In this document: piece by piece, positions 1 to 32,000 of the stretch
Layout: the number at the start of each line of letters is the position of its first letter
Numbering within the stretch: position 1 is the stretch's first letter
Assembly (NCBI RefSeq): GCF_000392435.1
Contig: NC_021219.1
Location: 870,001 to 902,000, forward strand
Direction: 5' to 3'
Source: Candidatus Saccharimonas aalborgensis
GTDB lineage: Bacteria > Patescibacteriota > Saccharimonadia > Saccharimonadales > Saccharimonadaceae
Length of the DNA: 32,000 bases
The notes under the pieces: model-generated
The model's database searches: none
What the model was told of the DNA's origin: nothing
Seen by the model: the letters and a program-made list of their open reading frames with translations, nothing else
Made by a program: the position numbers and the translations under genes

Positions 1-669
1 ACCGGTCTCGGCATCGACCGACAGCGGGTCGTACGACTCGAAGACGGCATTGAGGACCGACTGCAAGTTCTTGGTCACCAGGGCATCCCTGATGTTCTCG
101 AACGTGCGGTAGTTCTGGAACAGCCCATCGACCGCCGTCTCCTTGGCCTGCCACTTGACGTACATGTTGGCGCAGGCCACGATTTGGTGCGCGATGCGCA
201 CCTGGATGCAGCCCTCGTTGAAGGCGGCTCCGGTGGGGCGGTTGTGCGTGTCGGTCTGGATGGCACCGTCCATCAGAGTGACATCCTGCCACGGTGCCTT
301 GAAGTGAGGGCCGTTGGACATGGAGCTGGTGGGCGCGCCGAGGGTGGTGACCACACCGATGTCCTTGGTGGGGACGATGACGAAGGTGGAGAAGAACAGC
401 ATGATCGCGGCGAGACCCGCGAGTGCCACACTGCCGTACCTCGTGACCTTGCCGGTGATGGCCTGGGTGCTGGTGTCCGGACGCTGGGGCTGCAATTCGT
501 GGAAGTAAAGCCCGCGGTTCTCTGCAGCGTCACGCCGCGAGCGCCAGTCGGCCAGCTCCTTCTTGTAATTGTCTTCGATGCCGCTGGCATCGTCGCTGTT
601 CTTTCGCGCATAGATGCGCGTGCCGATTGCGGCAAGGAGCAGCAACGCGACAACGATGGTTTCGATCAT
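1..669 (-). CDS. SPFH/band-7 (prohibitin-like) membrane protein, first 223 codons; continues past the left edge; GC-rich segment 1
   Basis: Hand translation of the minus strand from ATG (rc of 667-669) gives MIETIVVALLLLAAIGTRIYARKNSDD...KVTRYGSVALAGLAAIMLFFSTFVIVPTKDIGVVTTLGAPTSSMSNGPHFKAPWQDVTLMDGAIQTD... This is a TM segment followed by a typical SPFH-domain entry. There is no stop before position 1, which is why it is missing from the ORF track. Third codon positions are almost all G/C. Track ORFs 184..672(+) and 273..653(-) are other frames of the same GC-rich DNA. Confidence 0.6.
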   Translation of the reverse strand, partial: MIETIVVALLLLAAIGTRIYARKNSDDASGIEDNYKKELADWRSRRDAAENRGLYFHELQPQRPDTSTQAITGKVTRYGSVALAGLAAIMLFFSTFVIVPTKDIGVVTTLGAPTSSMSNGPHFKAPWQDVTLMDGAIQTDTHNRPTGAAFNEGCIQVRIAHQIVACANMYVKWQAKETAVDGLFQNYRTFENIRDALVTKNLQSVLNAVFESYDPLSVDAETG

Positions 670-714
670 TGACAGTCTCTCTGCGACGGGTTTGGGCTCC
701 CGAATCGCACACCA

Positions 715-733
715 CTATCAAGCCAGTTGATAG
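715..733. promoter_or_regulatory. Perfect 7-5-7 palindrome CTATCAA-GCCAG-TTGATAG in the 5' leader of the SPFH gene (operator-like)
   Basis: Read directly from the sequence. It lies between the promoter at 864-836 and the start codon at 669. Confidence 0.3.
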
Positions 734-835
734 CAAGGTGCGACTCGGGATAATTCAGTAGTAAATTGATTCCTAGCTTGTCAAGCGCGAGGGTTGCTCG
801 CACTATGCACGCGTGTAGGCGTGACATCGTTGCAT

Positions 836-864
836 ATTATAGCAAATTATAGTTAAAAAGTCAA
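836..864 (-). promoter_or_regulatory. Near-consensus sigma70-type promoter TTGACT-17-TATAAT reading toward the SPFH gene
   Basis: On the minus strand: -35 TTGACT (rc of 859-864), 17-nt spacer, -10 TATAAT (rc of 836-841). It sits in AT-rich DNA divergent from pyrH. Confidence 0.45.
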
Positions 865-886
865 TACGTTTTCCAGTGGTCACACC

Positions 887-895
887 TGCTATACT
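887..895 (+). promoter_or_regulatory. Extended -10 TGCTATACT placed 6 nt before the pyrH ATG (leaderless geometry)
   Basis: TGCTATACT at 887-895, ATG at 902, and no Shine-Dalgarno sequence between them. Confidence 0.45.
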
Positions 896-901
896 AAGCT
901 C

Positions 902-1618
902 ATGTATAAACGAATCTTACTCAAACTTTCAGGCGAACAACTACAGGGCTCTCACGAGAGCGGATTTGATACTGAGCGTGCCGTGTGGATCGCTGGACAG
1001 CTCAAACAAGCCCTCGCGACAGGGGTACAAATCGTCATCATGGTTGGTGGTGGCAATTATGCGCGTGGAGCGCAGCTTGCTGATGACAAAATACAGCGCA
1101 TCACTGGGGATTATGTCGGTATGCTGGCCACACTTATGAATGCGCTGACACTGGCTGATGTATTCAATAGCGAGGGCGTCGATGCGCGAGCACTGAGCAA
1201 TATCGAGGCGAATCAGCTTGTTGACCAATTTACCCACCGTCGAGCGGTGAGCCATCTCGATAAACACCGGGTCGTGATCGTGGCGGGCGGAACTGGGCGG
1301 CCGTTCCTCACGACCGATACGGCTGCGGTCAATCTCGCACTAGAGTTACAATGTGATGTTGTAGTCAAGACAACGAAGGTTGACGGTGTCTATACCGCAG
1401 ACCCGGCTCTCGACACCACAGCTACCAAATATGAGCATCTCAGTTACGATGAAGTCATCGCTAACCCCTCTATCACCGTCATGGACAAGGCGGCAATCGG
1501 TCTCGCGCTTGAGCAGCACATTCCTATCGTGATCTGTGATCTCCTGACGGAGGGAAATATAGCCCGTGCAGCTCGTGGCGATACTGTCGGTACACTCATA
1601 GGTGAAAAAATGGCATGA
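902..1618 (+). CDS. pyrH: UMP kinase
   Basis: 238 aa. KRILLKLSGE, VGGGN and DGVYTADP are typical amino-acid-kinase / UMP kinase motifs. The stop overlaps the next gene's start (ATGA). Confidence 0.93.
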   Translation: MYKRILLKLSGEQLQGSHESGFDTERAVWIAGQLKQALATGVQIVIMVGGGNYARGAQLADDKIQRITGDYVGMLATLMNALTLADVFNSEGVDARALSNIEANQLVDQFTHRRAVSHLDKHRVVIVAGGTGRPFLTTDTAAVNLALELQCDVVVKTTKVDGVYTADPALDTTATKYEHLSYDEVIANPSITVMDKAAIGLALEQHIPIVICDLLTEGNIARAARGDTVGTLIGEKMA

Positions 1619-2460
1619 AAGCGATATCACCAACCTTGAGCGTCATTGTCTGCGCGTATAATGAAGCCGATACGATTAAGCCTTGTCTATCATCACTTAT
1701 GGAGCAACGAAAGGATATAGATGAGATTATTGTCGTCGACAATAACTCGACCGACGATACTGTCGCTATCATCAAGAAACATTTTCCAGATATCACTGTC
1801 GTCCATGAGTCAGAACAGGGATTGATACCGGCTCGAAATACCGCTTTTGACCGTGCTACGGGTATGGTTATGGCGCGCGTTGATGCTGACGCAAAGATAT
1901 TGCCAGGCTGGGCGCACGCCATAAAGCAACATTTTGCTTCGCACCCGGAGCTTTGGGCTGCTACCGGCACGGTATATTACTACGATGCTCCCCTACGGCA
2001 GCTCGTAGCAACATTGTCGATATTTTTCACGAGTACCTCAAACCGACTAACGGGAACCGCTACATTATATGGGTGCAACATGGCTGTCACGCAAAAAGCG
2101 TGGCGGGCCGTACGGAAGATTGCCTCCACTAAGCCAAGGATCATGGAAGATCTTGATCTTGCTCTCGCTATCTCAGAAAAGGGCGGTAAGATCGACTATA
2201 TTCGTGATATGCAGATCGAAGCATCGATTCGTCGTCTGATGAATACGCCCTTACTATATGCCAAGTACAATTTTCAGTGGCTACGCACCTACTGGTTGCG
2301 TGACTATCACCTGCGCGCCTGTGTAATGGCGCCGGTTGCGTTCGTTTCTACCATTGGTCAGTTCGGTGTTGCGCCAATATTGCGCCGCTACAACCCTGAG
2401 ACAAAACGAATGCAATGGCGAGTTGCTCAAGGGCAAGAAGATCGGGTAGTTCCAGAGTAA
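1615..2460 (+). CDS. Family 2 glycosyltransferase
   Basis: 281 aa. N-terminus LSVIVCAYNEADTI...IIVVDNNSTDDT and DADA are GT2 (GT-A fold) signatures. Confidence 0.85.
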   Translation: MKAISPTLSVIVCAYNEADTIKPCLSSLMEQRKDIDEIIVVDNNSTDDTVAIIKKHFPDITVVHESEQGLIPARNTAFDRATGMVMARVDADAKILPGWAHAIKQHFASHPELWAATGTVYYYDAPLRQLVATLSIFFTSTSNRLTGTATLYGCNMAVTQKAWRAVRKIASTKPRIMEDLDLALAISEKGGKIDYIRDMQIEASIRRLMNTPLLYAKYNFQWLRTYWLRDYHLRACVMAPVAFVSTIGQFGVAPILRRYNPETKRMQWRVAQGQEDRVVPE

Positions 2461-2527
2461 CCCCGTGGTGCTATACCAGTAGGTATAGTTGGTATTTTGA
2501 GACTAAGTCAATTATAATGGATCACTG

Positions 2528-3388
2528 ATGAAGCCACTACCCTCTCTCTCCATAGTTATACCGGCATATAACGAAGAATCAGTCATTGAGCGATGCCTTG
2601 TCGCGTGCGCGACACAAACCCCTTTAGCGGATGAGATTATCGTTATTGACAATAATTCTCGTGATGCGACGCTCAGTATTGCGCGGGACGTCGCTCGTCG
2701 GTACCCTCAGGCAAACATTCGTGTCGTCAGCGAAAAAAAGCAAGGCGTCTTACCGGCGCGTGATCGTGGTTTTCAGGAAGCTAGCTATGAAGTGATGGGT
2801 AGGATTGATGCAGATTCGATTCTCGAGCCAGGCTGGGTGCAGGCCGTCAAAGAAGTGTTTGCTGATCCCGAGGTGATGGCTGCCTCAGGACCAGTGGTGT
2901 ACTACGACATGCCGCTCAAGAAACTAAGTCATAAAGCAGACAATATCATTCGCAAACTACTTCACCAAAACGCCAAAGATCATCGTTTTTTGTTCGGGAC
3001 CAATATGGCTGTTCGGGCAACCGCATGGGACGCCATCAAGGACCATATTCCACCAGACCCCAATGACGAGCATCACGAGGATGTCAGCATCGCCATTACG
3101 CTGTTTCAGCATGGTCTTGAAATTGCCTATGCACCTCTGATGGTGGCCGGTATGTCGGCACGACGTATCGAGGACAAGCCCAAGGATTTTTATCGCTATA
3201 TCATGCGATACGAACGGACATTTAAGGCGCACGGCGTCAAAAGTGCTCAGGCGCGTATGCCGATCTTTATCTATCTGTTAATTTACTTTCCCATTCGCAC
3301 CATACGTCAGTTTTATGATACGGATACAAACAAGTTCACGTGGCGTAAACTCACCGAGCAGATCAAGAGTCACACGAAATCGGACTAA
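2528..3388 (+). CDS. Family 2 glycosyltransferase (paralog of 1615..2460)
   Basis: 286 aa. LSIVIPAYNEESVI...IIVIDNNSRDAT and RIDADS, with the same layout as the upstream gene. Confidence 0.85.
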   Translation: MKPLPSLSIVIPAYNEESVIERCLVACATQTPLADEIIVIDNNSRDATLSIARDVARRYPQANIRVVSEKKQGVLPARDRGFQEASYEVMGRIDADSILEPGWVQAVKEVFADPEVMAASGPVVYYDMPLKKLSHKADNIIRKLLHQNAKDHRFLFGTNMAVRATAWDAIKDHIPPDPNDEHHEDVSIAITLFQHGLEIAYAPLMVAGMSARRIEDKPKDFYRYIMRYERTFKAHGVKSAQARMPIFIYLLIYFPIRTIRQFYDTDTNKFTWRKLTEQIKSHTKSD

Positions 3389-3407
3389 AAAAACCGCATC
3401 ATGCGGT
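3387..3407 (-). terminator. Intrinsic terminator for minus-strand transcripts
   Basis: Minus-strand reading is ACCGCATGATGCGGT followed by TTTTTTT. On the plus strand the run is A7 before the hairpin, so it is oriented for the minus strand. Confidence 0.5.
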
Positions 3408-3424
3408 CAATGAGTTGTAGCGGG

Positions 3425-3468
3425 GTGACCCCGCCCCCAGAGCGTCGAGGCTCCGGAGACGGGGTCAC
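3425..3468 (-). terminator. GC-rich hairpin overlapping the stop codon of the small GC-rich ORF
   Basis: GTGACCCCG (3425-3433) pairs with CGGGGTCAC (3460-3468), a 9-bp perfect stem. There is no U-tract. Confidence 0.35.
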
Positions 3469-3638
3469 TTGCGGCCGAGCAGGTGGTCGAACAGCGTGAT
3501 GATCGCCTCTGCGATCGACACGAGCGCCGACCAGATGCTCTTGATGATGTCCGCCGCCATCGCGGGATTCTTGATGACGACATACACCCCAAACGCGATA
3601 ACCAACCACTTGATGGCAACCACTGCGCCTTTGGGCAC
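3465..3638 (-). CDS. Small hydrophobic (membrane) protein, 57 aa, GC-rich segment 2
   Basis: In-frame GTG at 3638 lies 8 nt after GGGAGG. Product is VPKGAVVAIKWLVIAFGVYVVIKNPAMAADIIKSIWSALVSIAEAIITLFDHLLGRK. Third codon positions are strongly G/C. The track ORF 3465..3704 extends upstream through the promoter, which is unlikely. Confidence 0.5.
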   Translation of the reverse strand: MPKGAVVAIKWLVIAFGVYVVIKNPAMAADIIKSIWSALVSIAEAIITLFDHLLGRK

Positions 3639-3675
3639 CGCACTCACCTCCCTTCCAGGTGTAGGTGAAGTCTGT

Positions 3676-3704
3676 ATTATACAACGAAAAAATGGATAAA
3701 TCAA
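3676..3704 (-). promoter_or_regulatory. Promoter TTGATT-17-TATAAT for the 57-aa ORF
   Basis: Minus strand: -35 is rc of 3699-3704, then an exact 17-nt spacer, then -10 as rc of 3676-3681. Confidence 0.45.
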
Positions 3705-3718
3705 ATAGAGACTTAAAT

Positions 3719-3828
3719 CTCACCCCCTCCCCACTCCAGACAACCGGCCCGCCGCTAACTAAATCAGCCTTCGCTCTTGGCGGGCCTTGGCCCATAAGGG
3801 CCAACTGTCTGTCGGAGGAGGGGGTGAG
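3719..3828 (+). repeat. Structured palindromic intergenic repeat, copy 1 (about 110 bp)
   Basis: CTCACCCCCTCCCCACTCCAGACAACCGGCCCGCC...GGCGGGCCTTGGCCCATAAGGGCCAACTGTCTGTCGGAGGAGGGGGTGAG. The terminal 12-nt arms are perfectly complementary, and there is an inner hairpin TTGGCCC-ATAA-GGGCCAA. It is nearly identical to 20960-21067 and to the reverse complement of 18915-19030. Confidence 0.85.
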
Positions 3829-3877
3829 ATCCAAGTAAGGCCATCTCAGACCTAGTGTGGTTGCAATAGCGAAGTAA

Positions 3878-4360
3878 TTACCGCGCGTGCTTTATTTGGG
3901 CGCTGCTCTCGCGGTCAGCTTGGCGCCGCTTGATTGTTTCGCGTTTGTCCCAACGCTTCTTGCCCTTGCCAAGGGCGATGACAACTTTGATATAGCGGCC
4001 CGAGGTCAGCATTTTTGTGGGGACGATCGTCATGCCAAGTTTTTTGCGAGCGGAGAATAGTTCAATTTGACGTTTGCTTGCCAGTAGTCGCCGGGGTCTC
4101 GTATCAACGCTGTGGGCACCGGGCTTACCTCTCTCGTTGAGCTTCAGACTAAAACTTGCGTTGTTGAGCCATAGGTCTCCGTCTTTGATCGTCACATAGG
4201 CGCCACGGAGTTGGATATGTCCATCACGAGCTGCCCGCACCTCTGGTCCTGTAAGTGATACGCCGGCGACGATATCATCGTCAAGCTCATAATCAAATCG
4301 GGCGCGACGATTGACGATCGGTGCTTTTGGGTGTGATACTGTGGCTTTTTTGGCGCTCAT
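3878..4360 (-). CDS. smpB: SsrA-binding protein
   Basis: Start chosen at MSAKKATVSHPKAPIVNRRARFDYEL... (ATG is rc of 4358-4360). NRRARFDY, GxEVKS-like TGPEVRA, and the basic C-terminal tail KKRWDKRETIKRR are typical SmpB features. Confidence 0.9.
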   Translation of the reverse strand: MSAKKATVSHPKAPIVNRRARFDYELDDDIVAGVSLTGPEVRAARDGHIQLRGAYVTIKDGDLWLNNASFSLKLNERGKPGAHSVDTRPRRLLASKRQIELFSARKKLGMTIVPTKMLTSGRYIKVVIALGKGKKRWDKRETIKRRQADRESSAQIKHAR

Positions 4361-4367
4361 ACTAGTG

Positions 4368-4376
4368 ATTATAGCA
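4368..4376 (-). promoter_or_regulatory. Extended -10 TGCTATAAT placed 7 nt before the smpB ATG (leaderless geometry)
   Basis: rc of 4368-4376 is TGCTATAAT. The gap 4361-4367 is followed by the ATG. Confidence 0.45.
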
Positions 4377-4405
4377 AAATACCGCAAGATGCAGGACAAA
4401 AGGTA

Positions 4406-4434
4406 TTGCTTTTTTGTAGTAATTATGCTATAAT
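4406..4434 (+). promoter_or_regulatory. Promoter TTGCTT-17-(TGC)TATAAT reading toward the 4731 ORF
   Basis: -35 at 4406-4411, 17-nt spacer ending in TGC, -10 at 4429-4434. Divergent from smpB. Confidence 0.45.
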
Positions 4435-4440
4435 GCTTTT

Positions 4441-4730
4441 TATCAGTGATGTGAGGTACAATATATCTCCCACTGCGAAGATTCCAAACGTGCTTCATGA
4501 CTCTTCTTGCGAGAGAAGCTGCCCTCTCCGATATGGTAGAACTAGCCAGCCGGCATCAAACGATTTGTTTGGTCTCGACTGGCTAGTCCCACCCGGATCC
4601 GGGACAAACCCTTTCGCTTCAAGAGTCGGAGGTTCCGGAACCTTTGACAACTCTCTCAGCGAAAGCAGCTTTACCTGCAGTACCCTCGCGACCACCGTGG
4701 CCGCGAGAACCTTCACGAAGGGAGCCAGCA
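4441..4730 (+). promoter_or_regulatory. Long (about 290 nt) multi-hairpin 5' leader or candidate structured RNA
   Basis: Five consecutive hairpins read by eye. They are 4503-4518 (CTTCT/AGAAG) and 4542-4586 (CTAGCCAG/CTGGCTAG with inner ATCAAAC/GTTTGGT). Then 4586-4605 (GTCCC/GGGAC), 4622-4654 (AGAG+TCGGAGGTT/AACCTTTGA+CTCT) and 4685-4707 (CTCGCG/CGCGAG) just before the SD. No known riboswitch motif was recognised. Confidence 0.3.
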
Positions 4731-5153
4731 ATGGCATTCGGAAACAAGGCCCGCATCGCCGCCCTCGAGGCCCGCAACGCCCAGCTCGAGCAGCTGTTCG
4801 GTCGCGCGGACGTCCGCCTGGACACCTACGGGCCCGAGCTCGCCGGCATCTTCGGTGACACCCCGACGGCTCACAGCGCCGGTCGCTGGACCTCGTCCAC
4901 GACCGTCCGCGACATCTACGGGATCAACGTGTCCAACGTGCCGGGCCGGGAGCAGGTCTCCTTCATGGCGATCAAGCACGCCGGCGCCGTCAAGCCGTTC
5001 GTCGTCTCGCTCCACCCGGGCGAGCACGTCGACTTCGACGCCAACGACTTCGCCGACCTCGAGGAGTGGGTCAACGCGGCCCGCACGGGCCAGACCCTCG
5101 ACCCCAACCGGCACGACCAGCGGGCGGCGAAGATGTTCAGCCTCGTCGGCTGA
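4731..5153 (+). CDS. Hypothetical protein, 140 aa, GC-rich segment 3
   Basis: ATG at 4731 lies 6 nt after GAAGGGAG. Product is MAFGNKARIAALEARNAQLEQLFGRADVRLDTYGPELAGIFGD... Hand-read codons end almost exclusively in G/C. The upstream part of track ORF 4644..5153 lacks an SD. Confidence 0.6.
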   Translation: MAFGNKARIAALEARNAQLEQLFGRADVRLDTYGPELAGIFGDTPTAHSAGRWTSSTTVRDIYGINVSNVPGREQVSFMAIKHAGAVKPFVVSLHPGEHVDFDANDFADLEEWVNAARTGQTLDPNRHDQRAAKMFSLVG

Positions 5154-5173
5154 CACATCTCGCTGAGAGAGCT

Positions 5174-5204
5174 GGTGGGGGCGCGCACGCTGTGCGCCCC
5201 CACC
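5174..5204 (+). terminator. GC-rich hairpin after the 4731 ORF
   Basis: GGTGGGGGCGC (5174-5184) pairs with GCGCCCCCACC (5194-5204), an 11-bp perfect stem. Confidence 0.5.
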
Positions 5205-5230
5205 ACTCTCGAACTAAAAAAATAGCAATA

Positions 5231-5261
5231 AAAAAAGAACGACCCACATGGGGTCTTTTTT
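5231..5261. terminator. Bidirectional intrinsic terminator between convergent GC-rich genes
   Basis: A7, then GACCC-ACATG-GGGTC, then T6. An A-run lies upstream and a T-run downstream, so it can work on both strands. It sits in AT-rich backbone-like DNA. Confidence 0.55.
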
Positions 5262-5299
5262 GTATAACAGAGAGAGTTGTTTGTAGCGATAGATTCCGC

Positions 5300-5342
5300 G
5301 TGAAGCGGGAGCCGGGGGCGTATCCCCCAGCTCCCGCTTCAC
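5300..5342 (-). terminator. Long GC-rich hairpin after the 231-aa ORF
   Basis: GTGAAGCGGGAGC (5300-5312) pairs with GCTCCCGCTTCAC (5330-5342), a 13-bp perfect stem, with inner GGGGG/CCCCC. It lies 14 nt past the stop at 5356. Confidence 0.5.
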
Positions 5343-5355
5343 ATGTGCGCTGGGG

Positions 5356-6051
5356 CTAGTCGAGCATGGTCTGGTAGGCCCGCGTGAGCTCGGCGTTGGC
5401 CAGCTCGACGAGCGCCTTGTAATCGGCGACGTCCCGCTCGTGGATGGCCACGAGCTTGGCATTCGCCTGCCGCTCGCGCGTCAGCGCCAGGCGGTCACGC
5501 CGCAGCTGCGCCGTCTGCTCGTCGAGCCAGCGCCCGACGTCCTCGGGTGTCTCGAGCCACTCGGGCAACTCGTCCCACTGGTACTTGCCACGCCGGAACA
5601 GCTTGCGCCACTCGCGCAGCTCGCGAGCGGTCCGGTTGAGCTCGTACTTGTGGTAGTTGAACTGGTGTCCGAGGTCGACGTTGCGTGCTTCGCGGGCGAG
5701 GCGTTCGAGCTCCCTGATGGCCTCCTGGTGCATCTGGAGCAGCTCGCCGAAAGCGACCGCCTGAGCGATCAGCTGGCGGTCGGCCTCGCTGCTGCCGTCG
5801 GCGGCATCGATGCGGATGCGCGCGATGCGGAGCAGCCCGTAGCGGAGCGCCACCTCATGGATGACGCTGCCAATGGCGGCAGCGCGGGGGAAGGCGGGGT
5901 TGAACGTCCCGTTGAAGCGGTAGTCGTTCAAGGCCTTGGCGATGAACCCATCGGGGCGGATCTCGCTGACGTACAGCGTGCTGTACATCGACATCGAGAT
6001 ACCACCGTCGTTCAGTTTGATGACGAACCGTGGCGGGAAGTTCCAACTCAT
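5356..6051 (-). CDS. Hypothetical protein, 231 aa, GC-rich segment 4
   Basis: ATG lies 8 nt after GGAGAGGAGG. The C-terminal half is rich in charged helical sequence (RELERLAREARN..., LRRDRLALTRERQ). No family was recognised by eye. Confidence 0.6.
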   Translation of the reverse strand: MSWNFPPRFVIKLNDGGISMSMYSTLYVSEIRPDGFIAKALNDYRFNGTFNPAFPRAAAIGSVIHEVALRYGLLRIARIRIDAADGSSEADRQLIAQAVAFGELLQMHQEAIRELERLAREARNVDLGHQFNYHKYELNRTARELREWRKLFRRGKYQWDELPEWLETPEDVGRWLDEQTAQLRRDRLALTRERQANAKLVAIHERDVADYKALVELANAELTRAYQTMLD

Positions 6052-6101
6052 GAAGTATGCCTCCTCTCCTGCTCGCAGTGACGGGGAATCCGTCAGGGGC
6101 T

Positions 6102-6158
6102 ACGAATCAGGAGCGGCAGCCATAGTCATAGACTCTATGACCACAACTCCTGATTCGT
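6102..6158 (-). promoter_or_regulatory. Nested inverted repeats in the 5' region of the 231-aa ORF
   Basis: Outer perfect 12-bp inverted repeat: ACGAATCAGGAG (6102-6113) with CTCCTGATTCGT (6147-6158). It encloses a perfect 8-1-8 palindrome GTCATAGA-C-TCTATGAC (6125-6141). Confidence 0.35.
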
Positions 6159-6174
6159 CTAAACTCTCTCTGTC

Positions 6175-6202
6175 AAAAAACAAGGGGCATGTGGTATGCC
6201 CT
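6175..6202 (-). terminator. Intrinsic terminator-like hairpin plus U-tract (minus strand)
   Basis: Minus-strand reading is AGGGCAT-ACCAC-ATGCCCC, then TTG, then TTTTTT. It lies downstream of the coiled-coil gene, but also downstream of the promoter-like site at 6239-6212. Confidence 0.45.
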
Positions 6203-6211
6203 CTCAAATAT

Positions 6212-6239
6212 ATTTTACAACAATAAGATTATTAGTCAA
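6212..6239 (-). promoter_or_regulatory. Promoter-like TTGACT-16-TAAAAT
   Basis: Minus strand: -35 is rc of 6234-6239, 16-nt spacer, -10 is rc of 6212-6217. Confidence 0.35.
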
Positions 6240-6256
6240 TATGCTGATCCCAGATA

Positions 6257-6592
6257 TCAGCCATCGTATTTCAGGTGTACCCCTGCTTGGTCGGCAAGCT
6301 GAAAGATCCAGCGCTCCAAGCGTGCTTGCTGGTGTGCCTGGACTTTCGTCTCCTGGATGAGTGTTTCGATGCGAGACATGTGGGTATCGAGGATGCCATA
6401 GATTCGGTTTACATCTGATTTCAGTTCTGAGACATCTGATTTAAGCTCAGCTACATCTGATTTAAGCTCAGCTACATCTGATTTAAGCTCAGCAATATTG
6501 TCTTCAATTTTATCAAAGCGCTTATCGACGCTATCGGCAAATTGCGAGAGTGTCGAGAGGATTTCTTCGTTGGTAACCTGAGCTTTGACCAT
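6257..6592 (-). CDS. Coiled-coil protein with AELKSDV heptad tandem repeats, 111 aa
   Basis: Start chosen at MVKAQVTNEEIL... (ATG is rc of 6590-6592). The upstream part of track ORF 6257..6883 runs through a GC-rich hairpin element. The protein contains AELKSDV x3 plus SELKSDV. Composition is backbone-like. Confidence 0.6.
   Translation of the reverse strand: MVKAQVTNEEILSTLSQFADSVDKRFDKIEDNIAELKSDVAELKSDVAELKSDVSELKSDVNRIYGILDTHMSRIETLIQETKVQAHQQARLERWIFQLADQAGVHLKYDG
6411..6494. repeat. 21-bp tandem repeat, 4 units (first unit degenerate), in frame within the coiled-coil gene
   Basis: ACATCTGATTTAAGCTCAGCT at 6432-6452 and 6453-6473, and again at 6474-6494 with the last base changed to A. 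The unit at 6411-6431 is divergent. Confidence 0.85.
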
Positions 6593-6663
6593 GTACCCAT
6601 TGTAGCATGTCTCGTCATATGCGTGCTCGGTGTTAGGATTTTGCGGGTTAATTGCACTCACTA

Positions 6664-6741
6664 CGGAAAGGCCGCCCCGACGGGGTGGCCTGAGTGCTCT
6701 ACACGAACTGATGTCCGGAGCGGCCTTTCCGTGGGGGCGGC
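6664..6741. other. GC-rich multi-hairpin element with mutually exclusive pairings
   Basis: CGGAAAGGCCGC (6664-6675) pairs perfectly with GCGGCCTTTCCG (6720-6731). GCCGCCCC (6671-6678) also pairs with GGGGCGGC (6734-6741). A local hairpin GGCCGCCCC-GAC-GGGGTGGCC (6670-6690) competes for the same bases. Confidence 0.4.
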
Positions 6742-6758
6742 GTGATGAAGTGCCTCTA

Positions 6759-7016
6759 CTACGCGTATTTTTTGCGTAGCGTGGGCCGGTTGCGAAACGC
6801 CAGCTCTTTGTCGAGGTGATACAGCAGGGCGAGTTCCAGGACAAGGTTGCTGACGCAGTCGAGGTACTCAGCTTTGGGATCACCGTAGCCCTCCCTCATG
6901 AGCTGGCGGAGCTTGGTTTCGAGCCCCGACATAGCTAGCATCGCATTCGCCCTACGCTCTAGGAGCTCATCCATGCTAAGGGCGGCGAAGCCAGTGGTGG
7001 TGCGAGCGTCGGTCAT
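6759..7016 (-). CDS. Hypothetical protein, 85 aa, GC-rich segment 5
   Basis: Start at MTDARTTTGFAALSMDELLERR... (ATG is rc of 7014-7016), 6 nt after AAGGGAG. The upstream part of track ORF 6759..7094 would run through the promoter. Confidence 0.5.
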   Translation of the reverse strand: MTDARTTTGFAALSMDELLERRANAMLAMSGLETKLRQLMREGYGDPKAEYLDCVSNLVLELALLYHLDKELAFRNRPTLRKKYA

Positions 7017-7039
7017 ACCGACTCCCTTCTCATGTAACG

Positions 7040-7056
7040 GTCTCTCGACGAGAGAC
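7040..7056 (-). promoter_or_regulatory. 8-1-8 perfect palindrome (5'-UTR hairpin or operator) GTCTCTCG-A-CGAGAGAC
   Basis: Read directly. It lies between the -10 at 7066-7071 and the SD of the 85-aa ORF. Confidence 0.35.
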
Positions 7057-7065
7057 GCTAAGGTA

Positions 7066-7094
7066 ATTTTACAATAATAAGCGAAAAGTATCAA
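7066..7094 (-). promoter_or_regulatory. Promoter TTGATA-17-TAAAAT for the 85-aa ORF
   Basis: Minus strand: -35 is rc of 7089-7094 and abuts the stop codon of the upstream gene. A 17-nt spacer follows, then -10 as rc of 7066-7071. Confidence 0.45.
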
Positions 7095-7931
7095 TTACCT
7101 AAGGATAATACCGCTGAATGATGATCGGCGAGCGGCAGCTTTTCGCTGTGCTTTCTCGTGTTTTTCGGCTTGATGCCATGCCTCATCGAGGGCATGGGTG
7201 TCGAACGGTTCGTAGCCAAGAGAGGCAAATAACGCAGCCTGTTGCCGTAATGTGTGTAGCGTAGCACGATTTGACGTCGTATGACCGTACGTCCAATTAT
7301 AACCCATTGAAAAAGAGGCGGCATCGAGTATTGCCTGAATAGTACCTCGACCGATATGCGCCTGCCGTAGTGCTCCTAGCTCGACCCCGACGGCGAGCGT
7401 GTCTTTGACCTCAGGATCCCGGCTTGAGCGACCCCTCACTGGCACATCAAAGGTCAACCACGGAGACGAAAAGGGTTGTACGTAATGACGGCTTCGGGAT
7501 GGCTCGCGGTGATGCAGGACGAGATTTGTCGGTTCCCCTGTGATAACACCCGTGTAGTGAGCCGCTCGCTCGGCGGGCAGATCGATAGCGGGAGCGCCAG
7601 GCTGTATTTCGGTAAATGTAGCGATAAGTTTATCGGCTTCGGGTTGCCCGTAGAGTCGAATGATTTCGGGATCGAGATCGCGCAGTTCGGCGGCGACAGT
7701 AGCAATCTCGACTAGTGAAGCATTTCCCTCCTCGATGAGCTGAGTGAGTCGCGCGGCGGCCTGCGAAAACGCAGCGATACGAGCCTCTTTGGCCTCATCG
7801 CGGACTGCAGCAGCTTGGCGTTCTAGCTCAGATGCGTACGTATCAGTTGCGGCGATTCTATTCGTGGCGTCCAGAATAGCCTTAAGTTCCTCAGGCATCA
7901 CAGATGTTTGTAGTCGTTCTCGCGTTGACAT
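7095..7931 (-). CDS. Hypothetical protein, 278 aa; helical Ala/Glu-rich N-terminal half, possible GNAT-like C-terminal part
   Basis: GAGGAGGTG SD lies 4 nt before the ATG. The C-terminal stretch VGVELGALRQAHIGRGTIQAILDAA...RQQAALFASLGYEP resembles GNAT motif A (R/Q-x-x-G-x-G/A ... A-x-x-L-Y/F-x-x-x-G-F/Y). This is a by-eye resemblance only. Confidence 0.55.
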   Translation of the reverse strand: MSTRERLQTSVMPEELKAILDATNRIAATDTYASELERQAAAVRDEAKEARIAAFSQAAARLTQLIEEGNASLVEIATVAAELRDLDPEIIRLYGQPEADKLIATFTEIQPGAPAIDLPAERAAHYTGVITGEPTNLVLHHREPSRSRHYVQPFSSPWLTFDVPVRGRSSRDPEVKDTLAVGVELGALRQAHIGRGTIQAILDAASFSMGYNWTYGHTTSNRATLHTLRQQAALFASLGYEPFDTHALDEAWHQAEKHEKAQRKAAARRSSFSGIILR

Positions 7932-7980
7932 TTGTCACCTCCTCTTGGTAGTAGCTTACCTTAATGATAGCAGACTGATA

Positions 7981-9579
7981 TTAGACGGTGTCTGATTTGC
8001 GGATATACTCTGCGATGAGGTCCATGATCTCTTGCTGGGTGATAGGCGGCATACTAATGGCAGCCACCTCTTCACCAGTGATTTCGGCGCGCTTGGTAGC
8101 CGCGACATACTCGCGGAGGCGACGGCGACGTAGCTCCTGGAGTATTTCATCGAAGTCGGCACCGACGAGTCCATAACTACTTGCCGCCAGTTCAGGCACA
8201 TTGATGGAATGATCAAAATCGAGCGTCGGTAACCCTGGGTTAAGCTCGCGATTATTGACAGCATCCGCGGCAAGTTTGCCTAGCATAAGTGCCAGAATGC
8301 GACTGCGGTCATACTCGCTTGGGAGACCAATCTCAATTTTCTCAAACCGACCGGTACGGAAGAGCGCCTTATCGACTTTATCCTCGTGATTTGTCGCCGC
8401 CACGACAATAATATTGTGATGGTTTGCAAGGAGGTCGAGAATATGTGACTTTAGGCGGTTGACTGTATCGGCGCGCTCTCCGTGAATACGTGAAGCATCT
8501 GCGCCAAGACTATCAACTTCGTCCATGAAAAGAACGATTTTTGCACCATCAACCTCTGCTTTTTTCTTGATCTCAGCGATCTTCTCGTCGAGGTTTCGAG
8601 CTGATTTGCCAACCCACATCTCAATGATCTCAGAAACATGAAATTGTATGAATTCGGCATCAATTTCGTGCGAAAACGCTTCGGCGAGGGTAGTTTTGCC
8701 TGTCCCGGGAGGTCCGTACAGAAAGATACCTTGCCCTTTCTTGAGCCCGATATTTTTTGCAATTGTGGGGTATTCGCTGAGTAATGCGAGGTCGAGTAAT
8801 TTTCGCTTGGCGATCTCGTAGCCGGCAATATCATCAAAGGAAAGCGGTTTTTCGGTCCGCAGTTCCTGCTCGGGGACTGCGATAAGTGGTTCTGGCGGAA
8901 TAATCGTGCAGTAGAGCTTTTTGGTGTAATCGGCACTGTACATCCCTACGGCGTTGTCGCGGACATGTGCCCAGATTTGCATGAAGCGCTTGACATCATC
9001 TAAGCGTTCTTCGGGCGTATCCTCGATAAAGAATATTGATTCAATTTCTTCTGCAGATGGCTCAACACCGATCTCCGCAAGGTAATCTGAATACGATAAC
9101 GTCGAGAGTGTCGCACCCTGGTATTTGGTTGTTTGGTTGCTTGTACGGGTTTTCATCTGCTCATAAAGATCAATCCGTACATAGCGATTTGGTGAAAGCT
9201 CTGCATACCTGGTTGAGCGGCTTCTGGGGTGTTGGATAGTTTGGCACCCTAAACCGGCGTAGAGGTACTGGTCGAGTACGCGGACAAATTTATCAATCCA
9301 AGCTGGTCCCTTCAATTCATCCCTATCAACATCAAAATAAATTCGGCCATTGATCTGAAAATCCGAATCAGGAGACTCGGTCGTGCATTCAATTTGCGCA
9401 CCCCTCACTGGACTATCTATCTCGACGTTCCCGTGGCGAAAGAGCGTGTGCGAGATTTCCCTCGGCGTTCGCGTACACATGACGAGGTAGTCTTCATCCG
9501 GGCGCATCACCATTTCTGTGAAGCGAGATGAGAACCGAGTACCTCTTTCGGCTGCCGAATCTCTACGTTGCTCTGCCAT
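7981..9579 (-). CDS. Classical-clade AAA+ ATPase with a ~270-aa N-terminal region of unknown function
   Basis: Walker A is GPPGTGKT and Walker B is IVLFMDEVD. The second region of homology is ATNHEDKVDKALFRTGRFEKIEIGLP. Start is taken at MAEQRRDS (ATG is rc of 9577-9579), preceded by TAGTAT 8 nt upstream. The track start at 9615 is an alternative. Confidence 0.85.
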   Translation of the reverse strand: MAEQRRDSAAERGTRFSSRFTEMVMRPDEDYLVMCTRTPREISHTLFRHGNVEIDSPVRGAQIECTTESPDSDFQINGRIYFDVDRDELKGPAWIDKFVRVLDQYLYAGLGCQTIQHPRSRSTRYAELSPNRYVRIDLYEQMKTRTSNQTTKYQGATLSTLSYSDYLAEIGVEPSAEEIESIFFIEDTPEERLDDVKRFMQIWAHVRDNAVGMYSADYTKKLYCTIIPPEPLIAVPEQELRTEKPLSFDDIAGYEIAKRKLLDLALLSEYPTIAKNIGLKKGQGIFLYGPPGTGKTTLAEAFSHEIDAEFIQFHVSEIIEMWVGKSARNLDEKIAEIKKKAEVDGAKIVLFMDEVDSLGADASRIHGERADTVNRLKSHILDLLANHHNIIVVAATNHEDKVDKALFRTGRFEKIEIGLPSEYDRSRILALMLGKLAADAVNNRELNPGLPTLDFDHSINVPELAASSYGLVGADFDEILQELRRRRLREYVAATKRAEITGEEVAAISMPPITQQEIMDLIAEYIRKSDTV

Positions 9580-9634
9580 TTGTCCACATACTAACAGATA
9601 TATGAGGCAGCGCAAGCATAGGCGTAACGAAGGG

Positions 9635-9907
9635 CTACGAAATCAGATTTTTTGCTTTGAGGGTTTCGTCGATGCGCTTACGATCAAAGCCGGTGATGAT
9701 GACGCCGTCGATATCGGTAACGGGAACACCACTGTAGGAGCCGCCGTTTTTGGCCATCAACTCGTCCATCGCTGCCGGGTCTTCCTCAACATCCTTTGAG
9801 ACATAGCTGACACCAAGGTGATCGAGGTATTGTTTTTCGGTTTTGCAAAACGCGCACCAAGGGGTGCTGTACACGATTACTGAGGCATCGGTAGGTTGCT
9901 GTGACAT
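9635..9907 (-). CDS. Glutaredoxin-like / NrdH-like small redox protein
   Basis: 90 aa. VIVYSTPWCAFCKTEKQYL (CxxC) and ...VPVTDIDGVIITGFD indicate a thioredoxin-fold glutaredoxin pattern. SD is GGGGGAG. Confidence 0.8.
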   Translation of the reverse strand: MSQQPTDASVIVYSTPWCAFCKTEKQYLDHLGVSYVSKDVEEDPAAMDELMAKNGGSYSGVPVTDIDGVIITGFDRKRIDETLKAKNLIS

Positions 9908-10000
9908 GTCTATTTTCTCCCCCTCTATATGGTGTTCAGTATAACAAATTCAACACTAGAGAGCAACATTTTTGTGCTGGTCACATCCGCATACCACTCA

Positions 10001-10009
10001 TGCTATACT
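10001..10009 (+). promoter_or_regulatory. Extended -10 TGCTATACT placed 6 nt before the ATG at 10016 (leaderless geometry)
   Basis: Same 9-mer and same spacing as upstream of pyrH. Confidence 0.4.
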
Positions 10010-10015
10010 GGAATT

Positions 10016-11926
10016 ATGTCAAGACATATGAACCGCGAGCAAGGCTTTGCGTTGCCAACCGTCGTGATTGTATCGGTCGTTCTTTTTGTGGTAATGCTGG
10101 CGGCGATTTCGTCTGTATCGAGTATTCGTGGCGCACTGTTGGCGCAGTATTATCAGCAACTCGCTCGTGAGGCGGCGGAATCCGGAGCTGAGTTTGCTGC
10201 AAATTGCCTCGATGCTAACTCAAATATCGTGACATGGACCGTAGCAAAACCTCTCAAACCAAATACAGACTGCACCGGAACAGAAGTTGTTGCTTGTACC
10301 TCCATGCCCCATCCTGCAGGGTGCGATGTCAATAGTAGCACAAATATGTATTCAACTTTTTCGGTTGCACCTCCATCGTCAGCGAATCTATTTGACTATA
10401 TTGTCACTGTTACCGCTACGGTAAATCTTGTCAGATCTGGTACGACAACGGTATGGAATAATTATTCGATAGCGATGCGCTACGATCCGGTAAAAAAAAG
10501 TCAGCCCGCATTTCCTAGTGTTCCAACTTTTGGTTCCTCAGGCGTAATATCGGCTTTTAGCGATGGTTACCTCTGGGGCTGGGGGTGTAACGGGTCAAGC
10601 CAGTTTGGTGATGGCACAACGACAAACAAATTGATACCGGGGAGGCTTATCGCCATGAGCGATGTCGTAGACATTGTTTCTGCTGCTATTAACTCGACAT
10701 CGGGCACAGTAACCGCTCTCAAATCTAATGGCTCAGTCTGGGCATGGGGCTACAATGCCGATGGGCAGATCGGCAACGGTACCACTACGACACAATCAAC
10801 TCCGACTCAAGTTATTTCAAGTGGAGTTGTCAAGATATACCCTGTCAAAAGTGCGTCGGGTGTTGTGCACGAAACGGTGTATGCTCTCAAATCTGACGGT
10901 TCGCTATGGGCATGGGGGTATAACGGAAGTGGTCAGGTTGGCAACAATTCCACCACCAATCAGCTCACGCCTGTGCAGATCATCGCTAGCGGGGTAAGCA
11001 AAGTGTATGCGACAGGATATAATGTCTATGTCATCAAATCTGACGGTTCTCTGTGGGCATGGGGAAGTGGGACCAATGGACCGGTTGGCAACAATTCCAC
11101 CACCAATCAGCTCACGCCTGTGCAGATCATCGCTAGCGGGGTAAGCAGCGTCATCACTACATGGTTTGGGGCATACGCAATCAAATCTGACGGTTCGCTA
11201 TGGGCATGGGGGTATAACGGTGCCGGTCAGGTTGGTAACAATTCCACCACCAATCGACTTACACCCGTACAAGTTATAGCCAGTGGGGTATCACAGATGA
11301 TCGCGAGCGCTTCATCTCCCTACCCGGCTCGACTTGTTATCAAAACTGACGGCTCACTCTGGGCATGGGGAAGTAATACATACGGTCAGGTCGGCAACAA
11401 CTCTACCACCAATCAGCTCACTCCCGTACAGATCATGGCGAGCGGAGTGGTTAAAGCATCGGCAAATGACCTGACCACGTTTGCAATCAAATCTGACGGT
11501 TCGCTATGGGCATGGGGGTATAACACAACGTATGGGACGGTCGGCAACAACTCTACCACCAATCGGCTCACTCCCGTACAGATCATGGCGAGCGGAGTGA
11601 CTGCCGCAGGGGCAGATTCCTATAGCGCATACGCTCTCAAATCTGACGGCTCACTCTGGATATGGGGAAATAATAGCAATGGTGTAGTCGGTAATGGCAC
11701 ATTGACAACCCAACTCGTTCCGTATCAGGCAATCAGTAGTGGCGTTACTCAAGTTAATTTTTCGTCGACACTCGTGTATGCCCTAAAATCAGATGGAACT
11801 GCATGGGCGATTAGCAATAATAACACAGCGTGTAATTTGAATGGCACCAATCCTTCCACCTATAATCCGAGAATTCCAGTACAAATTGCGATTCCTCCGA
11901 TCATAATAAAAAGCCGTGCGTATTAA
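10016..11926 (+). CDS. PilX-like (pseudopilin-type) N-terminal anchor fused to an RCC1-repeat beta-propeller protein
   Basis: MSRHMNREQGFALPTVVIVSVVLFVVMLAAISSV is a PilX-type hydrophobic N-terminus. About 9-10 repeats of the form SDGSLWAWGYNGxGQVGNNSTTNQLTPVQI follow (RCC1/ATS1-type WGxNxxGQLG pattern). Start is taken at 10016 rather than the track's 9929. Confidence 0.8.
   Translation: MSRHMNREQGFALPTVVIVSVVLFVVMLAAISSVSSIRGALLAQYYQQLAREAAESGAEFAANCLDANSNIVTWTVAKPLKPNTDCTGTEVVACTSMPHPAGCDVNSSTNMYSTFSVAPPSSANLFDYIVTVTATVNLVRSGTTTVWNNYSIAMRYDPVKKSQPAFPSVPTFGSSGVISAFSDGYLWGWGCNGSSQFGDGTTTNKLIPGRLIAMSDVVDIVSAAINSTSGTVTALKSNGSVWAWGYNADGQIGNGTTTTQSTPTQVISSGVVKIYPVKSASGVVHETVYALKSDGSLWAWGYNGSGQVGNNSTTNQLTPVQIIASGVSKVYATGYNVYVIKSDGSLWAWGSGTNGPVGNNSTTNQLTPVQIIASGVSSVITTWFGAYAIKSDGSLWAWGYNGAGQVGNNSTTNRLTPVQVIASGVSQMIASASSPYPARLVIKTDGSLWAWGSNTYGQVGNNSTTNQLTPVQIMASGVVKASANDLTTFAIKSDGSLWAWGYNTTYGTVGNNSTTNRLTPVQIMASGVTAAGADSYSAYALKSDGSLWIWGNNSNGVVGNGTLTTQLVPYQAISSGVTQVNFSSTLVYALKSDGTAWAISNNNTACNLNGTNPSTYNPRIPVQIAIPPIIIKSRAY
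10936..11147 (+). repeat. Intragenic near-identical DNA repeats within the RCC1 gene
   Basis: A 65-bp stretch GGTTGGCAACAATTCCACCACCAATCAGCTCACGCCTGTGCAGATCATCGCTAGCGGGGTAAGCA is identical at 10936-11000 and 11083-11147. Several further ~35-bp identical blocks (AATCTGACGGTTCGCTATGGGCATGGGGGTATAAC) also occur. Confidence 0.85.
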
Positions 11927-11931
11927 TACGA

Positions 11932-12147
11932 TTATTTGGATGTCAGATACCACCCACCGTCATGAGGTGATTGGTAGACTCGGAGCAAGACAGTAGGCTC
12001 GTACAGTATCCGTTGACACATGGCTGCTTCGGCTGCTTTTTTTGTTGGGTAGCGTATTTTTGTCCGCTCTTTTACTGGCAGCTTACGGAGGATGTGCTTG
12101 GGGGTACGATTACGACGCGGCATGTTGTAAATAGTATAGCGCATCAC
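11932..12147 (-). CDS. Small basic hypothetical protein (63-71 aa)
   Basis: ORF only. C-terminus is ...YQSPHDGGWYLTSK. The start is uncertain: 12147/12144, or M9 at 12123, which lies 9 nt after a TATACT box. Confidence 0.4.
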   Translation of the reverse strand: MMRYTIYNMPRRNRTPKHILRKLPVKERTKIRYPTKKAAEAAMCQRILYEPTVLLRVYQSPHDGGWYLTSK

Positions 12148-12189
12148 CTCTTACATTTTGTGAGCAACAGTGGTATAATCAAACCATAC

Positions 12190-12450
12190 ATGGGTAAGCT
12201 ACCTGCTGCGAGTAATAGCTCTAACACAAAGGGCGTATCGGTAAACCGGTCCGCTTCTCTTGTGATGATCGCAACGATGGCGGATACAACGTGGCGTATG
12301 TTTGTCCCGACAGTTGGCTTGATTGTAGCAGGAGACGCGCTCGATGGGCGCTTCACGACCCGACCTTGGCTCATGTTGACTGGTGCACTGATCGGCTCAC
12401 TGCTCGCTGCCCTCCTCATAAAACGCCAACTTCAGAGAGGAAAGGCATGA
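12190..12450 (+). CDS. AtpZ/AtpI-like small membrane protein preceding the ATP synthase genes
   Basis: MGKLPAASN...MADTTWRMFVPTVGLIVAGDALDGRFTTRPWLMLTGALIGSLLAALLIKRQL has two TM helices with the G-x-x-LD and PW pattern of ATPase_gene1-type proteins. The stop overlaps the atpB start (ATGA). TGGTATAAT lies 10 nt upstream. Confidence 0.6.
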   Translation: MGKLPAASNSSNTKGVSVNRSASLVMIATMADTTWRMFVPTVGLIVAGDALDGRFTTRPWLMLTGALIGSLLAALLIKRQLQRGKA

Positions 12451-13250
12451 TAATGAGTGGATTTGCTTCTGCTGCGGTAGCAACTGAACATATCACGAGT
12501 TTGTTTGGACTGCCTATCACCAATTCTATGCTGCTTGGCGCGGTCGGTATTATCATTATGTTGAGTGTCCTCGGATCAACAGCATATGCACTCAAAAAAG
12601 GTCGTCACAATCACTTTATTGGTCTCGTGTCATGGGCGGTTGAAGGCATGTATGGCACTGTGCTCGATATCGTACCTGATCGCAAAGTTGCTCGGCAGAT
12701 AGCACCGCTTGCCCTCACTATCTTTTTCACCGTACTTGTCACCTACTGGTGTGGCGTGTTGCCGGGTGTTGGTTCGATCACTATCGATGGCAAGGAACTG
12801 TTCCGCGGCTTGCCGACTGATCTCAATTTTACTTTTGCGATCGCCCTCATCACGATGGTGACGGTACAGTGGTACGCTATCAAGGCGCACGGGATTTTTG
12901 GTAATGCTGGTCGCTATCTTGTCAATCCGCTCAAAAATCCGATCGGGGCCTTTGAGGGGCTACTTGAGCTTGTTGGTGAGTTTAGCCGACTTGTAGCGCT
13001 CAGCCTGCGTCTCTTTGGCAACGCTTTTGCGGGCGAAGTATTGCTGGTGATCGTAGCATCACTTTCGGGCTGGTTTGCGGGCCTGAGCTTGCCACTCGTC
13101 ATGATCTTTGAGTTATTCATCGGCTTTATTCAGGCCTACGTATTCTTTATGTTGACACTTATCTTTACGTCCCTGGCTATTTCTAGCCACGGTGACTCTC
13201 ACCCCGAACACTCGCCCGCTCACCCTAAGGGAGCGCAGAGTGAAGCATAA
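12447..13250 (+). CDS. atpB: F0 ATP synthase subunit a
   Basis: Start at MIMSGFAS... Contains LSLRLFGNAFAGE (conserved Arg helix) and operon context. Confidence 0.9.
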   Translation: MIMSGFASAAVATEHITSLFGLPITNSMLLGAVGIIIMLSVLGSTAYALKKGRHNHFIGLVSWAVEGMYGTVLDIVPDRKVARQIAPLALTIFFTVLVTYWCGVLPGVGSITIDGKELFRGLPTDLNFTFAIALITMVTVQWYAIKAHGIFGNAGRYLVNPLKNPIGAFEGLLELVGEFSRLVALSLRLFGNAFAGEVLLVIVASLSGWFAGLSLPLVMIFELFIGFIQAYVFFMLTLIFTSLAISSHGDSHPEHSPAHPKGAQSEA

Positions 13251-13295
13251 TAGTACGTTAGTAACAAATTAATAGTAAGGAGAAATATAACAATT

Positions 13296-13505
13296 ATGGA
13301 ACCACTCGCATTTGGTCTGACCTACGCACTACCTGCATTTGGTGCAGCAATCGGCGTTGGCTTGATTGGCGCTGGTGCTCTCAATGCACTTGGCCGCAAT
13401 CCAGAGAAACTAAGCGATATTCGTACGTTGATGATCACCGCTATCGTCTTCGCTGACTCACTGGCCATCATCGGTATCATTGTCGCCTACATGGCAAAGG
13501 GATAA
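13296..13505 (+). CDS. atpE: F0 ATP synthase subunit c
   Basis: 69-aa two-helix hairpin: GLIGAGALNALGRNPE loop and FADSLAIIGIIVA (carboxylate helix). Confidence 0.9.
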   Translation: MEPLAFGLTYALPAFGAAIGVGLIGAGALNALGRNPEKLSDIRTLMITAIVFADSLAIIGIIVAYMAKG

Positions 13506-13514
13506 GTTTTTTCT

Positions 13515-14057
13515 ATGGATCTTGCTGTACTCACCCATTTTGCGACCGAGGAAGCGGCCTCAAGCGGTATTCTCGGAACACTTGGTATTGATGTCAAGTT
13601 GTTGGTATTTCAGCTGATCGCATTTGTGCTCCTCATCCTTATTCTGAATAAATGGATATTTCCAGTATTCTTCAAGATCATCGACAAGCGTCAAGCGGTG
13701 ATCGAGGAGAGCAACAGAGCAGCGGTTGAGGCGAGCAAACAAGCAGAAAAATCGCAAGCCGAGATAGAAAAAATGCTCAAACAAGCACGTGTTGAAGCAA
13801 AAGATATCGTGGCAACCGCAAAAGATGAAGCAACAGAGATGATGCGTCAGGCTGAGGAAAAGTCCAAGGCAGAGGCACAGCATATCGTTGCGGTGGCACA
13901 TGAATCGCTCGCCAAAGACGTATTGGCAGCCAAAAAAGCACTTCATAATGAGACGGTTGAACTGGTAGCGCTTGCGACCGAAAAAGTTGTGGGCAAAACA
14001 GTCACAAAGTCAGTCGACATGACGCTTATCAAAGACGCACTGAAAGAGGTGCAGTAA
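13515..14057 (+). CDS. atpF: F0 ATP synthase subunit b
   Basis: 180 aa. One N-terminal TM helix followed by a long charged helix (KRQAVIEESNRAAVEASKQAEKSQAEIEKMLKQARVEAKD). Operon position fits. Confidence 0.85.
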   Translation: MDLAVLTHFATEEAASSGILGTLGIDVKLLVFQLIAFVLLILILNKWIFPVFFKIIDKRQAVIEESNRAAVEASKQAEKSQAEIEKMLKQARVEAKDIVATAKDEATEMMRQAEEKSKAEAQHIVAVAHESLAKDVLAAKKALHNETVELVALATEKVVGKTVTKSVDMTLIKDALKEVQ

Positions 14058-14059
14058 CT

Positions 14060-14443
14060 GTGAACACGAGACTCTCGCGTCGCAAGCTTGCGCTCTATGT
14101 CGCTGATGGCATTGCTGTCGATGGAGAGCTCAGTCGGCGTATCGAGGAAGTAGCGGCGTATTTGATTGACAGTAAACGTCTCAGAGAGGCAGAGCTTGTC
14201 GTCCGGGCTATCGAGGACGCGCTTGTTGAGGCTGGCACAGTAGTCACTACAGTTACCACCTCTGGACCGCTGATCGAAGATATGACAGACGCGATCAAGA
14301 AGCTGACGGGGGCTCACACTGTTGCTATCCGCGAGAGAGTTGATCCTCAGCTGTTGGGCGGCGTCATCATAGAGACACCCGGACAGATGTTGGACGCAAG
14401 TGTTCGAAGTAAACTAATGGCCCTTCGTCGGGCAAAATTGTAA
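14060..14443 (+). CDS. atpH: F1 ATP synthase subunit delta (short form)
   Basis: GTG start 8 nt after AGAGGTG. C-terminal ...[26 protein letters not shown] matches the OSCP/delta C-terminal motif (GG-x-x-x-x-G-x-x-x-x-D-x-S). Operon position fits. Confidence 0.8.
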
Positions 14444-14466
14444 AAACGAGTGAAAGGAATCATTTG

Positions 14467-16005
14467 ATGGCTGATCTAGCAGTGACAGAATTATCAAAAA
14501 CCCTTCGCGACGCGATTGCAAAGCTGGAAACGAGCGATAGGCTCGAGACAGTTGGTATCGTGACTCGCGTCGGCGACGGAGTGGCTTGGGTGCACGGGTT
14601 GGCGGATGCCGGCTATAGTGAAGTGCTCCAGATCGAAACTGCGCACAGCGGTGTCGTAGAGGCGTTTGCGCTTAATCTCATGGAAGATGAAATCGGTGCG
14701 GTGCTTTTGGGAAGTGACCAGGGTGTTGCCGCAGGTGATCGAGTAACACTCAAGGGTGAAATTTTGTCAGTTCCGGTCGGTACTGAGCTGCTTGGCCGCG
14801 TTGTCAACCCTCTGGGTGAAGCACTTGATGGTGGACCGGCGATTAAATCAACCGAACGATTGCCAGTTGAGCGTGAAGCAGTCGGCGTCATGGGCCGTAA
14901 GCACGTGCATGAGCCGCTGATGACGGGTATCATGGCTATTGATGCCATGTTTCCTATCGGACGGGGCCAGCGCGAGCTGATTATTGGAGATCGTCAGACT
15001 GGCAAGACTGCTATTGCTGTTGACACGATGATCAACCAAGCGAAGCAACAGAGTGGCGTGGTGAACGTCTACGTTGCTGTCGGTCAAAAACTGAGTAAGG
15101 TTGCTCGTCTTGTCGAGACCCTGAAACGCGAGGGGGTCATGGACCAAACGATTGTGGTGGCAACTGGTCCGAGTGATCCAGCAAGCCTCCTCTATCTCGC
15201 TCCATATGCGGGTACCGCGATGGGCGAATATTTCCGCGACAAGGGTGAACATGCGCTCATGATCTACGATGACCTCACAAAGCACGCAGTCGCGTACCGT
15301 CAGATGTCACTCCTCCTTCGCCGTCCACCGGGACGTGAAGCCTTTCCGGGTGATGTATTTTATCTTCACTCACGACTTCTCGAGCGTTCAAGCAAGCTCA
15401 GTGATGAGCTTGGCGCCGGCTCGCTCACTGCCCTGCCGATCATTGAGACACAGGCGGGAGACATCTCGGCCTATATCCCCACAAACGTGATTTCAATCAC
15501 CGATGGTCAGATTTTTATGGAGACCGACCTCTTTTATCAGGGTATTCGTCCTGCTATCTCGGCTGGACTCTCAGTGAGTCGTGTTGGTGGTGACGCCCAG
15601 ACAAAGGCCGTCAAGAGTGTTTCGGGTCACCTCAAGCTTGGCCTCAGCCAGTTCCGAGAGCTTGCCAGTTTCGCACAGTTTGGGAGCGACCTCGACGAGG
15701 CTACCAAAGCGCAGATTGAGCGTGGTCAACGGTTGACCGAACTCCTGAAGCAGCCACAATATCAGCCGATGAGCGTGTGGGAACAGTGTGCCAGTATCTT
15801 TACCGTGAGTGAAGGTCTGTTTGACCACGTACCGGCAAATAAAGTGAAGGATGCACAAAAAGCCCTCCTCACCCGTCTCTGGACAGATGAGAAGAAAGTC
15901 ATGCAGGAGCTCAATAAAGGCACCGACAAACTCGAAGCAGATAGCTCAACGGGCAAAGCAATTGCAAAGCTAGCAAAATTAGTTGCGAAAGGGTTTGAGG
16001 GCTAA
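14467..16005 (+). CDS. atpA: F1 ATP synthase subunit alpha
   Basis: [11 protein letters not shown] (P-loop), [12 protein letters not shown] and [23 protein letters not shown] at 14467; the track start at 14464 is a TTG one codon upstream. Confidence 0.95.
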
Positions 16006-16007
16006 TA

Positions 16008-16379
16008 ATGACACGTCGCGCTCGCGTCGAATTGGGTTACCGGACAGATTGTGACCTACTATCTAGGCCCGTTGTTCAGGAACAGCTACCATTTGACGTT
16101 ACTGCTGATATAAGACCTGCTCCTGAAGATGACGGTGAATCTTTCGCTTATGATATAAGGCAAATGATTGCCGAAACAGAAGCTCAATTAGCACGAGCAG
16201 AGGTTGATGGGAGAATCGACCGTGCGTGGCGAGGACTTTCGCGGGTTGCTCAATTAAGAATACTGCTCGATGCCGGTATTGATCCCTTTGCAAAATCACC
16301 ACCCCTAAGGATGAGTAGTGATACGGAAGAGGAAGCGCGGTATACACGAGCGCTTCTAGACGAGGCTCGTAATGGCTAG
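16008..16379 (+). CDS. Unknown 123-aa ORF between atpA and atpG
   Basis: It starts 2 nt after the atpA stop and overlaps the atpG start by 8 nt. It uses noticeably more A/T-ending and rare codons (ATA, AGA, AGG, CTA, TTA) than the flanking atp genes. No family was recognised. Confidence 0.45.
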   Translation: MTRRARVELGYRTDCDLLSRPVVQEQLPFDVTADIRPAPEDDGESFAYDIRQMIAETEAQLARAEVDGRIDRAWRGLSRVAQLRILLDAGIDPFAKSPPLRMSSDTEEEARYTRALLDEARNG

Positions 16380-17237
16380 TACGCAGCAACTCAAATCTCG
16401 TATCCGCTCGGTGAAGTCCACCAAGCAGATTACTAAGGCGATGCAGATGGTAGCTGCCAGCAAGATGCGGCGTGCGCAAGATGCGACCAAGGGCTCGGCG
16501 CCATACGAGCGGGCTGCCAACGAACTACTCACCTATCTCGCTAGTCAGGGAGTGACTGATCAGCACAAATGGTTCGTCAAGCGACCAGTCAAAAATCGTC
16601 TACTCATTGTTATCGCAAGTGACAAAGGTCTCGCTGGGGCATATAACTCAAATATCCTTCGATTGTACCTCGCTCAGCTCAAGGCCGATGACGCTTCTGG
16701 TGTTAAAAATCTCACCATTGCGGTCGGTCGCAAGGCCTCGCAATTTGTCACCCGTCTCAAAGATACAGAGGTCATCGGTACTTACGAGGATTTGCCAGAT
16801 CACCCCGAGGGCGCGCAGTTTCACGCTATCCTCAATACCGCCAAAGACGCATTTGAGAGTGGTAGGGTTGATGCTGTTGACGTACTGTACACAGAGTTTA
16901 TCAGTAGTATCAATCAGACAGCGGCGGTTACTCGTCTTTTCCCGGCCGGATTTATCGAGACAGAGGTAAGTGATGCGGTACGGGAGGCTATCTATGAGCC
17001 AAGTATTGAACGAGTGTTGGACGATGCTGCCTATCGGTTGATCGGCTCTCGCTTGTTTCAGGCGTTGCTCGATGCCCGGGCCAGCGAGCACAGTATGCGT
17101 ATGCTCGCGATGAAAAATGCTACCGACAATGCTACTGATCTCGTCGATGATCTAACGCTTGAGATGAACAAGGCTCGTCAGAGCGCGATCACTCAGGAGC
17201 TTGCCGAAATTAGCGGTGGTGCGGAGGCAATGAAATA

Positions 17238-17238
<1 letters not shown>
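16372..17238 (+). CDS. atpG: F1 ATP synthase subunit gamma
   Basis: MASTQQLKSRIRSVKSTKQITKAMQMVAASKMRRAQ at the N-terminus and ...ARQSAITQELAEISGGAEA at the C-terminus. Confidence 0.92.
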
Positions 17239-18903
<1,665 letters not shown>

Positions 18904-18914
18904 AAGCTGTCTAA

Positions 18915-19030
18915 GCCCCAAGACCCTCCTCCGACAGACAGTTGGCCCTGATGGGCCAAGGCCCGCCAAGAGCGAAGGCTGATTCAGTTAGCGGCGGGCC
19001 GGTTGTCTGGAGTGGGGAGGGTGTTGGGGC
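18915..19030 (-). repeat. Structured palindromic intergenic repeat, copy 2 (inverted orientation)
   Basis: The reverse complement matches copies 1 and 3 through the core. The terminal arms are changed on both sides to GCCCCAAGACCCTCC / GGAGGGTGTTGGGGC, which are still complementary apart from one mismatch. It starts 12 nt after the atpD stop. Confidence 0.85.
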
Positions 19031-19046
19031 TTCAGATGAAAGTTCT

Positions 19047-19075
19047 TTGACTTTATACAACAATAGTGATATAAT
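19047..19075 (+). promoter_or_regulatory. Consensus-type promoter TTGACT-17-TATAAT
   Basis: -35 at 19047-19052, exact 17-nt spacer, -10 at 19070-19075. Confidence 0.5.
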
Positions 19076-19139
19076 ATAAGAGACGGCCTGTTTAATCGAA
19101 CGAGCCGACCAACAAGCCTCATGTAAGGAGGTGGTTCGC

Positions 19140-19466
19140 GTGCTCAACCACTGGTTGGCGCGTGTGCTCCCAGGAGGGCGCGAGCCCGGAGATCCCTGGT
19201 GGGTCTTCCGGGACGCAGACGGTCAGGACAACGACTGGTGGCCCCAGTTGGTGTCGCTGGGGTGCTACCCCCTGGTCTTCTTCGTTCTCTTCGGGTGGTG
19301 GGGGGTGCTGCTCGGCCTGGTGGCCGCAGTCGGCACGCTCCTCTACTGGGGAGCACTTCTGAGCGTCGCGGTGCTGGTGATCTACGTCCTGCTGTCCCTG
19401 TTTCTGGGGTGGCTGTGGGCACTGGTCATCGTCGCACTGCTCGTTTGGTGGTTCATCTACCGCTAG
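19140..19466 (+). CDS. Trp-rich multi-TM membrane protein, 108 aa, GC-rich segment 6
   Basis: GTG at 19140 lies 8 nt after AAGGAGG. Product is VLNHWLARVLPGGREPGDPWWVFRDADGQDNDWWPQLVSLGCYPLVFFVLFGWWGVLLGLVAAVGTLLYWGALLSVAVLVIYVLLSLFLGWLWALVIVALLVWWFIYR. Other long ORFs here (19119..19526-, 19144..19422- and others) are alternative frames of GC-rich DNA. Confidence 0.55.
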   Translation: MLNHWLARVLPGGREPGDPWWVFRDADGQDNDWWPQLVSLGCYPLVFFVLFGWWGVLLGLVAAVGTLLYWGALLSVAVLVIYVLLSLFLGWLWALVIVALLVWWFIYR

Positions 19467-19496
19467 ACGAGCAGTGTCGCTGTGTACGCTCACTAG

Positions 19497-19533
19497 GGTG
19501 AGAGTGGCAGCCGATCCCGGCTCCACTCTCGCC
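19497..19533 (+). terminator. GC-rich hairpin after the membrane ORF
   Basis: GGTGAGAGTGG (19497-19507) pairs with CCACTCTCGCC (19523-19533): 11 bp including one G-T pair. Confidence 0.45.
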
Positions 19534-19560
19534 CGCGCAGTACAAGATTTCCTCTTAGCA

Positions 19561-19584
19561 CTCTCGCATCGGGCGAGAGTTTTT
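19561..19584 (+). terminator. Intrinsic terminator directly upstream of atpC
   Basis: CTCTCGC-ATCGG-GCGAGAG followed by TTTTT. Confidence 0.55.
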
Positions 19585-19592
19585 GGTATGAT
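19584..19592 (+). promoter_or_regulatory. Extended -10 TGGTATGAT placed 9 nt before the atpC ATG
   Basis: Read directly. It overlaps the end of the terminator's T-run. Confidence 0.4.
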
Positions 19593-19601
19593 AGAACTAG
19601 T

Positions 19602-20027
19602 ATGGATTTTGAACTAATTACCCTCGGTGGCAGTAAAGTCAACGAGCAAGTGTACGAGGTGATTTTGCCAACGGCAGACGGAGAGATCGCGGTATTCCCT
19701 CACCATGAACCGCTGGTCAGTGTTGCATCGCCAGGTGTGATCGCGGTGCGCCGCGACAAACAGCATAGCGATGACCGCATGGAGTTTTTTGCGGTCAGTG
19801 GCGGCATCATCGAGATCGGCAATAATCGTGTTCGCGTGTTGGTTGATGAAGCTGAGCACGGCGACGATATTGTCGAGGCAGAGACACAGGCCGCACTTGA
19901 CCGAGCGCTTAAGATGCGCGATAGTGCAACAGACCAAGTTGAACTCGAAAAAGCCCATCAGTTGGTTGATCGCCACGCTGTTCGCCTCAAGGTAGCTGAT
20001 CTCCATCGGCGCCGGCGAAAGTTATAG
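19602..20027 (+). CDS. atpC: F1 ATP synthase subunit epsilon
   Basis: 141 aa. The N-terminal beta-sandwich pattern (VILPTADGEIAVFPHHEPLVSVASPGVIAV) plus a C-terminal helical hairpin fit epsilon. It is the last gene of the operon. Confidence 0.88.
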   Translation: MDFELITLGGSKVNEQVYEVILPTADGEIAVFPHHEPLVSVASPGVIAVRRDKQHSDDRMEFFAVSGGIIEIGNNRVRVLVDEAEHGDDIVEAETQAALDRALKMRDSATDQVELEKAHQLVDRHAVRLKVADLHRRRRKL

Positions 20028-20049
20028 GAAAGAAAGAACGGGTGGGACG

Positions 20050-20928
20050 ATGCCTCGGACAGTACATCTCGGGAGATTGAGTGAACGGACTTGGCCAGGG
20101 AGTGTGTCGGCTGACGATGTGTATGTCGATATTGCCACCATTGCGTCATCGCTTGATGAGTATTATGTACCAGTAAATCCAAAGGCAAAGACTCGCTGTA
20201 TCGATGGTCGGCACGATCCGGCGCTCGATGAAGGAATGCTTGGGCCGCAGGTGCCCGGCGGTGCGATCGGAGGAGCTCTTGCCTATCGGCTGGGAGTTGA
20301 TAAGGATGACCTGACACGAGGAACGTTTTATACAGATACCGAGACGATGATCGACTCGTATCTACGACTTGGTCTGGCACCAGGCGGGCACCGTGATAAT
20401 CGTGAGCATGAGCACGGTGTTGGCTGTGGTGCGATTGACGGCATGGATGCAATTCTCGACTGTCTCTTGGACTCGGGCTTGATCGAGGACAACAAACGCT
20501 TAGTCAGAGCGATTCTCGATACGCGCTTTGATCGGGATCGTTACTTGCGGGTGCTTGGTGCGGGCACGGTGCTCGAGAGCCACGCTGATCAATATTTTGC
20601 TGGGCGGGATGAGATATTTACGGTGCTGGAGAAGAAATCTCCCGGTAGTGTGTCAGTGCTCGAGGGGCACCACAATGAAAAATTACTTATCGTTAATTTT
20701 GTCCCAAGCACAACACTTGCATCAAATCGATTTGCGCGAGATCACGGCGGGTTGCAAGCATTCGGTTATGATATATGGCGAAGTAAACAGTTGGCGCGTA
20801 TGCTGTTGCCGCTTGACTCCCAAGATGAGGACCGTGATCGCTTCATTATGGCGCGAGTTATGGTTACGATTGCAACGCTAATGGCGCTTACTGATGGATC
20901 ACAGCAGGTGTTGTTTCGATTGCCTTAA
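20050..20928 (+). CDS. Hypothetical protein, 292 aa, with C-I-D-G-R and H-G-V-G-C-G motifs
   Basis: The ORF has backbone-like composition. Its motifs are reminiscent of beta-carbonic-anhydrase-type metal sites but do not match exactly (see findings). Confidence 0.55.
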   Translation: MPRTVHLGRLSERTWPGSVSADDVYVDIATIASSLDEYYVPVNPKAKTRCIDGRHDPALDEGMLGPQVPGGAIGGALAYRLGVDKDDLTRGTFYTDTETMIDSYLRLGLAPGGHRDNREHEHGVGCGAIDGMDAILDCLLDSGLIEDNKRLVRAILDTRFDRDRYLRVLGAGTVLESHADQYFAGRDEIFTVLEKKSPGSVSVLEGHHNEKLLIVNFVPSTTLASNRFARDHGGLQAFGYDIWRSKQLARMLLPLDSQDEDRDRFIMARVMVTIATLMALTDGSQQVLFRLP

Positions 20929-20959
20929 CAAATGTCGAGCCCCGGACGTTAACCCGACT

Positions 20960-21067
20960 CTCACCCCCTCCCCACTCCAGACAACCGGCCCGCCGCAAAC
21001 TGACTAGCCTTCGCCTTGGCGGGCCTTGGCCCATCAGGGCCAACTGTCTGTCGGAGGAGGGGGTGAG
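20960..21067 (+). repeat. Structured palindromic intergenic repeat, copy 3
   Basis: Arms and stems are the same as copy 1. Differences are confined to the central loop and to one base in the inner hairpin loop (ATCA versus ATAA). It lies between convergent genes (stops at 20928 and 21075). Confidence 0.85.
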
Positions 21068-21074
21068 ATTCAAG

Positions 21075-22094
21075 TTAACATACTTGCCTATCGAGAATAC
21101 TTCTGACCTCTTCAGTTGTCGTGCAATTCATCAATTCTACCCGCAAGTCGCTCGCGCCGTCGAAGTCACGGATGTAGATTTTGAAAAAGCGCTTTAGCGT
21201 TTCGAAGGGTCGGCTAGTCTGTTGGTAGTAGCGGTCGTATTCATCGAGATGAAATCGCAGTAATTCGATAAGTTTATCATGTTGATCACCGCTCGCGTCG
21301 TCGCCTGCGCGCTGCTTGGCAGCTGGTTCTTGACGGTCGAATTCTTGCTTGCTTGGTTTGTCGGTACGGTCACTAAACGCATAGGGATTGGTAAAAATAC
21401 CTCGGCCGATCATGATACCGTCGATGCCATACGTATCATAAAATTCAATACCGTGAACACGATCACGCACATCGCCGTTGATCACAAGAAGTGTATCGGG
21501 TGCTAGTTCATCACGCAGTTTCTTTATCTCTGGGATTAGCTCGAAGTGCGCGGGAACCTTGCTCATCTCTTTTTTTGTGCGCAGGTGGACGGTCAGTACG
21601 GCGATGTCTTGTCTTAGTAAGCCCCCCAGCCATTCGCGCCACTCGTCGACATTACTATAGCCGAGGCGCGTTTTCACACTGACTGGTAGGCCTCCAGACT
21701 TTGCTGCCTTGATGATCGCCCAGGCTTTTTCTGGGGTGCGAATCATCCCGGCACCACCACCGGCTTTGACGGCGGACTGGTCGGGGCATCCCATATTGAT
21801 ATCAATCCCATCGTATCCGAGCTGACGGCAGTACCCACTCATAGCCGCCATGGCTTCGGGATCACTCCCCCATAGTTGAGCAACAATCGGCGATTCGTCG
21901 TCAGTCTTGATTAGTCGACCGCCGATGGCTTTGTCGCCTGCTCGGTACCACCCCATCGCGTTAGTAAACTCAGTAAAAAACACGTCTGGCTGACCCGCAC
22001 GCGTGATAACATGGCGAAATACGACATCTGTCACCGCCTCCATAGGAGCGAGGATGAAAAAAGGTCGAGGAAGGGTGTGCCAAAATGTCGACAT
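21075..22094 (-). CDS. tRNA-dihydrouridine synthase
   Basis: 339 aa. FILAPMEAVTDVVFRHV, DINMGCP, VSVKTRLG and LTVHLRT are Dus-family TIM-barrel motifs. GCTATAAT lies 7 nt before the ATG. Confidence 0.85.
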   Translation of the reverse strand: MSTFWHTLPRPFFILAPMEAVTDVVFRHVITRAGQPDVFFTEFTNAMGWYRAGDKAIGGRLIKTDDESPIVAQLWGSDPEAMAAMSGYCRQLGYDGIDINMGCPDQSAVKAGGGAGMIRTPEKAWAIIKAAKSGGLPVSVKTRLGYSNVDEWREWLGGLLRQDIAVLTVHLRTKKEMSKVPAHFELIPEIKKLRDELAPDTLLVINGDVRDRVHGIEFYDTYGIDGIMIGRGIFTNPYAFSDRTDKPSKQEFDRQEPAAKQRAGDDASGDQHDKLIELLRFHLDEYDRYYQQTSRPFETLKRFFKIYIRDFDGASDLRVELMNCTTTEEVRSILDRQVC

Positions 22095-22123
22095 GATAGT
22101 TATTATAGCGAATAATGAAGAGC

Positions 22124-22188
22124 GGGTTCACCGCCAGGGACTTGTGTGTCCCGGCGGTGAACCCGTAGTAGTACCCCCTAGGGGGTAC
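22124..22188 (-). terminator. Two strong GC-rich hairpins immediately 3' of the tRNA
   Basis: GGGTTCACCGCCAGGGAC (22124-22141) pairs with GTCCCGGCGGTGAACCC (22148-22164) with one bulged A. This is followed by the perfect 18-nt palindrome GTACCCCCTAGGGGGTAC (22171-22188). Confidence 0.45.
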
Positions 22189-22284
22189 TGGAGCCCCATA
22201 CAGGAATCGAACCTGTGCGTGTGCCGGTGTTGCTGGCATTCCACGACTTGGCAAGCCGCAGCTCTACCACTGAGCTAATGAGGC
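22189..22284 (-). tRNA. tRNA-Gly(GCC)-like gene with encoded CCA and an abnormal 26-nt variable region
   Basis: Hand-folded reverse complement. Acceptor GCCTCAT / ATGGGGC (one G-U pair) and D arm GCTC-AGTGGTA-GAGC. Anticodon arm GCGGC-TTGCCAA-GTCGT (two G-U pairs, anticodon GCC). Variable region GGAATGCCAGCAACACCGGCACACGC (can form TGCCAG/CCGGCA). T arm ACAGG-TTCGATT-CCTGT, discriminator T, then CCA. Confidence 0.7.
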
Positions 22285-22288
22285 CGGT

Positions 22289-22319
22289 CGGGCCGACAAC
22301 TTGTACAGCCGTCGGCCCG
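22289..22319 (-). terminator. GC-rich hairpin between the Cys-rich ORF and the tRNA
   Basis: CGGGCCGAC (22289-22297) pairs with GTCGGCCCG (22311-22319), a 9-bp perfect stem. Confidence 0.4.
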
Positions 22320-22376
22320 CTGTCCTACCCTATCATGCTGTTGAGACGATCGCAAGCATGAGCAAGTAGGAGGTGG

Positions 22377-22523
22377 TCAGATGTCAATCATGCCCTGACG
22401 AGTGGGCGGCTGCTTGCAACGGGAACAGATGACCCCGTTCTTGTCGCAGCCGCTACAGCCCTTACTGTCACACGGCTTGTGCGGCCAGTGCGGGTAGGCG
22501 TGCGGACACGGGACTCGTGGCAT
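22377..22523 (-). CDS. Cys-rich 48-aa protein (two CxxC pairs, zinc-ribbon-like), GC-rich segment 7
   Basis: Not in the ORF track (<60 aa). Hand translation gives MPRVPCPHAYPHWPHKPCDSKGCSGCDKNGVICSRCKQPPTRQGMIDI. The ATG lies 6 nt after GGGAGGTG. Confidence 0.45.
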   Translation of the reverse strand: MPRVPCPHAYPHWPHKPCDSKGCSGCDKNGVICSRCKQPPTRQGMIDI

Positions 22524-22570
22524 AGTTCACCTCCCTATGGGTGTCGAGAGCCTTGAGTATGACCGATGTT

Positions 22571-22599
22571 ATTCTACTATTTTTTTGCGAAATTGTCAA
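22571..22599 (-). promoter_or_regulatory. Promoter TTGACA-17-TAGAAT overlapping the last codons of the helicase gene
   Basis: Minus strand: -35 is rc of 22594-22599 (inside codons L-I-D-N-F), 17-nt spacer, -10 is rc of 22571-22576. Confidence 0.4.
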
Positions 22600-25500
22600 T
22601 CAAATAGTGTTCAAATTCTATGATGCCCTTGAGGGTCGGCTCAAAACTACTAGTATCGGGAAGTTCAAGCGCTGTAATGCAGTGCCATACGGCCGCGATG
22701 AGATCGGAGAATTCGGCTAATTCTTCCTCGGTAAACGTCAAGCTTAGATCGTGAATAACACCTGATTGGTCGGGTTCGATGAATTGTAGCACGCCTTTTG
22801 TAAACGCGTACTTGCTATAGTCTCTCGATTTGCTCACCAAGAGTTCATAAAACATCAGCTGCTGCTTGTATTTATGCAGCTTGATCTTTTGATACTCGCT
22901 GTTCCCATTCCAGGTGCGGCTGGGTTTGCCTGTCTTGTAGTCGGTGACGACAATTGAGTTGTCGGCGATGTCGACAAGATCGAGTGAGCCTGTCAGGCGG
23001 GCGTCGCCGAGCTGGACATGTTGCGTGCTAAAGTTTAGTTCAGTTTTTTGAGTGGCGGTAAACGTACTGTATTTTGCATCGAGGAAACGCGTTAAACTAT
23101 CGACACCTTTTTTGCTATAGAGAGCAAATTCAGCTGCCGGCAAGCGTTGGTTTTGGAGTTCGGTCACGAAATCACCGAGGATATCTTCGACTGGCCGCCG
23201 GTCACCAGTTGCCGCGAGATGTGTATGCGCGCGCTGCAATACCGCATGAATAGCCGTACCATAGCAAGCAGCAGCCGATTTTGCCTGCGGAAAACGGAGC
23301 AAATTATGCAGCAAAAATGCTTGCGGCCCGCCGCGGGTGATATCGATGAAGGCGTTGAGATGGGTGCTCGAGAGCTTGTAGGCTTCGAGCTGCGGCGTGA
23401 GCAGCTGTTTCATTGTGATAGAAGGATGTTTGGTGATGGTATCATGCCAGGCAAGTTCAGCATGATCGGTGAGTTGCGCGAGTGTTGTTTGTGGTACTGA
23501 GACTGTCGGTGTAAGTGAACTGCCGACCAAGAAACGAGCGATCAGACTGTCTCTTTCCTGCTCGTCGTGACGGCTATAGCTGATGATCAAGGTACGGCAC
23601 GCCCGTGTCATGGCGACAAAAAACAGTCTCAGCCGCTCGTCGTAGGTGTTACCAGCGGGCGCAAGCGGTAGGTTTTCGGGGTAGCCGATGAGGCGGGTTC
23701 GTGATCGTACTCGTTCGCCCCAAATAGAATCGATTGCGCTCACAATAAACACGGTATCGAATTCGAGTCCTTTTGCCTTGTGAGCGCTGAGTAGCGTAAT
23801 AGCGTCCTGGGCGTGCTCACTCGGCCGTCGCAGGCTGACAAGGGGTGTTTTCATCTGTCGATGGAGCTCGATAAATGAAAGGAAATCCTGGAGCGTGAGG
23901 TCTTGGTCGGGACGATACTGGCGGAGCGCGTGGCGCAATGTGCGGAGTGCCTCCAGCATGGTGAGGTAGGCGTCGGGGTTGTCTTTTAGGCGCTCATCTG
24001 AGAAATAATAGGCAAAGAGAGGCGACGAATAGTCGTGTGATGAAGACTCTTCTTCGGTCGGTATGCCCGTTAGTATATCGATACTCGCTTCGAGTGTCGT
24101 ATGCGAAAGGTTAGCTGAGAGAGATATCAGCCACTGGGCAAGCGGTTGGTAGCGTTCTGAATTTTGCATTGCCTCAAGCCAGGTGATACGGTCGCGGTAA
24201 CAGGTCAATCCAAGACGCCAAATTGCCTCAGGATTTGGTTTGCACATCGGATGACCGAGCAGCTGCGGCATTAGGCTGTCAACTACATCGAACTCTGAGT
24301 CATGAAGCGAGACGGTAATACGGGCCAGTAGCTCGAGCGCCCTCACTGCTTCGATGTCGAGCACATTGTCTCGACGCTCGTAATTGACAGCGATATCCTC
24401 ATGATAGAGGTATGGCAGGAGCGAAACCAAGTCTTGATGTCGTCTGGCAAGTACTGCAATTGAAGCAGGCGTCGCTCCATTTTTGATACGTTCTTTGATG
24501 CTTTGCGCGATCCAGGCTCTCTCCTCGATCACCGAGGGAAGTTGTTGAAGTATGACCGTTGACTCAGATTTCTTTTGCGCTTCGAGCTGCTTGCTGATCT
24601 CCATCGTTGTTTCTAGCCGACCGGTACCCTGTACAATAACCTCTCGGGCATGTTGTAAGATGGCAGCGCCCGATCGGTAATTTTCGGTCAGTACGATGCT
24701 TTGATGACTGGGATATTGGTTACGAAAACGGTGAATATTGTTGACGTCCGCTCCCTGAAATGAGTAGATTGCTTGATCATCGTCGCCAACCGCCATGACA
24801 TTTGGGTTACCTTCGTTTGCAGACGTATCGGTGAGGTCAAACAAGATACGCAGTTGAGCAAGGTTGGTGTCTTGGAATTCGTCGACCATGATATAGTGAT
24901 ATTTTTCTTGTAGGTTGTACTTTAGGTCGGGCTGTGTCTCCATGCCGTGAACTACTCCCAAGATCATATCATCATAGTCATATAGCCCGGCTTGCTCCAT
25001 ACGCGAAAGGTAGACATAGTAGATGTGGGCAACCGAACGTAGTTTTGCGTGACGTTTGCGGTCCTTAAACACAAACTCACCCTCAGTATTCTTTTCGAGC
25101 CACTGGTTGCGCCATGCCGTGATAGGCGTGGTTTTATTGGTGGCGACAGCCTCATCAAAGGCATGAGCCATACTGAGTGCGAGTACATTTGCCAGCGGAG
25201 TGATACCAGATGGGAGTGTCGGTACCGCGAGTGCTGCAACTCGCTCGGCGAGGGGCACTAGCAGACTTAGCATAGTAGTGCTCGGTTTGTTGGAAAAAAT
25301 TTCAGTCAGATCGCGCTCAATGCTATCCAACACCTCTTCGTTAGCGTTGATAATAGCGAGGAGCTCATCACTGCTGAGTCCGGCGCGTTTAAGCTCACTA
25401 ATAGTACTCATTGTGTCTTTGAGGTGGGTATGCTCGCCATTGTTTTTGCTTGCGAGCGGGTTTGTATAATCAAGCTCATCAAAGATTTCACTCAGCACTT

Positions 25501-25867
25501 GGTGCATGGTTACCTCGTCAGCAGGACGAAATGCCGCACCATGATAAAAATACTGATTGTTTTGGTTGATCACTTCAGTCCCAAAGCTGTGGAAGGTATG
25601 GATAGCTACCCTATAGGCATCTGGACCAATAATTCCTGCTAATCGTTCACGCATGGCGGCTGCACCACTATCGGTAAAGGTGAGGCAGAGGATGTTTTCG
25701 GGCAATGTATCAGTTGAGCGGAGGATATTTGCGGCACGCATACCGAGGAGCTCGGTCTTTCCTGTGCCGGGTCCGGCTACCACGAGTAACGGGCCATCAA
25801 TGGCATCAACAGCCTGGCGTTGAGCGGCATTAAGTTGGCGATAGCGTGCGTCGAAGGCCGTTGTCAA
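22577..25867 (-). CDS. UvrD/PcrA/AddA-type superfamily-1 helicase fused to a C-terminal PD-(D/E)XK (RecB-like) nuclease
   Basis: 1096 aa. VVAGPGTGKT (motif I), IMVDEFQDTN (II), VGDDDQAIYSFQGA (III), TENYRS (IV), AHKAKGLEFDTVFIV (V) and AMTRACRTLIISY (VI). The C-terminus has GSLDLVDI...VVTDYKTGK. TTG start overlaps the upstream stop (TTGA). Confidence 0.85.
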   Translation of the reverse strand: MTTAFDARYRQLNAAQRQAVDAIDGPLLVVAGPGTGKTELLGMRAANILRSTDTLPENILCLTFTDSGAAAMRERLAGIIGPDAYRVAIHTFHSFGTEVINQNNQYFYHGAAFRPADEVTMHQVLSEIFDELDYTNPLASKNNGEHTHLKDTMSTISELKRAGLSSDELLAIINANEEVLDSIERDLTEIFSNKPSTTMLSLLVPLAERVAALAVPTLPSGITPLANVLALSMAHAFDEAVATNKTTPITAWRNQWLEKNTEGEFVFKDRKRHAKLRSVAHIYYVYLSRMEQAGLYDYDDMILGVVHGMETQPDLKYNLQEKYHYIMVDEFQDTNLAQLRILFDLTDTSANEGNPNVMAVGDDDQAIYSFQGADVNNIHRFRNQYPSHQSIVLTENYRSGAAILQHAREVIVQGTGRLETTMEISKQLEAQKKSESTVILQQLPSVIEERAWIAQSIKERIKNGATPASIAVLARRHQDLVSLLPYLYHEDIAVNYERRDNVLDIEAVRALELLARITVSLHDSEFDVVDSLMPQLLGHPMCKPNPEAIWRLGLTCYRDRITWLEAMQNSERYQPLAQWLISLSANLSHTTLEASIDILTGIPTEEESSSHDYSSPLFAYYFSDERLKDNPDAYLTMLEALRTLRHALRQYRPDQDLTLQDFLSFIELHRQMKTPLVSLRRPSEHAQDAITLLSAHKAKGLEFDTVFIVSAIDSIWGERVRSRTRLIGYPENLPLAPAGNTYDERLRLFFVAMTRACRTLIISYSRHDEQERDSLIARFLVGSSLTPTVSVPQTTLAQLTDHAELAWHDTITKHPSITMKQLLTPQLEAYKLSSTHLNAFIDITRGGPQAFLLHNLLRFPQAKSAAACYGTAIHAVLQRAHTHLAATGDRRPVEDILGDFVTELQNQRLPAAEFALYSKKGVDSLTRFLDAKYSTFTATQKTELNFSTQHVQLGDARLTGSLDLVDIADNSIVVTDYKTGKPSRTWNGNSEYQKIKLHKYKQQLMFYELLVSKSRDYSKYAFTKGVLQFIEPDQSGVIHDLSLTFTEEELAEFSDLIAAVWHCITALELPDTSSFEPTLKGIIEFEHYLIDNFAKK

Positions 25868-27252
25868 AGTTGCAGTTCCTTGTAGGCTTTTTGGAGGATG
25901 GTGAGCACTGTTTGATAGTCGATCGTTTGGTCTGAACCAGTTTTGTAAAGGTAGATTATTGTATCGACCACCTCGATTGATACATGTTCGTCAGTATCAT
26001 AGAGATACGCCATAAAGCCAGGATTAAGTAACTCAAACGTGGCTAATCGATCAGCATCAGTTGCATATACATCATAGCGCTTATTGAAGTCGGGCCACTC
26101 AAACTCGTATTTGGTGTAGCCATCAGGAGCACTATTACCAAACAGTTTTTTTGGTTGAATGAGAATACCGCCGTATGATTTTGGAACGGCAAGCTGTGAG
26201 ATGACAATAGGCTTGCTGGACGAACCGTACGCCTTATATGTATAAAACTGTACAAGGTAACTACCCCACTTACCTACGACGTAGTTATTTATATCTGACA
26301 CGCCAAACTTACCTTTACCAAATAGTTTGCCGCGGCTTGGCAAGAATAGCCAACCCATATCAAGATAATAAAACAGTTTATTGTCTGTTGCGAACTTAAC
26401 CATATCGGCACGCTGTGTGCCAATATCAGCCGTGCTTTGGTCGATGCCGTCAACGAGCCAACCAGTATCATTTTTAATGAGTCGCCAGTATTCTGTAAAC
26501 GTCGATGAGTCTTTGTACAGTGTCGACCCAGTGGGAGTGTCAATCAACGTATCTTTAGCCGAGGCTCGAAACAATACTGTACAGACAGTTCCTTCAGCAT
26601 TACTATCGATAACACGCGATGCACGGATGCGGACATTGTCCATTTGATTCACGCGCTGCAAAACAGCGAGAGCTTCGAGTAGCAGGGCGGATTTATCTCC
26701 AAAGGACGGTGTTGTAAGCAAACGGATAGCTGCACTATCGCCTCTACTCCACGCAGACTGATAATCTTGGAATAGTGTTTTAGCCGATGAGAGTACGGTA
26801 GTTGCCTGCTGTGGTCCAACCATCTTTAGTGAACGCCGAGGAATGGGTAACCTAGCCGCTATTTTTGCACCATGAATAATACCTGCCACGGTGCCTATTA
26901 TTACGCTGCTGCCGTACAAGAGTCCTATTGGCCAATAGAGTATCGCACACAAGGTGCTTGCTATACCCGCACCCAAGACTTCAATTTTTATAAGTGTGCG
27001 AGGCTGCACAGACGGGAACCTCTTTTTTAGGTCCCGTAGAAGAATTGCCCCTATTAACGTCGTAAGGACACCTAAAAGAACTGTTGTGGCGAGCATTGAT
27101 ACGAACGGATCAAGAGGATCGCCGCTGCCCGAAGATCCGCTACTATGGCCTCCGCCACCTCCACCGCCACCTCCACCTCCGCCGCCACCGCCGGACCCAC
27201 CACCGCCACCGCGGCCAAAATCTCTGAGGAGTGATTCGAGGAGAGATATCAT
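25864..27252 (-). CDS. Membrane protein: poly-Gly N-terminus, TM segments, Tim44-like middle region, conserved C-terminal domain (paralog B)
   Basis: 462 aa. N-terminus is MISLLESLLRDFGRGGGGGSGGGGGGGGGGGGGGGHSSGSSGSG. The middle has FTEYWRLIKNDTGWLVDGIDQ, the pattern seen in Tim44-like domains. The C-terminal part (...YTKYEFEWPDFNKRYDVYATDADRLATFELLNPGFMAYLYDTD...) is nearly identical to the upstream paralog. Confidence 0.7.
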   Translation of the reverse strand: MISLLESLLRDFGRGGGGGSGGGGGGGGGGGGGGGHSSGSSGSGDPLDPFVSMLATTVLLGVLTTLIGAILLRDLKKRFPSVQPRTLIKIEVLGAGIASTLCAILYWPIGLLYGSSVIIGTVAGIIHGAKIAARLPIPRRSLKMVGPQQATTVLSSAKTLFQDYQSAWSRGDSAAIRLLTTPSFGDKSALLLEALAVLQRVNQMDNVRIRASRVIDSNAEGTVCTVLFRASAKDTLIDTPTGSTLYKDSSTFTEYWRLIKNDTGWLVDGIDQSTADIGTQRADMVKFATDNKLFYYLDMGWLFLPSRGKLFGKGKFGVSDINNYVVGKWGSYLVQFYTYKAYGSSSKPIVISQLAVPKSYGGILIQPKKLFGNSAPDGYTKYEFEWPDFNKRYDVYATDADRLATFELLNPGFMAYLYDTDEHVSIEVVDTIIYLYKTGSDQTIDYQTVLTILQKAYKELQL

Positions 27253-28613
27253 AGCTGCAGTTCCTTATACGCCTTCTGCATGAGAGTCACCATAAGTTGA
27301 TAATCCGCGGAAGTTGCCGCTTTTTGATTCTTGTAGAGGTAGATGATATTGTCAGTGACTTCGATGCATATATTGCCATCTGTGTCATAGAGATAGGCCA
27401 TAAATCCAGGATTGAGTAGTTCAAACGTCGCTAGGCGATCGGCGTCAGTAGCATATACATCATAGCGCTTATTGAAGTCCGGCCACTCAAACTCGTATTT
27501 GGTGTAGCCTTTTGGTGCTCCGTCTCCAAAGAGATTTTTGTTAAATATATTTCCTGATTTTGGACGAATCCAGATACCGCCATATGATTTTGGGACGCAG
27601 ATCTGGGCAACGATTTTTGGTAAGACAGTACTATCGCTCGGCATAAGGCTCAGTGTGTAGAATTGTACGAGGTATTTGTCCCACATGCCAATAACGTGGT
27701 TGTTGACATCACTTTTGCCGAACTTGCCGTTACCCAGAAGTTGACCATATCGTGGTAAGAACAGCCACCCCATGTCAAGCGAATAATACATGTTGTTTGC
27801 AGCCGCAAAGGCAGCGAGCTGATTATCCGCTAGCGATTTATCCGCTGTGCTTTGTTCGATATGATCAAGCAGCCACGAAGATTGGTTGCGCTGAAATGTC
27901 CAATATTCTGTGAAGCTAGAAGCATCTCGGAATAGCTGTGTATTTGATGCAGTATCAATGAGAATATCGTCAGCAGTTGCCTCTATGGCAACAGTAAAAC
28001 TATCTTTGGTGTTGTCGGCGTCATCATGAATATCGATAATTTCGCAGCGAAGTATAGTAGGGTTTCCTACGACATTTTGTCGTCCTAACTGTAGCAGTGC
28101 GAGCATCAGTAAGTAAGCATGGTAGGTATATCGCTGGGTCGCGTAGGTCTTAATTCGGCCCGTATCACCTTTTGACCAATCAGACTGATATGCCATGAAT
28201 ACCTGCTGTGCATATGAGACGAGTGAGGCCTCATCCCATGCATTGTCAGTTTGTGCGGCGGAAGACAATTTTTGTTTTGCGGCTTTTCTTCGTTTGGAGA
28301 GTTTATCCCATATATCAAAGAATGCCGAGTGCCAGCCGAGCCAAATACCAATGATGACGAGTGTCATGAACCACCACATTGCGCCACCGGCTACAATGCC
28401 AATGATAAATAGAATGATTGAAAACACGGTTGCACAGGCGGCGCTAATGATAAGCTCCAGTGTGCGCGGAAAGAGTTTCTTGACAAGTTTACCGAGATAA
28501 TAACTTGGGATATAGCCCACGATAGCAAGTCCCATATCACCGCCGCCACCTCCACTGGAGCCCCCTCCTCCGCTTCGAGCGAAGTGCAATAAGACGTTGT
28601 AATCCATAGCCAC
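27249..28613 (-). CDS. Membrane protein, paralog A of 25864..27252
   Basis: 454 aa. ARSGGGGSSGGGGGD near the N-terminus, several TM helices, FTEYWTFQRNQSSWLLDHIEQ, and the same C-terminal domain. The stop overlaps paralog B's start (ATGA). Confidence 0.7.
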   Translation of the reverse strand: MAMDYNVLLHFARSGGGGSSGGGGGDMGLAIVGYIPSYYLGKLVKKLFPRTLELIISAACATVFSIILFIIGIVAGGAMWWFMTLVIIGIWLGWHSAFFDIWDKLSKRRKAAKQKLSSAAQTDNAWDEASLVSYAQQVFMAYQSDWSKGDTGRIKTYATQRYTYHAYLLMLALLQLGRQNVVGNPTILRCEIIDIHDDADNTKDSFTVAIEATADDILIDTASNTQLFRDASSFTEYWTFQRNQSSWLLDHIEQSTADKSLADNQLAAFAAANNMYYSLDMGWLFLPRYGQLLGNGKFGKSDVNNHVIGMWDKYLVQFYTLSLMPSDSTVLPKIVAQICVPKSYGGIWIRPKSGNIFNKNLFGDGAPKGYTKYEFEWPDFNKRYDVYATDADRLATFELLNPGFMAYLYDTDGNICIEVTDNIIYLYKNQKAATSADYQLMVTLMQKAYKELQL

Positions 28614-28665
28614 TATTATACGCTAGTGTTGCTAGTTTTGGCGCGGTATACGATAATTAGAACAA

Positions 28666-29154
28666 ATGAATGATGACATATACGATGATCTTGCCCTCGA
28701 GCGAAGTGCCAAACAGGAGTTTGGTGTCGATATAGAGATAGAAAAGGTCATTGTGCGCGGAATAAGTGTCGGACATTCGGCGCGTGCGACGGTACTGTTA
28801 TCAAAAAAGAAACAACTCTATTGCTATATATACGGTCATTCAAAACTGTTGCTCAACGATGTCAAAAAAATAGCTGCACGCATGGGAATTGTCGTCGAAC
28901 TGTATTTTCCACCAAAAGGACGACCAAATTATTTTGATGATATTGGCCGCGAACGCTTTTCGTTGGTATTTCCTGGACGAAAAGAAATTCATGAGTCAGA
29001 CATCGTGTTTTATCGCACGCTTGCCCCCTACAACCCCGCACTTCTATTAGTACGGGAAATACGCGAGGGTCACATTTATCAGGCAGATAGTGATGCTCGC
29101 AGCGGTTGGCGTGTGGCGACGAAGTTTGCCTATCGGCGGATTAAGACAAGCTAA
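28666..29154 (+). CDS. Hypothetical protein, 162 aa
   Basis: ORF with backbone-like composition. GATAAT lies 8 nt upstream of the ATG. No family was recognised. Confidence 0.5.
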   Translation: MNDDIYDDLALERSAKQEFGVDIEIEKVIVRGISVGHSARATVLLSKKKQLYCYIYGHSKLLLNDVKKIAARMGIVVELYFPPKGRPNYFDDIGRERFSLVFPGRKEIHESDIVFYRTLAPYNPALLLVREIREGHIYQADSDARSGWRVATKFAYRRIKTS

Positions 29155-29155
29155 A

Positions 29156-29842
29156 TTAGTTTTCAAACACGCATTTTCCTATAGCTGTACCGGCAGTAAT
29201 ATAATTCCCAGGCATAAACTTAAGACGCTGCCCATACTTACCTTGATAAATGTGCCAACGACCATCTTCTTTTGAATGATACGCAAGCGTATATGAACTA
29301 TAGCTACTAGGAGTATCACCTGCTATCTTATAAATAGTATCGGTAGAATTGCAGGCCATGCCGCCACCTGGCGAAGTAATTGACACGCCAGAAGAGCACC
29401 CCGTTCCGCAACCTGCATTTGGATATTGTCCTAATTGTCCCCAATAGTATACACCATATGTTAGGTAGGTGCCATTAATCGGTGTCGTTGAAGTATTTCC
29501 GAGAACAGTCCCAAGACTTTCTAGGCCTGGCATAGATGCAATTGTTGACGAAGTAGTATTTGAATAGATTGCAGTTGATGTAGTAGTGACTGTAGATTGG
29601 TTAGCACGACAACCTGAAGCGACCGTACTTAGTGAGCAACCCGTCGGATATTCACCATATTTATCATAATATTTATCGAATGTAGTCATAATAGCTATGA
29701 TTAAAGTCCGTTGACTGGCATCGTATGCTTGTGCTTGTACCTTGTTAAACGCCAAAATACTCAAGCTTGCAAGGATGGCGATGACTGCGACAACAACAGC
29801 AACTTCAACGAGAGTAAAACCGCGAATACGCTTGTGCTTCAT
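29156..29842 (-). CDS. Type IV pilin-like protein (prepilin N-terminal cleavage/methylation motif)
   Basis: MKHKRIRGFTLVEVAVVVAVIAILASLSILAF contains the canonical G|FTLVE motif plus a hydrophobic helix. The Thr/Ser/Gly-rich globular part contains cysteine pairs. Confidence 0.85.
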   Translation of the reverse strand: MKHKRIRGFTLVEVAVVVAVIAILASLSILAFNKVQAQAYDASQRTLIIAIMTTFDKYYDKYGEYPTGCSLSTVASGCRANQSTVTTTSTAIYSNTTSSTIASMPGLESLGTVLGNTSTTPINGTYLTYGVYYWGQLGQYPNAGCGTGCSSGVSITSPGGGMACNSTDTIYKIAGDTPSSYSSYTLAYHSKEDGRWHIYQGKYGQRLKFMPGNYITAGTAIGKCVFEN

Positions 29843-29854
29843 GTCTTTAGTGTA

Positions 29855-31168
29855 TCACAGTAACGCGCGCTGTAAATCAAGTACGATGAGATGTTCAATA
29901 TGAGGTGTCCGCGGGAAGAAATTATACCCTTGATGATGCGCAATACCGTATGCTGCCGCTAATAGCGCAACATCACGTGCCTGAGTAGTAGGATTACAGC
30001 TGAGATAGATAATTCTCTGTGGTCTCGAGGAAAGTAGTCTGGTGATGAGGTCTCGGTGGAGTCCTGTGCGGGGTGGATCTACGATAACGGTTGTGTGCGG
30101 CTTAATGTAGTCGAGCGATTTTTCGCTCGGCGCAAGGACGGCTTTGGCATTGCTCTCTAGGCGTTCAATGTTCCGTTTCATTTCTCTAACGGCATTTTCA
30201 TCAATCTCGATCAATGTACACTCGTTACCACCTATCGTAAGCCCGATGGTACCGACCCCACTATAGAGATCGATCGTCTGTGTGTCAGCAACGACCCATC
30301 GCTTTAGGTCATGGAGCACTTGTTCGTAAACAGGAAGATTTATTTGGAAAAAACTCTCCGCGGCGTAATTAAATGGAACGCCAAGGAGAATATCTGAGAG
30401 AGCTATGTCTCCGTATTGAGCTAACCGTTTGGTAATACGACTGGCGGGGCTTTTGGGGTCGCTATAGATAAGCTCTCCGCCCTGAGCTGTTAGGTTTGAA
30501 GCTTCCTTGGTGGTGATAATGTCTGGATTAACTTCTTTTAGATAAAGTTGCCAGACACACTGGCCTGATTGATCACAACGAATAAGAAGAGTTTTGAGCT
30601 GACGTGCTGTCACTTTCTTGGCACGTAAAAGATCGCGAATCTCTTTTGCGAGTTTCATCATTGAATCGGGTATGAGTGAGCACTCCTCGATCGTGATTTT
30701 ACCTTTTGAGCCGCGTCTAAAGAATGCTAGATCAAGTGTTTCATCTCCGTCTTTATCACAGTCACTGTACCAGCTGAACTCGACTTTATTGCGATAGTGA
30801 TCGATATGTCCGTCACTATACATTTCGATAGGATTTGGGAGGACTATGTCATGTAGCTCAAATGCTTCTTCAACCAATGCGGCTTTGTAATGTTGCTCGG
30901 CCGAGAATTTCATGAATTGCCATGGGCTAGTACTAAGATAACTATCGGGGTCCGCTGGTGAAATACGTTCAGTCGAGGGCGTTTTAATCTCTGAGACAAC
31001 TCCTTCGACAAAACGAGATTTCTTTTTTGTGATCCGAAACGCAACAGTTTCACCAGGGAGCCCGCCCCACACGAGTGCTTTGCGCCCGTCATCGAGCGTG
31101 CCAAGTGCCTGTCCCCCACCGATGATAGTATCGAGCAGGACGGTGTAGTAGAGAGCAGGTTTTGTCAT
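29855..31168 (-). CDS. RumA/RlmD/TrmA-family (uracil-5) RNA methyltransferase with N-terminal TRAM-like domain
   Basis: 437 aa. DLYSGVGTIGLTI (SAM motif I), VIVDPPRTGL (motif IV) and YLSCNPTTQARD (catalytic Cys region). Confidence 0.8.
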   Translation of the reverse strand: MTKPALYYTVLLDTIIGGGQALGTLDDGRKALVWGGLPGETVAFRITKKKSRFVEGVVSEIKTPSTERISPADPDSYLSTSPWQFMKFSAEQHYKAALVEEAFELHDIVLPNPIEMYSDGHIDHYRNKVEFSWYSDCDKDGDETLDLAFFRRGSKGKITIEECSLIPDSMMKLAKEIRDLLRAKKVTARQLKTLLIRCDQSGQCVWQLYLKEVNPDIITTKEASNLTAQGGELIYSDPKSPASRITKRLAQYGDIALSDILLGVPFNYAAESFFQINLPVYEQVLHDLKRWVVADTQTIDLYSGVGTIGLTIGGNECTLIEIDENAVREMKRNIERLESNAKAVLAPSEKSLDYIKPHTTVIVDPPRTGLHRDLITRLLSSRPQRIIYLSCNPTTQARDVALLAAAYGIAHHQGYNFFPRTPHIEHLIVLDLQRALL

Positions 31169-31177
31169 CTGTTTATT

Positions 31178-32000
31178 TTAGCGCGGAATAAACGAATAGA
31201 ACAGCACTAGGCTAGCTGCTGCCATCAAGATAAACGCGGCAAATACGCCCGCGTTGCTCCAGCGAGAGTTTTTGTATTCTCCCATAATGTCGGGATTGTT
31301 GCCAACGCGCCATATCATGTACAGAAGCGGAACCGATGCAACCGCGTTGAATACAGCAGTAAAGATCAACGCTTGAATAGGATCGATGCCGATGATATTT
31401 ATGAGCAGGCCTGCAAATGTGGCGAGGGCGATAATGCCATAAAAGCCATGCGCTTTTTTGAACTTGCGGTACAGCCCTTCTTTAATCCCGAGTGCTTCGC
31501 TGATGGCATAACTGGATGAGCCGGCCAGGACAGGTACGGCGAGCAGGCCGATGCCGATGATACCGACGCTAAAGAGCAGTTTGGCGACAAGGCCGGCATT
31601 TGGGAAGCCTTGCACGAGTGGCTCAAGTGCTGCTGCTGCGTCCTGGGCATTATTGATTTGACCGATATGTCCGTGCAGCGCTGCGGCACACGCAACAACA
31701 ATAAACCAGGCAGAAATGCTGGCCAAACTCATACCGGCGATATTGTCGAGGCGTATCTTGTGGATAAAACGTTTGCTGATATGCGGCTTAGCACCCGTCG
31801 AGAGGTTGCTAATGCGATGAGTCTCAACCTCATCCTCGACGACCTCGCCTGTATTCCAAAAGAAAAGATAGGGGCTAATAGTAGTGCCCAGGATACCAAC
31901 GATGATATAAATCGTATCTTTGTTTATCGTGACATTGGGGATGAAGGTGCTTTGAAACACTTCTCCCCAGTTCTGGACAACCATAAATGAGGTAACAGGA
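31178..32000 (-). CDS. NRAMP-family divalent metal transporter, C-terminal part (open past the right edge)
   Basis: GTTISPYLFFWNTGEVVEDE and multiple TM helices. The reading frame stays open upstream of the listed ATG at 31984 through position 32000, so the gene probably begins outside the window. Confidence 0.75.
   Translation of the reverse strand, partial: PVTSFMVVQNWGEVFQSTFIPNVTINKDTIYIIVGILGTTISPYLFFWNTGEVVEDEVETHRISNLSTGAKPHISKRFIHKIRLDNIAGMSLASISAWFIVVACAAALHGHIGQINNAQDAAAALEPLVQGFPNAGLVAKLLFSVGIIGIGLLAVPVLAGSSSYAISEALGIKEGLYRKFKKAHGFYGIIALATFAGLLINIIGIDPIQALIFTAVFNAVASVPLLYMIWRVGNNPDIMGEYKNSRWSNAGVFAAFILMAAASLVLFYSFIPR

Follow-up and report, generated by a model that had tools for sequence, protein, structure and literature searches.

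Candidatus Saccharimonas aalborgensis is a tiny wastewater bacterium, the cultivated relatives of which live attached to high-GC Actinobacteria. A window of its chromosome, i.e., the whole stretch of 32,000 nucleotides analysed here (NC_021219.1, positions 870,001 to 902,000), contains seven short GC-rich segments, and one may ask if the genes they hold are recent acquisitions from a high-GC donor, as the sequence-only reading of this DNA had proposed, or if their composition is kept by the bacterium itself. The assignment of the backbone to Saccharibacteria was borne out, and so were the sharp segment boundaries (in a 200-nt GC profile) and three hand counts of G+C (43, 33 and 28 per 60 nt, reproduced exactly). 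The described content of ~70% GC applies to 4690-5205 alone (0.69), the other spans having 60–66% (segments 1 to 7 in order: 0.62, 0.62, 0.69, 0.66, 0.60, 0.63, 0.61), against 0.497 in the remainder of the window. Each span holds one ORF with G/C-rich third positions (GC3 0.74–0.95, with GC3 > GC1 > GC2), as claimed, whereas backbone genes have GC3 of 0.31–0.60; no gene in the window lies between 0.60 and 0.74, which leaves two separate groups. The GC excess is located almost entirely at third codon positions, since GC1 and GC2 are 0.61 and 0.445 in the segments vs. 0.578 and 0.417 in the backbone, with little difference in amino-acid usage. The segments use codons in the manner of Actinobacteria (ATC 0.91, TTC 0.88, AAG 0.86; CTC/CTG, GTC and GCC favoured).

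The cassettes are genuine chromosomal genes of this species. The exact protein of cassette 4 (P4; the product of each cassette is numbered accordingly) is encoded among the same neighbouring genes in two closed long-read genomes (CP065015.1 and CP064959.1, 99.5–99.7% identical to the window), and it recurs in a UBA MAG (~100% identical) as well as in assemblies of various projects (ENA, JGI, Logan). At least eight further independent assemblies, besides the two closed genomes, show the same segment junctions.

The seven units share one layout. Cassette 1 (minus strand) encodes an SPFH/Band-7 membrane protein at 669-1, of which the window holds the N-terminal 223 of 351 aa, the gene extending beyond the window start (GC3 0.86); its promoter-like site, TTGACT-17-TATAAT with TG (864-836, 11/12 match in the scan), precedes a 159-nt leader (within 670..864, GC 0.53) and together with 60 nt upstream has GC of 0.31. 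Cassette 2 (3392..3704, minus) comprises a promoter-like site at 3704-3676, GGGAGG and a GTG start, a 57-aa hydrophobic protein (3638-3465, GC3 0.84; predicted at 57 aa in independent assemblies too), two 7-nt hairpins (3420-3434 and 3393-3407) and a T-tract terminator (3408-3392). Cassette 3 (4406..5262, plus) starts with TTGCTT-17-TATAAT (4406-4434), followed by a structured 289-nt leader (4442-4730), a 140-aa ORF (4731-5153, GC3 0.95), a 15-nt hairpin (5173-5205) and a shared bidirectional T-tract terminator (5241-5255). In cassette 4 (5290..6239, minus) a promoter-like site (6239-6212), GAGGAGG, a 231-aa ORF (6051-5356, GC3 0.91) and a 19-nt hairpin (5342-5300) were found; the role of its promoter-like site is uncertain, because a terminator-like hairpin with a T-run (6201-6185, within the leader) follows directly. 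Cassette 5 (6655..7094, minus) has a promoter-like site (7094-7066) immediately adjoining a 278-aa gene at its stop codon, an 85-aa ORF (7016-6759, GC3 0.74) and a larger 3′ structure (6650-6760, z = -4.2). Cassette 6 (19047..19585, plus) is inserted between atpD and atpC and consists of TTGACT-17-TATAAT (19047-19075), AAGGAGG, a GTG-started ORF of 108 aa with three predicted membrane helices (19140-19466, GC3 0.85), a hairpin (19496-19534) and a T-tract terminator (19560-19580). Cassette 7 (22285..22599, minus), directly upstream of tRNA-Gly, carries TTGACA-17-TAGAAT (22599-22571) overlapping the 3′ end of a helicase gene, GGGAGG, a 48-aa ORF with six Cys (22523-22377, GC3 0.76) and a perfect 9-nt hairpin (22319-22289).

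The promoters and terminators named here are predicted from consensus matches. Six of the seven proposed promoters outrank every other sigma-70-like match in a scan of 28 kb (10–11 of 12 positions), while the site before P3 fails the -35 rule of the scan, its -35 box matching at 3/6 and its -10 being extended (TGcTATAAT). The Shine-Dalgarno sites were right when the sequence was read, and so were the products: SPFH/Band_7 for P1, small hydrophobic proteins for P2 and P6, the Cys-rich P7, and P3, P4 and P5 without a family. The hairpins, announced as perfect, are present, though some are imperfect (two measure 7 nt, and those of 15, 19 and 12 nt match at 93, 95 and 92%; those of 8 and 9 nt are perfect). 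Pfam scans of ORFs lacking prior annotation contained no integrase or transposase, in line with the first reading; genes at 7981-16005 bear precomputed housekeeping annotations. Best explained, each cassette is an insulated, moron-like single-gene unit, in which an AT-rich consensus-type promoter would be followed by a leader bearing a strong Shine-Dalgarno site, then by an ORF whose codons end in G/C in the actinobacterial style, by a GC-rich hairpin devoid of a U-tract and, in several cases, by a T-tract terminator.

When strains are compared, the gene bodies differ or are exchanged outright, in contrast to the promoters, first codons and terminators, which hardly change (97–100% identity for promoters, 5′ ends and terminators). 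Between-strain amino-acid identity is 30% for P3, 50% for P5, 79% for P4, 75% for P7 (L017) and 92% for P6. In strains L011-L013 the P3 gene body is swapped for a 135-aa allele of 30% identity, P5 of L011 shares its first 14 aa exactly and the remainder at 50%, and P0001 is a mosaic allele of P4. Strain L013 carries GC3-rich genes of 207 and 595 aa in place of P1, and other strains have an additional 226-aa GC3-rich gene at 7089. Not every cassette is hypervariable, since P2 is identical between strains. The cassettes are under purifying selection, weaker than that on the backbone (dN/dS 0.16–0.6 in four cassettes vs. 0.01–0.26), and their dS is 0.23–0.68 vs. 0–0.2 for most backbone genes. Polarised third-position changes among P4 alleles run 13 GC>AT vs. 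7 AT>GC.

Most cassettes are lineage-restricted orphans. P2–P7 have no homologue among 79 other Saccharibacteria species, and P4, whose family consists of five clusters only, has no relative outside its own species among 1.84 billion representative proteins of public genomes and metagenomes. No match was found in IMG/VR for P3, P4 and a 166-aa gene, in GenBank phages or PLSDB plasmids for P2, P3, P5, P6, P7 and five related cassette proteins, or in GenBank phages for P4. The positions behave as hotspots (beside pyrH, beside smpB, between atpD and atpC, beside tRNA), occupied by differing genes across strains and species. The comparison with relatives for empty sites, suggested at the outset, was positive: the atpD-atpC site is vacant in most other species, with a gap of ≤40 nt in 42/57. 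In L026 the same site holds the same unit (promoter, Shine-Dalgarno site, small membrane ORF of GC3 0.78 and two hairpins), and unrelated GC-rich orphan ORFs lie beside smpB. ORFs in the 74 surveyed loci were called with a crude tool, and some entries in the resulting list of "high GC3" genes are spurious.

The age of the composition can be read from the SPFH gene. P1 matches Pfam Band_7 (E = 3.8e-7 for the part in the window, 7.8e-12 with the full-length copy from L001) and phrog_200 (E = 1.7e-26). Beyond Saccharibacteria it has relatives in Actinobacteria, and of the 345 phage records it matches (39–50% identity) 344 belong to phages of Actinobacteria. The closest relatives (62–75% identity) are in other Saccharibacteria, where the Band-7 genes form one clade (mutual identity 60–76%); the nearest outgroup found is a copy of GC3 0.46 on a 47% GC phage-like contig. 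Three Saccharibacterial Band-7 genes share the pyrH/Exo_endo_phos position, the other species among these having backbone GC3 of 0.56–0.68, and two species with backbone GC3 of ~0.41–0.46 carry P1 relatives at other positions. Across the clade GC3 is 0.80–0.91 against ~0.41–0.68 in the respective backbones. Four-fold sites differ at 48–63%, saturation being expected at 61%, and their G+C is 0.86 vs. 0.56–0.72 in neighbouring genes. Three further families (PlsC-like, membrane-anchored hydrolase and 130-aa proteins) lie 0.09–0.35 in GC3 over the locus median at 26–43% identity; the same offset for the controls atpA and dus was 0.00 ± 0.03. Raised GC3 persists across species with saturated synonymous sites; the signal is strongest in the SPFH family and weaker in a few others, evidence that covers the SPFH gene and families outside the window. 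The silent positions of the cassettes look actinobacterial, and in at least one cassette this would be a long-maintained feature and not a fresh import.

The reading to which we give about half of our credence is that these are moron-like accessory cassettes in recombination hotspots, whose host-type codon usage is actively maintained. Homologous recombination within the conserved flanks would exchange alleles, possibly helped by natural transformation; several products (SPFH anchor, small hydrophobic proteins) may serve in defence or at the cell envelope or the interface with the host, and would be subject to diversifying selection. A force on silent sites would keep GC3 high, be it selection on codons or mRNA or else biased gene conversion, and the high GC3 would probably not be a leftover of recent transfer.

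The original proposal, i.e., recent capture of genes from an actinobacterial host or its phages at terminator-proximal sites, behind native promoters and not yet ameliorated, is rather doubtful. It accounts for the codon style, the missing homologues of P2–P7 in other Saccharibacteria, the vacant atpD-atpC sites and the differing hotspot contents, as expected from constant turnover; GC-rich hairpins without U-tracts are moreover typical of Actinobacteria. For the SPFH gene, however, the label "unameliorated" fails by the refuting outcome that the first reading itself had named, given the relatives at the orthologous position and silent sites that, although saturated, keep 86% G+C, and the other families retain raised GC3 at great divergence. 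For the other six genes the searches listed above found no donor, P4 has no relative beyond its own species among all representatives searched, and protein composition (GC1, GC2, amino-acid usage) equals that of the backbone. The allelic variants of P3 and P5 share promoter, leader and first codons, which points to exchange among Saccharibacteria and not to independent capture. Codon style and the SPFH relatives speak for an origin in high-GC hosts or their phages. Ancestry of the SPFH gene in that pool is plausible; composition cannot exclude phage ancestry, since the GC1/GC2/GC3 profile of P1 is shared by Band-7 genes of actinophages. P2–P5 and P7, confined to their own species, could be young imports from unsampled phages. 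Leaders of merely 52–60% GC fit codon-level selection and equally fit foreign ORFs behind native leaders.

Active maintenance of the codon usage has also to be weighed against an endogenous process, in which frequent recombination at hotspots and GC-biased gene conversion push weakly constrained silent sites to G/C, or a GC-biased equilibrium is masked in core genes by selection for A/T-ending codons. Mosaic alleles, presence/absence polymorphism, the raised dS of cassettes, the restriction of the excess to third positions and the equilibrium-like behaviour of four-fold sites all speak for it, and ribosomal protein genes of L103 show the lowest GC3 (0.32–0.42). Leaders (0.52–0.60) and promoter regions (0.31–0.47) in the same hotspots are nevertheless not GC-rich, the invariant P2 and the not especially variable SPFH gene both reach GC3 of 0.84–0.9, and GC3 in the window is bimodal. 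Gene-conversion effects reported for bacteria amount to only a few percent. Taken together, the two variants are unlikely.

The codons may instead be functional, the mRNAs being decoded with host-type resources (in the host, or during import of host RNA or tRNA) or being selected, as G/C-rich molecules, for stability or escape from RNases. A cultivated Patescibacterium was reported to take up host RNA, and parasite codon usage to be "complementary" to that of GC-rich hosts (preprint, 10.64898/2026.06.21.733656), a rule to which the cassettes are an exception. That work (Katayama et al., 2026) concerns the same organisms, describes an axis of G/C- vs. A/T-ending codons and proposes silent-site selection; unlike the genome-wide avoidance of host codons treated there, the cassettes are a gene class using host-type codons. 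Consistent with function are the heritability of the trait within families and the monocistronic units with the best promoter and Shine-Dalgarno matches of the window, bracketed by stable structures. Yet the cassettes are scattered and not on a transferable element, CAI against ribosomal and ATP-synthase genes fails to separate them from the backbone, and several products resemble membrane proteins that the epibiont would ordinarily make for its own use. Both forms of this explanation are jointly quite improbable. A chimeric assembly, binning contamination or an engineered construct, for which the compositional contrast is the sole argument, has a negligible chance and was rejected, because independent assemblies have identical junctions and cassette alleles co-vary with strain background.

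Phage "morons" (Hendrix, Juhala; lambdoid phages HK97 and HK022) are said to be single genes with their own sigma-70-type promoter and factor-independent terminator, reportedly lying between two conserved genes, unlike their neighbours in composition and variable among related genomes. The cassettes share this layout, the insertion between conserved genes, the odd composition and variability; unlike morons, they are chromosomal in an ultra-small epibiotic bacterium and not in a prophage, no phage genes surround them, one splits the ATP synthase operon, and in at least one family the odd composition would be maintained long-term. Integrase-free hotspots of horizontal transfer occur between core genes in naturally transformable bacteria. 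The few intergenic sites with conserved flanks and strain- or species-specific genes, free of integrases and transposases, resemble these, and the mosaic alleles fit recombination in flanks; the cassettes differ in being single genes with uniform expression architecture and shared codon style, mostly orphans with no detectable source. O-antigen, capsule and pilin loci have persistently atypical GC, for which foreign origin and selection are debated. They too are hypervariable between conserved flanks and unameliorated over long periods, but the cassettes are higher and not lower in GC and form no clusters. P1 resembles the actinobacteriophage Band-7 proteins in family and codon-position profile, whereas the Saccharibacterial genes are a clade of their own, chromosomal and at conserved positions. 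Integron gene cassettes are likewise single-ORF units of variable content with a hairpin-forming element after the ORF; here each unit has its own promoter and is dispersed, not arrayed, and neither an integrase nor a shared attC-like sequence was found in the window.

A GC-rich, structured repeat of ~115 nt is present in three copies. One lies between a 292-aa gene and dus with no adjoining cassette (20959..21075, plus), another 14 nt upstream of the -35 box of cassette 2 (3718..3836, plus; missing from strain L012) and a third 22 nt upstream of the -35 box of cassette 6 (18924..19024, minus), its orientation being reversed in the species representative L017.

The seven GC-rich segments of the window are real and beyond chance. 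Each holds a single ORF: P1 (669–1, minus strand), P2 (3638–3465, minus), P3 (4731–5153, plus), P4 (6051–5356, minus), P5 (7016–6759, minus), P6 (19140–19466, plus) and P7 (22523–22377, minus). A sequence-only reading of this DNA had put the segments at about 70% GC; the seven spans stood on recalculation (0.60–0.69 GC vs. 0.497 in the rest), but a value near 70% was reached only for 4690–5205. The G+C figures counted there by hand were exact on recount, and the claim of one ORF per span with G or C in third codon positions was borne out: GC3 (G+C at third codon positions) exceeds GC1, and GC1 exceeds GC2, in each of the seven, with GC3 of 0.74–0.95, while that of the backbone genes in the window is 0.31–0.60 and never above 0.60. 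An eighth unit of this kind (166 aa, GC3 0.83) is located just past the left end of the window. The backbone itself encodes pyrH, two family-2 glycosyltransferases, smpB, an AAA ATPase, a glutaredoxin, an RCC1-repeat protein, the F-type ATP synthase operon, dus, a UvrD-type helicase-nuclease, a type IV pilin-like protein, a tRNA methyltransferase and an Nramp transporter. The species, Candidatus Saccharimonas aalborgensis, was identified from a scan of a genome collection and from a named protein. A chimeric assembly or an engineered construct, both of which had been considered, is excluded because the exact 231-aa P4 product is found in the same context in independent assemblies, i.e., two closed genomes, CP065015.1 (1.007 Mb) and CP064959.1 (0.979 Mb), a UBA MAG and ENA, JGI and Logan assemblies; identity to the window is 99.5–99.7% for the closed genomes and about 100% for the UBA contig.

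The GC excess of the cassettes lies almost entirely in third codon positions. Pooled GC3 is 0.847 in the cassettes and 0.505 in the backbone, compared with 0.61 and 0.578 for GC1 and 0.445 and 0.417 for GC2, and amino-acid usage is near-equal in the two sets. Codon preference follows the actinobacterial style (ATC 0.91, TTC 0.88, TAC 0.91, AAG 0.86, GAG 0.83), and four-fold sites follow the order C > G >> A,T. The non-coding parts are different in composition, with a GC content of 0.52–0.60 in the leaders and 0.31–0.47 in the promoter regions.

The cassettes also share a predicted expression architecture. The ribosome-binding sites were found to match their earlier description on inspection of the sequence, and all seven units have promoter-like sites that agree with the consensus at about 10–11 of 12 positions, together with predicted hairpins or T-tract terminators. 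The hairpins 3′ of the ORFs are, as had been reported, GC-rich; they are without U-tracts, and in several cassettes a second terminator with a T-tract lies beyond them. The proposed sigma70-like promoters held for the most part, six of the seven being the top matches in the scanned 28 kb, but the −35 box of P3 is weak (its −10 is of the extended type) and the role of the P4 site is uncertain. The latter (6185–6239, minus) has a terminator-like hairpin (6201–6185) and a T-run within a few bases, and since the hairpin follows directly, the site may not drive P4; the hairpin may be an attenuator for P4 or the terminator of the upstream coiled-coil gene. That gene (6257–6592, minus, 111 aa), situated between cassettes 4 and 5, is not GC-rich and contains tandem 21-nt (AELKSDV) repeats at 6410–6514, and a paralogue of its product with EKIDxRF repeats is encoded past the left window end (L001, 18088–18510). 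The 289-nt leader that separates P3 from the smpB-side promoter (4442–4730, plus) is strongly structured (z = −5.4). Between strains it is 97–100% conserved, whereas the gene that it precedes is exchanged. It has no Rfam match, and the idea of a tmRNA beside smpB was dropped, since neither ARAGORN nor Rfam detects one; the leader may be a cis-regulatory RNA or else a small RNA in its own right.

The comparison with three related strains and the species representative revealed a division within the cassettes. Identity is 95–99% for the backbone and 97–100% for cassette promoters, leaders, first codons and terminators, whereas the gene bodies are diverged or swapped. The strain variant of P3 retains 30% amino-acid identity after a common MAFGNK start, and that of P5 50% after 14 identical residues; the corresponding values are 77–79% for P4, 75% for P7 and 92% for P6, and P2 does not change between strains. 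Other strains have an additional GC3-rich membrane gene of 226 aa at 7089, one strain carries GC3-rich genes of 207 and 595 aa in place of P1, and one allele of P4 is clearly mosaic, combining two others. Synonymous divergence (dS) is 0.23–0.68 in the cassettes vs. 0–0.2 in most backbone genes, and dN/dS is 0.16–0.6 vs. 0.01–0.26; therefore the ORFs are real genes under weaker constraint. A diversity-generating retroelement was rejected: the window holds no second, template-like copy of any cassette, and none of the scanned ORFs encodes a reverse transcriptase. Small fast-evolving ORFs also occur in the atpA–atpG and atpG–atpD gaps of many Saccharimonadales (here 16008–16379 and 17238–17537, plus). 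The first of these (123 aa, GC3 0.34, under that of the backbone) has given way to an unrelated 176-aa ORF in the species representative, and those of the atpG–atpD gap have a recurring terminal G-(G/E)-N-D-(D/E) motif, which their overlap with the start region of atpD probably explains.

Outside the species P1 and the other cassettes differ in distribution. P1 is syntenic in other Saccharibacteria species; homologues of P2–P7 were found in none of 79 other species-level Saccharibacteria loci, in which gene order around the ATP operon is conserved, and the atpD–atpC gap that houses P6 is 40 nt or shorter in 42 of 57 species. In another species (L026, UBA1944), the same gap contains a unit of the same architecture, with TTGCTT-17-TATAAT, AAGGAGG, a 105-aa membrane protein (GC3 0.78, DDWW motif) of weak similarity to P6, and then two hairpins. 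Beside smpB the same species has unrelated GC-rich orphan ORFs, one of which was compared with P5 and shows no similarity to it. The sites therefore behave as shared hotspots, and the ATP synthase operon tolerates an insert with its own (predicted) transcription. At atpC (19585–19604, plus), TGGTATGAT stands 9 nt before the ATG, without a Shine–Dalgarno sequence and after the terminator of cassette 6, which suggests a leaderless atpC transcript that the insertion would have created.

The sequence-only reading had proposed the recent capture of unameliorated genes from a high-GC donor, and had named occurrence at the same positions across distant low-GC relatives as an outcome against it. P1 allows this proposal to be judged. 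Its closest relatives (62–75% identity) belong to other Saccharibacteria; three of them are flanked, as here, by pyrH (or a kinase in its place) and by a downstream Exo_endo_phos gene, and two further ones are at other genomic locations. By neighbour joining the Band-7 proteins of Saccharibacteria group as a single clade, and the six members with contigs looked up are all in Saccharibacteria-type gene neighbourhoods; the single outgroup contig examined is phage-like (47% GC) with a Band-7 copy of GC3 0.46. In every Saccharibacterium examined the Band-7 gene has a GC3 of 0.80–0.91, against about 0.41–0.68 in the backbone. The orthologues differ at 48–63% of four-fold sites (61% expected at saturation) and retain 86% G+C there, with C↔G swaps at 22–42%, while the neighbouring pyrH and Exo_endo_phos, equally saturated, have 56–72% G+C at these sites. 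The high GC3 of P1 is thus an equilibrium state and not an unameliorated relic, and at least for segment 1 recent capture is refuted by same-position orthologues with saturated high-GC silent sites. Among P4 alleles 13 GC>AT changes and 7 AT>GC changes were counted, which are small numbers.

What is left of the high-GC donor is the foreign-looking codon style and, for one gene, an actinophage-type family. Among P1–P7 only P1 has outside relatives. By its sequence it is a member of the SPFH/Band-7 family (the full-length protein matches Band_7 PF01145 with 46 bits, gathering cut-off 23.6), and the hydrophobic stretch 'IMLFFSTFVIV' ahead of the domain is a predicted N-terminal membrane anchor. 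P1 matches phrog_200 (E = 1.7e-26) and 345 phage records at 39–50% identity, 344 of them phages of Mycobacterium, Streptomyces, Gordonia and Rhodococcus; relatives at about 50% occur in Cellulomonas and other Actinobacteria, and the best non-Saccharibacterial relatives have about 41–57% identity. Near-backbone GC1, GC2 and amino-acid usage weigh against recent import from typical actinobacterial chromosomes, but a phage ancestry of P1 is compatible with composition, because the actinophage homologues share its profile. Of the other cassette proteins, those searched in the respective collection yielded no relatives in GenBank phages, PLSDB plasmids or IMG/VR, and P2–P7 and related cassette proteins belong to no family of Pfam, PHROGs, NCBIfam or PADLOC. 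P4 forms five clusters (79–93% identity), those looked up sharing genomic context, and when 1.84 billion representatives were searched with a profile, its own cluster alone was recovered. For P3 and P4, PDB sequence searches gave chance-level matches only, and AlphaFold models were too poor for fold searches (pLDDT 59 for P4 from six sequences, 45 for P3 from a single sequence).

P1 is not alone in keeping such silent sites. In a census of 74 Saccharibacteria loci, 70 of 1621 ORFs had a GC3 at least 0.2 over the locus median, although the ORF caller was crude and part of this list is spurious. The high-GC3 ORFs are shorter, unchanged in GC1 and GC2, and have more often a predicted membrane helix (49% vs. 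31%) and a promoter-like site upstream (45% vs. 20%). Three families keep a raised GC3 over deep divergence: a PlsC-like family (+0.21 to +0.29, at 27–43% identity), a membrane-anchored hydrolase family (+0.09 to +0.23) and a 130-aa family (+0.24 to +0.35), with 0.00 ± 0.03 for the atpA and dus controls. About 75 kb more of Ca. S. aalborgensis-like sequence contained 6 such genes among 85 ORFs. Translational selection for high expression was rejected, the GC3 of ribosomal protein genes being low or average; the codon adaptation index against ribosomal and ATP-synthase genes is uninformative because it does not separate cassettes from backbone.

We propose that the cassettes are moron-like, insulated accessory genes in integrase-free hotspots, that recombination in the conserved flanks moves them between strains and related species, with which the mosaic alleles agree, and that their silent-site composition is actively maintained. 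Competence is known in this phylum. Three candidate explanations can be given for the composition. Selection on mRNA or codons would accord with the focus on third positions and with non-coding parts that are AT-rich or mid-GC. Biased gene conversion would fit the hotspot behaviour, but the mid-GC leaders and the invariant P2 speak against it. A continual turnover of fresh imports is in line with the orphan, species-restricted cassettes, yet is at odds with Band-7 and the other conserved families. The protein types (SPFH scaffold, small hydrophobic proteins, a Cys-rich mini-protein) and their diversification suggest roles in the envelope, host interface or defence. As strongly signalled, insulated and strain-variable genes, the cassettes are a small set of candidates for host-interface or defence functions that can be put to the test.

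Like phage morons (single-gene insert units), the cassettes differ in composition from adjacent genes. Morons, however, sit in a phage or prophage, whereas the neighbours here are pyrH, glycosyltransferases, smpB, ATP synthase, dus, tRNA-Gly and a UvrD-type helicase, and the surroundings of the cassettes yielded no phage genes for structure or integration. From integron cassettes they differ by the absence of IntI and of the attC consensus; as noted before, neither an integrase nor a transposase turned up in the scanned ORFs, and the 3′ hairpins have no common sequence. No target duplications were detected between cassettes, and a tRNA abuts P7 only. The known kinds closest to the cassettes are morons and those transfer hotspots whose composition stays atypical, and our literature search found no description of such a gene class in Saccharibacteria.

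A strong sign of transfer from Actinomyces was not seen in TM7x (McLean et al., 2020; PMC7427843). Recently an actinobacterial host was described for a wastewater Saccharimonadia lineage (preprint, 2026), and a Patescibacterium was reported to take up host RNA and to have, genome-wide, a codon usage 'complementary' to that of GC-rich hosts (preprint, 2026; 10.64898/2026.06.21.733656). Strongly signalled cassettes with host-type codons are an exception to the proposed rule that these parasites avoid such codons. One may then imagine, as a very improbable reading, that the cassettes are codon-defined monocistronic mRNAs decoded with host-type resources and encode host-contact-specific effectors or envelope factors. 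They would be translated in the actinobacterial host, passing through the same cell–cell channel by which the epibiont obtains host RNA, or in the epibiont only during inflow of host RNA or tRNA. A related variant starts from the make-up of the GC-rich unit, which comprises a leader with Shine–Dalgarno sequence, an ORF and a terminator hairpin but leaves out the promoter; host transcripts rather than host DNA would then have been captured. Patescibacteria, Saccharibacteria among them, make up a large and poorly understood share of bacterial diversity, and their dealings with hosts are an open question. If an accessory class long keeps host-style silent codons, base composition is no simple clock of gene transfer in these genomes, and unrecognised selection or biased recombination would act on silent sites.

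A GC-rich repeat of about 115 nt is present at 3718–3836 (plus), 18924–19024 (minus) and 20959–21075 (plus), with more copies in compared loci (L107 ~4900–5010, L112 ~8860–8970, L113 ~9330–9450, L111 ~771 and L114 ~1611). It ends in inverted repeats (TCTCACCCCCTCC...GGAGGGGGTGAGA), folds into a Y shape (z about −8), adjoins P2 and P6, is absent at the smpB site in one related strain and inverted at the atpD site in the species representative. In at least five loci a GC3-rich cassette has its −35 box 10–25 nt downstream of the repeat, and three copies are without an adjacent cassette. The repeat behaves like a MITE; its core is absent from IMG/VR, and it has no Rfam match at the gathering threshold.

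Several other elements deserve mention. The tRNA-Gly(GCC) gene directly downstream of P7 on the same strand (22189–22284, minus) is 96 nt long, with the same form in the species representative, and seems to include a variable arm (about 27 nt), which is unusual among glycine tRNAs; in other species tRNA-Cys occupies this place. The AAA ATPase encoded within 7095–9579 (minus) resembles IetA/TRIP13-type ATPases (PADLOC, E = 1.6e-24) and adjoins a 278-aa protein without known family, which is strain-variable in part (7151–7400) and beside a cassette hotspot; the region may be a defence locus. The RCC1-repeat gene (9929–11926, plus) has internal repeats of about 147 nt, and most of it (9985–11941) is missing in the species representative, by either deletion or assembly collapse. 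A 292-aa protein (20050–20928, plus), with homologues in some related species only, matches the Pfam cadmium carbonic anhydrase repeat PF18484 just over the cut-off (E = 6.6e-8). Finally, a tandem pair of paralogous membrane proteins is encoded at 25864–28613 (minus); their N-termini are poly-glycine, and they have Tim44-like and DUF3137 domains.

Follow-up and report, generated by a model that had tools for sequence, protein, structure and literature searches.

The window analyzed here, the whole 32,000-nt stretch of DNA from Candidatus Saccharimonas aalborgensis (TM7), contains three copies of a palindromic repeat of approximately 125 nt. Copy 1 (3712..3835, minus strand) folds into a Y-shaped hairpin, and was recovered with an nhmmer envelope of 3845..3704 and a score of 154 bits. 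The minus strand is, at this copy, the better-pairing strand of the repeat, referred to here as the F strand. A spacer (3836..3877, minus strand), which is found only in the repeat-bearing alleles, separates the hairpin from the stop codon of smpB (3880..3878) and contains GGTCTGAGATGG, which, by eye, appears to resemble the terminus of the repeat.

On the minus strand, copy 1 is followed by 13 nt (the initial annotation counted 14) and the promoter TTGATT-17-TATAAT (3676..3704), which matches the consensus at 10 of 12 positions. The Shine-Dalgarno (SD) sequence GGGAGG (3647..3652) lies 8 nt ahead of the GTG at 3638 that opens gene A (3465..3638, minus strand), a GC-rich orphan (GC3 0.84) encoding a small membrane protein of 57 aa, in which residues 3-24 and 31-50 form two hydrophobic segments. 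The unit is completed downstream by a GC hairpin, GCGGGG-TCA-CCCCGC (3420..3434, minus strand), and an intrinsic terminator (3385..3408, minus strand), formed by a stem (3408..3392) and a T-run that extends into the stop codon of GT2, a convergent gene. Both the promoter and the SD sequence of gene A are invariant across strains.

The second instance, on the plus strand, begins 7 nt past the stop codon of atpD with copy 2 (18910..19036), which has the same relative orientation as the repeat of the first instance, and an outer stem that differs from that of copy 1 through compensatory changes. The promoter TTGACT-17-TATAAT (19047..19075), with 11 of the 12 consensus positions and a TG before the -10 box, is conserved in all alleles, and the SD sequence AAGGAGG (19125..19131) is located 8 nt ahead of a GTG at 19140. 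The maximal ORF of gene B (19131..19466, 111 aa) opens at an in-frame GTG at 19131 that overlaps the SD sequence; the likely start is the GTG at 19140, which gives 108 aa, the length assigned by the gene callers in other assemblies. This GC-rich orphan (GC3 0.85) encodes a membrane protein that is hydrophobic from about residue 40 to its end, with an estimated three or so TM segments. The intrinsic terminator (19560..19585, plus strand) is followed directly by TGGTATGAT and the ATG of atpC at 19602, and gene B sits between atpD and atpC in all eight of the strains examined. Copy 3 (20953..21074, minus strand) is solo, lying between a CDCA-like gene and dus, which converge on it, and no cassette is present beside it in the window strain.

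All the sequence features named for the two instances in the initial annotation were thus recovered, with the same order, repeat orientation, 8-nt SD spacing, and GTG start. The two products, described as membrane proteins, have hydrophobic segments, a character that does not extend to the cassettes in general. Most of the other cassette ORFs encode soluble proteins, which argues against the idea that the cargo is specifically a membrane protein, and neither the GTG start nor the 8-nt spacing is a general rule across the cassettes. Two further cassette ORFs, both orphan and GC-rich, are found in the window. The ORF of 140 aa (4731..5153, plus strand; GC3 0.95) has its own TTGACA-type promoter and terminator, and its island lies more than 150 nt from any repeat, with copy 1 some 800 nt away, beyond smpB. 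The ORF of 231 aa (5356..6051, minus strand; GC3 0.91), preceded by a long structured leader and a TTGACT..TAAAAT promoter (near 6240..6212), belongs to the same class of cassette, and once again the repeat is not adjacent. A search with nhmmer --max found no degenerate remnants of the repeat beside these non-adjacent islands of the window.

The cassettes share a number of moron-like traits, that is, their own promoter, ORF, and terminator, a deviant composition (GC3 of 0.84-0.95, in comparison with 0.49-0.58 in the host genes), and a position between conserved genes, while their promoters are non-homologous beyond the hexamers. Genes A and B are real orphan genes under purifying selection, with pN/pS values of 0.27 (five alleles) and 0.19, respectively. 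Neither has a match in Pfam, PHROG, or PADLOC, and the sole informative match of any cassette came from L026, where a GC-rich gene next to a repeat is CdsA-like. The relatives of A, B, and the 231-aa ORF, with identities of at least 79-86%, come only from the same lineage, so that an origin in an actinobacterial host can be neither demonstrated nor excluded, and a full HMMER scan of 1.84 billion representatives recovered no further relative of gene B. The searches also lend no support to a phage or prophage origin of the cassettes, given that tblastn against 50,697 phage records returned no match for the two larger island ORFs, the PHROG matches of one other cassette ORF were non-significant (E 0.056 and 0.085), and the repeat is absent from the viral contigs searched. 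No donor of both repeat and cassette was found.

The repeat itself is defined by its fold, a Y shape in which the outer stem is long and the inner part forms two hairpins, with arms of 101 nt at 97% complementarity and a folding energy of -70 to -85 kcal/mol (z of about -7 to -8). The F strand gains extra G-U pairs, which lower its energy to -84 kcal/mol, against -70 kcal/mol for the other strand. When the copies are compared, 96% of the cells are paired, and 12 pairs have changed on both sides, in contrast with 5.3±1.3 in shuffled alignments and 3-6 in slid controls. These double changes are clustered in the outer stem, and the ends of the repeat, which are inverted repeats that covary, are its most variable part, whereas the center is conserved. 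The single-strand hairpin is, then, a constrained property of the repeat. The GC content of approximately 62-65% makes the repeat GC-rich, as the cassettes are, a possible sign that both came from the same foreign source.

The family is previously undescribed, and is confined to the lineage of Ca. S. aalborgensis. At least 14 copies are present in a single MAG (JBAQIS01), and about 17 sites are known overall. The repeat was absent from the genomes of 185,579 other species, save for a 26-nt match in Streptomyces (L002), which was rejected as a relative, since the similarity does not extend beyond this short stretch, which is part of a GC-rich palindrome close to an end of the chromosome. No Rfam family was recognized at the repeat, either at gathering scores over the whole window or in E-value mode over 3350-3900, where only chance-level matches were returned, and no description of it was found in the literature. 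The repeat is intergenic at every site, and most sites lie 7-50 nt past a stop codon and 5-17 nt ahead of a -35 box. Native promoters (ftsA, rpsP, rplJ, queA, rnhB, and GT2) abut the repeat just as the cassette promoters do, and one copy is located inside the 5' UTR of rplJ, where it follows the L10 leader and precedes the start codon in the sense orientation. The orientation of the repeat in relation to incoming transcription is mixed across the sites.

The comparison of strains separates the repeat from the cassettes. At the site between smpB and gene A, the repeat is missing in six assemblies (L012, L013, L014, L016, L048, and L051), in which the promoter, SD sequence, and GTG of gene A are unchanged, the promoter being identical whether or not an allele carries the repeat. 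The filled and empty alleles, 1.5% apart, are interspersed on the tree of the flanking sequences, from which the dimorphism at this site appears to be old. The filled and empty forms of site 1 differ by the replacement of some 10 nt, with no target-site duplication, and the junction includes an extra segment of 47 nt beside the repeat. The orientation of the repeat is equally loose. At the atpD/B locus, it is flipped in four independent assemblies (L011, L037, L045, and L046), beside an unchanged cassette, and, over all sites, the promoter-bearing cassettes lie on the R side of the repeat at five sites and on the L side at four, which contradicts the fixed orientation proposed initially. Two different repeat alleles occur at the atpD/B site, and in L039 the repeat is degenerate, with an extra AT-rich ORF upstream of it. 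The L039 sequence still ends at the start of atpC, which indicates that cassette B has not moved.

The initial annotation had left it possible that the two window cases were a coincidence, with other copies of the repeat showing no such neighbors. In a sample of loci centered on the repeats, rather than on the whole genome, 8 of 21 GC-rich islands were found within 150 nt of a repeat, in comparison with a null mean of 1.14, and none of 20,000 permutations reached eight. The co-localization is far above that of random placement, even though 13 of the 21 islands are not repeat-adjacent, and nine of the 17 repeat sites carry no cassette (the other eight have an island). Co-localization is the part of the proposed module that stands, while the repeat, which gene A can do without, is not a fixed component. 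With all gaps taken as equal, a gap-level null gives P=0.0027 for the association, and the excess vanishes (P=0.56) if permissive gaps make up only about three in every eight. The junctions beside the repeat are also unusually variable between strains. At site 16, the repeat of the filled allele replaces 24 nt of the empty one, with no duplication and only 5 nt of microhomology, so that 10-24 nt were replaced beside the repeat over the two filled/empty comparisons (sites 1 and 16), and in other strains site 3 has an extra promoter-like, GC-rich insert of 122 nt exactly at the edge of the repeat. This variability could mean that the repeat itself promotes rearrangement.

The account preferred here, which has about an even chance of being correct, is that a palindrome of the ERIC/REPIN type and moron-like orphan cassettes gather independently in permissive, recombination-prone gaps. 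The repeat would be a lineage-specific, non-coding palindrome, spreading or exchanged within Ca. S. aalborgensis, and surviving only in non-coding gaps, for the most part those that run from a stop codon to the following promoter, or that separate convergent genes. It would contribute no promoter, and the expression of its neighbors would be independent of it. Each cassette would be a moron-like unit of consensus promoter, strong SD sequence, GC-rich orphan ORF, and terminator, encoding a real, lineage-restricted protein, which in the case of A and B is a small membrane protein. In a densely packed genome of about 1 Mb, only a minority of the gaps, corresponding to the boundaries of transcription units, may tolerate insertion, and each cassette would create a further boundary of this type. 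As such boundaries would tolerate both kinds of DNA, the repeat and the cassettes would pile up there, which would result in an apparent “module”. Given the association obtained when all gaps are taken as equal, this account needs an assumption on which gaps are permissive, and gene B counts against it, since a site within the atp operon is no natural boundary between transcription units.

A more active role for the repeat, as a landing pad that captures foreign or novel promoter-bearing cassettes preferentially at its edges, either through breaks provoked by the palindrome or as a portable anchor of homology in natural transformation (homology-facilitated illegitimate recombination), is doubtful, if still worth considering. 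The strength of the co-localization at the gap level speaks for it, as do the polymorphic insert at the edge of site 3, the additional ORF upstream of the repeat in L039, the replacement-type junctions with microhomology in place of target-site duplications, the two repeat alleles at a single site, and the terminus-like remnants seen by eye beside full copies. The same reading has to accommodate a cassette A that is repeat-free in six assemblies, the majority of islands that are not adjacent to a repeat and of repeat sites that have no cassette, and the failure to find a donor with both components, and both the breakage and the anchoring are inferred throughout. In a related form, which is unlikely, the repeat both marks and helps create hot spots of gene capture that would be integron-like in function, by a different mechanism and without an integrase, with palindrome breaks or homology anchoring during natural transformation stitching promoter-bearing cassettes to the edges of the repeat. 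No transposase or integrase was found among the 24 window ORFs run through Pfam, which include most, not all, of the large ORFs. It is rather improbable that the repeat acts instead at the RNA level, as an insulator, weak terminator, or stabilizer of 3' ends selected upstream of strong promoters, those of the cassettes in particular. The short distances to stop codons and -35 boxes at most sites would fit such a hairpin, as would its very stable fold, compensatory changes, and the extra G-U pairs of the F strand. The repeat lacks a U-tract, however, and is not flagged by the terminator scan, which weakens the terminator model, and an efficient terminator would not be tolerated at the position of the sense copy in the 5' UTR of rplJ. 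The mixed orientation and the persistence of empty alleles beside filled ones in close relatives also argue against a selected RNA function.

The remaining readings concern the cassettes as mobile or selfish units. A role for A and B in selfish addiction cassettes, as type I toxins or holin-like killers, is very unlikely. They are small hydrophobic proteins with strong promoters and SD sequences, and orphans that keep their position across strains, but a consensus scan across the two genes detected neither an antisense promoter nor an sRNA signal, the databases of defense systems, protein families, and phage proteins returned no match, B, at its likely length, exceeds the typical size of a type I toxin, and the products of most other cassettes are soluble. 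The original proposal taken in its strict form, in which the repeat, promoter, ORF, and terminator move as a single mobile module, is extremely improbable. Apart from the shared order and orientation of the two window instances, it can appeal to L039, in which cassette B and its repeat follow a different upstream sequence, but it is largely refuted by the empty alleles and by the flipped repeats beside an unchanged cassette, as well as by the presence of cassettes on either side of the repeat, with promoters that share only the hexamers. It is scarcely credible, finally, that the hairpins are attC-like sites and the GC-rich ORFs integron-type gene cassettes. The imperfect palindrome is similar in size to a chromosomal attC (VCR), and, like the attC sites of integrons in general (about 60-140 nt), it is found together with small foreign ORFs. 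The RYYYAAC / GTTRRRY core sites are absent from the ends of the repeat, which read ..TCTCAACCCC / GGGGTGAGA.. over 32 distinct copies, and the architecture is wrong for an attC, with the hairpin on the upstream side of a cassette that bears its own promoter, whereas an attC would follow an ORF that has none. The sites do not form an array but are scattered, their orientation varies, and no integrase was seen among the 24 window ORFs run through Pfam.

With genomes of about 1 Mb, the Saccharibacteria have hardly any DNA to spare, and their acquisition of genes is poorly understood. The recognition of GC3-rich orphan genes with strong promoters as a class, one of them wedged in the ATP synthase operon, and of the co-localization of these genes with a repeat in a small number of strain-variable gaps, provides concrete targets for the study of accessory-gene turnover in the CPR bacteria. 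Should capture be actively promoted by the repeat, this would represent a new and simple device for gene acquisition, and the hot spots would offer the epibiotic Saccharibacteria a route to new surface or membrane proteins. If it does not, the repeat would still mark permissive sites, and a repeated arrangement of this type may arise from compaction alone, with no functional link between its parts.

A number of known systems provide points of comparison. The morons of temperate phages are self-contained units of promoter, ORF, and terminator, which the cassettes resemble in their deviant composition and their position between conserved genes, although the cassettes are chromosomal, in a bacterium, with no prophage around them, and those tested gave no significant PHROG or phage tblastn match. 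The Correia/NEMIS elements of Neisseria and other MITEs are short, non-coding inverted-repeat elements found near promoters and the ends of genes. Like these, the repeat is short, non-coding, and multi-copy, is co-transcribed with its neighbors, and varies in its presence among strains (sites 1 and 16). Its termini are its least conserved part, and, as the two filled/empty comparisons revealed the replacement of 10-24 nt in place of a target-site duplication, the classical MITE model was ruled out. The presence of the promoter in the empty alleles also indicates that the repeat does not supply the promoter hexamers, in contrast with Correia/NEMIS.

The REPINs are inverted doublets of REP sequences, mobilized by the RAYT transposase. 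They differ from the repeat in their number and build, with hundreds of 20-40-nt REP sequences, mostly in inverted doublets, against the 14-17 or so copies of a single 125-nt unit, in which the center is conserved and the outer stem varies, and no RAYT gene was seen in the sequence examined. The repeat is similar to them in being an intergenic hairpin of inverted halves, with no target-site duplication, symmetric or compensatory changes, and one strand that pairs better than the other. The ERIC/IRU elements of the enterobacteria are imperfect palindromes of about 127 bp, with a conserved core, tens of copies, and an obscure mode of mobilization. The repeat belongs to another phylum (CPR/Saccharibacteria), and is distinguished by a Y-shaped core with two inner hairpins and by the fact that no TA duplication was seen. 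No statistical association with GC-rich orphan cassettes is known for ERIC. In its size, conserved central core, intergenic and often transcribed position, and presence or absence among strains, the repeat nevertheless resembles the ERIC/IRU elements.

The order of elements described in the initial annotation, in which the palindromic repeat is followed by a promoter, an SD sequence, a GTG start, a small ORF, and a terminator, is present at both instances, with the coordinates read directly. In instance A, on the minus strand of the smpB/A/GT2 locus, the unit spans 3835..3385, and begins at 3835 with a repeat hairpin of approximately 125 nt, as read from the sequence. The promoter (TTGATT-17-TATAAT, 3704..3676) is followed by a 23-nt leader, the SD (GGGAGG, 3652..3647), 8 nt, and gene A (57 aa, from the GTG at 3638 to 3465), then a short GC hairpin (3434..3420) and a terminator formed by a hairpin and T-run (3408..3392). 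The hexamers, SD, spacing, start, and length all agree with the earlier description, but the gap between the repeat and the promoter is 13 nt, not 14. A second in-frame GTG lies 9 nt upstream and overlaps the SD, giving 60 aa according to some gene callers; the 8-nt SD spacing favors the 57-aa form as the probable product.

Instance B (18910..19585, plus strand), located between atpD and atpC, has the same plan, with a promoter matching 11 of 12 consensus positions (TTGACT-17-TATAAT, 19047..19075), an SD (AAGGAGG, 19125..19131) 8 nt from the GTG at 19140, and a gene ending at 19466 (108 aa from this GTG, 111 aa from the GTG at 19131), followed by a terminator (19560..19580). In the stretch at 19580-19604, an extended -10-like motif, TGGTATGAT, lies directly past this terminator, and the atpC ATG is found approximately 12 nt further on, with no visible SD. 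As the cassette has split the atp operon, atpC may have a separate transcript of its own, a nearly leaderless mRNA. The third copy of the repeat (20953..21074) lies between two convergent genes, without a cassette.

The three window copies are 97% alike across approximately 101 nt. All of them form a Y-shaped fold at -70 to -85 kcal/mol, with a z of approximately -7 to -8 for either strand, in which a long outer stem bears two inner hairpins, TTGGCCC-N4-GGGCCAA and GGCCCGCC-loop-GGCGGGCC. Folding is approximately 14 kcal/mol better for the F strand, the one read toward genes A and B, in which there are extra G-U pairs. No Rfam family matches the repeat. Among 30 distinct copies, standard pairs occupy 96.2% of the pair cells, and 12 of the 42 pairs have changes on both sides, in comparison with 5.3 ± 1.3 after shuffling (0/500 reached 12) and 3–6 in a slid-partner control. 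Nearly all of these double changes are in the outer stem, while the inner hairpins and loops are nearly invariant, the reverse of a classical MITE, in which the termini are conserved. This pattern indicates that the structure of the repeat is under constraint, either as RNA or as a single-stranded DNA hairpin.

A core pattern of 22 specified bases, scanned across one genome per species (185,579 species), matched only the Candidatus Saccharimonas aalborgensis MAG JBAQIS01 and one Streptomyces, and no match was found in the viral collection. The exception, a 26-nt GC-rich palindrome of Streptomyces sp. NBC_00829 (L002:314-339), lies approximately 300 nt from the linear chromosome end, beside other short telomere-type palindromes, and was rejected as a relative because the similarity is confined to those 26 nt. 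A metagenome scan added 19 loci with the repeat core, and a profile derived from the copies recovered 45 matches, with more in later loci, representing some 17 distinct sites; the MAG alone has at least 14 copies. The comparison sequences all come from metagenome assemblies, centered on repeats, and AtpC-based look-ups place the window and the complete genome CP064959.1 in the same species.

All the copies lie between genes. The base of the hairpin is 7–50 nt past a stop codon at most sites, with a -35 hexamer starting 5–17 nt beyond the other end of the repeat, or on both sides, a spacing shared by native genes (ftsA, rpsP, rplJ, queA, rnhB, and GT2) and the GC-rich cassettes. At three sites, the flanking genes are convergent. 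In the MAG, two tandem copies 295 nt apart (L010:7265-7703; also L036 and L038) bracket the ribosomal protein L10 leader, which occupies 120 nt between them (RF00557, 49.7 bits). One of these copies lies between this leader and the rplJ start codon, in the sense orientation, inside an essential 5' UTR, which argues against the repeat being an efficient terminator. The hairpin has no U-tract.

The GC3 of the host genes in the window is 0.49–0.58, while that of A is 0.84, and that of B, 0.85, with values of 0.95 and 0.91 in two ORFs of the island at 4.6-6.0 kb. The pN/pS across strains is 0.27 for A (five alleles) and 0.19 for B, which indicates that both are translated and under constraint. Gene A has two hydrophobic segments, and in B the hydrophobic part runs from residue 40 to the end. 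Neither matches Pfam, PHROGs, or PADLOC, and no phage matches were found. The relatives of A, B, and a 231-aa island ORF are all from the same lineage, with at least 79–86% identity, and a full HMMER pass of B against 1.84 billion representatives recovered nothing beyond these. By composition, the cassettes appear to be foreign, without a nameable donor. The GC-rich islands at 4500-6250, the region of the ORFs just named, and at 1-700 (63–66% GC, ORF GC3 0.91–0.95) come with AT-rich consensus promoters of their own, as well as terminators and long structured leaders, and contain orphans kept in position across strains (L048-L051), with no adjacent repeat. A CdsA-like phosphatidate cytidylyltransferase gene in another locus (L026:212-1051, minus strand; PF01148, E 4e-23, GC3 0.78), has its end directly at a repeat copy. 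No other GC-rich gene beside a repeat has a recognizable function, and this one could serve for tracing a donor.

The window has a number of other features. The tRNA-Gly(GCC) (22189-22284, minus strand) is called at 96 nt, and the 71-position Rfam tRNA model spans 93 nt of it, which implies an insertion of approximately 20 nt past the anticodon arm. A 99-aa acidic ORF (17238-17537, plus strand) between atpG and atpD, overlapping the longest ORF of atpD, has been annotated as a gene in each of the eight strains examined, with no Pfam match on record. Tandem repeats of 21 nt (6410-6514) encode a coiled coil with the heptad AELKSDV within the ORF at 6257-6883 (minus strand), whose protein has only weak coiled-coil-type matches. 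In two neighboring paralogous genes (25864-28613, minus strand), Tim44-like plus DUF3137, CCGCCACC-type repeats (repeat families D3, D4, and D9) encode Gly-rich low-complexity stretches. Internal repeats of 147–168 nt (10712-11746, plus strand) are found in the 665-aa ORF at 9929-11926, the equivalent of which in L049 and L050 has RCC1/WD40_RLD repeats.

The repeat and the cassette do not form one module. The smpB/A/GT2 locus contains the repeat in the window, L015, and L017-L019, and lacks it in L012, L013, L014, L016, L048, and L051, with the promoter, SD, GTG, and ORF of A unchanged between the filled and empty alleles; in the latter, 3–4 nt separate the smpB stop from the -35. The two types are interspersed in a tree built from 520 nt of flanking sequence, over which the window is 1.5% apart from the empty L048/L051 alleles, which implies either an old dimorphism reshuffled by recombination, or recurrent gain and loss. 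At atpD/B, the repeat is in the opposite orientation, with other termini and junctions, in L011, L037, L045, and L046, and is degenerate in L039, and the promoter and gene B are conserved across all these alleles. In L039 (1-400), the left arm is heavily mutated, mostly from G/C to A/T, and the right arm is intact; upstream of the flipped repeat and cassette B lies an 86-aa membrane ORF, which is AT-rich and has a terminator of its own.

The recurrent orientation proposed initially is shared by A and B, but not by the four flipped alleles at atpD/B; five sites have a promoter-bearing cassette diverging from the R end of the repeat, and four have one diverging from the L end. Similarly, the GTG start with 8-nt spacing and the small membrane product describe A and B, but the other cassettes encode mostly soluble proteins, with ATG as frequent as GTG and SD spacings of 6–8 nt. 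Only the hexamers and TG motifs are common to the cassette promoters.

At site 16, the element in L016 replaces an unrelated 24 nt of L012, L013, and L017, and the comparison of filled and empty alleles revealed no target-site duplication, only a 5-nt microhomology. At site 1 (the smpB/A/GT2 locus), the repeat takes the place of approximately 10 nt and is accompanied by an additional 47 nt. Site 3 (the third window copy) has the repeat in all strains, and a 122-nt insert exactly at its edge in four assemblies (L040, L041, L042, and L044, at about 4345-4466), with a partial version or remnant in CP064959.1. This insert contains TTACTT-17-TATGAT followed by a GC-rich hairpin, CCCCGGACCTCTC..GAGAGGTCCGGGG, and may be a tiny transcription unit or its remnant. 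A Pfam search of 24 window ORFs revealed neither a transposase nor an integrase. The junctions are consistent with events of a recombination or repair type rather than with cut-and-paste transposition, and show that the gaps with the repeat are hot spots of change.

The suggested association with GC-rich islands (150-nt windows with GC of at least 0.63–0.64) was borne out by a survey of the neighbors of the repeat, in which islands adjoin eight of the 17 sites. In non-redundant sequence, a repeat is found no more than 150 nt away from 8 of the 21 islands, in comparison with a mean of 1.14 under random placement within the same loci, and 0/20,000 permutations reached eight. A gap-only null with all gaps equal gives P=0.0027, although the excess disappears (P=0.56) if approximately three in eight gaps are permissive, which is an assumed fraction. 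The association is real, yet a scarcity of permissive gaps can account for it.

The main rival, that the palindrome itself promotes the capture of DNA at its edges, would accommodate the insert at site 3, and is considered improbable. A single mobile module would explain the shared plan of A and B, and is at odds with the empty alleles; attC-like sites would explain a structured element beside cassettes, and the repeat lacks their core motifs and architecture. These two readings, and those of the repeat as an insulator and the genes as type I toxins, are each contradicted by at least one test. The interpretation preferred here, with a roughly even chance of being correct, is that of two independent accessory components, an ERIC/REPIN-like palindrome and moron-like orphan cassettes, sharing permissive gaps. 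The palindrome would be kept for its single-strand hairpin, and both components would gather in the small number of gaps that are permissive and prone to recombination in a very compact genome, an argument that rests on the assumed permissive fraction. Each cassette would add a transcription-unit boundary, a harmless place for a hairpin, as in the atpD/atpC gap, where atpC now follows the TGGTATGAT motif.

A search of the literature found no description of the repeat, which lacks the target-site duplication expected of MITEs and the defining features of intrinsic terminators, and does not match the copy number of REPINs. To our knowledge, no association with orphan cassettes is known for the ERIC/IRU, REPIN, or Correia-type families. 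The repeat nevertheless works like these intergenic palindromes, and the cassettes, although not in a prophage here, work like phage morons.

Follow-up and report, generated by a model that had tools for sequence, protein, structure and literature searches.

Within the window analysed here (the whole 32,000-nucleotide stretch of DNA from Candidatus Saccharimonas aalborgensis, a very small bacterium that depends on a host), a stretch of about 2.7 kb carries three GC-rich open reading frames (ORFs) of unknown function, encoding proteins of 140, 231 and 85 aa (p140, p231 and p85), interspersed with genes of backbone composition. The locus raises the question of whether these genes, together with a coiled-coil gene and a 278-aa gene (p278), form a single system beside the AAA+ operon, or whether they come and go independently. 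All the elements described in the initial annotation were present, at or near the positions proposed for them, and its count of at least six changes in composition agrees with the six swings of a 100-nt GC profile: 0.34-0.35 (4350-4500), 0.66-0.75 (4700-5200), 0.39 (5200-5300), 0.64-0.74 (5300-5950), 0.35-0.40 (6150-6300), 0.56-0.63 (6600-7050) and 0.41-0.45 (7000-7150). GC at third codon positions (GC3) is 0.95 in p140, 0.91 in p231 and 0.74 in p85, compared to 0.45-0.60 in 15 neighbouring backbone genes and 0.64 in one further neighbour. The features are as follows; promoters and terminators here and throughout are predictions from consensus matches.

4406-4434, plus strand: putative promoter of the leader RNA and p140 (TTGCTT at 4406-4411, a 17-nt spacer and TGcTATAAT, an extended -10)
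4449-4655, plus strand: conserved structured RNA domain forming the 5' part of the leader (a 5' hairpin, then a long hairpin of ~170 nt)
4656-5210, plus strand: p140 cassette (75-nt 5'UTR with Shine-Dalgarno AAGGGAG, the ORF and a GC-rich stem-loop at 5166-5211)
4731-5153, plus strand: p140 ORF, 140 aa (GC 0.69; by codon position 0.67/0.46/0.95)
5229-5263: predicted AT-rich bidirectional intrinsic terminator of backbone type, between the convergent p140 and p231 cassettes
5300-5342, minus strand: GC-rich 19-bp stem-loop directly 3' of the p231 stop codon, without a U-tract
5356-6051, minus strand: p231 ORF, 231 aa (GC 0.66), convergent to p140
6052-6239, minus strand: p231 promoter-like site and 5'UTR (TTGACT-16-TAAAAT at 6239-6212; 10 of 12 matches)
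6257-6592, minus strand: coiled-coil gene, 111 aa (GC 0.46; GC3 0.48), of backbone composition
6658-6743, minus strand: GC-rich hairpin element of 86 nt (-49.9 kcal/mol; z = -4.2), downstream of p85
6759-7016, minus strand: p85 ORF, 85 aa (GC 0.59)
7017-7094, minus strand: predicted p85 promoter and 5'UTR (TTGATA-17-TAAAAT at 7094-7066; 10 of 12 matches)
7095-7931, minus strand: p278 ORF, 278 aa, an orphan of backbone composition downstream of the AAA+ gene
7981-9579, minus strand: AAA+ ATPase of the classic clade, 532 aa (PF00004, E = 2.7e-32), included as context

The called frames of the GC-rich ORFs agree with the period-3 GC pattern. When the whole window was scanned for ORFs (at least 60 aa, GC3 of at least 0.68, GC3 > GC1 > GC2), GC3 was 0.85 or higher in two extended ORFs at the locus (4644-5153 and 5356-6051) and in one elsewhere (19131-19466). 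A consensus scan returned seven promoter-like sites, compared to 2.1 ± 1.3 expected. The promoter spacers of p85, of p231 and of a cassette inserted in the atp operon share the motif TACAAYAATAR; against an expectation of 0.02, the window has three copies, all of them at GC-rich cassettes. The GC-rich stem-loops of the cassettes fold with z of -4 to -8.

Switches in GC as abrupt as these might be produced by an assembly chimera or by contamination from a high-GC organism. This candidate was refuted: an identical 231-aa protein with the same junctions was recovered on 22 contigs, among them the closed genomes CP065015.1 and CP064959.1 and contigs of independent metagenomes, which shows that the mosaic is not a chimera. 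Two closed ~1-Mb genomes share identical junctions with a MAG contig of 65 kb and with over 15 independent contigs from metagenomes, and the backbone flanks are the same across haplotype variants, so that an artefact is scarcely credible.

Comparison of haplotypes showed that each GC-rich ORF is separately present or absent among strains, with short direct repeats or microhomology at the junctions. The entire p140 cassette, with copies of the direct repeat ACTCTC (6 bp; 4650-4655 and 5205-5210) at its two boundaries, is missing in haplotypes L039 and L040, where the junction gacaACTCTCgaac lies at that repeat. The p140 slot holds at least four allele classes (identities 100, 68, 59 and 30%), and the only length difference between the 140- and 141-aa alleles is one whole codon. 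Despite this divergence the alleles hold GC3 at 0.94-0.95 (0.90 in a 135-aa form), and their third-position differences are mostly G-C exchanges (33-41, against 8-9 between strong and weak bases), a ratio opposite to that in p231, p278 and the coiled-coil gene. Together, the third-position pattern and the retained GC3 suggest that the p140 alleles diverged under GC pressure and not in a 51%-GC genome. The p140 stem-loop (-41 kcal/mol, z = -6.9) differs between haplotypes by a compensatory replacement of G-C with A-T. On the low-confidence AlphaFold model, p140 would be a four-strand sheet with flanking helices. The predicted terminator beyond it was matched on the two strands alike (5241-5255) and has T-runs to each side.

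The ~285-290-nt leader of p140 (4443-4730) folds far better than shuffled sequences (z = -5.0). Its RNA domain is 97-100% identical in all haplotypes, even where the upstream flanks differ, and contains one compensatory pair. In L039 and L040 the domain is kept without the p140 ORF and leads straight into the AT-rich terminator (fold z = -6.3); the "290-nt leader" is thus a structured RNA that is maintained where the ORF is lacking. It matched nothing in Rfam and was not recognised as a tmRNA. The 3' part of the leader (4656-4730) differs between haplotypes by an 8-nt insertion and by 1-nt changes, and because these indels break the frame, the open frame that runs through the whole leader is argued to be non-coding. 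The putative promoter has its -10 (TATAAT) at 4429-4434, preceded by an extended TGn; it was missed by the consensus scan because its -35 matches at only 3 of 6 positions. In L021 and L028 this promoter stretch is exchanged for other sequence while the downstream leader is retained.

p231 is missing in L021, L022, L023 and L025, with breakpoints that lie within two hairpins and have GC in common; the left breakpoint in L021 is the loop of the stem-loop at 5300-5342. This stem-loop is very stable (-47.8 kcal/mol, z = -7.7) and resembles the Mycobacterium sRNA Ms_IGR-8 weakly, below threshold (22.8 bits; gathering score 44). Two hairpins lie in the 5'UTR of p231, one of them terminator-like with a U-run (6201-6176) and the other at 6102-6158; a terminator-like hairpin right after the predicted start site would argue against simple constitutive expression. 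The promoter/5'UTR region is 96% identical between haplotypes, compared to just 79% for the protein. The C-terminal half of p231 is helical and coiled-coil, and AlphaFold (mean pLDDT 58.9) was confident for helices 128-200 alone.

p85 is allelic with a 98-aa form (p98; 50% identity, GC3 0.79), and neither is present in L021. It is predicted to form a two-helix hairpin with the turn G(Y/F)G(D/E)P. Its promoter-like -35 directly adjoins the p278 stop codon (7095-7097), and its 5'UTR carries the hairpin GTCTCTCGtcGAGAGAC. An additional cassette, encoding a membrane protein of 226-228 aa and flanked by ATCAAT, is present in L011, L012, L018, L027 and L028. The 86-nt hairpin is single here and occurs as two copies (97-99% identical) in haplotypes with this cassette, where each GC-rich ORF is followed by one copy.

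Divergence between haplotypes was measured gene by gene. It was high in p140 (dN 0.24-0.82, dS 0.45-0.67) and between p85 and p98 (dN 0.46, dS 0.85) and lower in p231 (dN 0.10-0.13, dS 0.17-0.29). The UTRs and the leader are 94-100% identical, the AAA+ gene is almost invariant (dS 0.003-0.006) and smpB has a dN of 0. The coiled-coil gene, in which four 21-nt tandem repeats encode four AELKSDV heptads, occurs in all haplotypes and evolves under purifying selection (dN 0.008-0.016, dS 0.13-0.39). p278 (dN 0.07, dS 0.30) has hypervariable patches, with variable blocks at ~7204-7380 and ~7744-7860. The description of this region as the most accessory-looking part of the window was strongly supported, since its three GC-rich ORFs are missing or swapped among strains while the flanking core genes are near-identical.

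The locus is clearly a recombination mosaic, as it would be had native genes become GC-rich in situ, by GC-biased gene conversion or local hypermutation at a recombination hot spot. This is very improbable. The coiled-coil gene sits in the same hot spot, with dS of up to 0.39, yet its GC3 is 0.48-0.53; the UTRs within the hot spot remain AT-rich; GC3 jumps by 0.4-0.45 within a few bases of the ORF ends; and neither the repeat pairs of a diversity-generating retroelement nor its reverse transcriptase were found.

Site-specific capture, by an integron-like or transposon-borne platform whose recombinase acts on hairpins or inverted repeats, might also produce such a mosaic. The ORF-plus-hairpin layout, the doubling of the 86-nt hairpin along with a further cassette, and direct repeats at two junctions would fit. 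Inverted copies of AACTCTCTCWG flank p140 (4649/5163) and p231 (5268/6162), and four of the seven matches to this motif (0.89 expected) are at the locus. However, the ORFs scanned, in the window and up to 10 kb to either side, included no integrase, transposase or reverse transcriptase, the junction repeats (ACTCTC, ATCAAT and GC) are unlike in sequence and length, and the breakpoints of the p231 absence are not at the inverted repeats. The three kinds of hairpin have no sequence relation, and the cassettes have their own promoter-like sites and lie in both orientations. We give this explanation little probability.

That the five proteins (p140, p231, the coiled-coil protein, p85 and p278) belong to no recognisable family, as had been noted at the outset, was confirmed by searches of Pfam, PHROGs, PADLOC, NCBIfam and the PDB; for the 111-aa protein, family matches were limited to sub-threshold coiled-coil noise, and p85 had no family, phage or plasmid match. 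Relatives of the five proteins are confined to the species-level lineage of S. aalborgensis: four for p140, just five for p231 (79-93% identity) and just four for p278 (78-94%), all at the same locus. An exhaustive profile search for p231 among 1.84 billion representatives returned its own cluster alone and no donor (for p140 and p85 the donor search used a word-indexed tool only), and nothing resembling the cassette genes was found in phages, plasmids or IMG/VR. The two AlphaFold models were poor (pLDDT 58.9 for p231 and 50.1 for the other), and no significant match came from the fold searches or from the PDB. The proteins encoded here are small and soluble, and helices or coiled coils seem to predominate in p231, p85 and the 111-aa protein.

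If the GC-rich genes worked with p278 and the AAA+ ATPase as one multi-gene system, perhaps for defence against phages or as an effector module, this would be in keeping with the adjacency of the genes, with hypervariability typical of defence islands and with the likeness of the AAA+ domain to the IetA/IteA anti-phage ATPases (PADLOC E = 1.6e-24; NCBIfam IteA 75.8 bits). That likeness is generic and far below the cut-offs (510 for IteA); FtsH, PAN and CDC48 match equally or better, and there is no partner protease. None of 5,027 defence-system models was matched by the five proteins, and PADLOC models fitted neither p140, p231, p85 and p278 nor the cassettes that relatives carry. The cassettes are present or absent independently, each has its own promoter- and terminator-like signals, p140 and p231 are convergent, and the AAA+ gene stays invariant amid neighbours that turn over. 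The co-occurrence of the five genes, which the initial annotation had offered as a check, was found within one species-level lineage only and was not obligatory even there. Since the cassette proteins vary independently, they are not parts of one machine, and a joint system is quite improbable. Instead of one coordinated system, the locus is an accessory site with rapid turnover.

The GC-rich blocks might be inert foreign DNA in flux, made up of high-GC fragments that a competent epibiont has taken up, that are open by chance and that are lost at random. Stop codons are rare in 70%-GC DNA, and the GC-rich blocks contain long open frames on the antisense strand too; for both reasons, intact ORFs are a weak sign of selection here. 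Every segment is dispensable in some strain, homologues and domains were not found, structure prediction was poor, and the dN/dS of 0.5-1.2 fits relaxed constraint equally well. Against this, the period-3 GC agrees with the frames and GC2 is ~0.41-0.48 in all alleles, the one-codon difference between p140 alleles preserves the frame, and every ORF is preceded by a good Shine-Dalgarno sequence and a promoter-like site and comes with a stem-loop in which a compensatory change maintains pairing. For p231, dN/dS is ~0.45-0.6 and the C-terminal 55 residues are nearly invariant. Useless DNA is expected to be purged from a reduced genome, and this one is 1 Mb. We regard inert DNA as unlikely.

The locus is probably a flexible, replacement-type islet of self-contained units with laterally acquired orphan genes, exchanged by recombination. 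In each unit an ORF would be combined with a sigma-70-like promoter, a structured 5'UTR and a GC-rich stem-loop, and the units would lie among the conserved backbone genes (smpB, the coiled-coil gene and the AAA+/p278 pair). With a promoter and terminator of their own, the cassettes may be called moron-like. p140 would be expressed from the promoter and 5' domain of an older, conserved structured RNA gene that is divergent from smpB. p140, p231 and p85 may have been acquired from a pool of high-GC genes, which would most plausibly be that of Actinobacteria or of their mobile elements. A clue to the donor comes from a neighbour rather than from the cassettes: in a plasmid-only database, the nearby SPFH gene (GC3 0.85) was matched by 4 of 72,556 plasmids, all actinobacterial (Tsukamurella, two from Arthrobacter, and Mycobacterium; 32-40% identity). 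Actinobacteria are the known host group of cultivated Saccharibacteria. Cassettes might be gained and lost by illegitimate recombination at microhomologies of 2-7 bp or between duplicated hairpin elements, and homologous recombination, with the conserved non-coding flanks as anchors, might carry alleles from one strain to another. Natural transformation would permit such exchange, as Saccharibacteria, which grow on Actinobacteria, have natural competence and incorporate DNA through homologous recombination (PMC10633639). A role in host interaction or against phages, as suggested in the initial annotation, would have indirect support in the hypervariability of the genes and in their likeness in composition to high-GC donors. 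The extreme turnover among strains beside a near-invariant AAA+ gene suggests frequency-dependent selection, for example through strain-specific interaction with host cells, phages or competitors.

All of the ORFs, hairpins and promoter-like sites that the initial annotation had reported between the AAA+ gene and smpB are present where it had placed them. The features are as follows; p140, p231 and p85 denote GC-rich orphan ORFs of 140, 231 and 85 aa, p278 the 278-aa gene beside the AAA+ gene, and GC3 the GC content of third codon positions.

4406-4434: candidate p140 promoter with a perfect extended -10 and a weak -35, not called by the scan
4731-5153 (+): p140, GC 0.69, GC3 0.95
5166-5211: stem-loop 3' of p140
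5241-5255: AT-rich bidirectional terminator of backbone type, predicted by the scan between the convergent p140 and p231 cassettes
5300-5342: stem-loop 3' of p231
5356-6051 (-): p231, GC 0.66, GC3 0.91
6239-6212: promoter-like site of p231, 10 of 12 consensus matches
6257-6592 (-): coiled-coil gene, 111 aa, backbone composition
6658-6743: stem-loop 3' of p85
6759-7016 (-): p85, GC 0.59, GC3 0.74
7094-7066: promoter-like site of p85, 10 of 12 consensus matches, abutting the p278 stop codon
7981-9579 (-): AAA+ gene

The claim of at least six composition changes was borne out, as the 100-nt GC profile shifts level six times between 4400 and 7150. The GC content of the window is 51%, and the neighbouring genes (smpB, the coiled-coil gene, p278 and the AAA+, glutaredoxin and RCC1 genes) have GC3 values of 0.48-0.60. 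The GC1/GC2/GC3 pattern is compatible with the called frames only, and the three ORFs are therefore coding sequences and not GC-rich RNA genes. The 231-aa protein is identical on 22 public contigs, and the p231 junctions are 99-100% identical on ten contigs, which include CP065015.1 (100% identical to the window over ~684.46-716.46 kb), CP064959.1 and the MAG contig DCNO01000025.1. Because p231 and its junctions recur in closed genomes and in a MAG contig, an assembly chimera is excluded. The closed genome CP064959.1 (L002 and L037) matches the window at 99.15% identity across the locus and has p278, p85, the coiled-coil gene and a glycosyltransferase, the SPFH and the PGA_cap gene all split or frame-shifted, a pattern more suggestive of indel errors from long reads than of true pseudogenes.

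The stable GC-rich stem-loops 3' of p140, p231 and p85 (z of -4 to -8) all lack a U-tract, and the three hairpin types have no sequence in common. The p231 stem-loop with its 5' flank (CCGCACAUGUGAAGC; 5290-5345 (-), or 1889-1938 of locus L039) resembles the Mycobacterium intergenic sRNA Ms_IGR-8 of Rfam. The score of 22.8 bits is far under the gathering score of 44, and the resemblance is at best a weak hint of an actinobacterial-style terminator. The motif TACAAYAATAR, which was defined after two of its three copies had been seen, occurs three times in 32 kb against an expectation of 0.02. Its copies lie in the spacers of promoter-like sites adjoining GC-rich ORFs (p231, p85 and an ORF inserted in the atp genes, where it is reversed relative to the gene), and it could be a common operator or a sign of common origin. 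A second motif, AACTCTCTCWG, has seven matches (0.89 expected), four of which form inverted pairs around p140 and p231. These repeats were considered as transposon ends, a reading we dropped because the observed p231 deletion ends elsewhere; a possible alternative is that they serve as anti-Shine-Dalgarno or stem-base sequences.

At least seven arrangements of the interval were found among the loci of relatives. In the rows below, the membrane protein is the 226-228-aa product of an extra cassette, p98 is a 98-aa allele in the p85 slot, p135 and p141 are alleles in the p140 slot, and L-numbers are the retrieved loci.

Gene arrangements of the interval
Window type: p278, p85, coiled-coil gene, p231, p140
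L027 and L028: p278, 228-aa membrane protein, p85, coiled-coil gene, p231 (in L027 the contig stops inside p231); L028 also p140 (69% identity)
L011, L012, L014 and L015: p278, 226-aa membrane protein, p98, coiled-coil gene, p231 (79%), p135
L018: as L011, with the p141 allele (68%)
L021 and L022: membrane protein, coiled-coil gene, p140 allele (59%); p85 and p231 absent
L023 and L025: coiled-coil gene, p140 allele (59%); p231 absent; short contigs that stop before the p85 slot
L039 and L040: p231, then directly a truncated leader; p140 absent

From these arrangements it follows that each GC-rich ORF is singly dispensable and that the GC-rich ORFs do not travel together. The accessory character proposed for the locus is thus strongly supported, as each of these ORFs is absent or swapped in some haplotypes. 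The expectation that the genes co-occur held for some S. aalborgensis haplotypes but not for others, in which one or more GC-rich ORFs are missing, and the suggestion that the GC-rich genes and the AAA+ operon form one functional system was not supported.

The junctions differ in kind. In two independent samples, p140 is missing as window positions 4656-5210, between copies of ACTCTC (4650-4655 and 5205-5210). The segment missing with p231 is ~5323-6198, and its breakpoints lie in the loops of two hairpins and have GC in common. The membrane-protein cassette is bordered by ATCAAT, the complement of the -35 box TTGAT, and brings another copy of the 86-nt hairpin element. With p98 sitting between two copies of that element, it would be excised if these recombined, which is the state seen in L021. 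Neither the called genes within ±10 kb (precomputed Pfam) nor the scanned ORFs of the window include a recombinase domain, and a check of the window for mobility genes gave none. Junction repeats that differ in sequence and length, with no recombinase nearby, point to cassette turnover by illegitimate or microhomology recombination rather than by a site-specific mechanism. A comparable process, homology-facilitated illegitimate recombination, was reportedly described in naturally transformable bacteria by de Vries and Wackernagel and by Prudhomme and co-workers, both in 2002. As there, foreign DNA would be joined at microhomologies of 2-7 bp beside a conserved anchor in a competent group of recipients; here the process is read from junction sequences, which would fit either insertion or deletion. 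The locus also recalls an integron, in that short single-ORF units are each followed by an imperfect palindrome and an extra unit comes with an extra palindrome copy. In contrast to an integron, it has no IntI tyrosine recombinase and no shared attC-like core, its hairpins are unrelated, the cassettes have their own promoter-like sites and p140 is opposite in orientation to p231 and p85; an integron was therefore rejected.

The leader, a structured RNA of ~290 nt upstream of p140, is kept in every haplotype, including two with a wholly different upstream flank. Its 3' part tolerates 8-nt and 1-nt indels and the leader is therefore non-coding. It folds into a 5' hairpin and a long hairpin of ~170 nt (z = -5.0). 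When p140 is missing, the first 205 nt run directly into the AT-rich terminator, giving an RNA of ~260 nt that is compact (z = -6.3). Neither the window leader nor the ORF-less L039 form matched an Rfam family, at the gathering threshold or at E ≤ 10. Covariation amounted to one compensatory pair among 92, in sequences too similar to be informative. The consensus fold pairs CUCUCU of the repeat with the p140 Shine-Dalgarno AGGGAG, and such pairing would be a possible means of translational control of p140. We read the leader as a structured RNA gene in its own right that is divergent from smpB and lends its promoter to the p140 cassette; present both with and without an ORF behind it, it is a candidate for a new structured RNA. 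A tmRNA-targeted island beside smpB was also considered and rejected, as ARAGORN and Rfam detected no tmRNA either in the window or in the L039 haplotype, which lacks the ORF, and there is no integrase.

Divergence between haplotypes is very uneven across the locus.

Divergence between haplotypes
AAA+ gene: dS 0.003-0.006
smpB: dN 0
Coiled-coil gene: dN 0.008-0.016, dS 0.13-0.39; purifying
p278: dN 0.07, dS 0.30; divergence in patches
p231: dN 0.10-0.13, dS 0.17-0.29; dN/dS about 0.45-0.6
p85 versus p98: dN 0.46, dS 0.85
p140: dN 0.24-0.82, dS 0.45-0.67; dN/dS 0.5-1.2

Allele identities of p140 are 68, 59 and 30%, with homology still detectable (pairwise E of 2e-9). Between haplotypes, identity is 94-100% in the leader, in the p231 5'UTR and in the intergenic terminators, and divergence therefore begins and ends near the ORF ends; in the 135-aa allele, similarity is lost after codon 6 (MAFGNK) and returns 7 nt past the stop codon. 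Despite a dS of ~0.5, the p140 alleles keep a GC3 of 0.94-0.95 (0.90 in the 135-aa form), and their third-position differences are mostly G<->C (33-41, versus 8-9 strong<->weak). Third-position differences in p231, p278 and the coiled-coil gene are mainly strong<->weak. From these spectra and the retained GC3, p231 resembles a foreign gene that is decaying in situ, and the p140 alleles look as if they had diverged under GC pressure before being placed in a common slot, a pressure set either by an external high-GC gene pool or by unusual selection. The main rival explanation for the cassettes as a whole is that they are DNA without a function, in constant turnover. The pattern is not accounted for by GC-biased conversion at a hot spot, because the coiled-coil gene and the UTRs share the mosaic and are not GC-rich. 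The target of a diversity-generating retroelement was rejected as well: 4300-7200 holds no repeat pair longer than 42 nt, there is no reverse transcriptase among the neighbours, and the substitutions are G<->C or strong<->weak, not adenine-specific.

The AAA+ gene is near-identical between haplotypes and its neighbours are divergent (dS of 0.3 for p278 and up to 0.2 for the glutaredoxin gene), which is suggestive of a recent sweep confined to this gene or of very strong constraint. The N-terminal 250 residues of its product had no family match. The RCC1-repeat gene (665 aa; 9929-11926 (+)) varies in presence among strains; L027 and L028 have a homologue of the small ORF at 11932-12147 immediately after the glutaredoxin gene.

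The statement that the five proteins lack a recognisable family stood: in Pfam, PHROGs, PADLOC and NCBIfam, p140, p231, p85 and p278 had no family, and the 111-aa coiled-coil protein had sub-threshold coiled-coil matches only. Hydrophobic segments were absent from all five. Word-indexed searches of 5.8 billion proteins returned five relatives of p231 and four each of p140 and p278. Those of p231 and p278 were 78-94% identical, and those of p140 were an identical protein, two alleles (~67% and 59%) and one frameshifted fragment; neither p140 nor p278 had a homologue beyond S. aalborgensis in these searches. An exhaustive search of 1.84 billion representatives with a p231-family HMM recovered its own cluster only. 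Searches of 50,697 phage and 72,556 plasmid records by tblastn with the cassettes gave nothing, or S. aalborgensis only (for p85, no match), as did the IMG/VR scans for relatives and the metagenome scans for donors, and the membrane-protein cassette had no match among GTDB genomes outside S. aalborgensis. AlphaFold2 models of p231 and p140 from shallow alignments reached pLDDT values of 58.9 and 50.1 and were too poor to use; the helical C-terminal half of p231 was the sole confident part, and Foldseek against the PDB matched that model to generic coiled coils only (E ≥ 0.1). PDB sequence profiles for p231 and p140 gave nothing significant (best E ≥ 0.03). The 226-228-aa membrane protein has fifteen hydrophobic windows and spans the whole CPBP/Rce1-like model PF02517 at E = 0.71 (10.6 bits, cut-off 22.4); EELIYR, FRNAH and HILYD can be read in it, the CPBP motifs being EExxxR, FxxxH and HxxxD/N.

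The p85/p98 proteins presumably resemble the small helical-hairpin proteins of the WXG100/ESAT-6 type, with ~85-100 aa, two predicted helices, an aromatic-Gly turn G(Y/F)G(D/E)P and high-GC codon usage as in Actinobacteria. Membership was rejected, as Pfam gave no match (PF06013) at E ≤ 0.1, neither NCBIfam nor the PDB gave a sequence match, type VII secretion genes are missing from the vicinity, and the turn is G-Y-G-D-P or G-F-G-E-P, not W-x-G. In the defence scan proposed initially, none of the PADLOC-DB 2.0 models was matched by p140, p231, p85 or p278, and the coiled-coil protein gave coiled-coil noise. The AAA+ protein matches IetA models through its generic AAA domain and has no IetS partner; in NCBIfam it scores 75.8 bits with IteA, whose cut-off is 510. 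A known anti-phage system of PADLOC-DB 2.0, recognised by an HMM match together with partner genes, was thus not found. A defence or host-interaction role would still be one that the cassettes may have.

High-GC codon usage extends beyond the cassettes, with 7 of 24 genes in 20 kb at GC3 ≥ 0.74, an observation relevant to the amount of DNA that these epibionts acquire from high-GC organisms. At and beyond the window start (1-669 (-) and L001:15383-17129) lie an SPFH/Band-7 gene (GC3 0.85) and its neighbour for a 166-aa protein (GC3 0.83); L013 and L036 have other genes in this slot, with products of 207 and 595 aa or of 207 and 467 aa. Among the 72,556 plasmid records, the SPFH protein had four matches at 32-40% identity, all actinobacterial (Tsukamurella, two in Arthrobacter, Mycobacterium). 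Co-transfer with the 166-aa neighbour was rejected, the gene beside the Tsukamurella homologue being unrelated. Cultivated Saccharibacteria grow on Actinobacteria, are naturally competent and integrate DNA by homologous recombination (PMC10633639). From the plasmid matches, the nearby high-GC3 genes and this competence, we infer that host-associated high-GC DNA was taken up and then exchanged between strains. The searches recovered no donor for the cassettes themselves. Their composition and U-less stem-loops are consistent with an actinobacterial origin, without being proof of it.

Further elements lie elsewhere in the window. Between the glycosyltransferase genes and smpB, an ORF at 3465-3647 (-) encodes a 57-60-aa membrane protein (GC3 0.84), with a copy of a 98-nt repeat ~80 nt upstream. 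A fourth high-GC cassette (19040-19600; ORF 19131-19466) is inserted between atpD and atpC, with TTGACT-17-TATAAT as a perfect promoter, AAGGAGG as ribosome-binding site and CTCTC/GAGAG in its stem-loops; it encodes a tryptophan-rich membrane protein of 108-111 aa (GC3 0.85) and is identical in CP065015, CP065017 and two MAGs. The 98-nt repeat is GC-rich and palindromic, occurs three times (18924-19021 (+), 3725-3822 (-) and 20966-21061 (-); 96-98% identity), just beyond the ends of atpD, smpB and the CDCA/Dus convergent pair, and resembles a REP- or MITE-like terminator element; it had no Rfam match at the gathering threshold. A 96-nt tRNA-Gly(GCC) (22189-22284 (-)) carries an insertion of ~23 nt between the anticodon and T arms that could represent an intron or a variable region of unusual length. 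Tandem paralogues of 462 and 454 aa with Tim44-like and DUF3137 domains (25864-28613 (-)) lie near a type IV pilin-like gene (N_methyl motif; 29156-29842).

Two known kinds of locus come close to this one. Phage 'morons', reportedly described in 2000 by Juhala and co-workers and by Hendrix and co-workers, are extra single genes between two conserved genes. They have their own promoter and terminator, a base composition unlike their surroundings and a variable presence among relatives. The cassettes are likewise single genes between conserved genes, present in some relatives only, and are predicted to be independent transcription units, with GC3 of 0.74-0.95 against ~0.5 in the flanks. Unlike morons, their alleles are replaced slot by slot, and they lie outside any phage or prophage, with cellular flanks (smpB, pyrH, atp, glutaredoxin) and no phage relatives in PHROGs, INPHARED or IMG/VR. 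Replacement-type flexible genomic islands, or hypervariable 'metagenomic islands', are said to have been recognised by Rodriguez-Valera and colleagues, and share with this locus conserved flanks around highly divergent alternative genes within one species, atypical composition, orphan genes and a recombination mosaic. Those islands are multi-gene clusters such as O-antigen loci, whereas the slots here hold single genes (0.4-0.9 kb) whose products are small soluble proteins, not surface-polysaccharide enzymes. The locus is best described as a small replacement-type flexible islet of moron-like units with lineage-restricted, foreign-looking orphan genes. A hypervariable genomic island with atypical GC is of an already known kind; new here are the fine division into slots of one gene each, the use of a conserved RNA as a platform for expression and the signs that p140 alleles diverged under GC pressure.

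A bolder reading, which we consider improbable, is an integrase-free system of gene capture and diversification in the Candidate Phyla Radiation (CPR), in which high-GC ORFs with strain-specific products would be swapped in fixed expression slots. A host-dependent, naturally competent CPR bacterium would keep a conserved promoter, structured RNA leader and terminator at each slot, into which ORFs of a high-GC, host-associated gene pool would be repeatedly inserted and exchanged. The clearest case would be the p140 slot on a conserved, undescribed structured RNA gene of ~200 nt by smpB, with at least four allele classes that would have diverged under GC pressure outside the Saccharimonas genome, and the encoded factors would act in host interaction or immunity in a strain-specific way.

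Saccharibacteria live on other bacteria, and to our knowledge very little is known of what determines their strain-level host use or phage resistance. Within a 1-Mb genome, the locus is a compact, sharply bounded hot spot of variation between strains, and its single-gene slots, conserved regulatory flanks and foreign-looking orphans make it a natural candidate for strain-specific interaction determinants. Saccharibacteria can now be transformed, so these candidates are open to direct testing. If the cassettes are inert, the locus still records the entry and exit of foreign DNA in a reduced genome.

What the first reader, a model, noticed from the sequence alone, without database searches (positions are those of the whole stretch)
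18904..19601. ATP synthase operon split between beta and epsilon by a self-contained GC-rich membrane-protein cassette (instance B of the module)
atpD and atpC are normally adjacent and co-transcribed. Here about 700 bp separate them. The interval contains repeat copy 2 and a TTGACT-17-TATAAT promoter. It also holds a 108-aa Trp-rich multi-TM ORF of very different composition, then two terminators (19497-19533 and 19561-19584). A separate TGGTATGAT box lies 9 nt before the atpC ATG. Epsilon would therefore need its own, apparently near-leaderless, transcript. A strongly promoted foreign membrane protein is placed inside the most conserved bioenergetic operon.
Basis: partly seen in the sequence, partly recalled or inferred. 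Interest (0 to 1): 0.7.

Follow-up and report, generated by a model that had tools for sequence, protein, structure and literature searches.

The report
Small membrane gene splits atp operon
In this Saccharibacteria genome a small membrane-protein gene with its own on and off signals separates the last ATP-synthase gene (epsilon) from the rest of its operon, and this layout is old and shared by many related lineages rather than a fresh foreign insertion.

Summary
In Candidatus Saccharimonas aalborgensis, 698 nt separate atpD from atpC. The gap holds a hairpin repeat, a near-consensus promoter, a leader with a strong ribosome-binding site, and a 108-aa Trp-rich membrane ORF (GC3 0.84 versus about 0.55 nearby). 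After the ORF come a hairpin, an intrinsic terminator and a TGGTATGAT box 9 nt before the atpC ATG.

- **Real gene, real junction.** The junction is identical in three closed genomes. The ORF is under purifying selection (pN/pS 0.18).
- **Not a recent import.** At least 12 Saccharimonadaceae lineages share the same layout: promoter, then a 100-115-aa (mostly 100-109) membrane ORF, then a terminator, then TGnTAnnnT, 6-9 nt and ATG. Other relatives have the classical layout, with a 1-10 nt gap and a ribosome-binding site inside atpD.
- **Variable ORFs.** The ORFs fall into at least 7 sequence groups that cannot be aligned with each other. No homologue exists outside each lineage.
- **Leaderless atpC.** This is supported by conservation and by the same layout at other first genes in the window.
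- **Repeat is separate.** It is a species-specific palindromic element inserted later, not part of the cassette.

The protein's function is unknown. No transcript data were available.

The parts
17527..18903 (+). atpD (F1 beta). Its last codons read GAGAAAAAAGACTAA, which lacks the AAGGA ribosome-binding motif that relatives with the coupled layout keep at this position.
18914..19034 (+). Hairpin repeat, copy B. It is a species-specific palindromic element of about 125 nt with a three-way junction. It was inserted secondarily between the atpD stop codon and the cassette promoter.
19047..19075 (+). Cassette promoter TTGACT-17-TATAAT with a TG extension (GTGATATAAT).
   Evidence: It is conserved in strains and in other split lineages.
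19082..19139 (+). Predicted leader of about 58 nt. It has a hairpin near the 5' end (19084-19107) and the ribosome-binding site AAGGAGGTG (19125-19133).
   Evidence: The other split lineages show analogous leaders with a 5' hairpin. The transcription start site is inferred, not measured.
19140..19466 (+). 108-aa Trp-rich small membrane protein. It has an acidic N-terminus of about 35 aa and then about 70 hydrophobic residues. GC3 is 0.84.
19496..19534 (+). Very stable GC-rich hairpin without a U-tract, either a 3'-end stabiliser or a non-canonical terminator.
   Evidence: L028 has an equivalent first hairpin.
19560..19584 (+). Intrinsic terminator with an 8-bp stem followed by TTTTT.
   Evidence: A hairpin plus T-run is conserved in the split lineages.
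19584..19592 (+). Extended -10 box TGGTATGAT, the atpC promoter. Nine nucleotides separate it from the ATG and there is no Shine-Dalgarno sequence.
   Evidence: There are 0 differences across 19536-19601 between strains.
19602..20027 (+). atpC (F1 epsilon), predicted to be expressed from a leaderless or near-leaderless mRNA.
3711..3836 (-). Hairpin repeat, copy A, just after the smpB stop codon. A separate cassette follows it: a promoter (3704-3676), a 56-aa hydrophobic ORF with GC3 0.84 (3635-3465) and a terminator (3408-3392).
20948..21079 (-). Hairpin repeat, copy C, at the stop codon of the dus gene. It has no cassette.

Best explanation
**What it is.** The atpD-atpC interval holds an autonomous, single-gene transcription unit nested at the beta|epsilon junction of the atp operon. 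It is an old feature of Saccharimonadaceae that has been kept in some lineages and not others. It is not a recent foreign insertion.

**How it most likely works.**
- A strong sigma-70-type promoter with an extended -10 box starts a leader of about 58 nt. The leader has a hairpin near its 5' end and a consensus ribosome-binding site.
- This mRNA encodes a 108-aa integral membrane protein with an acidic N-terminus and two or three transmembrane helices.
- A stable hairpin and an intrinsic terminator end this transcript. They also end any read-through from atpD.
- atpC is then re-expressed from an extended -10 promoter fused to the terminator's T-run. Transcription would begin at the ATG or 1-3 nt before it, giving a leaderless mRNA. 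This is the usual form for first genes in this genome.
- The net effect is that epsilon synthesis is uncoupled from the synthesis of alpha, gamma and beta.

**The protein.** It is real and under selection, but only its size, architecture and expression signals are conserved, not its sequence. My best guess is a generic membrane role not tied to the conserved F1Fo surfaces.

**The repeat.** The hairpin repeat is an unrelated palindromic element specific to this species (MITE/REP-like). It landed between the atpD stop codon and the promoter.

**Shown versus inferred.** Shown: the anatomy, coding selection, conservation of the regulatory frame, and distribution among relatives. Inferred: transcription start sites, terminator efficiency, leaderless translation, and the protein's function.
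For: **Organism and reality of the junction**
- The organism and junction are confirmed in three closed genomes.

**The ORF is a real coding gene**
- Against divergent strains there are 19.5 synonymous and 10.5 non-synonymous changes (pN/pS 0.18, binomial P 2.5e-6) and 16.5 versus 8.5 (P 1.2e-5).
- pS of the ORF (0.21) is similar to that of atpD (0.16) and atpC (0.32).

**The signals are constrained**
- The promoter plus leader differ by 3-5.5% between strains.
- The 66 nt before atpC show 0 differences in two strain comparisons, although synonymous sites differ by about 20%.

**Survey of relatives**
- In 80 metagenome loci plus genome contexts, the junction has two forms.
- The coupled form has a 1-10 nt gap and atpD ends in GAGAAGAAGGACTAG.
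- The split form has a promoter right after the atpD stop, a 100-115-aa (mostly 100-109) membrane ORF, hairpin(s) with a T-run, then TGCTAT(A/G/C)(A/G)T, 6-9 nt and ATG. It occurs in 12 or more lineages.
- Leaders share the same grammar of 5' hairpin and ribosome-binding site.
- L028 has the whole cassette without the repeat.

**Leaderless layout elsewhere in the window**
- It precedes the genes starting at 902 and 2528, and smpB, dus and others.

**ORF relationships**
- hhalign gives weak similarity (probability 59%, E 9e-5) between the window family and the L028/L033/L035/L037 family over the WW-x-P start of the first transmembrane helix.
- AlphaFold2 predicts an N-terminal helix and two long transmembrane helices (pLDDT 68.6).

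**The repeat is separate**
- It was found only in this species, with 13 hits in the GTDB representative genome (a MAG) and 0 in IMG/VR.
- Most copies sit directly 3' of stop codons and have no cassette.
- Nine base pairs covary.
Against: - No transcript data were available, so the start sites, terminator efficiency and leaderless translation rest on sequence and conservation only.
- The ORFs of different split lineages are not significantly alike: BLASTP gives E = 1, and a profile of the L028 group scores the window ORF no better than shuffled sequences. Common descent of the ORFs themselves is therefore inferred from slot, size, architecture and flanking signals, plus one weak hhalign match.
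- Split and coupled forms are interspersed on the AtpC tree. This needs several losses, gains or recombination events. The tree rests on only 141 residues.
- GC3 of the ORF exceeds that of its neighbours in most carriers. Simple vertical descent does not explain this.
Confidence: 0.65

Rival explanations
1. Recent horizontal acquisition. On this reading a foreign, GC-rich gene cassette, perhaps carried or targeted by the hairpin repeat, was inserted into the operon of this species.
For: - GC3 is 0.84, against about 0.55 for neighbouring genes. The ORF belongs to a discrete high-GC3 class of four orphan genes in the window.
- It has no homologues outside the species.
- Its distribution among relatives is patchy.
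- Repeat copies lie next to GC-rich segments more often than random positions do: 6 of 15 loci against 15% expected, P about 0.02.
Against: - The same slot, regulatory frame and ORF size occur in 12 or more lineages, down to about 68% AtpC identity, and without the repeat.
- pS of the ORF equals that of the flanking atp genes between strains.
- No donor was found among 1.84 billion representative proteins, in phage genomes or in IMG/VR.
- No integrase or transposase gene lies nearby.
- The repeat lies in opposite orientations at this site in two strains.
Confidence: 0.12
2. Lineage-specific ATP-synthase accessory protein. On this reading the membrane protein is an Fo-associated assembly or regulatory factor, working like AtpI, AtpZ or AtpR, and keeps its position for that reason.
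For: - It lies inside the atp operon in many lineages and has a constant size of 100-115 aa (mostly 100-109) with a membrane architecture.
- The operon also carries other lineage-specific ORFs, of 123 aa and 99 aa.
- The delta subunit is short, at 127 aa.
Against: - It has its own strong promoter and terminator instead of translational coupling.
- The ORFs at this position form at least 7 sequence groups that cannot be aligned, whereas the F1Fo subunits are more than 80% conserved.
- It is absent from close relatives.
- It has no match to Pfam, NCBIfam or PDB folds.
- An AtpZ-like gene (PF09527) is already present upstream of atpB.
- In one strain a premature stop removes the last 5 residues.
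Confidence: 0.15
3. Exchangeable hypervariable slot. On this reading conserved flanks (promoter and leader on one side, terminator and atpC start on the other) frame an ORF that is repeatedly replaced or evolves very fast. It could be an immunity, exclusion or surface-interaction protein in an arms race, spreading by recombination through the atpD and atpC flanks.
For: - At least 7 unrelated sequence groups occupy one slot.
- The AtpC proteins of L028 and L042 lie far apart on the tree, yet the two loci share an identical 23-nt stretch of promoter and early leader while their ORFs cannot be aligned.
- The GC3 excess recurs across carriers.
- Split and coupled forms are interspersed on the tree.
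Against: - Selection within the species is purifying, not diversifying (pN/pS 0.18-0.44).
- The weak hhalign match suggests divergence rather than replacement.
- No pool of free cassettes was found. The promoter motif is absent from IMG/VR, and each ORF family occurs only at this locus.
Confidence: 0.12
4. Type I toxin-antitoxin or other small-toxin locus.
For: It is a small hydrophobic ORF with a strong promoter and terminators.
Against: - No antisense promoter was found in 18500-20100.
- At 108 aa with two or three transmembrane helices, it is larger than typical type I toxins.
- It is conserved in synteny over long evolutionary distances.
- It has no PHROG hit; PADLOC was not run.
Confidence: 0.03
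5. Spurious ORF in GC-rich non-coding DNA, or an assembly artefact.
For: GC-rich DNA gives long ORFs in several frames, and overlapping ORFs are seen here.
Against: - GC by codon position in this frame is 0.68, 0.41 and 0.84. Synonymous changes strongly outnumber non-synonymous ones (P about 1e-5 to 1e-6).
- A consensus ribosome-binding site precedes the ORF.
- The junction is identical in three closed genomes.
Confidence: 0.02

Closest known systems
Small hydrophobic proteins encoded in atp operons: AtpI/UncI, AtpZ (Pfam PF09527 ATPase_gene1), and AtpQ/AtpR of N-type ATPases
   Same: They are small membrane proteins encoded inside an F-type ATPase gene cluster.
   Different: - Those genes sit upstream of atpB, or after atpC in N-ATPases, and are co-transcribed with the operon.
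- This gene sits between beta and epsilon and has its own promoter and terminator.
- It has no sequence match.
- The genome already has an AtpZ-like gene upstream of atpB.
Leaderless mRNAs as described in Actinobacteria, Deinococcus and archaea (from general knowledge)
   Same: The -10 box lies 6-9 nt before the start codon, there is no Shine-Dalgarno sequence, and an ATG sits at or next to the 5' end.
   Different: - This is inferred for a Saccharibacterium. My two literature searches on this point found nothing.
- The promoter is fused to the T-run of the preceding terminator.
- It restarts the last gene of an otherwise coupled operon.
Split atp gene clusters, such as atp1/atp2 in cyanobacteria and chloroplasts, or separate F1 and Fo operons in some alpha-proteobacteria (from general knowledge)
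   Same: The ATP-synthase genes are not all expressed from one transcript.
   Different: In those cases beta and epsilon stay together. Here epsilon alone is cut off, by a nested unrelated gene. Split and coupled forms also coexist among close relatives.
Palindromic intergenic repeats: REP/BIME, Correia, ERIC and other miniature inverted-repeat elements (for the hairpin repeat only)
   Same: The repeat is about 125-135 nt, has terminal inverted repeats, occurs in many intergenic copies in both orientations, and has no coding capacity.
   Different: - Its core is a conserved three-way junction and its outer stem is variable but compensated.
- It is restricted to one species.
- I saw no target-site duplication and no transposase.
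- Most copies lie directly 3' of a stop codon.
Integron gene cassettes
   Same: A short ORF lies next to an imperfect palindromic repeat.
   Different: - There is no integrase and no array.
- The cassette has its own promoter.
- The repeat is absent from the same cassette in other species.
- The repeat has a conserved centre and variable ends, the reverse of attC sites.

Membership tests
AtpI / AtpZ / AtpR small atp-operon membrane proteins | Sequence match to the family profile (for example PF09527 or PF03899) | tested here: not met
   Pfam and NCBIfam scans gave no hit at E <= 0.1. PF09527 does match a different gene, upstream of atpB.
AtpI / AtpZ / AtpR small atp-operon membrane proteins | Position upstream of atpB and co-transcription with the operon | tested here: not met
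   The gene lies between atpD and atpC and has its own promoter and terminator.
Leaderless-mRNA gene (atpC) | A -10 box about 6-9 nt upstream of the start codon and no Shine-Dalgarno sequence | tested here: met
   TGGTATGAT, then 9 nt, then ATG. The box is conserved in 12 or more split lineages. The same layout occurs at other genes in the window.
Leaderless-mRNA gene (atpC) | Mapped 5' end at the start codon | not testable with these tools
   No transcript data were available.
Intrinsic (Rho-independent) terminator | GC-rich stem-loop followed by a U-tract | tested here: met
   The structure at 19560-19580 followed by TTTTT meets this. The hairpin at 19496-19534 has no U-tract and does not.
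Recently acquired genomic islet (horizontal transfer) | Atypical composition | tested here: met
   GC3 is 0.84, against 0.31-0.59 for all but three other genes in the window.
Recently acquired genomic islet (horizontal transfer) | Absent from related genomes at this site, and a donor homologue is identifiable | tested here: not met
   An equivalent cassette is present in 12 or more related lineages. No homologue was found outside the species.
Type I toxin-antitoxin | Overlapping or adjacent antisense RNA gene, and a toxin usually shorter than 60 aa | tested here: not met
   No minus-strand promoter was found in 18500-20100, and the ORF is 108 aa.
Integron cassette | An attC site at the 3' end of a promoterless ORF, with an integrase and attI nearby | tested here: not met
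   The repeat lies 5' of the promoter. The cassette has its own promoter. No integrase gene lies within 10 kb on either side.
MITE / REP-like palindromic repeat (the hairpin repeat) | Multiple short non-coding copies with terminal inverted repeats in intergenic DNA | tested here: met
   There are 3 copies in the window and 13 in the GTDB representative genome. The outer stems pair, and nine pairs show compensatory changes.
MITE / REP-like palindromic repeat (the hairpin repeat) | Target-site duplication and a cognate transposase (or RAYT) in the genome | tested here: inconclusive
   I saw no consistent duplication in the flanks. The whole genome was not searched for a transposase.

The most novel reading that the evidence does not exclude
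The beta|epsilon junction of Saccharimonadaceae may be a dedicated expression slot. It has a conserved promoter and leader on one side and a terminator with a leaderless atpC restart on the other. Its 100-115-aa, GC3-rich membrane protein would be either repeatedly exchanged or driven to diverge. On this reading the protein is a fast-evolving membrane factor, such as an immunity, exclusion or host-contact protein, or a modulator of the ATPase. Its presence would also uncouple epsilon dosage from the rest of F1. In S. aalborgensis it would be one of a wider set of GC3-rich orphan cassettes with the same grammar, several of them next to the hairpin repeat.
Probability: 0.12. Interest if true: 0.7.

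Novelty: new variant of a known kind. Interest (0 to 1): 0.45.

Why it matters
- **A natural comparison.** Saccharibacteria are reduced epibionts whose energy budget depends on F1Fo. Close relatives carry two alternative junctions, coupled and split. This makes a natural experiment on whether epsilon, the subunit that couples F1 to Fo and limits ATP hydrolysis, needs to be made in step with beta.
- **Promoter and translation grammar.** The data give sequence-level evidence that leaderless mRNAs with extended -10 promoters are common in this group. That matters for gene calling and for the genetic tools now being developed for Saccharibacteria.
- **A family missed by sequence searches.** The slot defines a set of small membrane proteins that sequence searches miss, because only size, architecture and context are conserved.
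- **Limits.** The arrangement is a variation on known themes (a gene nested in an operon, an internal promoter, an orphan membrane protein), and the protein's function remains unknown.

Tried and rejected
**Searches that found nothing**
- Pfam, NCBIfam and PHROG scans of the ORF, of ORF A and of the L028 ORF (ORF A = the instance-A ORF at 3465-3635) gave no hits.
- The word-indexed protein search found only the ORF's own 90% cluster.
- The exhaustive HMMER search of 1.84 billion representatives found only its own family plus a 53-aa fragment.
- tblastn against 50,697 phage genomes gave nothing for the ORF or for the GC-rich 231-aa neighbour.
- Rfam gave nothing for the repeat or the interval. 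The only weak match was a meaningless XIST hit at E 0.12.
- The AlphaFold2 model was only moderately confident (pLDDT 68.6), and Foldseek against the PDB gave no match.
- The repeat core and the L028/L042 promoter motif are absent from IMG/VR.
- Four literature searches found no description of this arrangement.

**Ideas considered and rejected**
- A profile of the L028/L033/L037 ORFs does not score the window ORF above shuffled sequences, so I do not claim sequence homology between groups. I cite only the weak hhalign match.
- An ORF on the opposite strand (19119-19526, minus) is rejected because the codon-position GC pattern and the substitution pattern fit the plus frame.
- A start at 19131 is rejected because it lies inside the ribosome-binding site.
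- I found no convincing pairing between the conserved spacer at 19536-19559 and the ribosome-binding site.

**Left unresolved**
- The upstream gene in the L007/L012 variant could not be traced because the contigs are too short.
Full report
**1. What is there**

The window comes from Candidatus Saccharimonas aalborgensis, a Saccharibacterium (TM7) with a genome of about 1 Mb. The ORF and AtpC occur with exactly these sequences in records of that name. The 20 kb around them is 97.8-99.7% identical in three closed genomes: CP065015, CP064959 and CP065017.

The atp cluster reads as follows: AtpZ-like gene, a, c, b, delta, alpha, a 123-aa ORF, gamma, a 99-aa ORF, beta, then the interval under study, then epsilon. 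atpD ends at 18903 and atpC starts at 19602, so 698 nt separate them.

Read from left to right, the interval contains these features:

| Feature | Coordinates | Evidence |
|---|---|---|
| Hairpin repeat (three-way junction, -87 kcal/mol, z -7.3) | about 18914-19034 | |
| Promoter TTGACT-17-TATAAT, 11 of 12 matches, TG extension | 19047-19075 | |
| Predicted leader, about 58 nt, with a hairpin near its 5' end | 19082-19139 | |
| Ribosome-binding site AAGGAGGTG | 19125-19133 | |
| ORF, starting at GTG | 19140-19466 | |
| Very stable hairpin without a U-tract | 19496-19534 | |
| Canonical intrinsic terminator plus TTTTT | 19560-19584 | |
| TGGTATGAT box | 19584-19592 | |
| Nine nucleotides with no ribosome-binding site, then the atpC ATG | 19593-19602 | |

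The first "terminator" is only a hairpin. The 111-aa reading listed by the ORF tool would start inside the ribosome-binding site, so 108 aa is correct.

**2. The ORF is a real gene**

- GC by codon position is 0.68, 0.41 and 0.84, which is the pattern expected of coding sequence in this frame.
- Against divergent strain variants there are 19.5 synonymous and 10.5 non-synonymous changes (L007) and 16.5 versus 8.5 (L008). This gives pN/pS 0.18. Under neutrality about three quarters of changes should be non-synonymous, so the binomial P values are 2.5e-6 and 1.2e-5.
- Its synonymous divergence (0.21) is in line with atpD (0.16) and atpC (0.32). It has therefore shared their history within the species.
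- Its pN/pS is more than ten times that of the atp genes (about 0.01), so constraint on the protein sequence is much weaker than on the atp genes.
- One strain carries a stop codon that removes the last five residues.
- The protein has 12 Trp in 108 residues, an acidic N-terminus of about 35 residues, and about 70 hydrophobic residues.
- AlphaFold2 gives a moderate-confidence model (pLDDT 68.6) with an N-terminal helix and two long transmembrane helices.

**3. It has no recognisable relatives**

- Pfam, NCBIfam and PHROGs give no hit.
- The indexed search of 5.8 billion proteins and the exhaustive HMMER search of 1.84 billion representatives find only its own cluster.
- Phage genomes and the PDB give nothing.

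**4. Relatives change the interpretation**

I looked at the junction in genome contexts of AtpC homologues and in 80 metagenome loci. The atpD-atpC gap has two forms.

*Coupled form.* The gap is 1-10 nt and atpD ends in GAGAAGAAGGACTAG. This places an AAGGA ribosome-binding motif in front of the atpC ATG. It is the classical translationally coupled layout.

*Split form.* This occurs in at least 12 distinct lineages with AtpC identity to the window between 68% and 100%: the window, L028, L033, L035, L037, L039, L042, L097, the L044 group, L101, L102 and L103. Its order is:
- a promoter of the type TTGnnn-17-(TG)nTATAAT. Where the atpD end is on the contig it follows the stop within 0-52 nt in most lineages; in the L044 group and L102 the gap is 0.9-2 kb and the promoter is not adjacent;
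- a leader that begins with a hairpin and ends with a ribosome-binding site;
- an ORF of 100-115 codons, most of them 100-109, with a polar N-terminus and a hydrophobic body;
- one or two hairpins with a T-run;
- then TGCTAT(A/G/C)(A/G)T, 6-9 nt and ATG.

L028 shows the complete cassette with no repeat at all. The cassette is therefore not specific to this species, and the repeat is not part of it.

*The ORFs in the slot.* They fall into at least seven BLAST-unlinked groups.
- The window ORF against the L028 ORF gives E = 1.
- A profile of the L028 group does not score the window ORF above shuffled sequences.
- Profile-profile comparison gives only a weak match (probability 59%, E 9e-5). It covers the [D/T]-W-W-x-x-P start of the first transmembrane helix and the W-G turn.

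I conclude that the ORFs probably share an origin and have diverged very fast. I mark this as inference.

*Distribution.* Split and coupled forms are interspersed on a neighbour-joining tree of AtpC. This points to several losses, gains or allele exchanges. The 141-residue tree is too short to decide which.

**5. Expression logic**

The regulatory parts are more conserved than synonymous sites.
- Between strains with pS of about 0.2, the promoter and leader differ by 3-5.5%.
- The 66 nt that hold the terminator and the atpC -10 box show no difference in two comparisons.

The layout of an extended -10 box, 6-9 nt, then ATG with no ribosome-binding site also precedes other first genes in the window. 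These are the genes starting at 902 and 2528, smpB, dus, and the genes ending at about 28607, 29842 and 31168 on the minus strand.

Leaderless or near-leaderless transcripts therefore seem to be the normal form for promoter-proximal genes in this organism, and atpC has that form. The atpD end in the window (GAGAAAAAAGACTAA) has lost the AAGGA motif that coupled relatives keep.

The most likely mechanism is as follows. Transcription from atpD and from the cassette promoter stops at the hairpin and terminator. atpC then restarts from its own extended -10 promoter as a leaderless mRNA. Epsilon synthesis is thereby uncoupled from beta. The start sites, terminator efficiency and mode of translation are inferred. 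No transcript data were available.

**6. Composition**

- Only four genes in the window have GC3 of at least 0.84: this ORF, the 56-aa ORF of instance A, and two orphans at 4644-5153 and 5356-6051. All other genes have 0.31-0.59, including the membrane protein atpB at 0.53.
- ORFs at this position exceed their atpD and atpC neighbours in GC3 in most split lineages, by +0.15 to +0.5. The L044 group is the exception.
- A recent import from a high-GC donor would explain the window alone. It does not explain why the excess persists across lineages whose ORFs have diverged beyond recognition.
- Either high GC3 is maintained by selection, or ORFs are replaced from a GC-rich pool. I could not tell these apart.

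**7. The repeat**

- The core pattern occurs 13 times in the GTDB representative genome of S. aalborgensis (a MAG). It occurs in no other species among 185,579, and not in IMG/VR.
- Copies are about 125-135 nt, with a conserved three-way-junction core and a variable outer stem.
- Pairing in the outer stem is kept by compensatory changes: 9 covarying pairs.
- Most copies lie within 0-20 nt of a stop codon and are co-oriented with that gene. Many also abut the -35 box of the next promoter.
- At the atpD site, the core is in opposite orientations in the window strain and the GTDB strain. It is degenerate in a third variant, which also carries an unrelated upstream gene.
- It behaves like a palindromic intergenic element (REP/MITE-like) that arrived after the cassette.
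- Copies lie near GC-rich segments somewhat more often than random positions do: 6 of 15 loci against 15%, P about 0.02. Two other copies (L017, L022) precede orphan cassettes with the same grammar.

**8. Function**

The protein's role is unknown.

*Against a specific F1Fo partner:*
- it has an independent promoter and terminator;
- its sequence is highly variable, whereas the F1Fo subunits are highly conserved;
- close relatives lack it;
- the genome already has an AtpZ-like gene.

*Against a toxin-antitoxin or integron reading:*
- no antisense promoter was found;
- no integrase gene lies nearby;
- the cassette has its own promoter.

*My best guess.* It is a dispensable, strongly expressed membrane protein whose constraints are size, hydrophobic architecture and expression level. 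The main fixed consequence of its presence is the separate, leaderless expression of epsilon.

**9. Verdict**

- It is partly wrong on the recent foreign insertion and on the repeat as part of the module.
- This is a new variant of known themes and is of moderate interest.

Noticed in passing
window 16008-16379 and 17238-17537: Two further lineage-specific ORFs lie inside the atp operon. One is 123 aa, between atpA and atpG, and is 176 aa in another strain. The other is 99 aa, between atpG and atpD, overlaps both neighbours, and has pN/pS 0.32. Neither has a family match. Relatives carry different ORFs at these positions: a NUDIX gene in L030, ORFs of 156 and 214 aa in L028, and none in L031. 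Every F1 gene junction therefore seems open to insertion in this family.
   Followed up: partly
window 3465-3635 (-), 4644-5153 (+), 5356-6051 (-); also 1-800: The window holds a discrete class of high-GC3 orphan genes (GC3 0.84-0.90, against 0.31-0.59 for all other genes). None has a Pfam, NCBIfam or PHROG match, and the 231-aa ORF (5356-6051), the only one tested against phage genomes, has no match there. They lie on both sides of smpB.
   Followed up: partly
window 3711-3836 (-), 18914-19034 (+), 20948-21079 (-); L014-L024: This is a species-specific palindromic repeat of about 125-135 nt with a conserved three-way-junction core and a variable outer stem that stays paired. It has two loop subtypes. 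There are 13 hits in the GTDB representative genome, none in other species and none in IMG/VR. Most copies lie directly 3' of a stop codon. The core is flipped between strains at the atpD site. It matches no Rfam family.
   Followed up: partly
L017:6612-7100 (+) and L022 downstream of 1090 (-): Other repeat copies are followed by orphan cassettes with the same grammar: consensus promoter, leader, ribosome-binding site, GC-rich ORF of 85 or 96 aa (soluble, not membrane), hairpin and terminator. The association between the repeat and GC-rich segments is 6 of 15 loci against 15% for random positions (P about 0.02).
   Followed up: partly
window gene starts at 902, 2528, 4348 (-), 22094 (-), about 28607 (-), 29842 (-), 31168 (-): Many first genes have a -10 box (often TGnTAnnnT) 6-9 nt before the ATG and no ribosome-binding site. 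This suggests that leaderless mRNAs are common in this Saccharibacterium. It also places the smpB start at 4348, not 4498.
   Followed up: partly
L007:1-500 and L012: In a divergent variant of the cassette (ORF 81-92% identical), the DNA upstream is not atpD. It holds a low-GC gene ending in a hydrophobic tail, then a terminator, then a degenerate inverted repeat copy. The contigs are too short to show where atpD lies.
   Followed up: partly
L044, L045, L070, L073, L078 (atpD-atpC gaps of 900-1170 nt): In one clade the split interval also contains several hundred nucleotides of AT-rich, low-complexity, repetitive DNA upstream of the small membrane ORF. Its length varies between contigs.
   Followed up: no
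window 22189-22284 (-): The tRNA-Gly (GCC) is called at 96 nt, which is longer than a standard tRNA. It may contain an insertion.
   Followed up: no
window 20050-20928 (+): The gene after atpC matches the cadmium carbonic anhydrase repeat family (PF18484, E 6.6e-8). It is absent at this position in several relatives, where a glycosyltransferase or the dus gene follows atpC instead.
   Followed up: no
window 10712-11746 and 27132-27215: There are tandem repeats of 147-159 nt inside the 665-aa RCC1/WD40-like gene. There is also a run of CCACC(G/T)CC-type repeats (reading as Pro or Gly runs) at the overlap of two large minus-strand ORFs.
   Followed up: no
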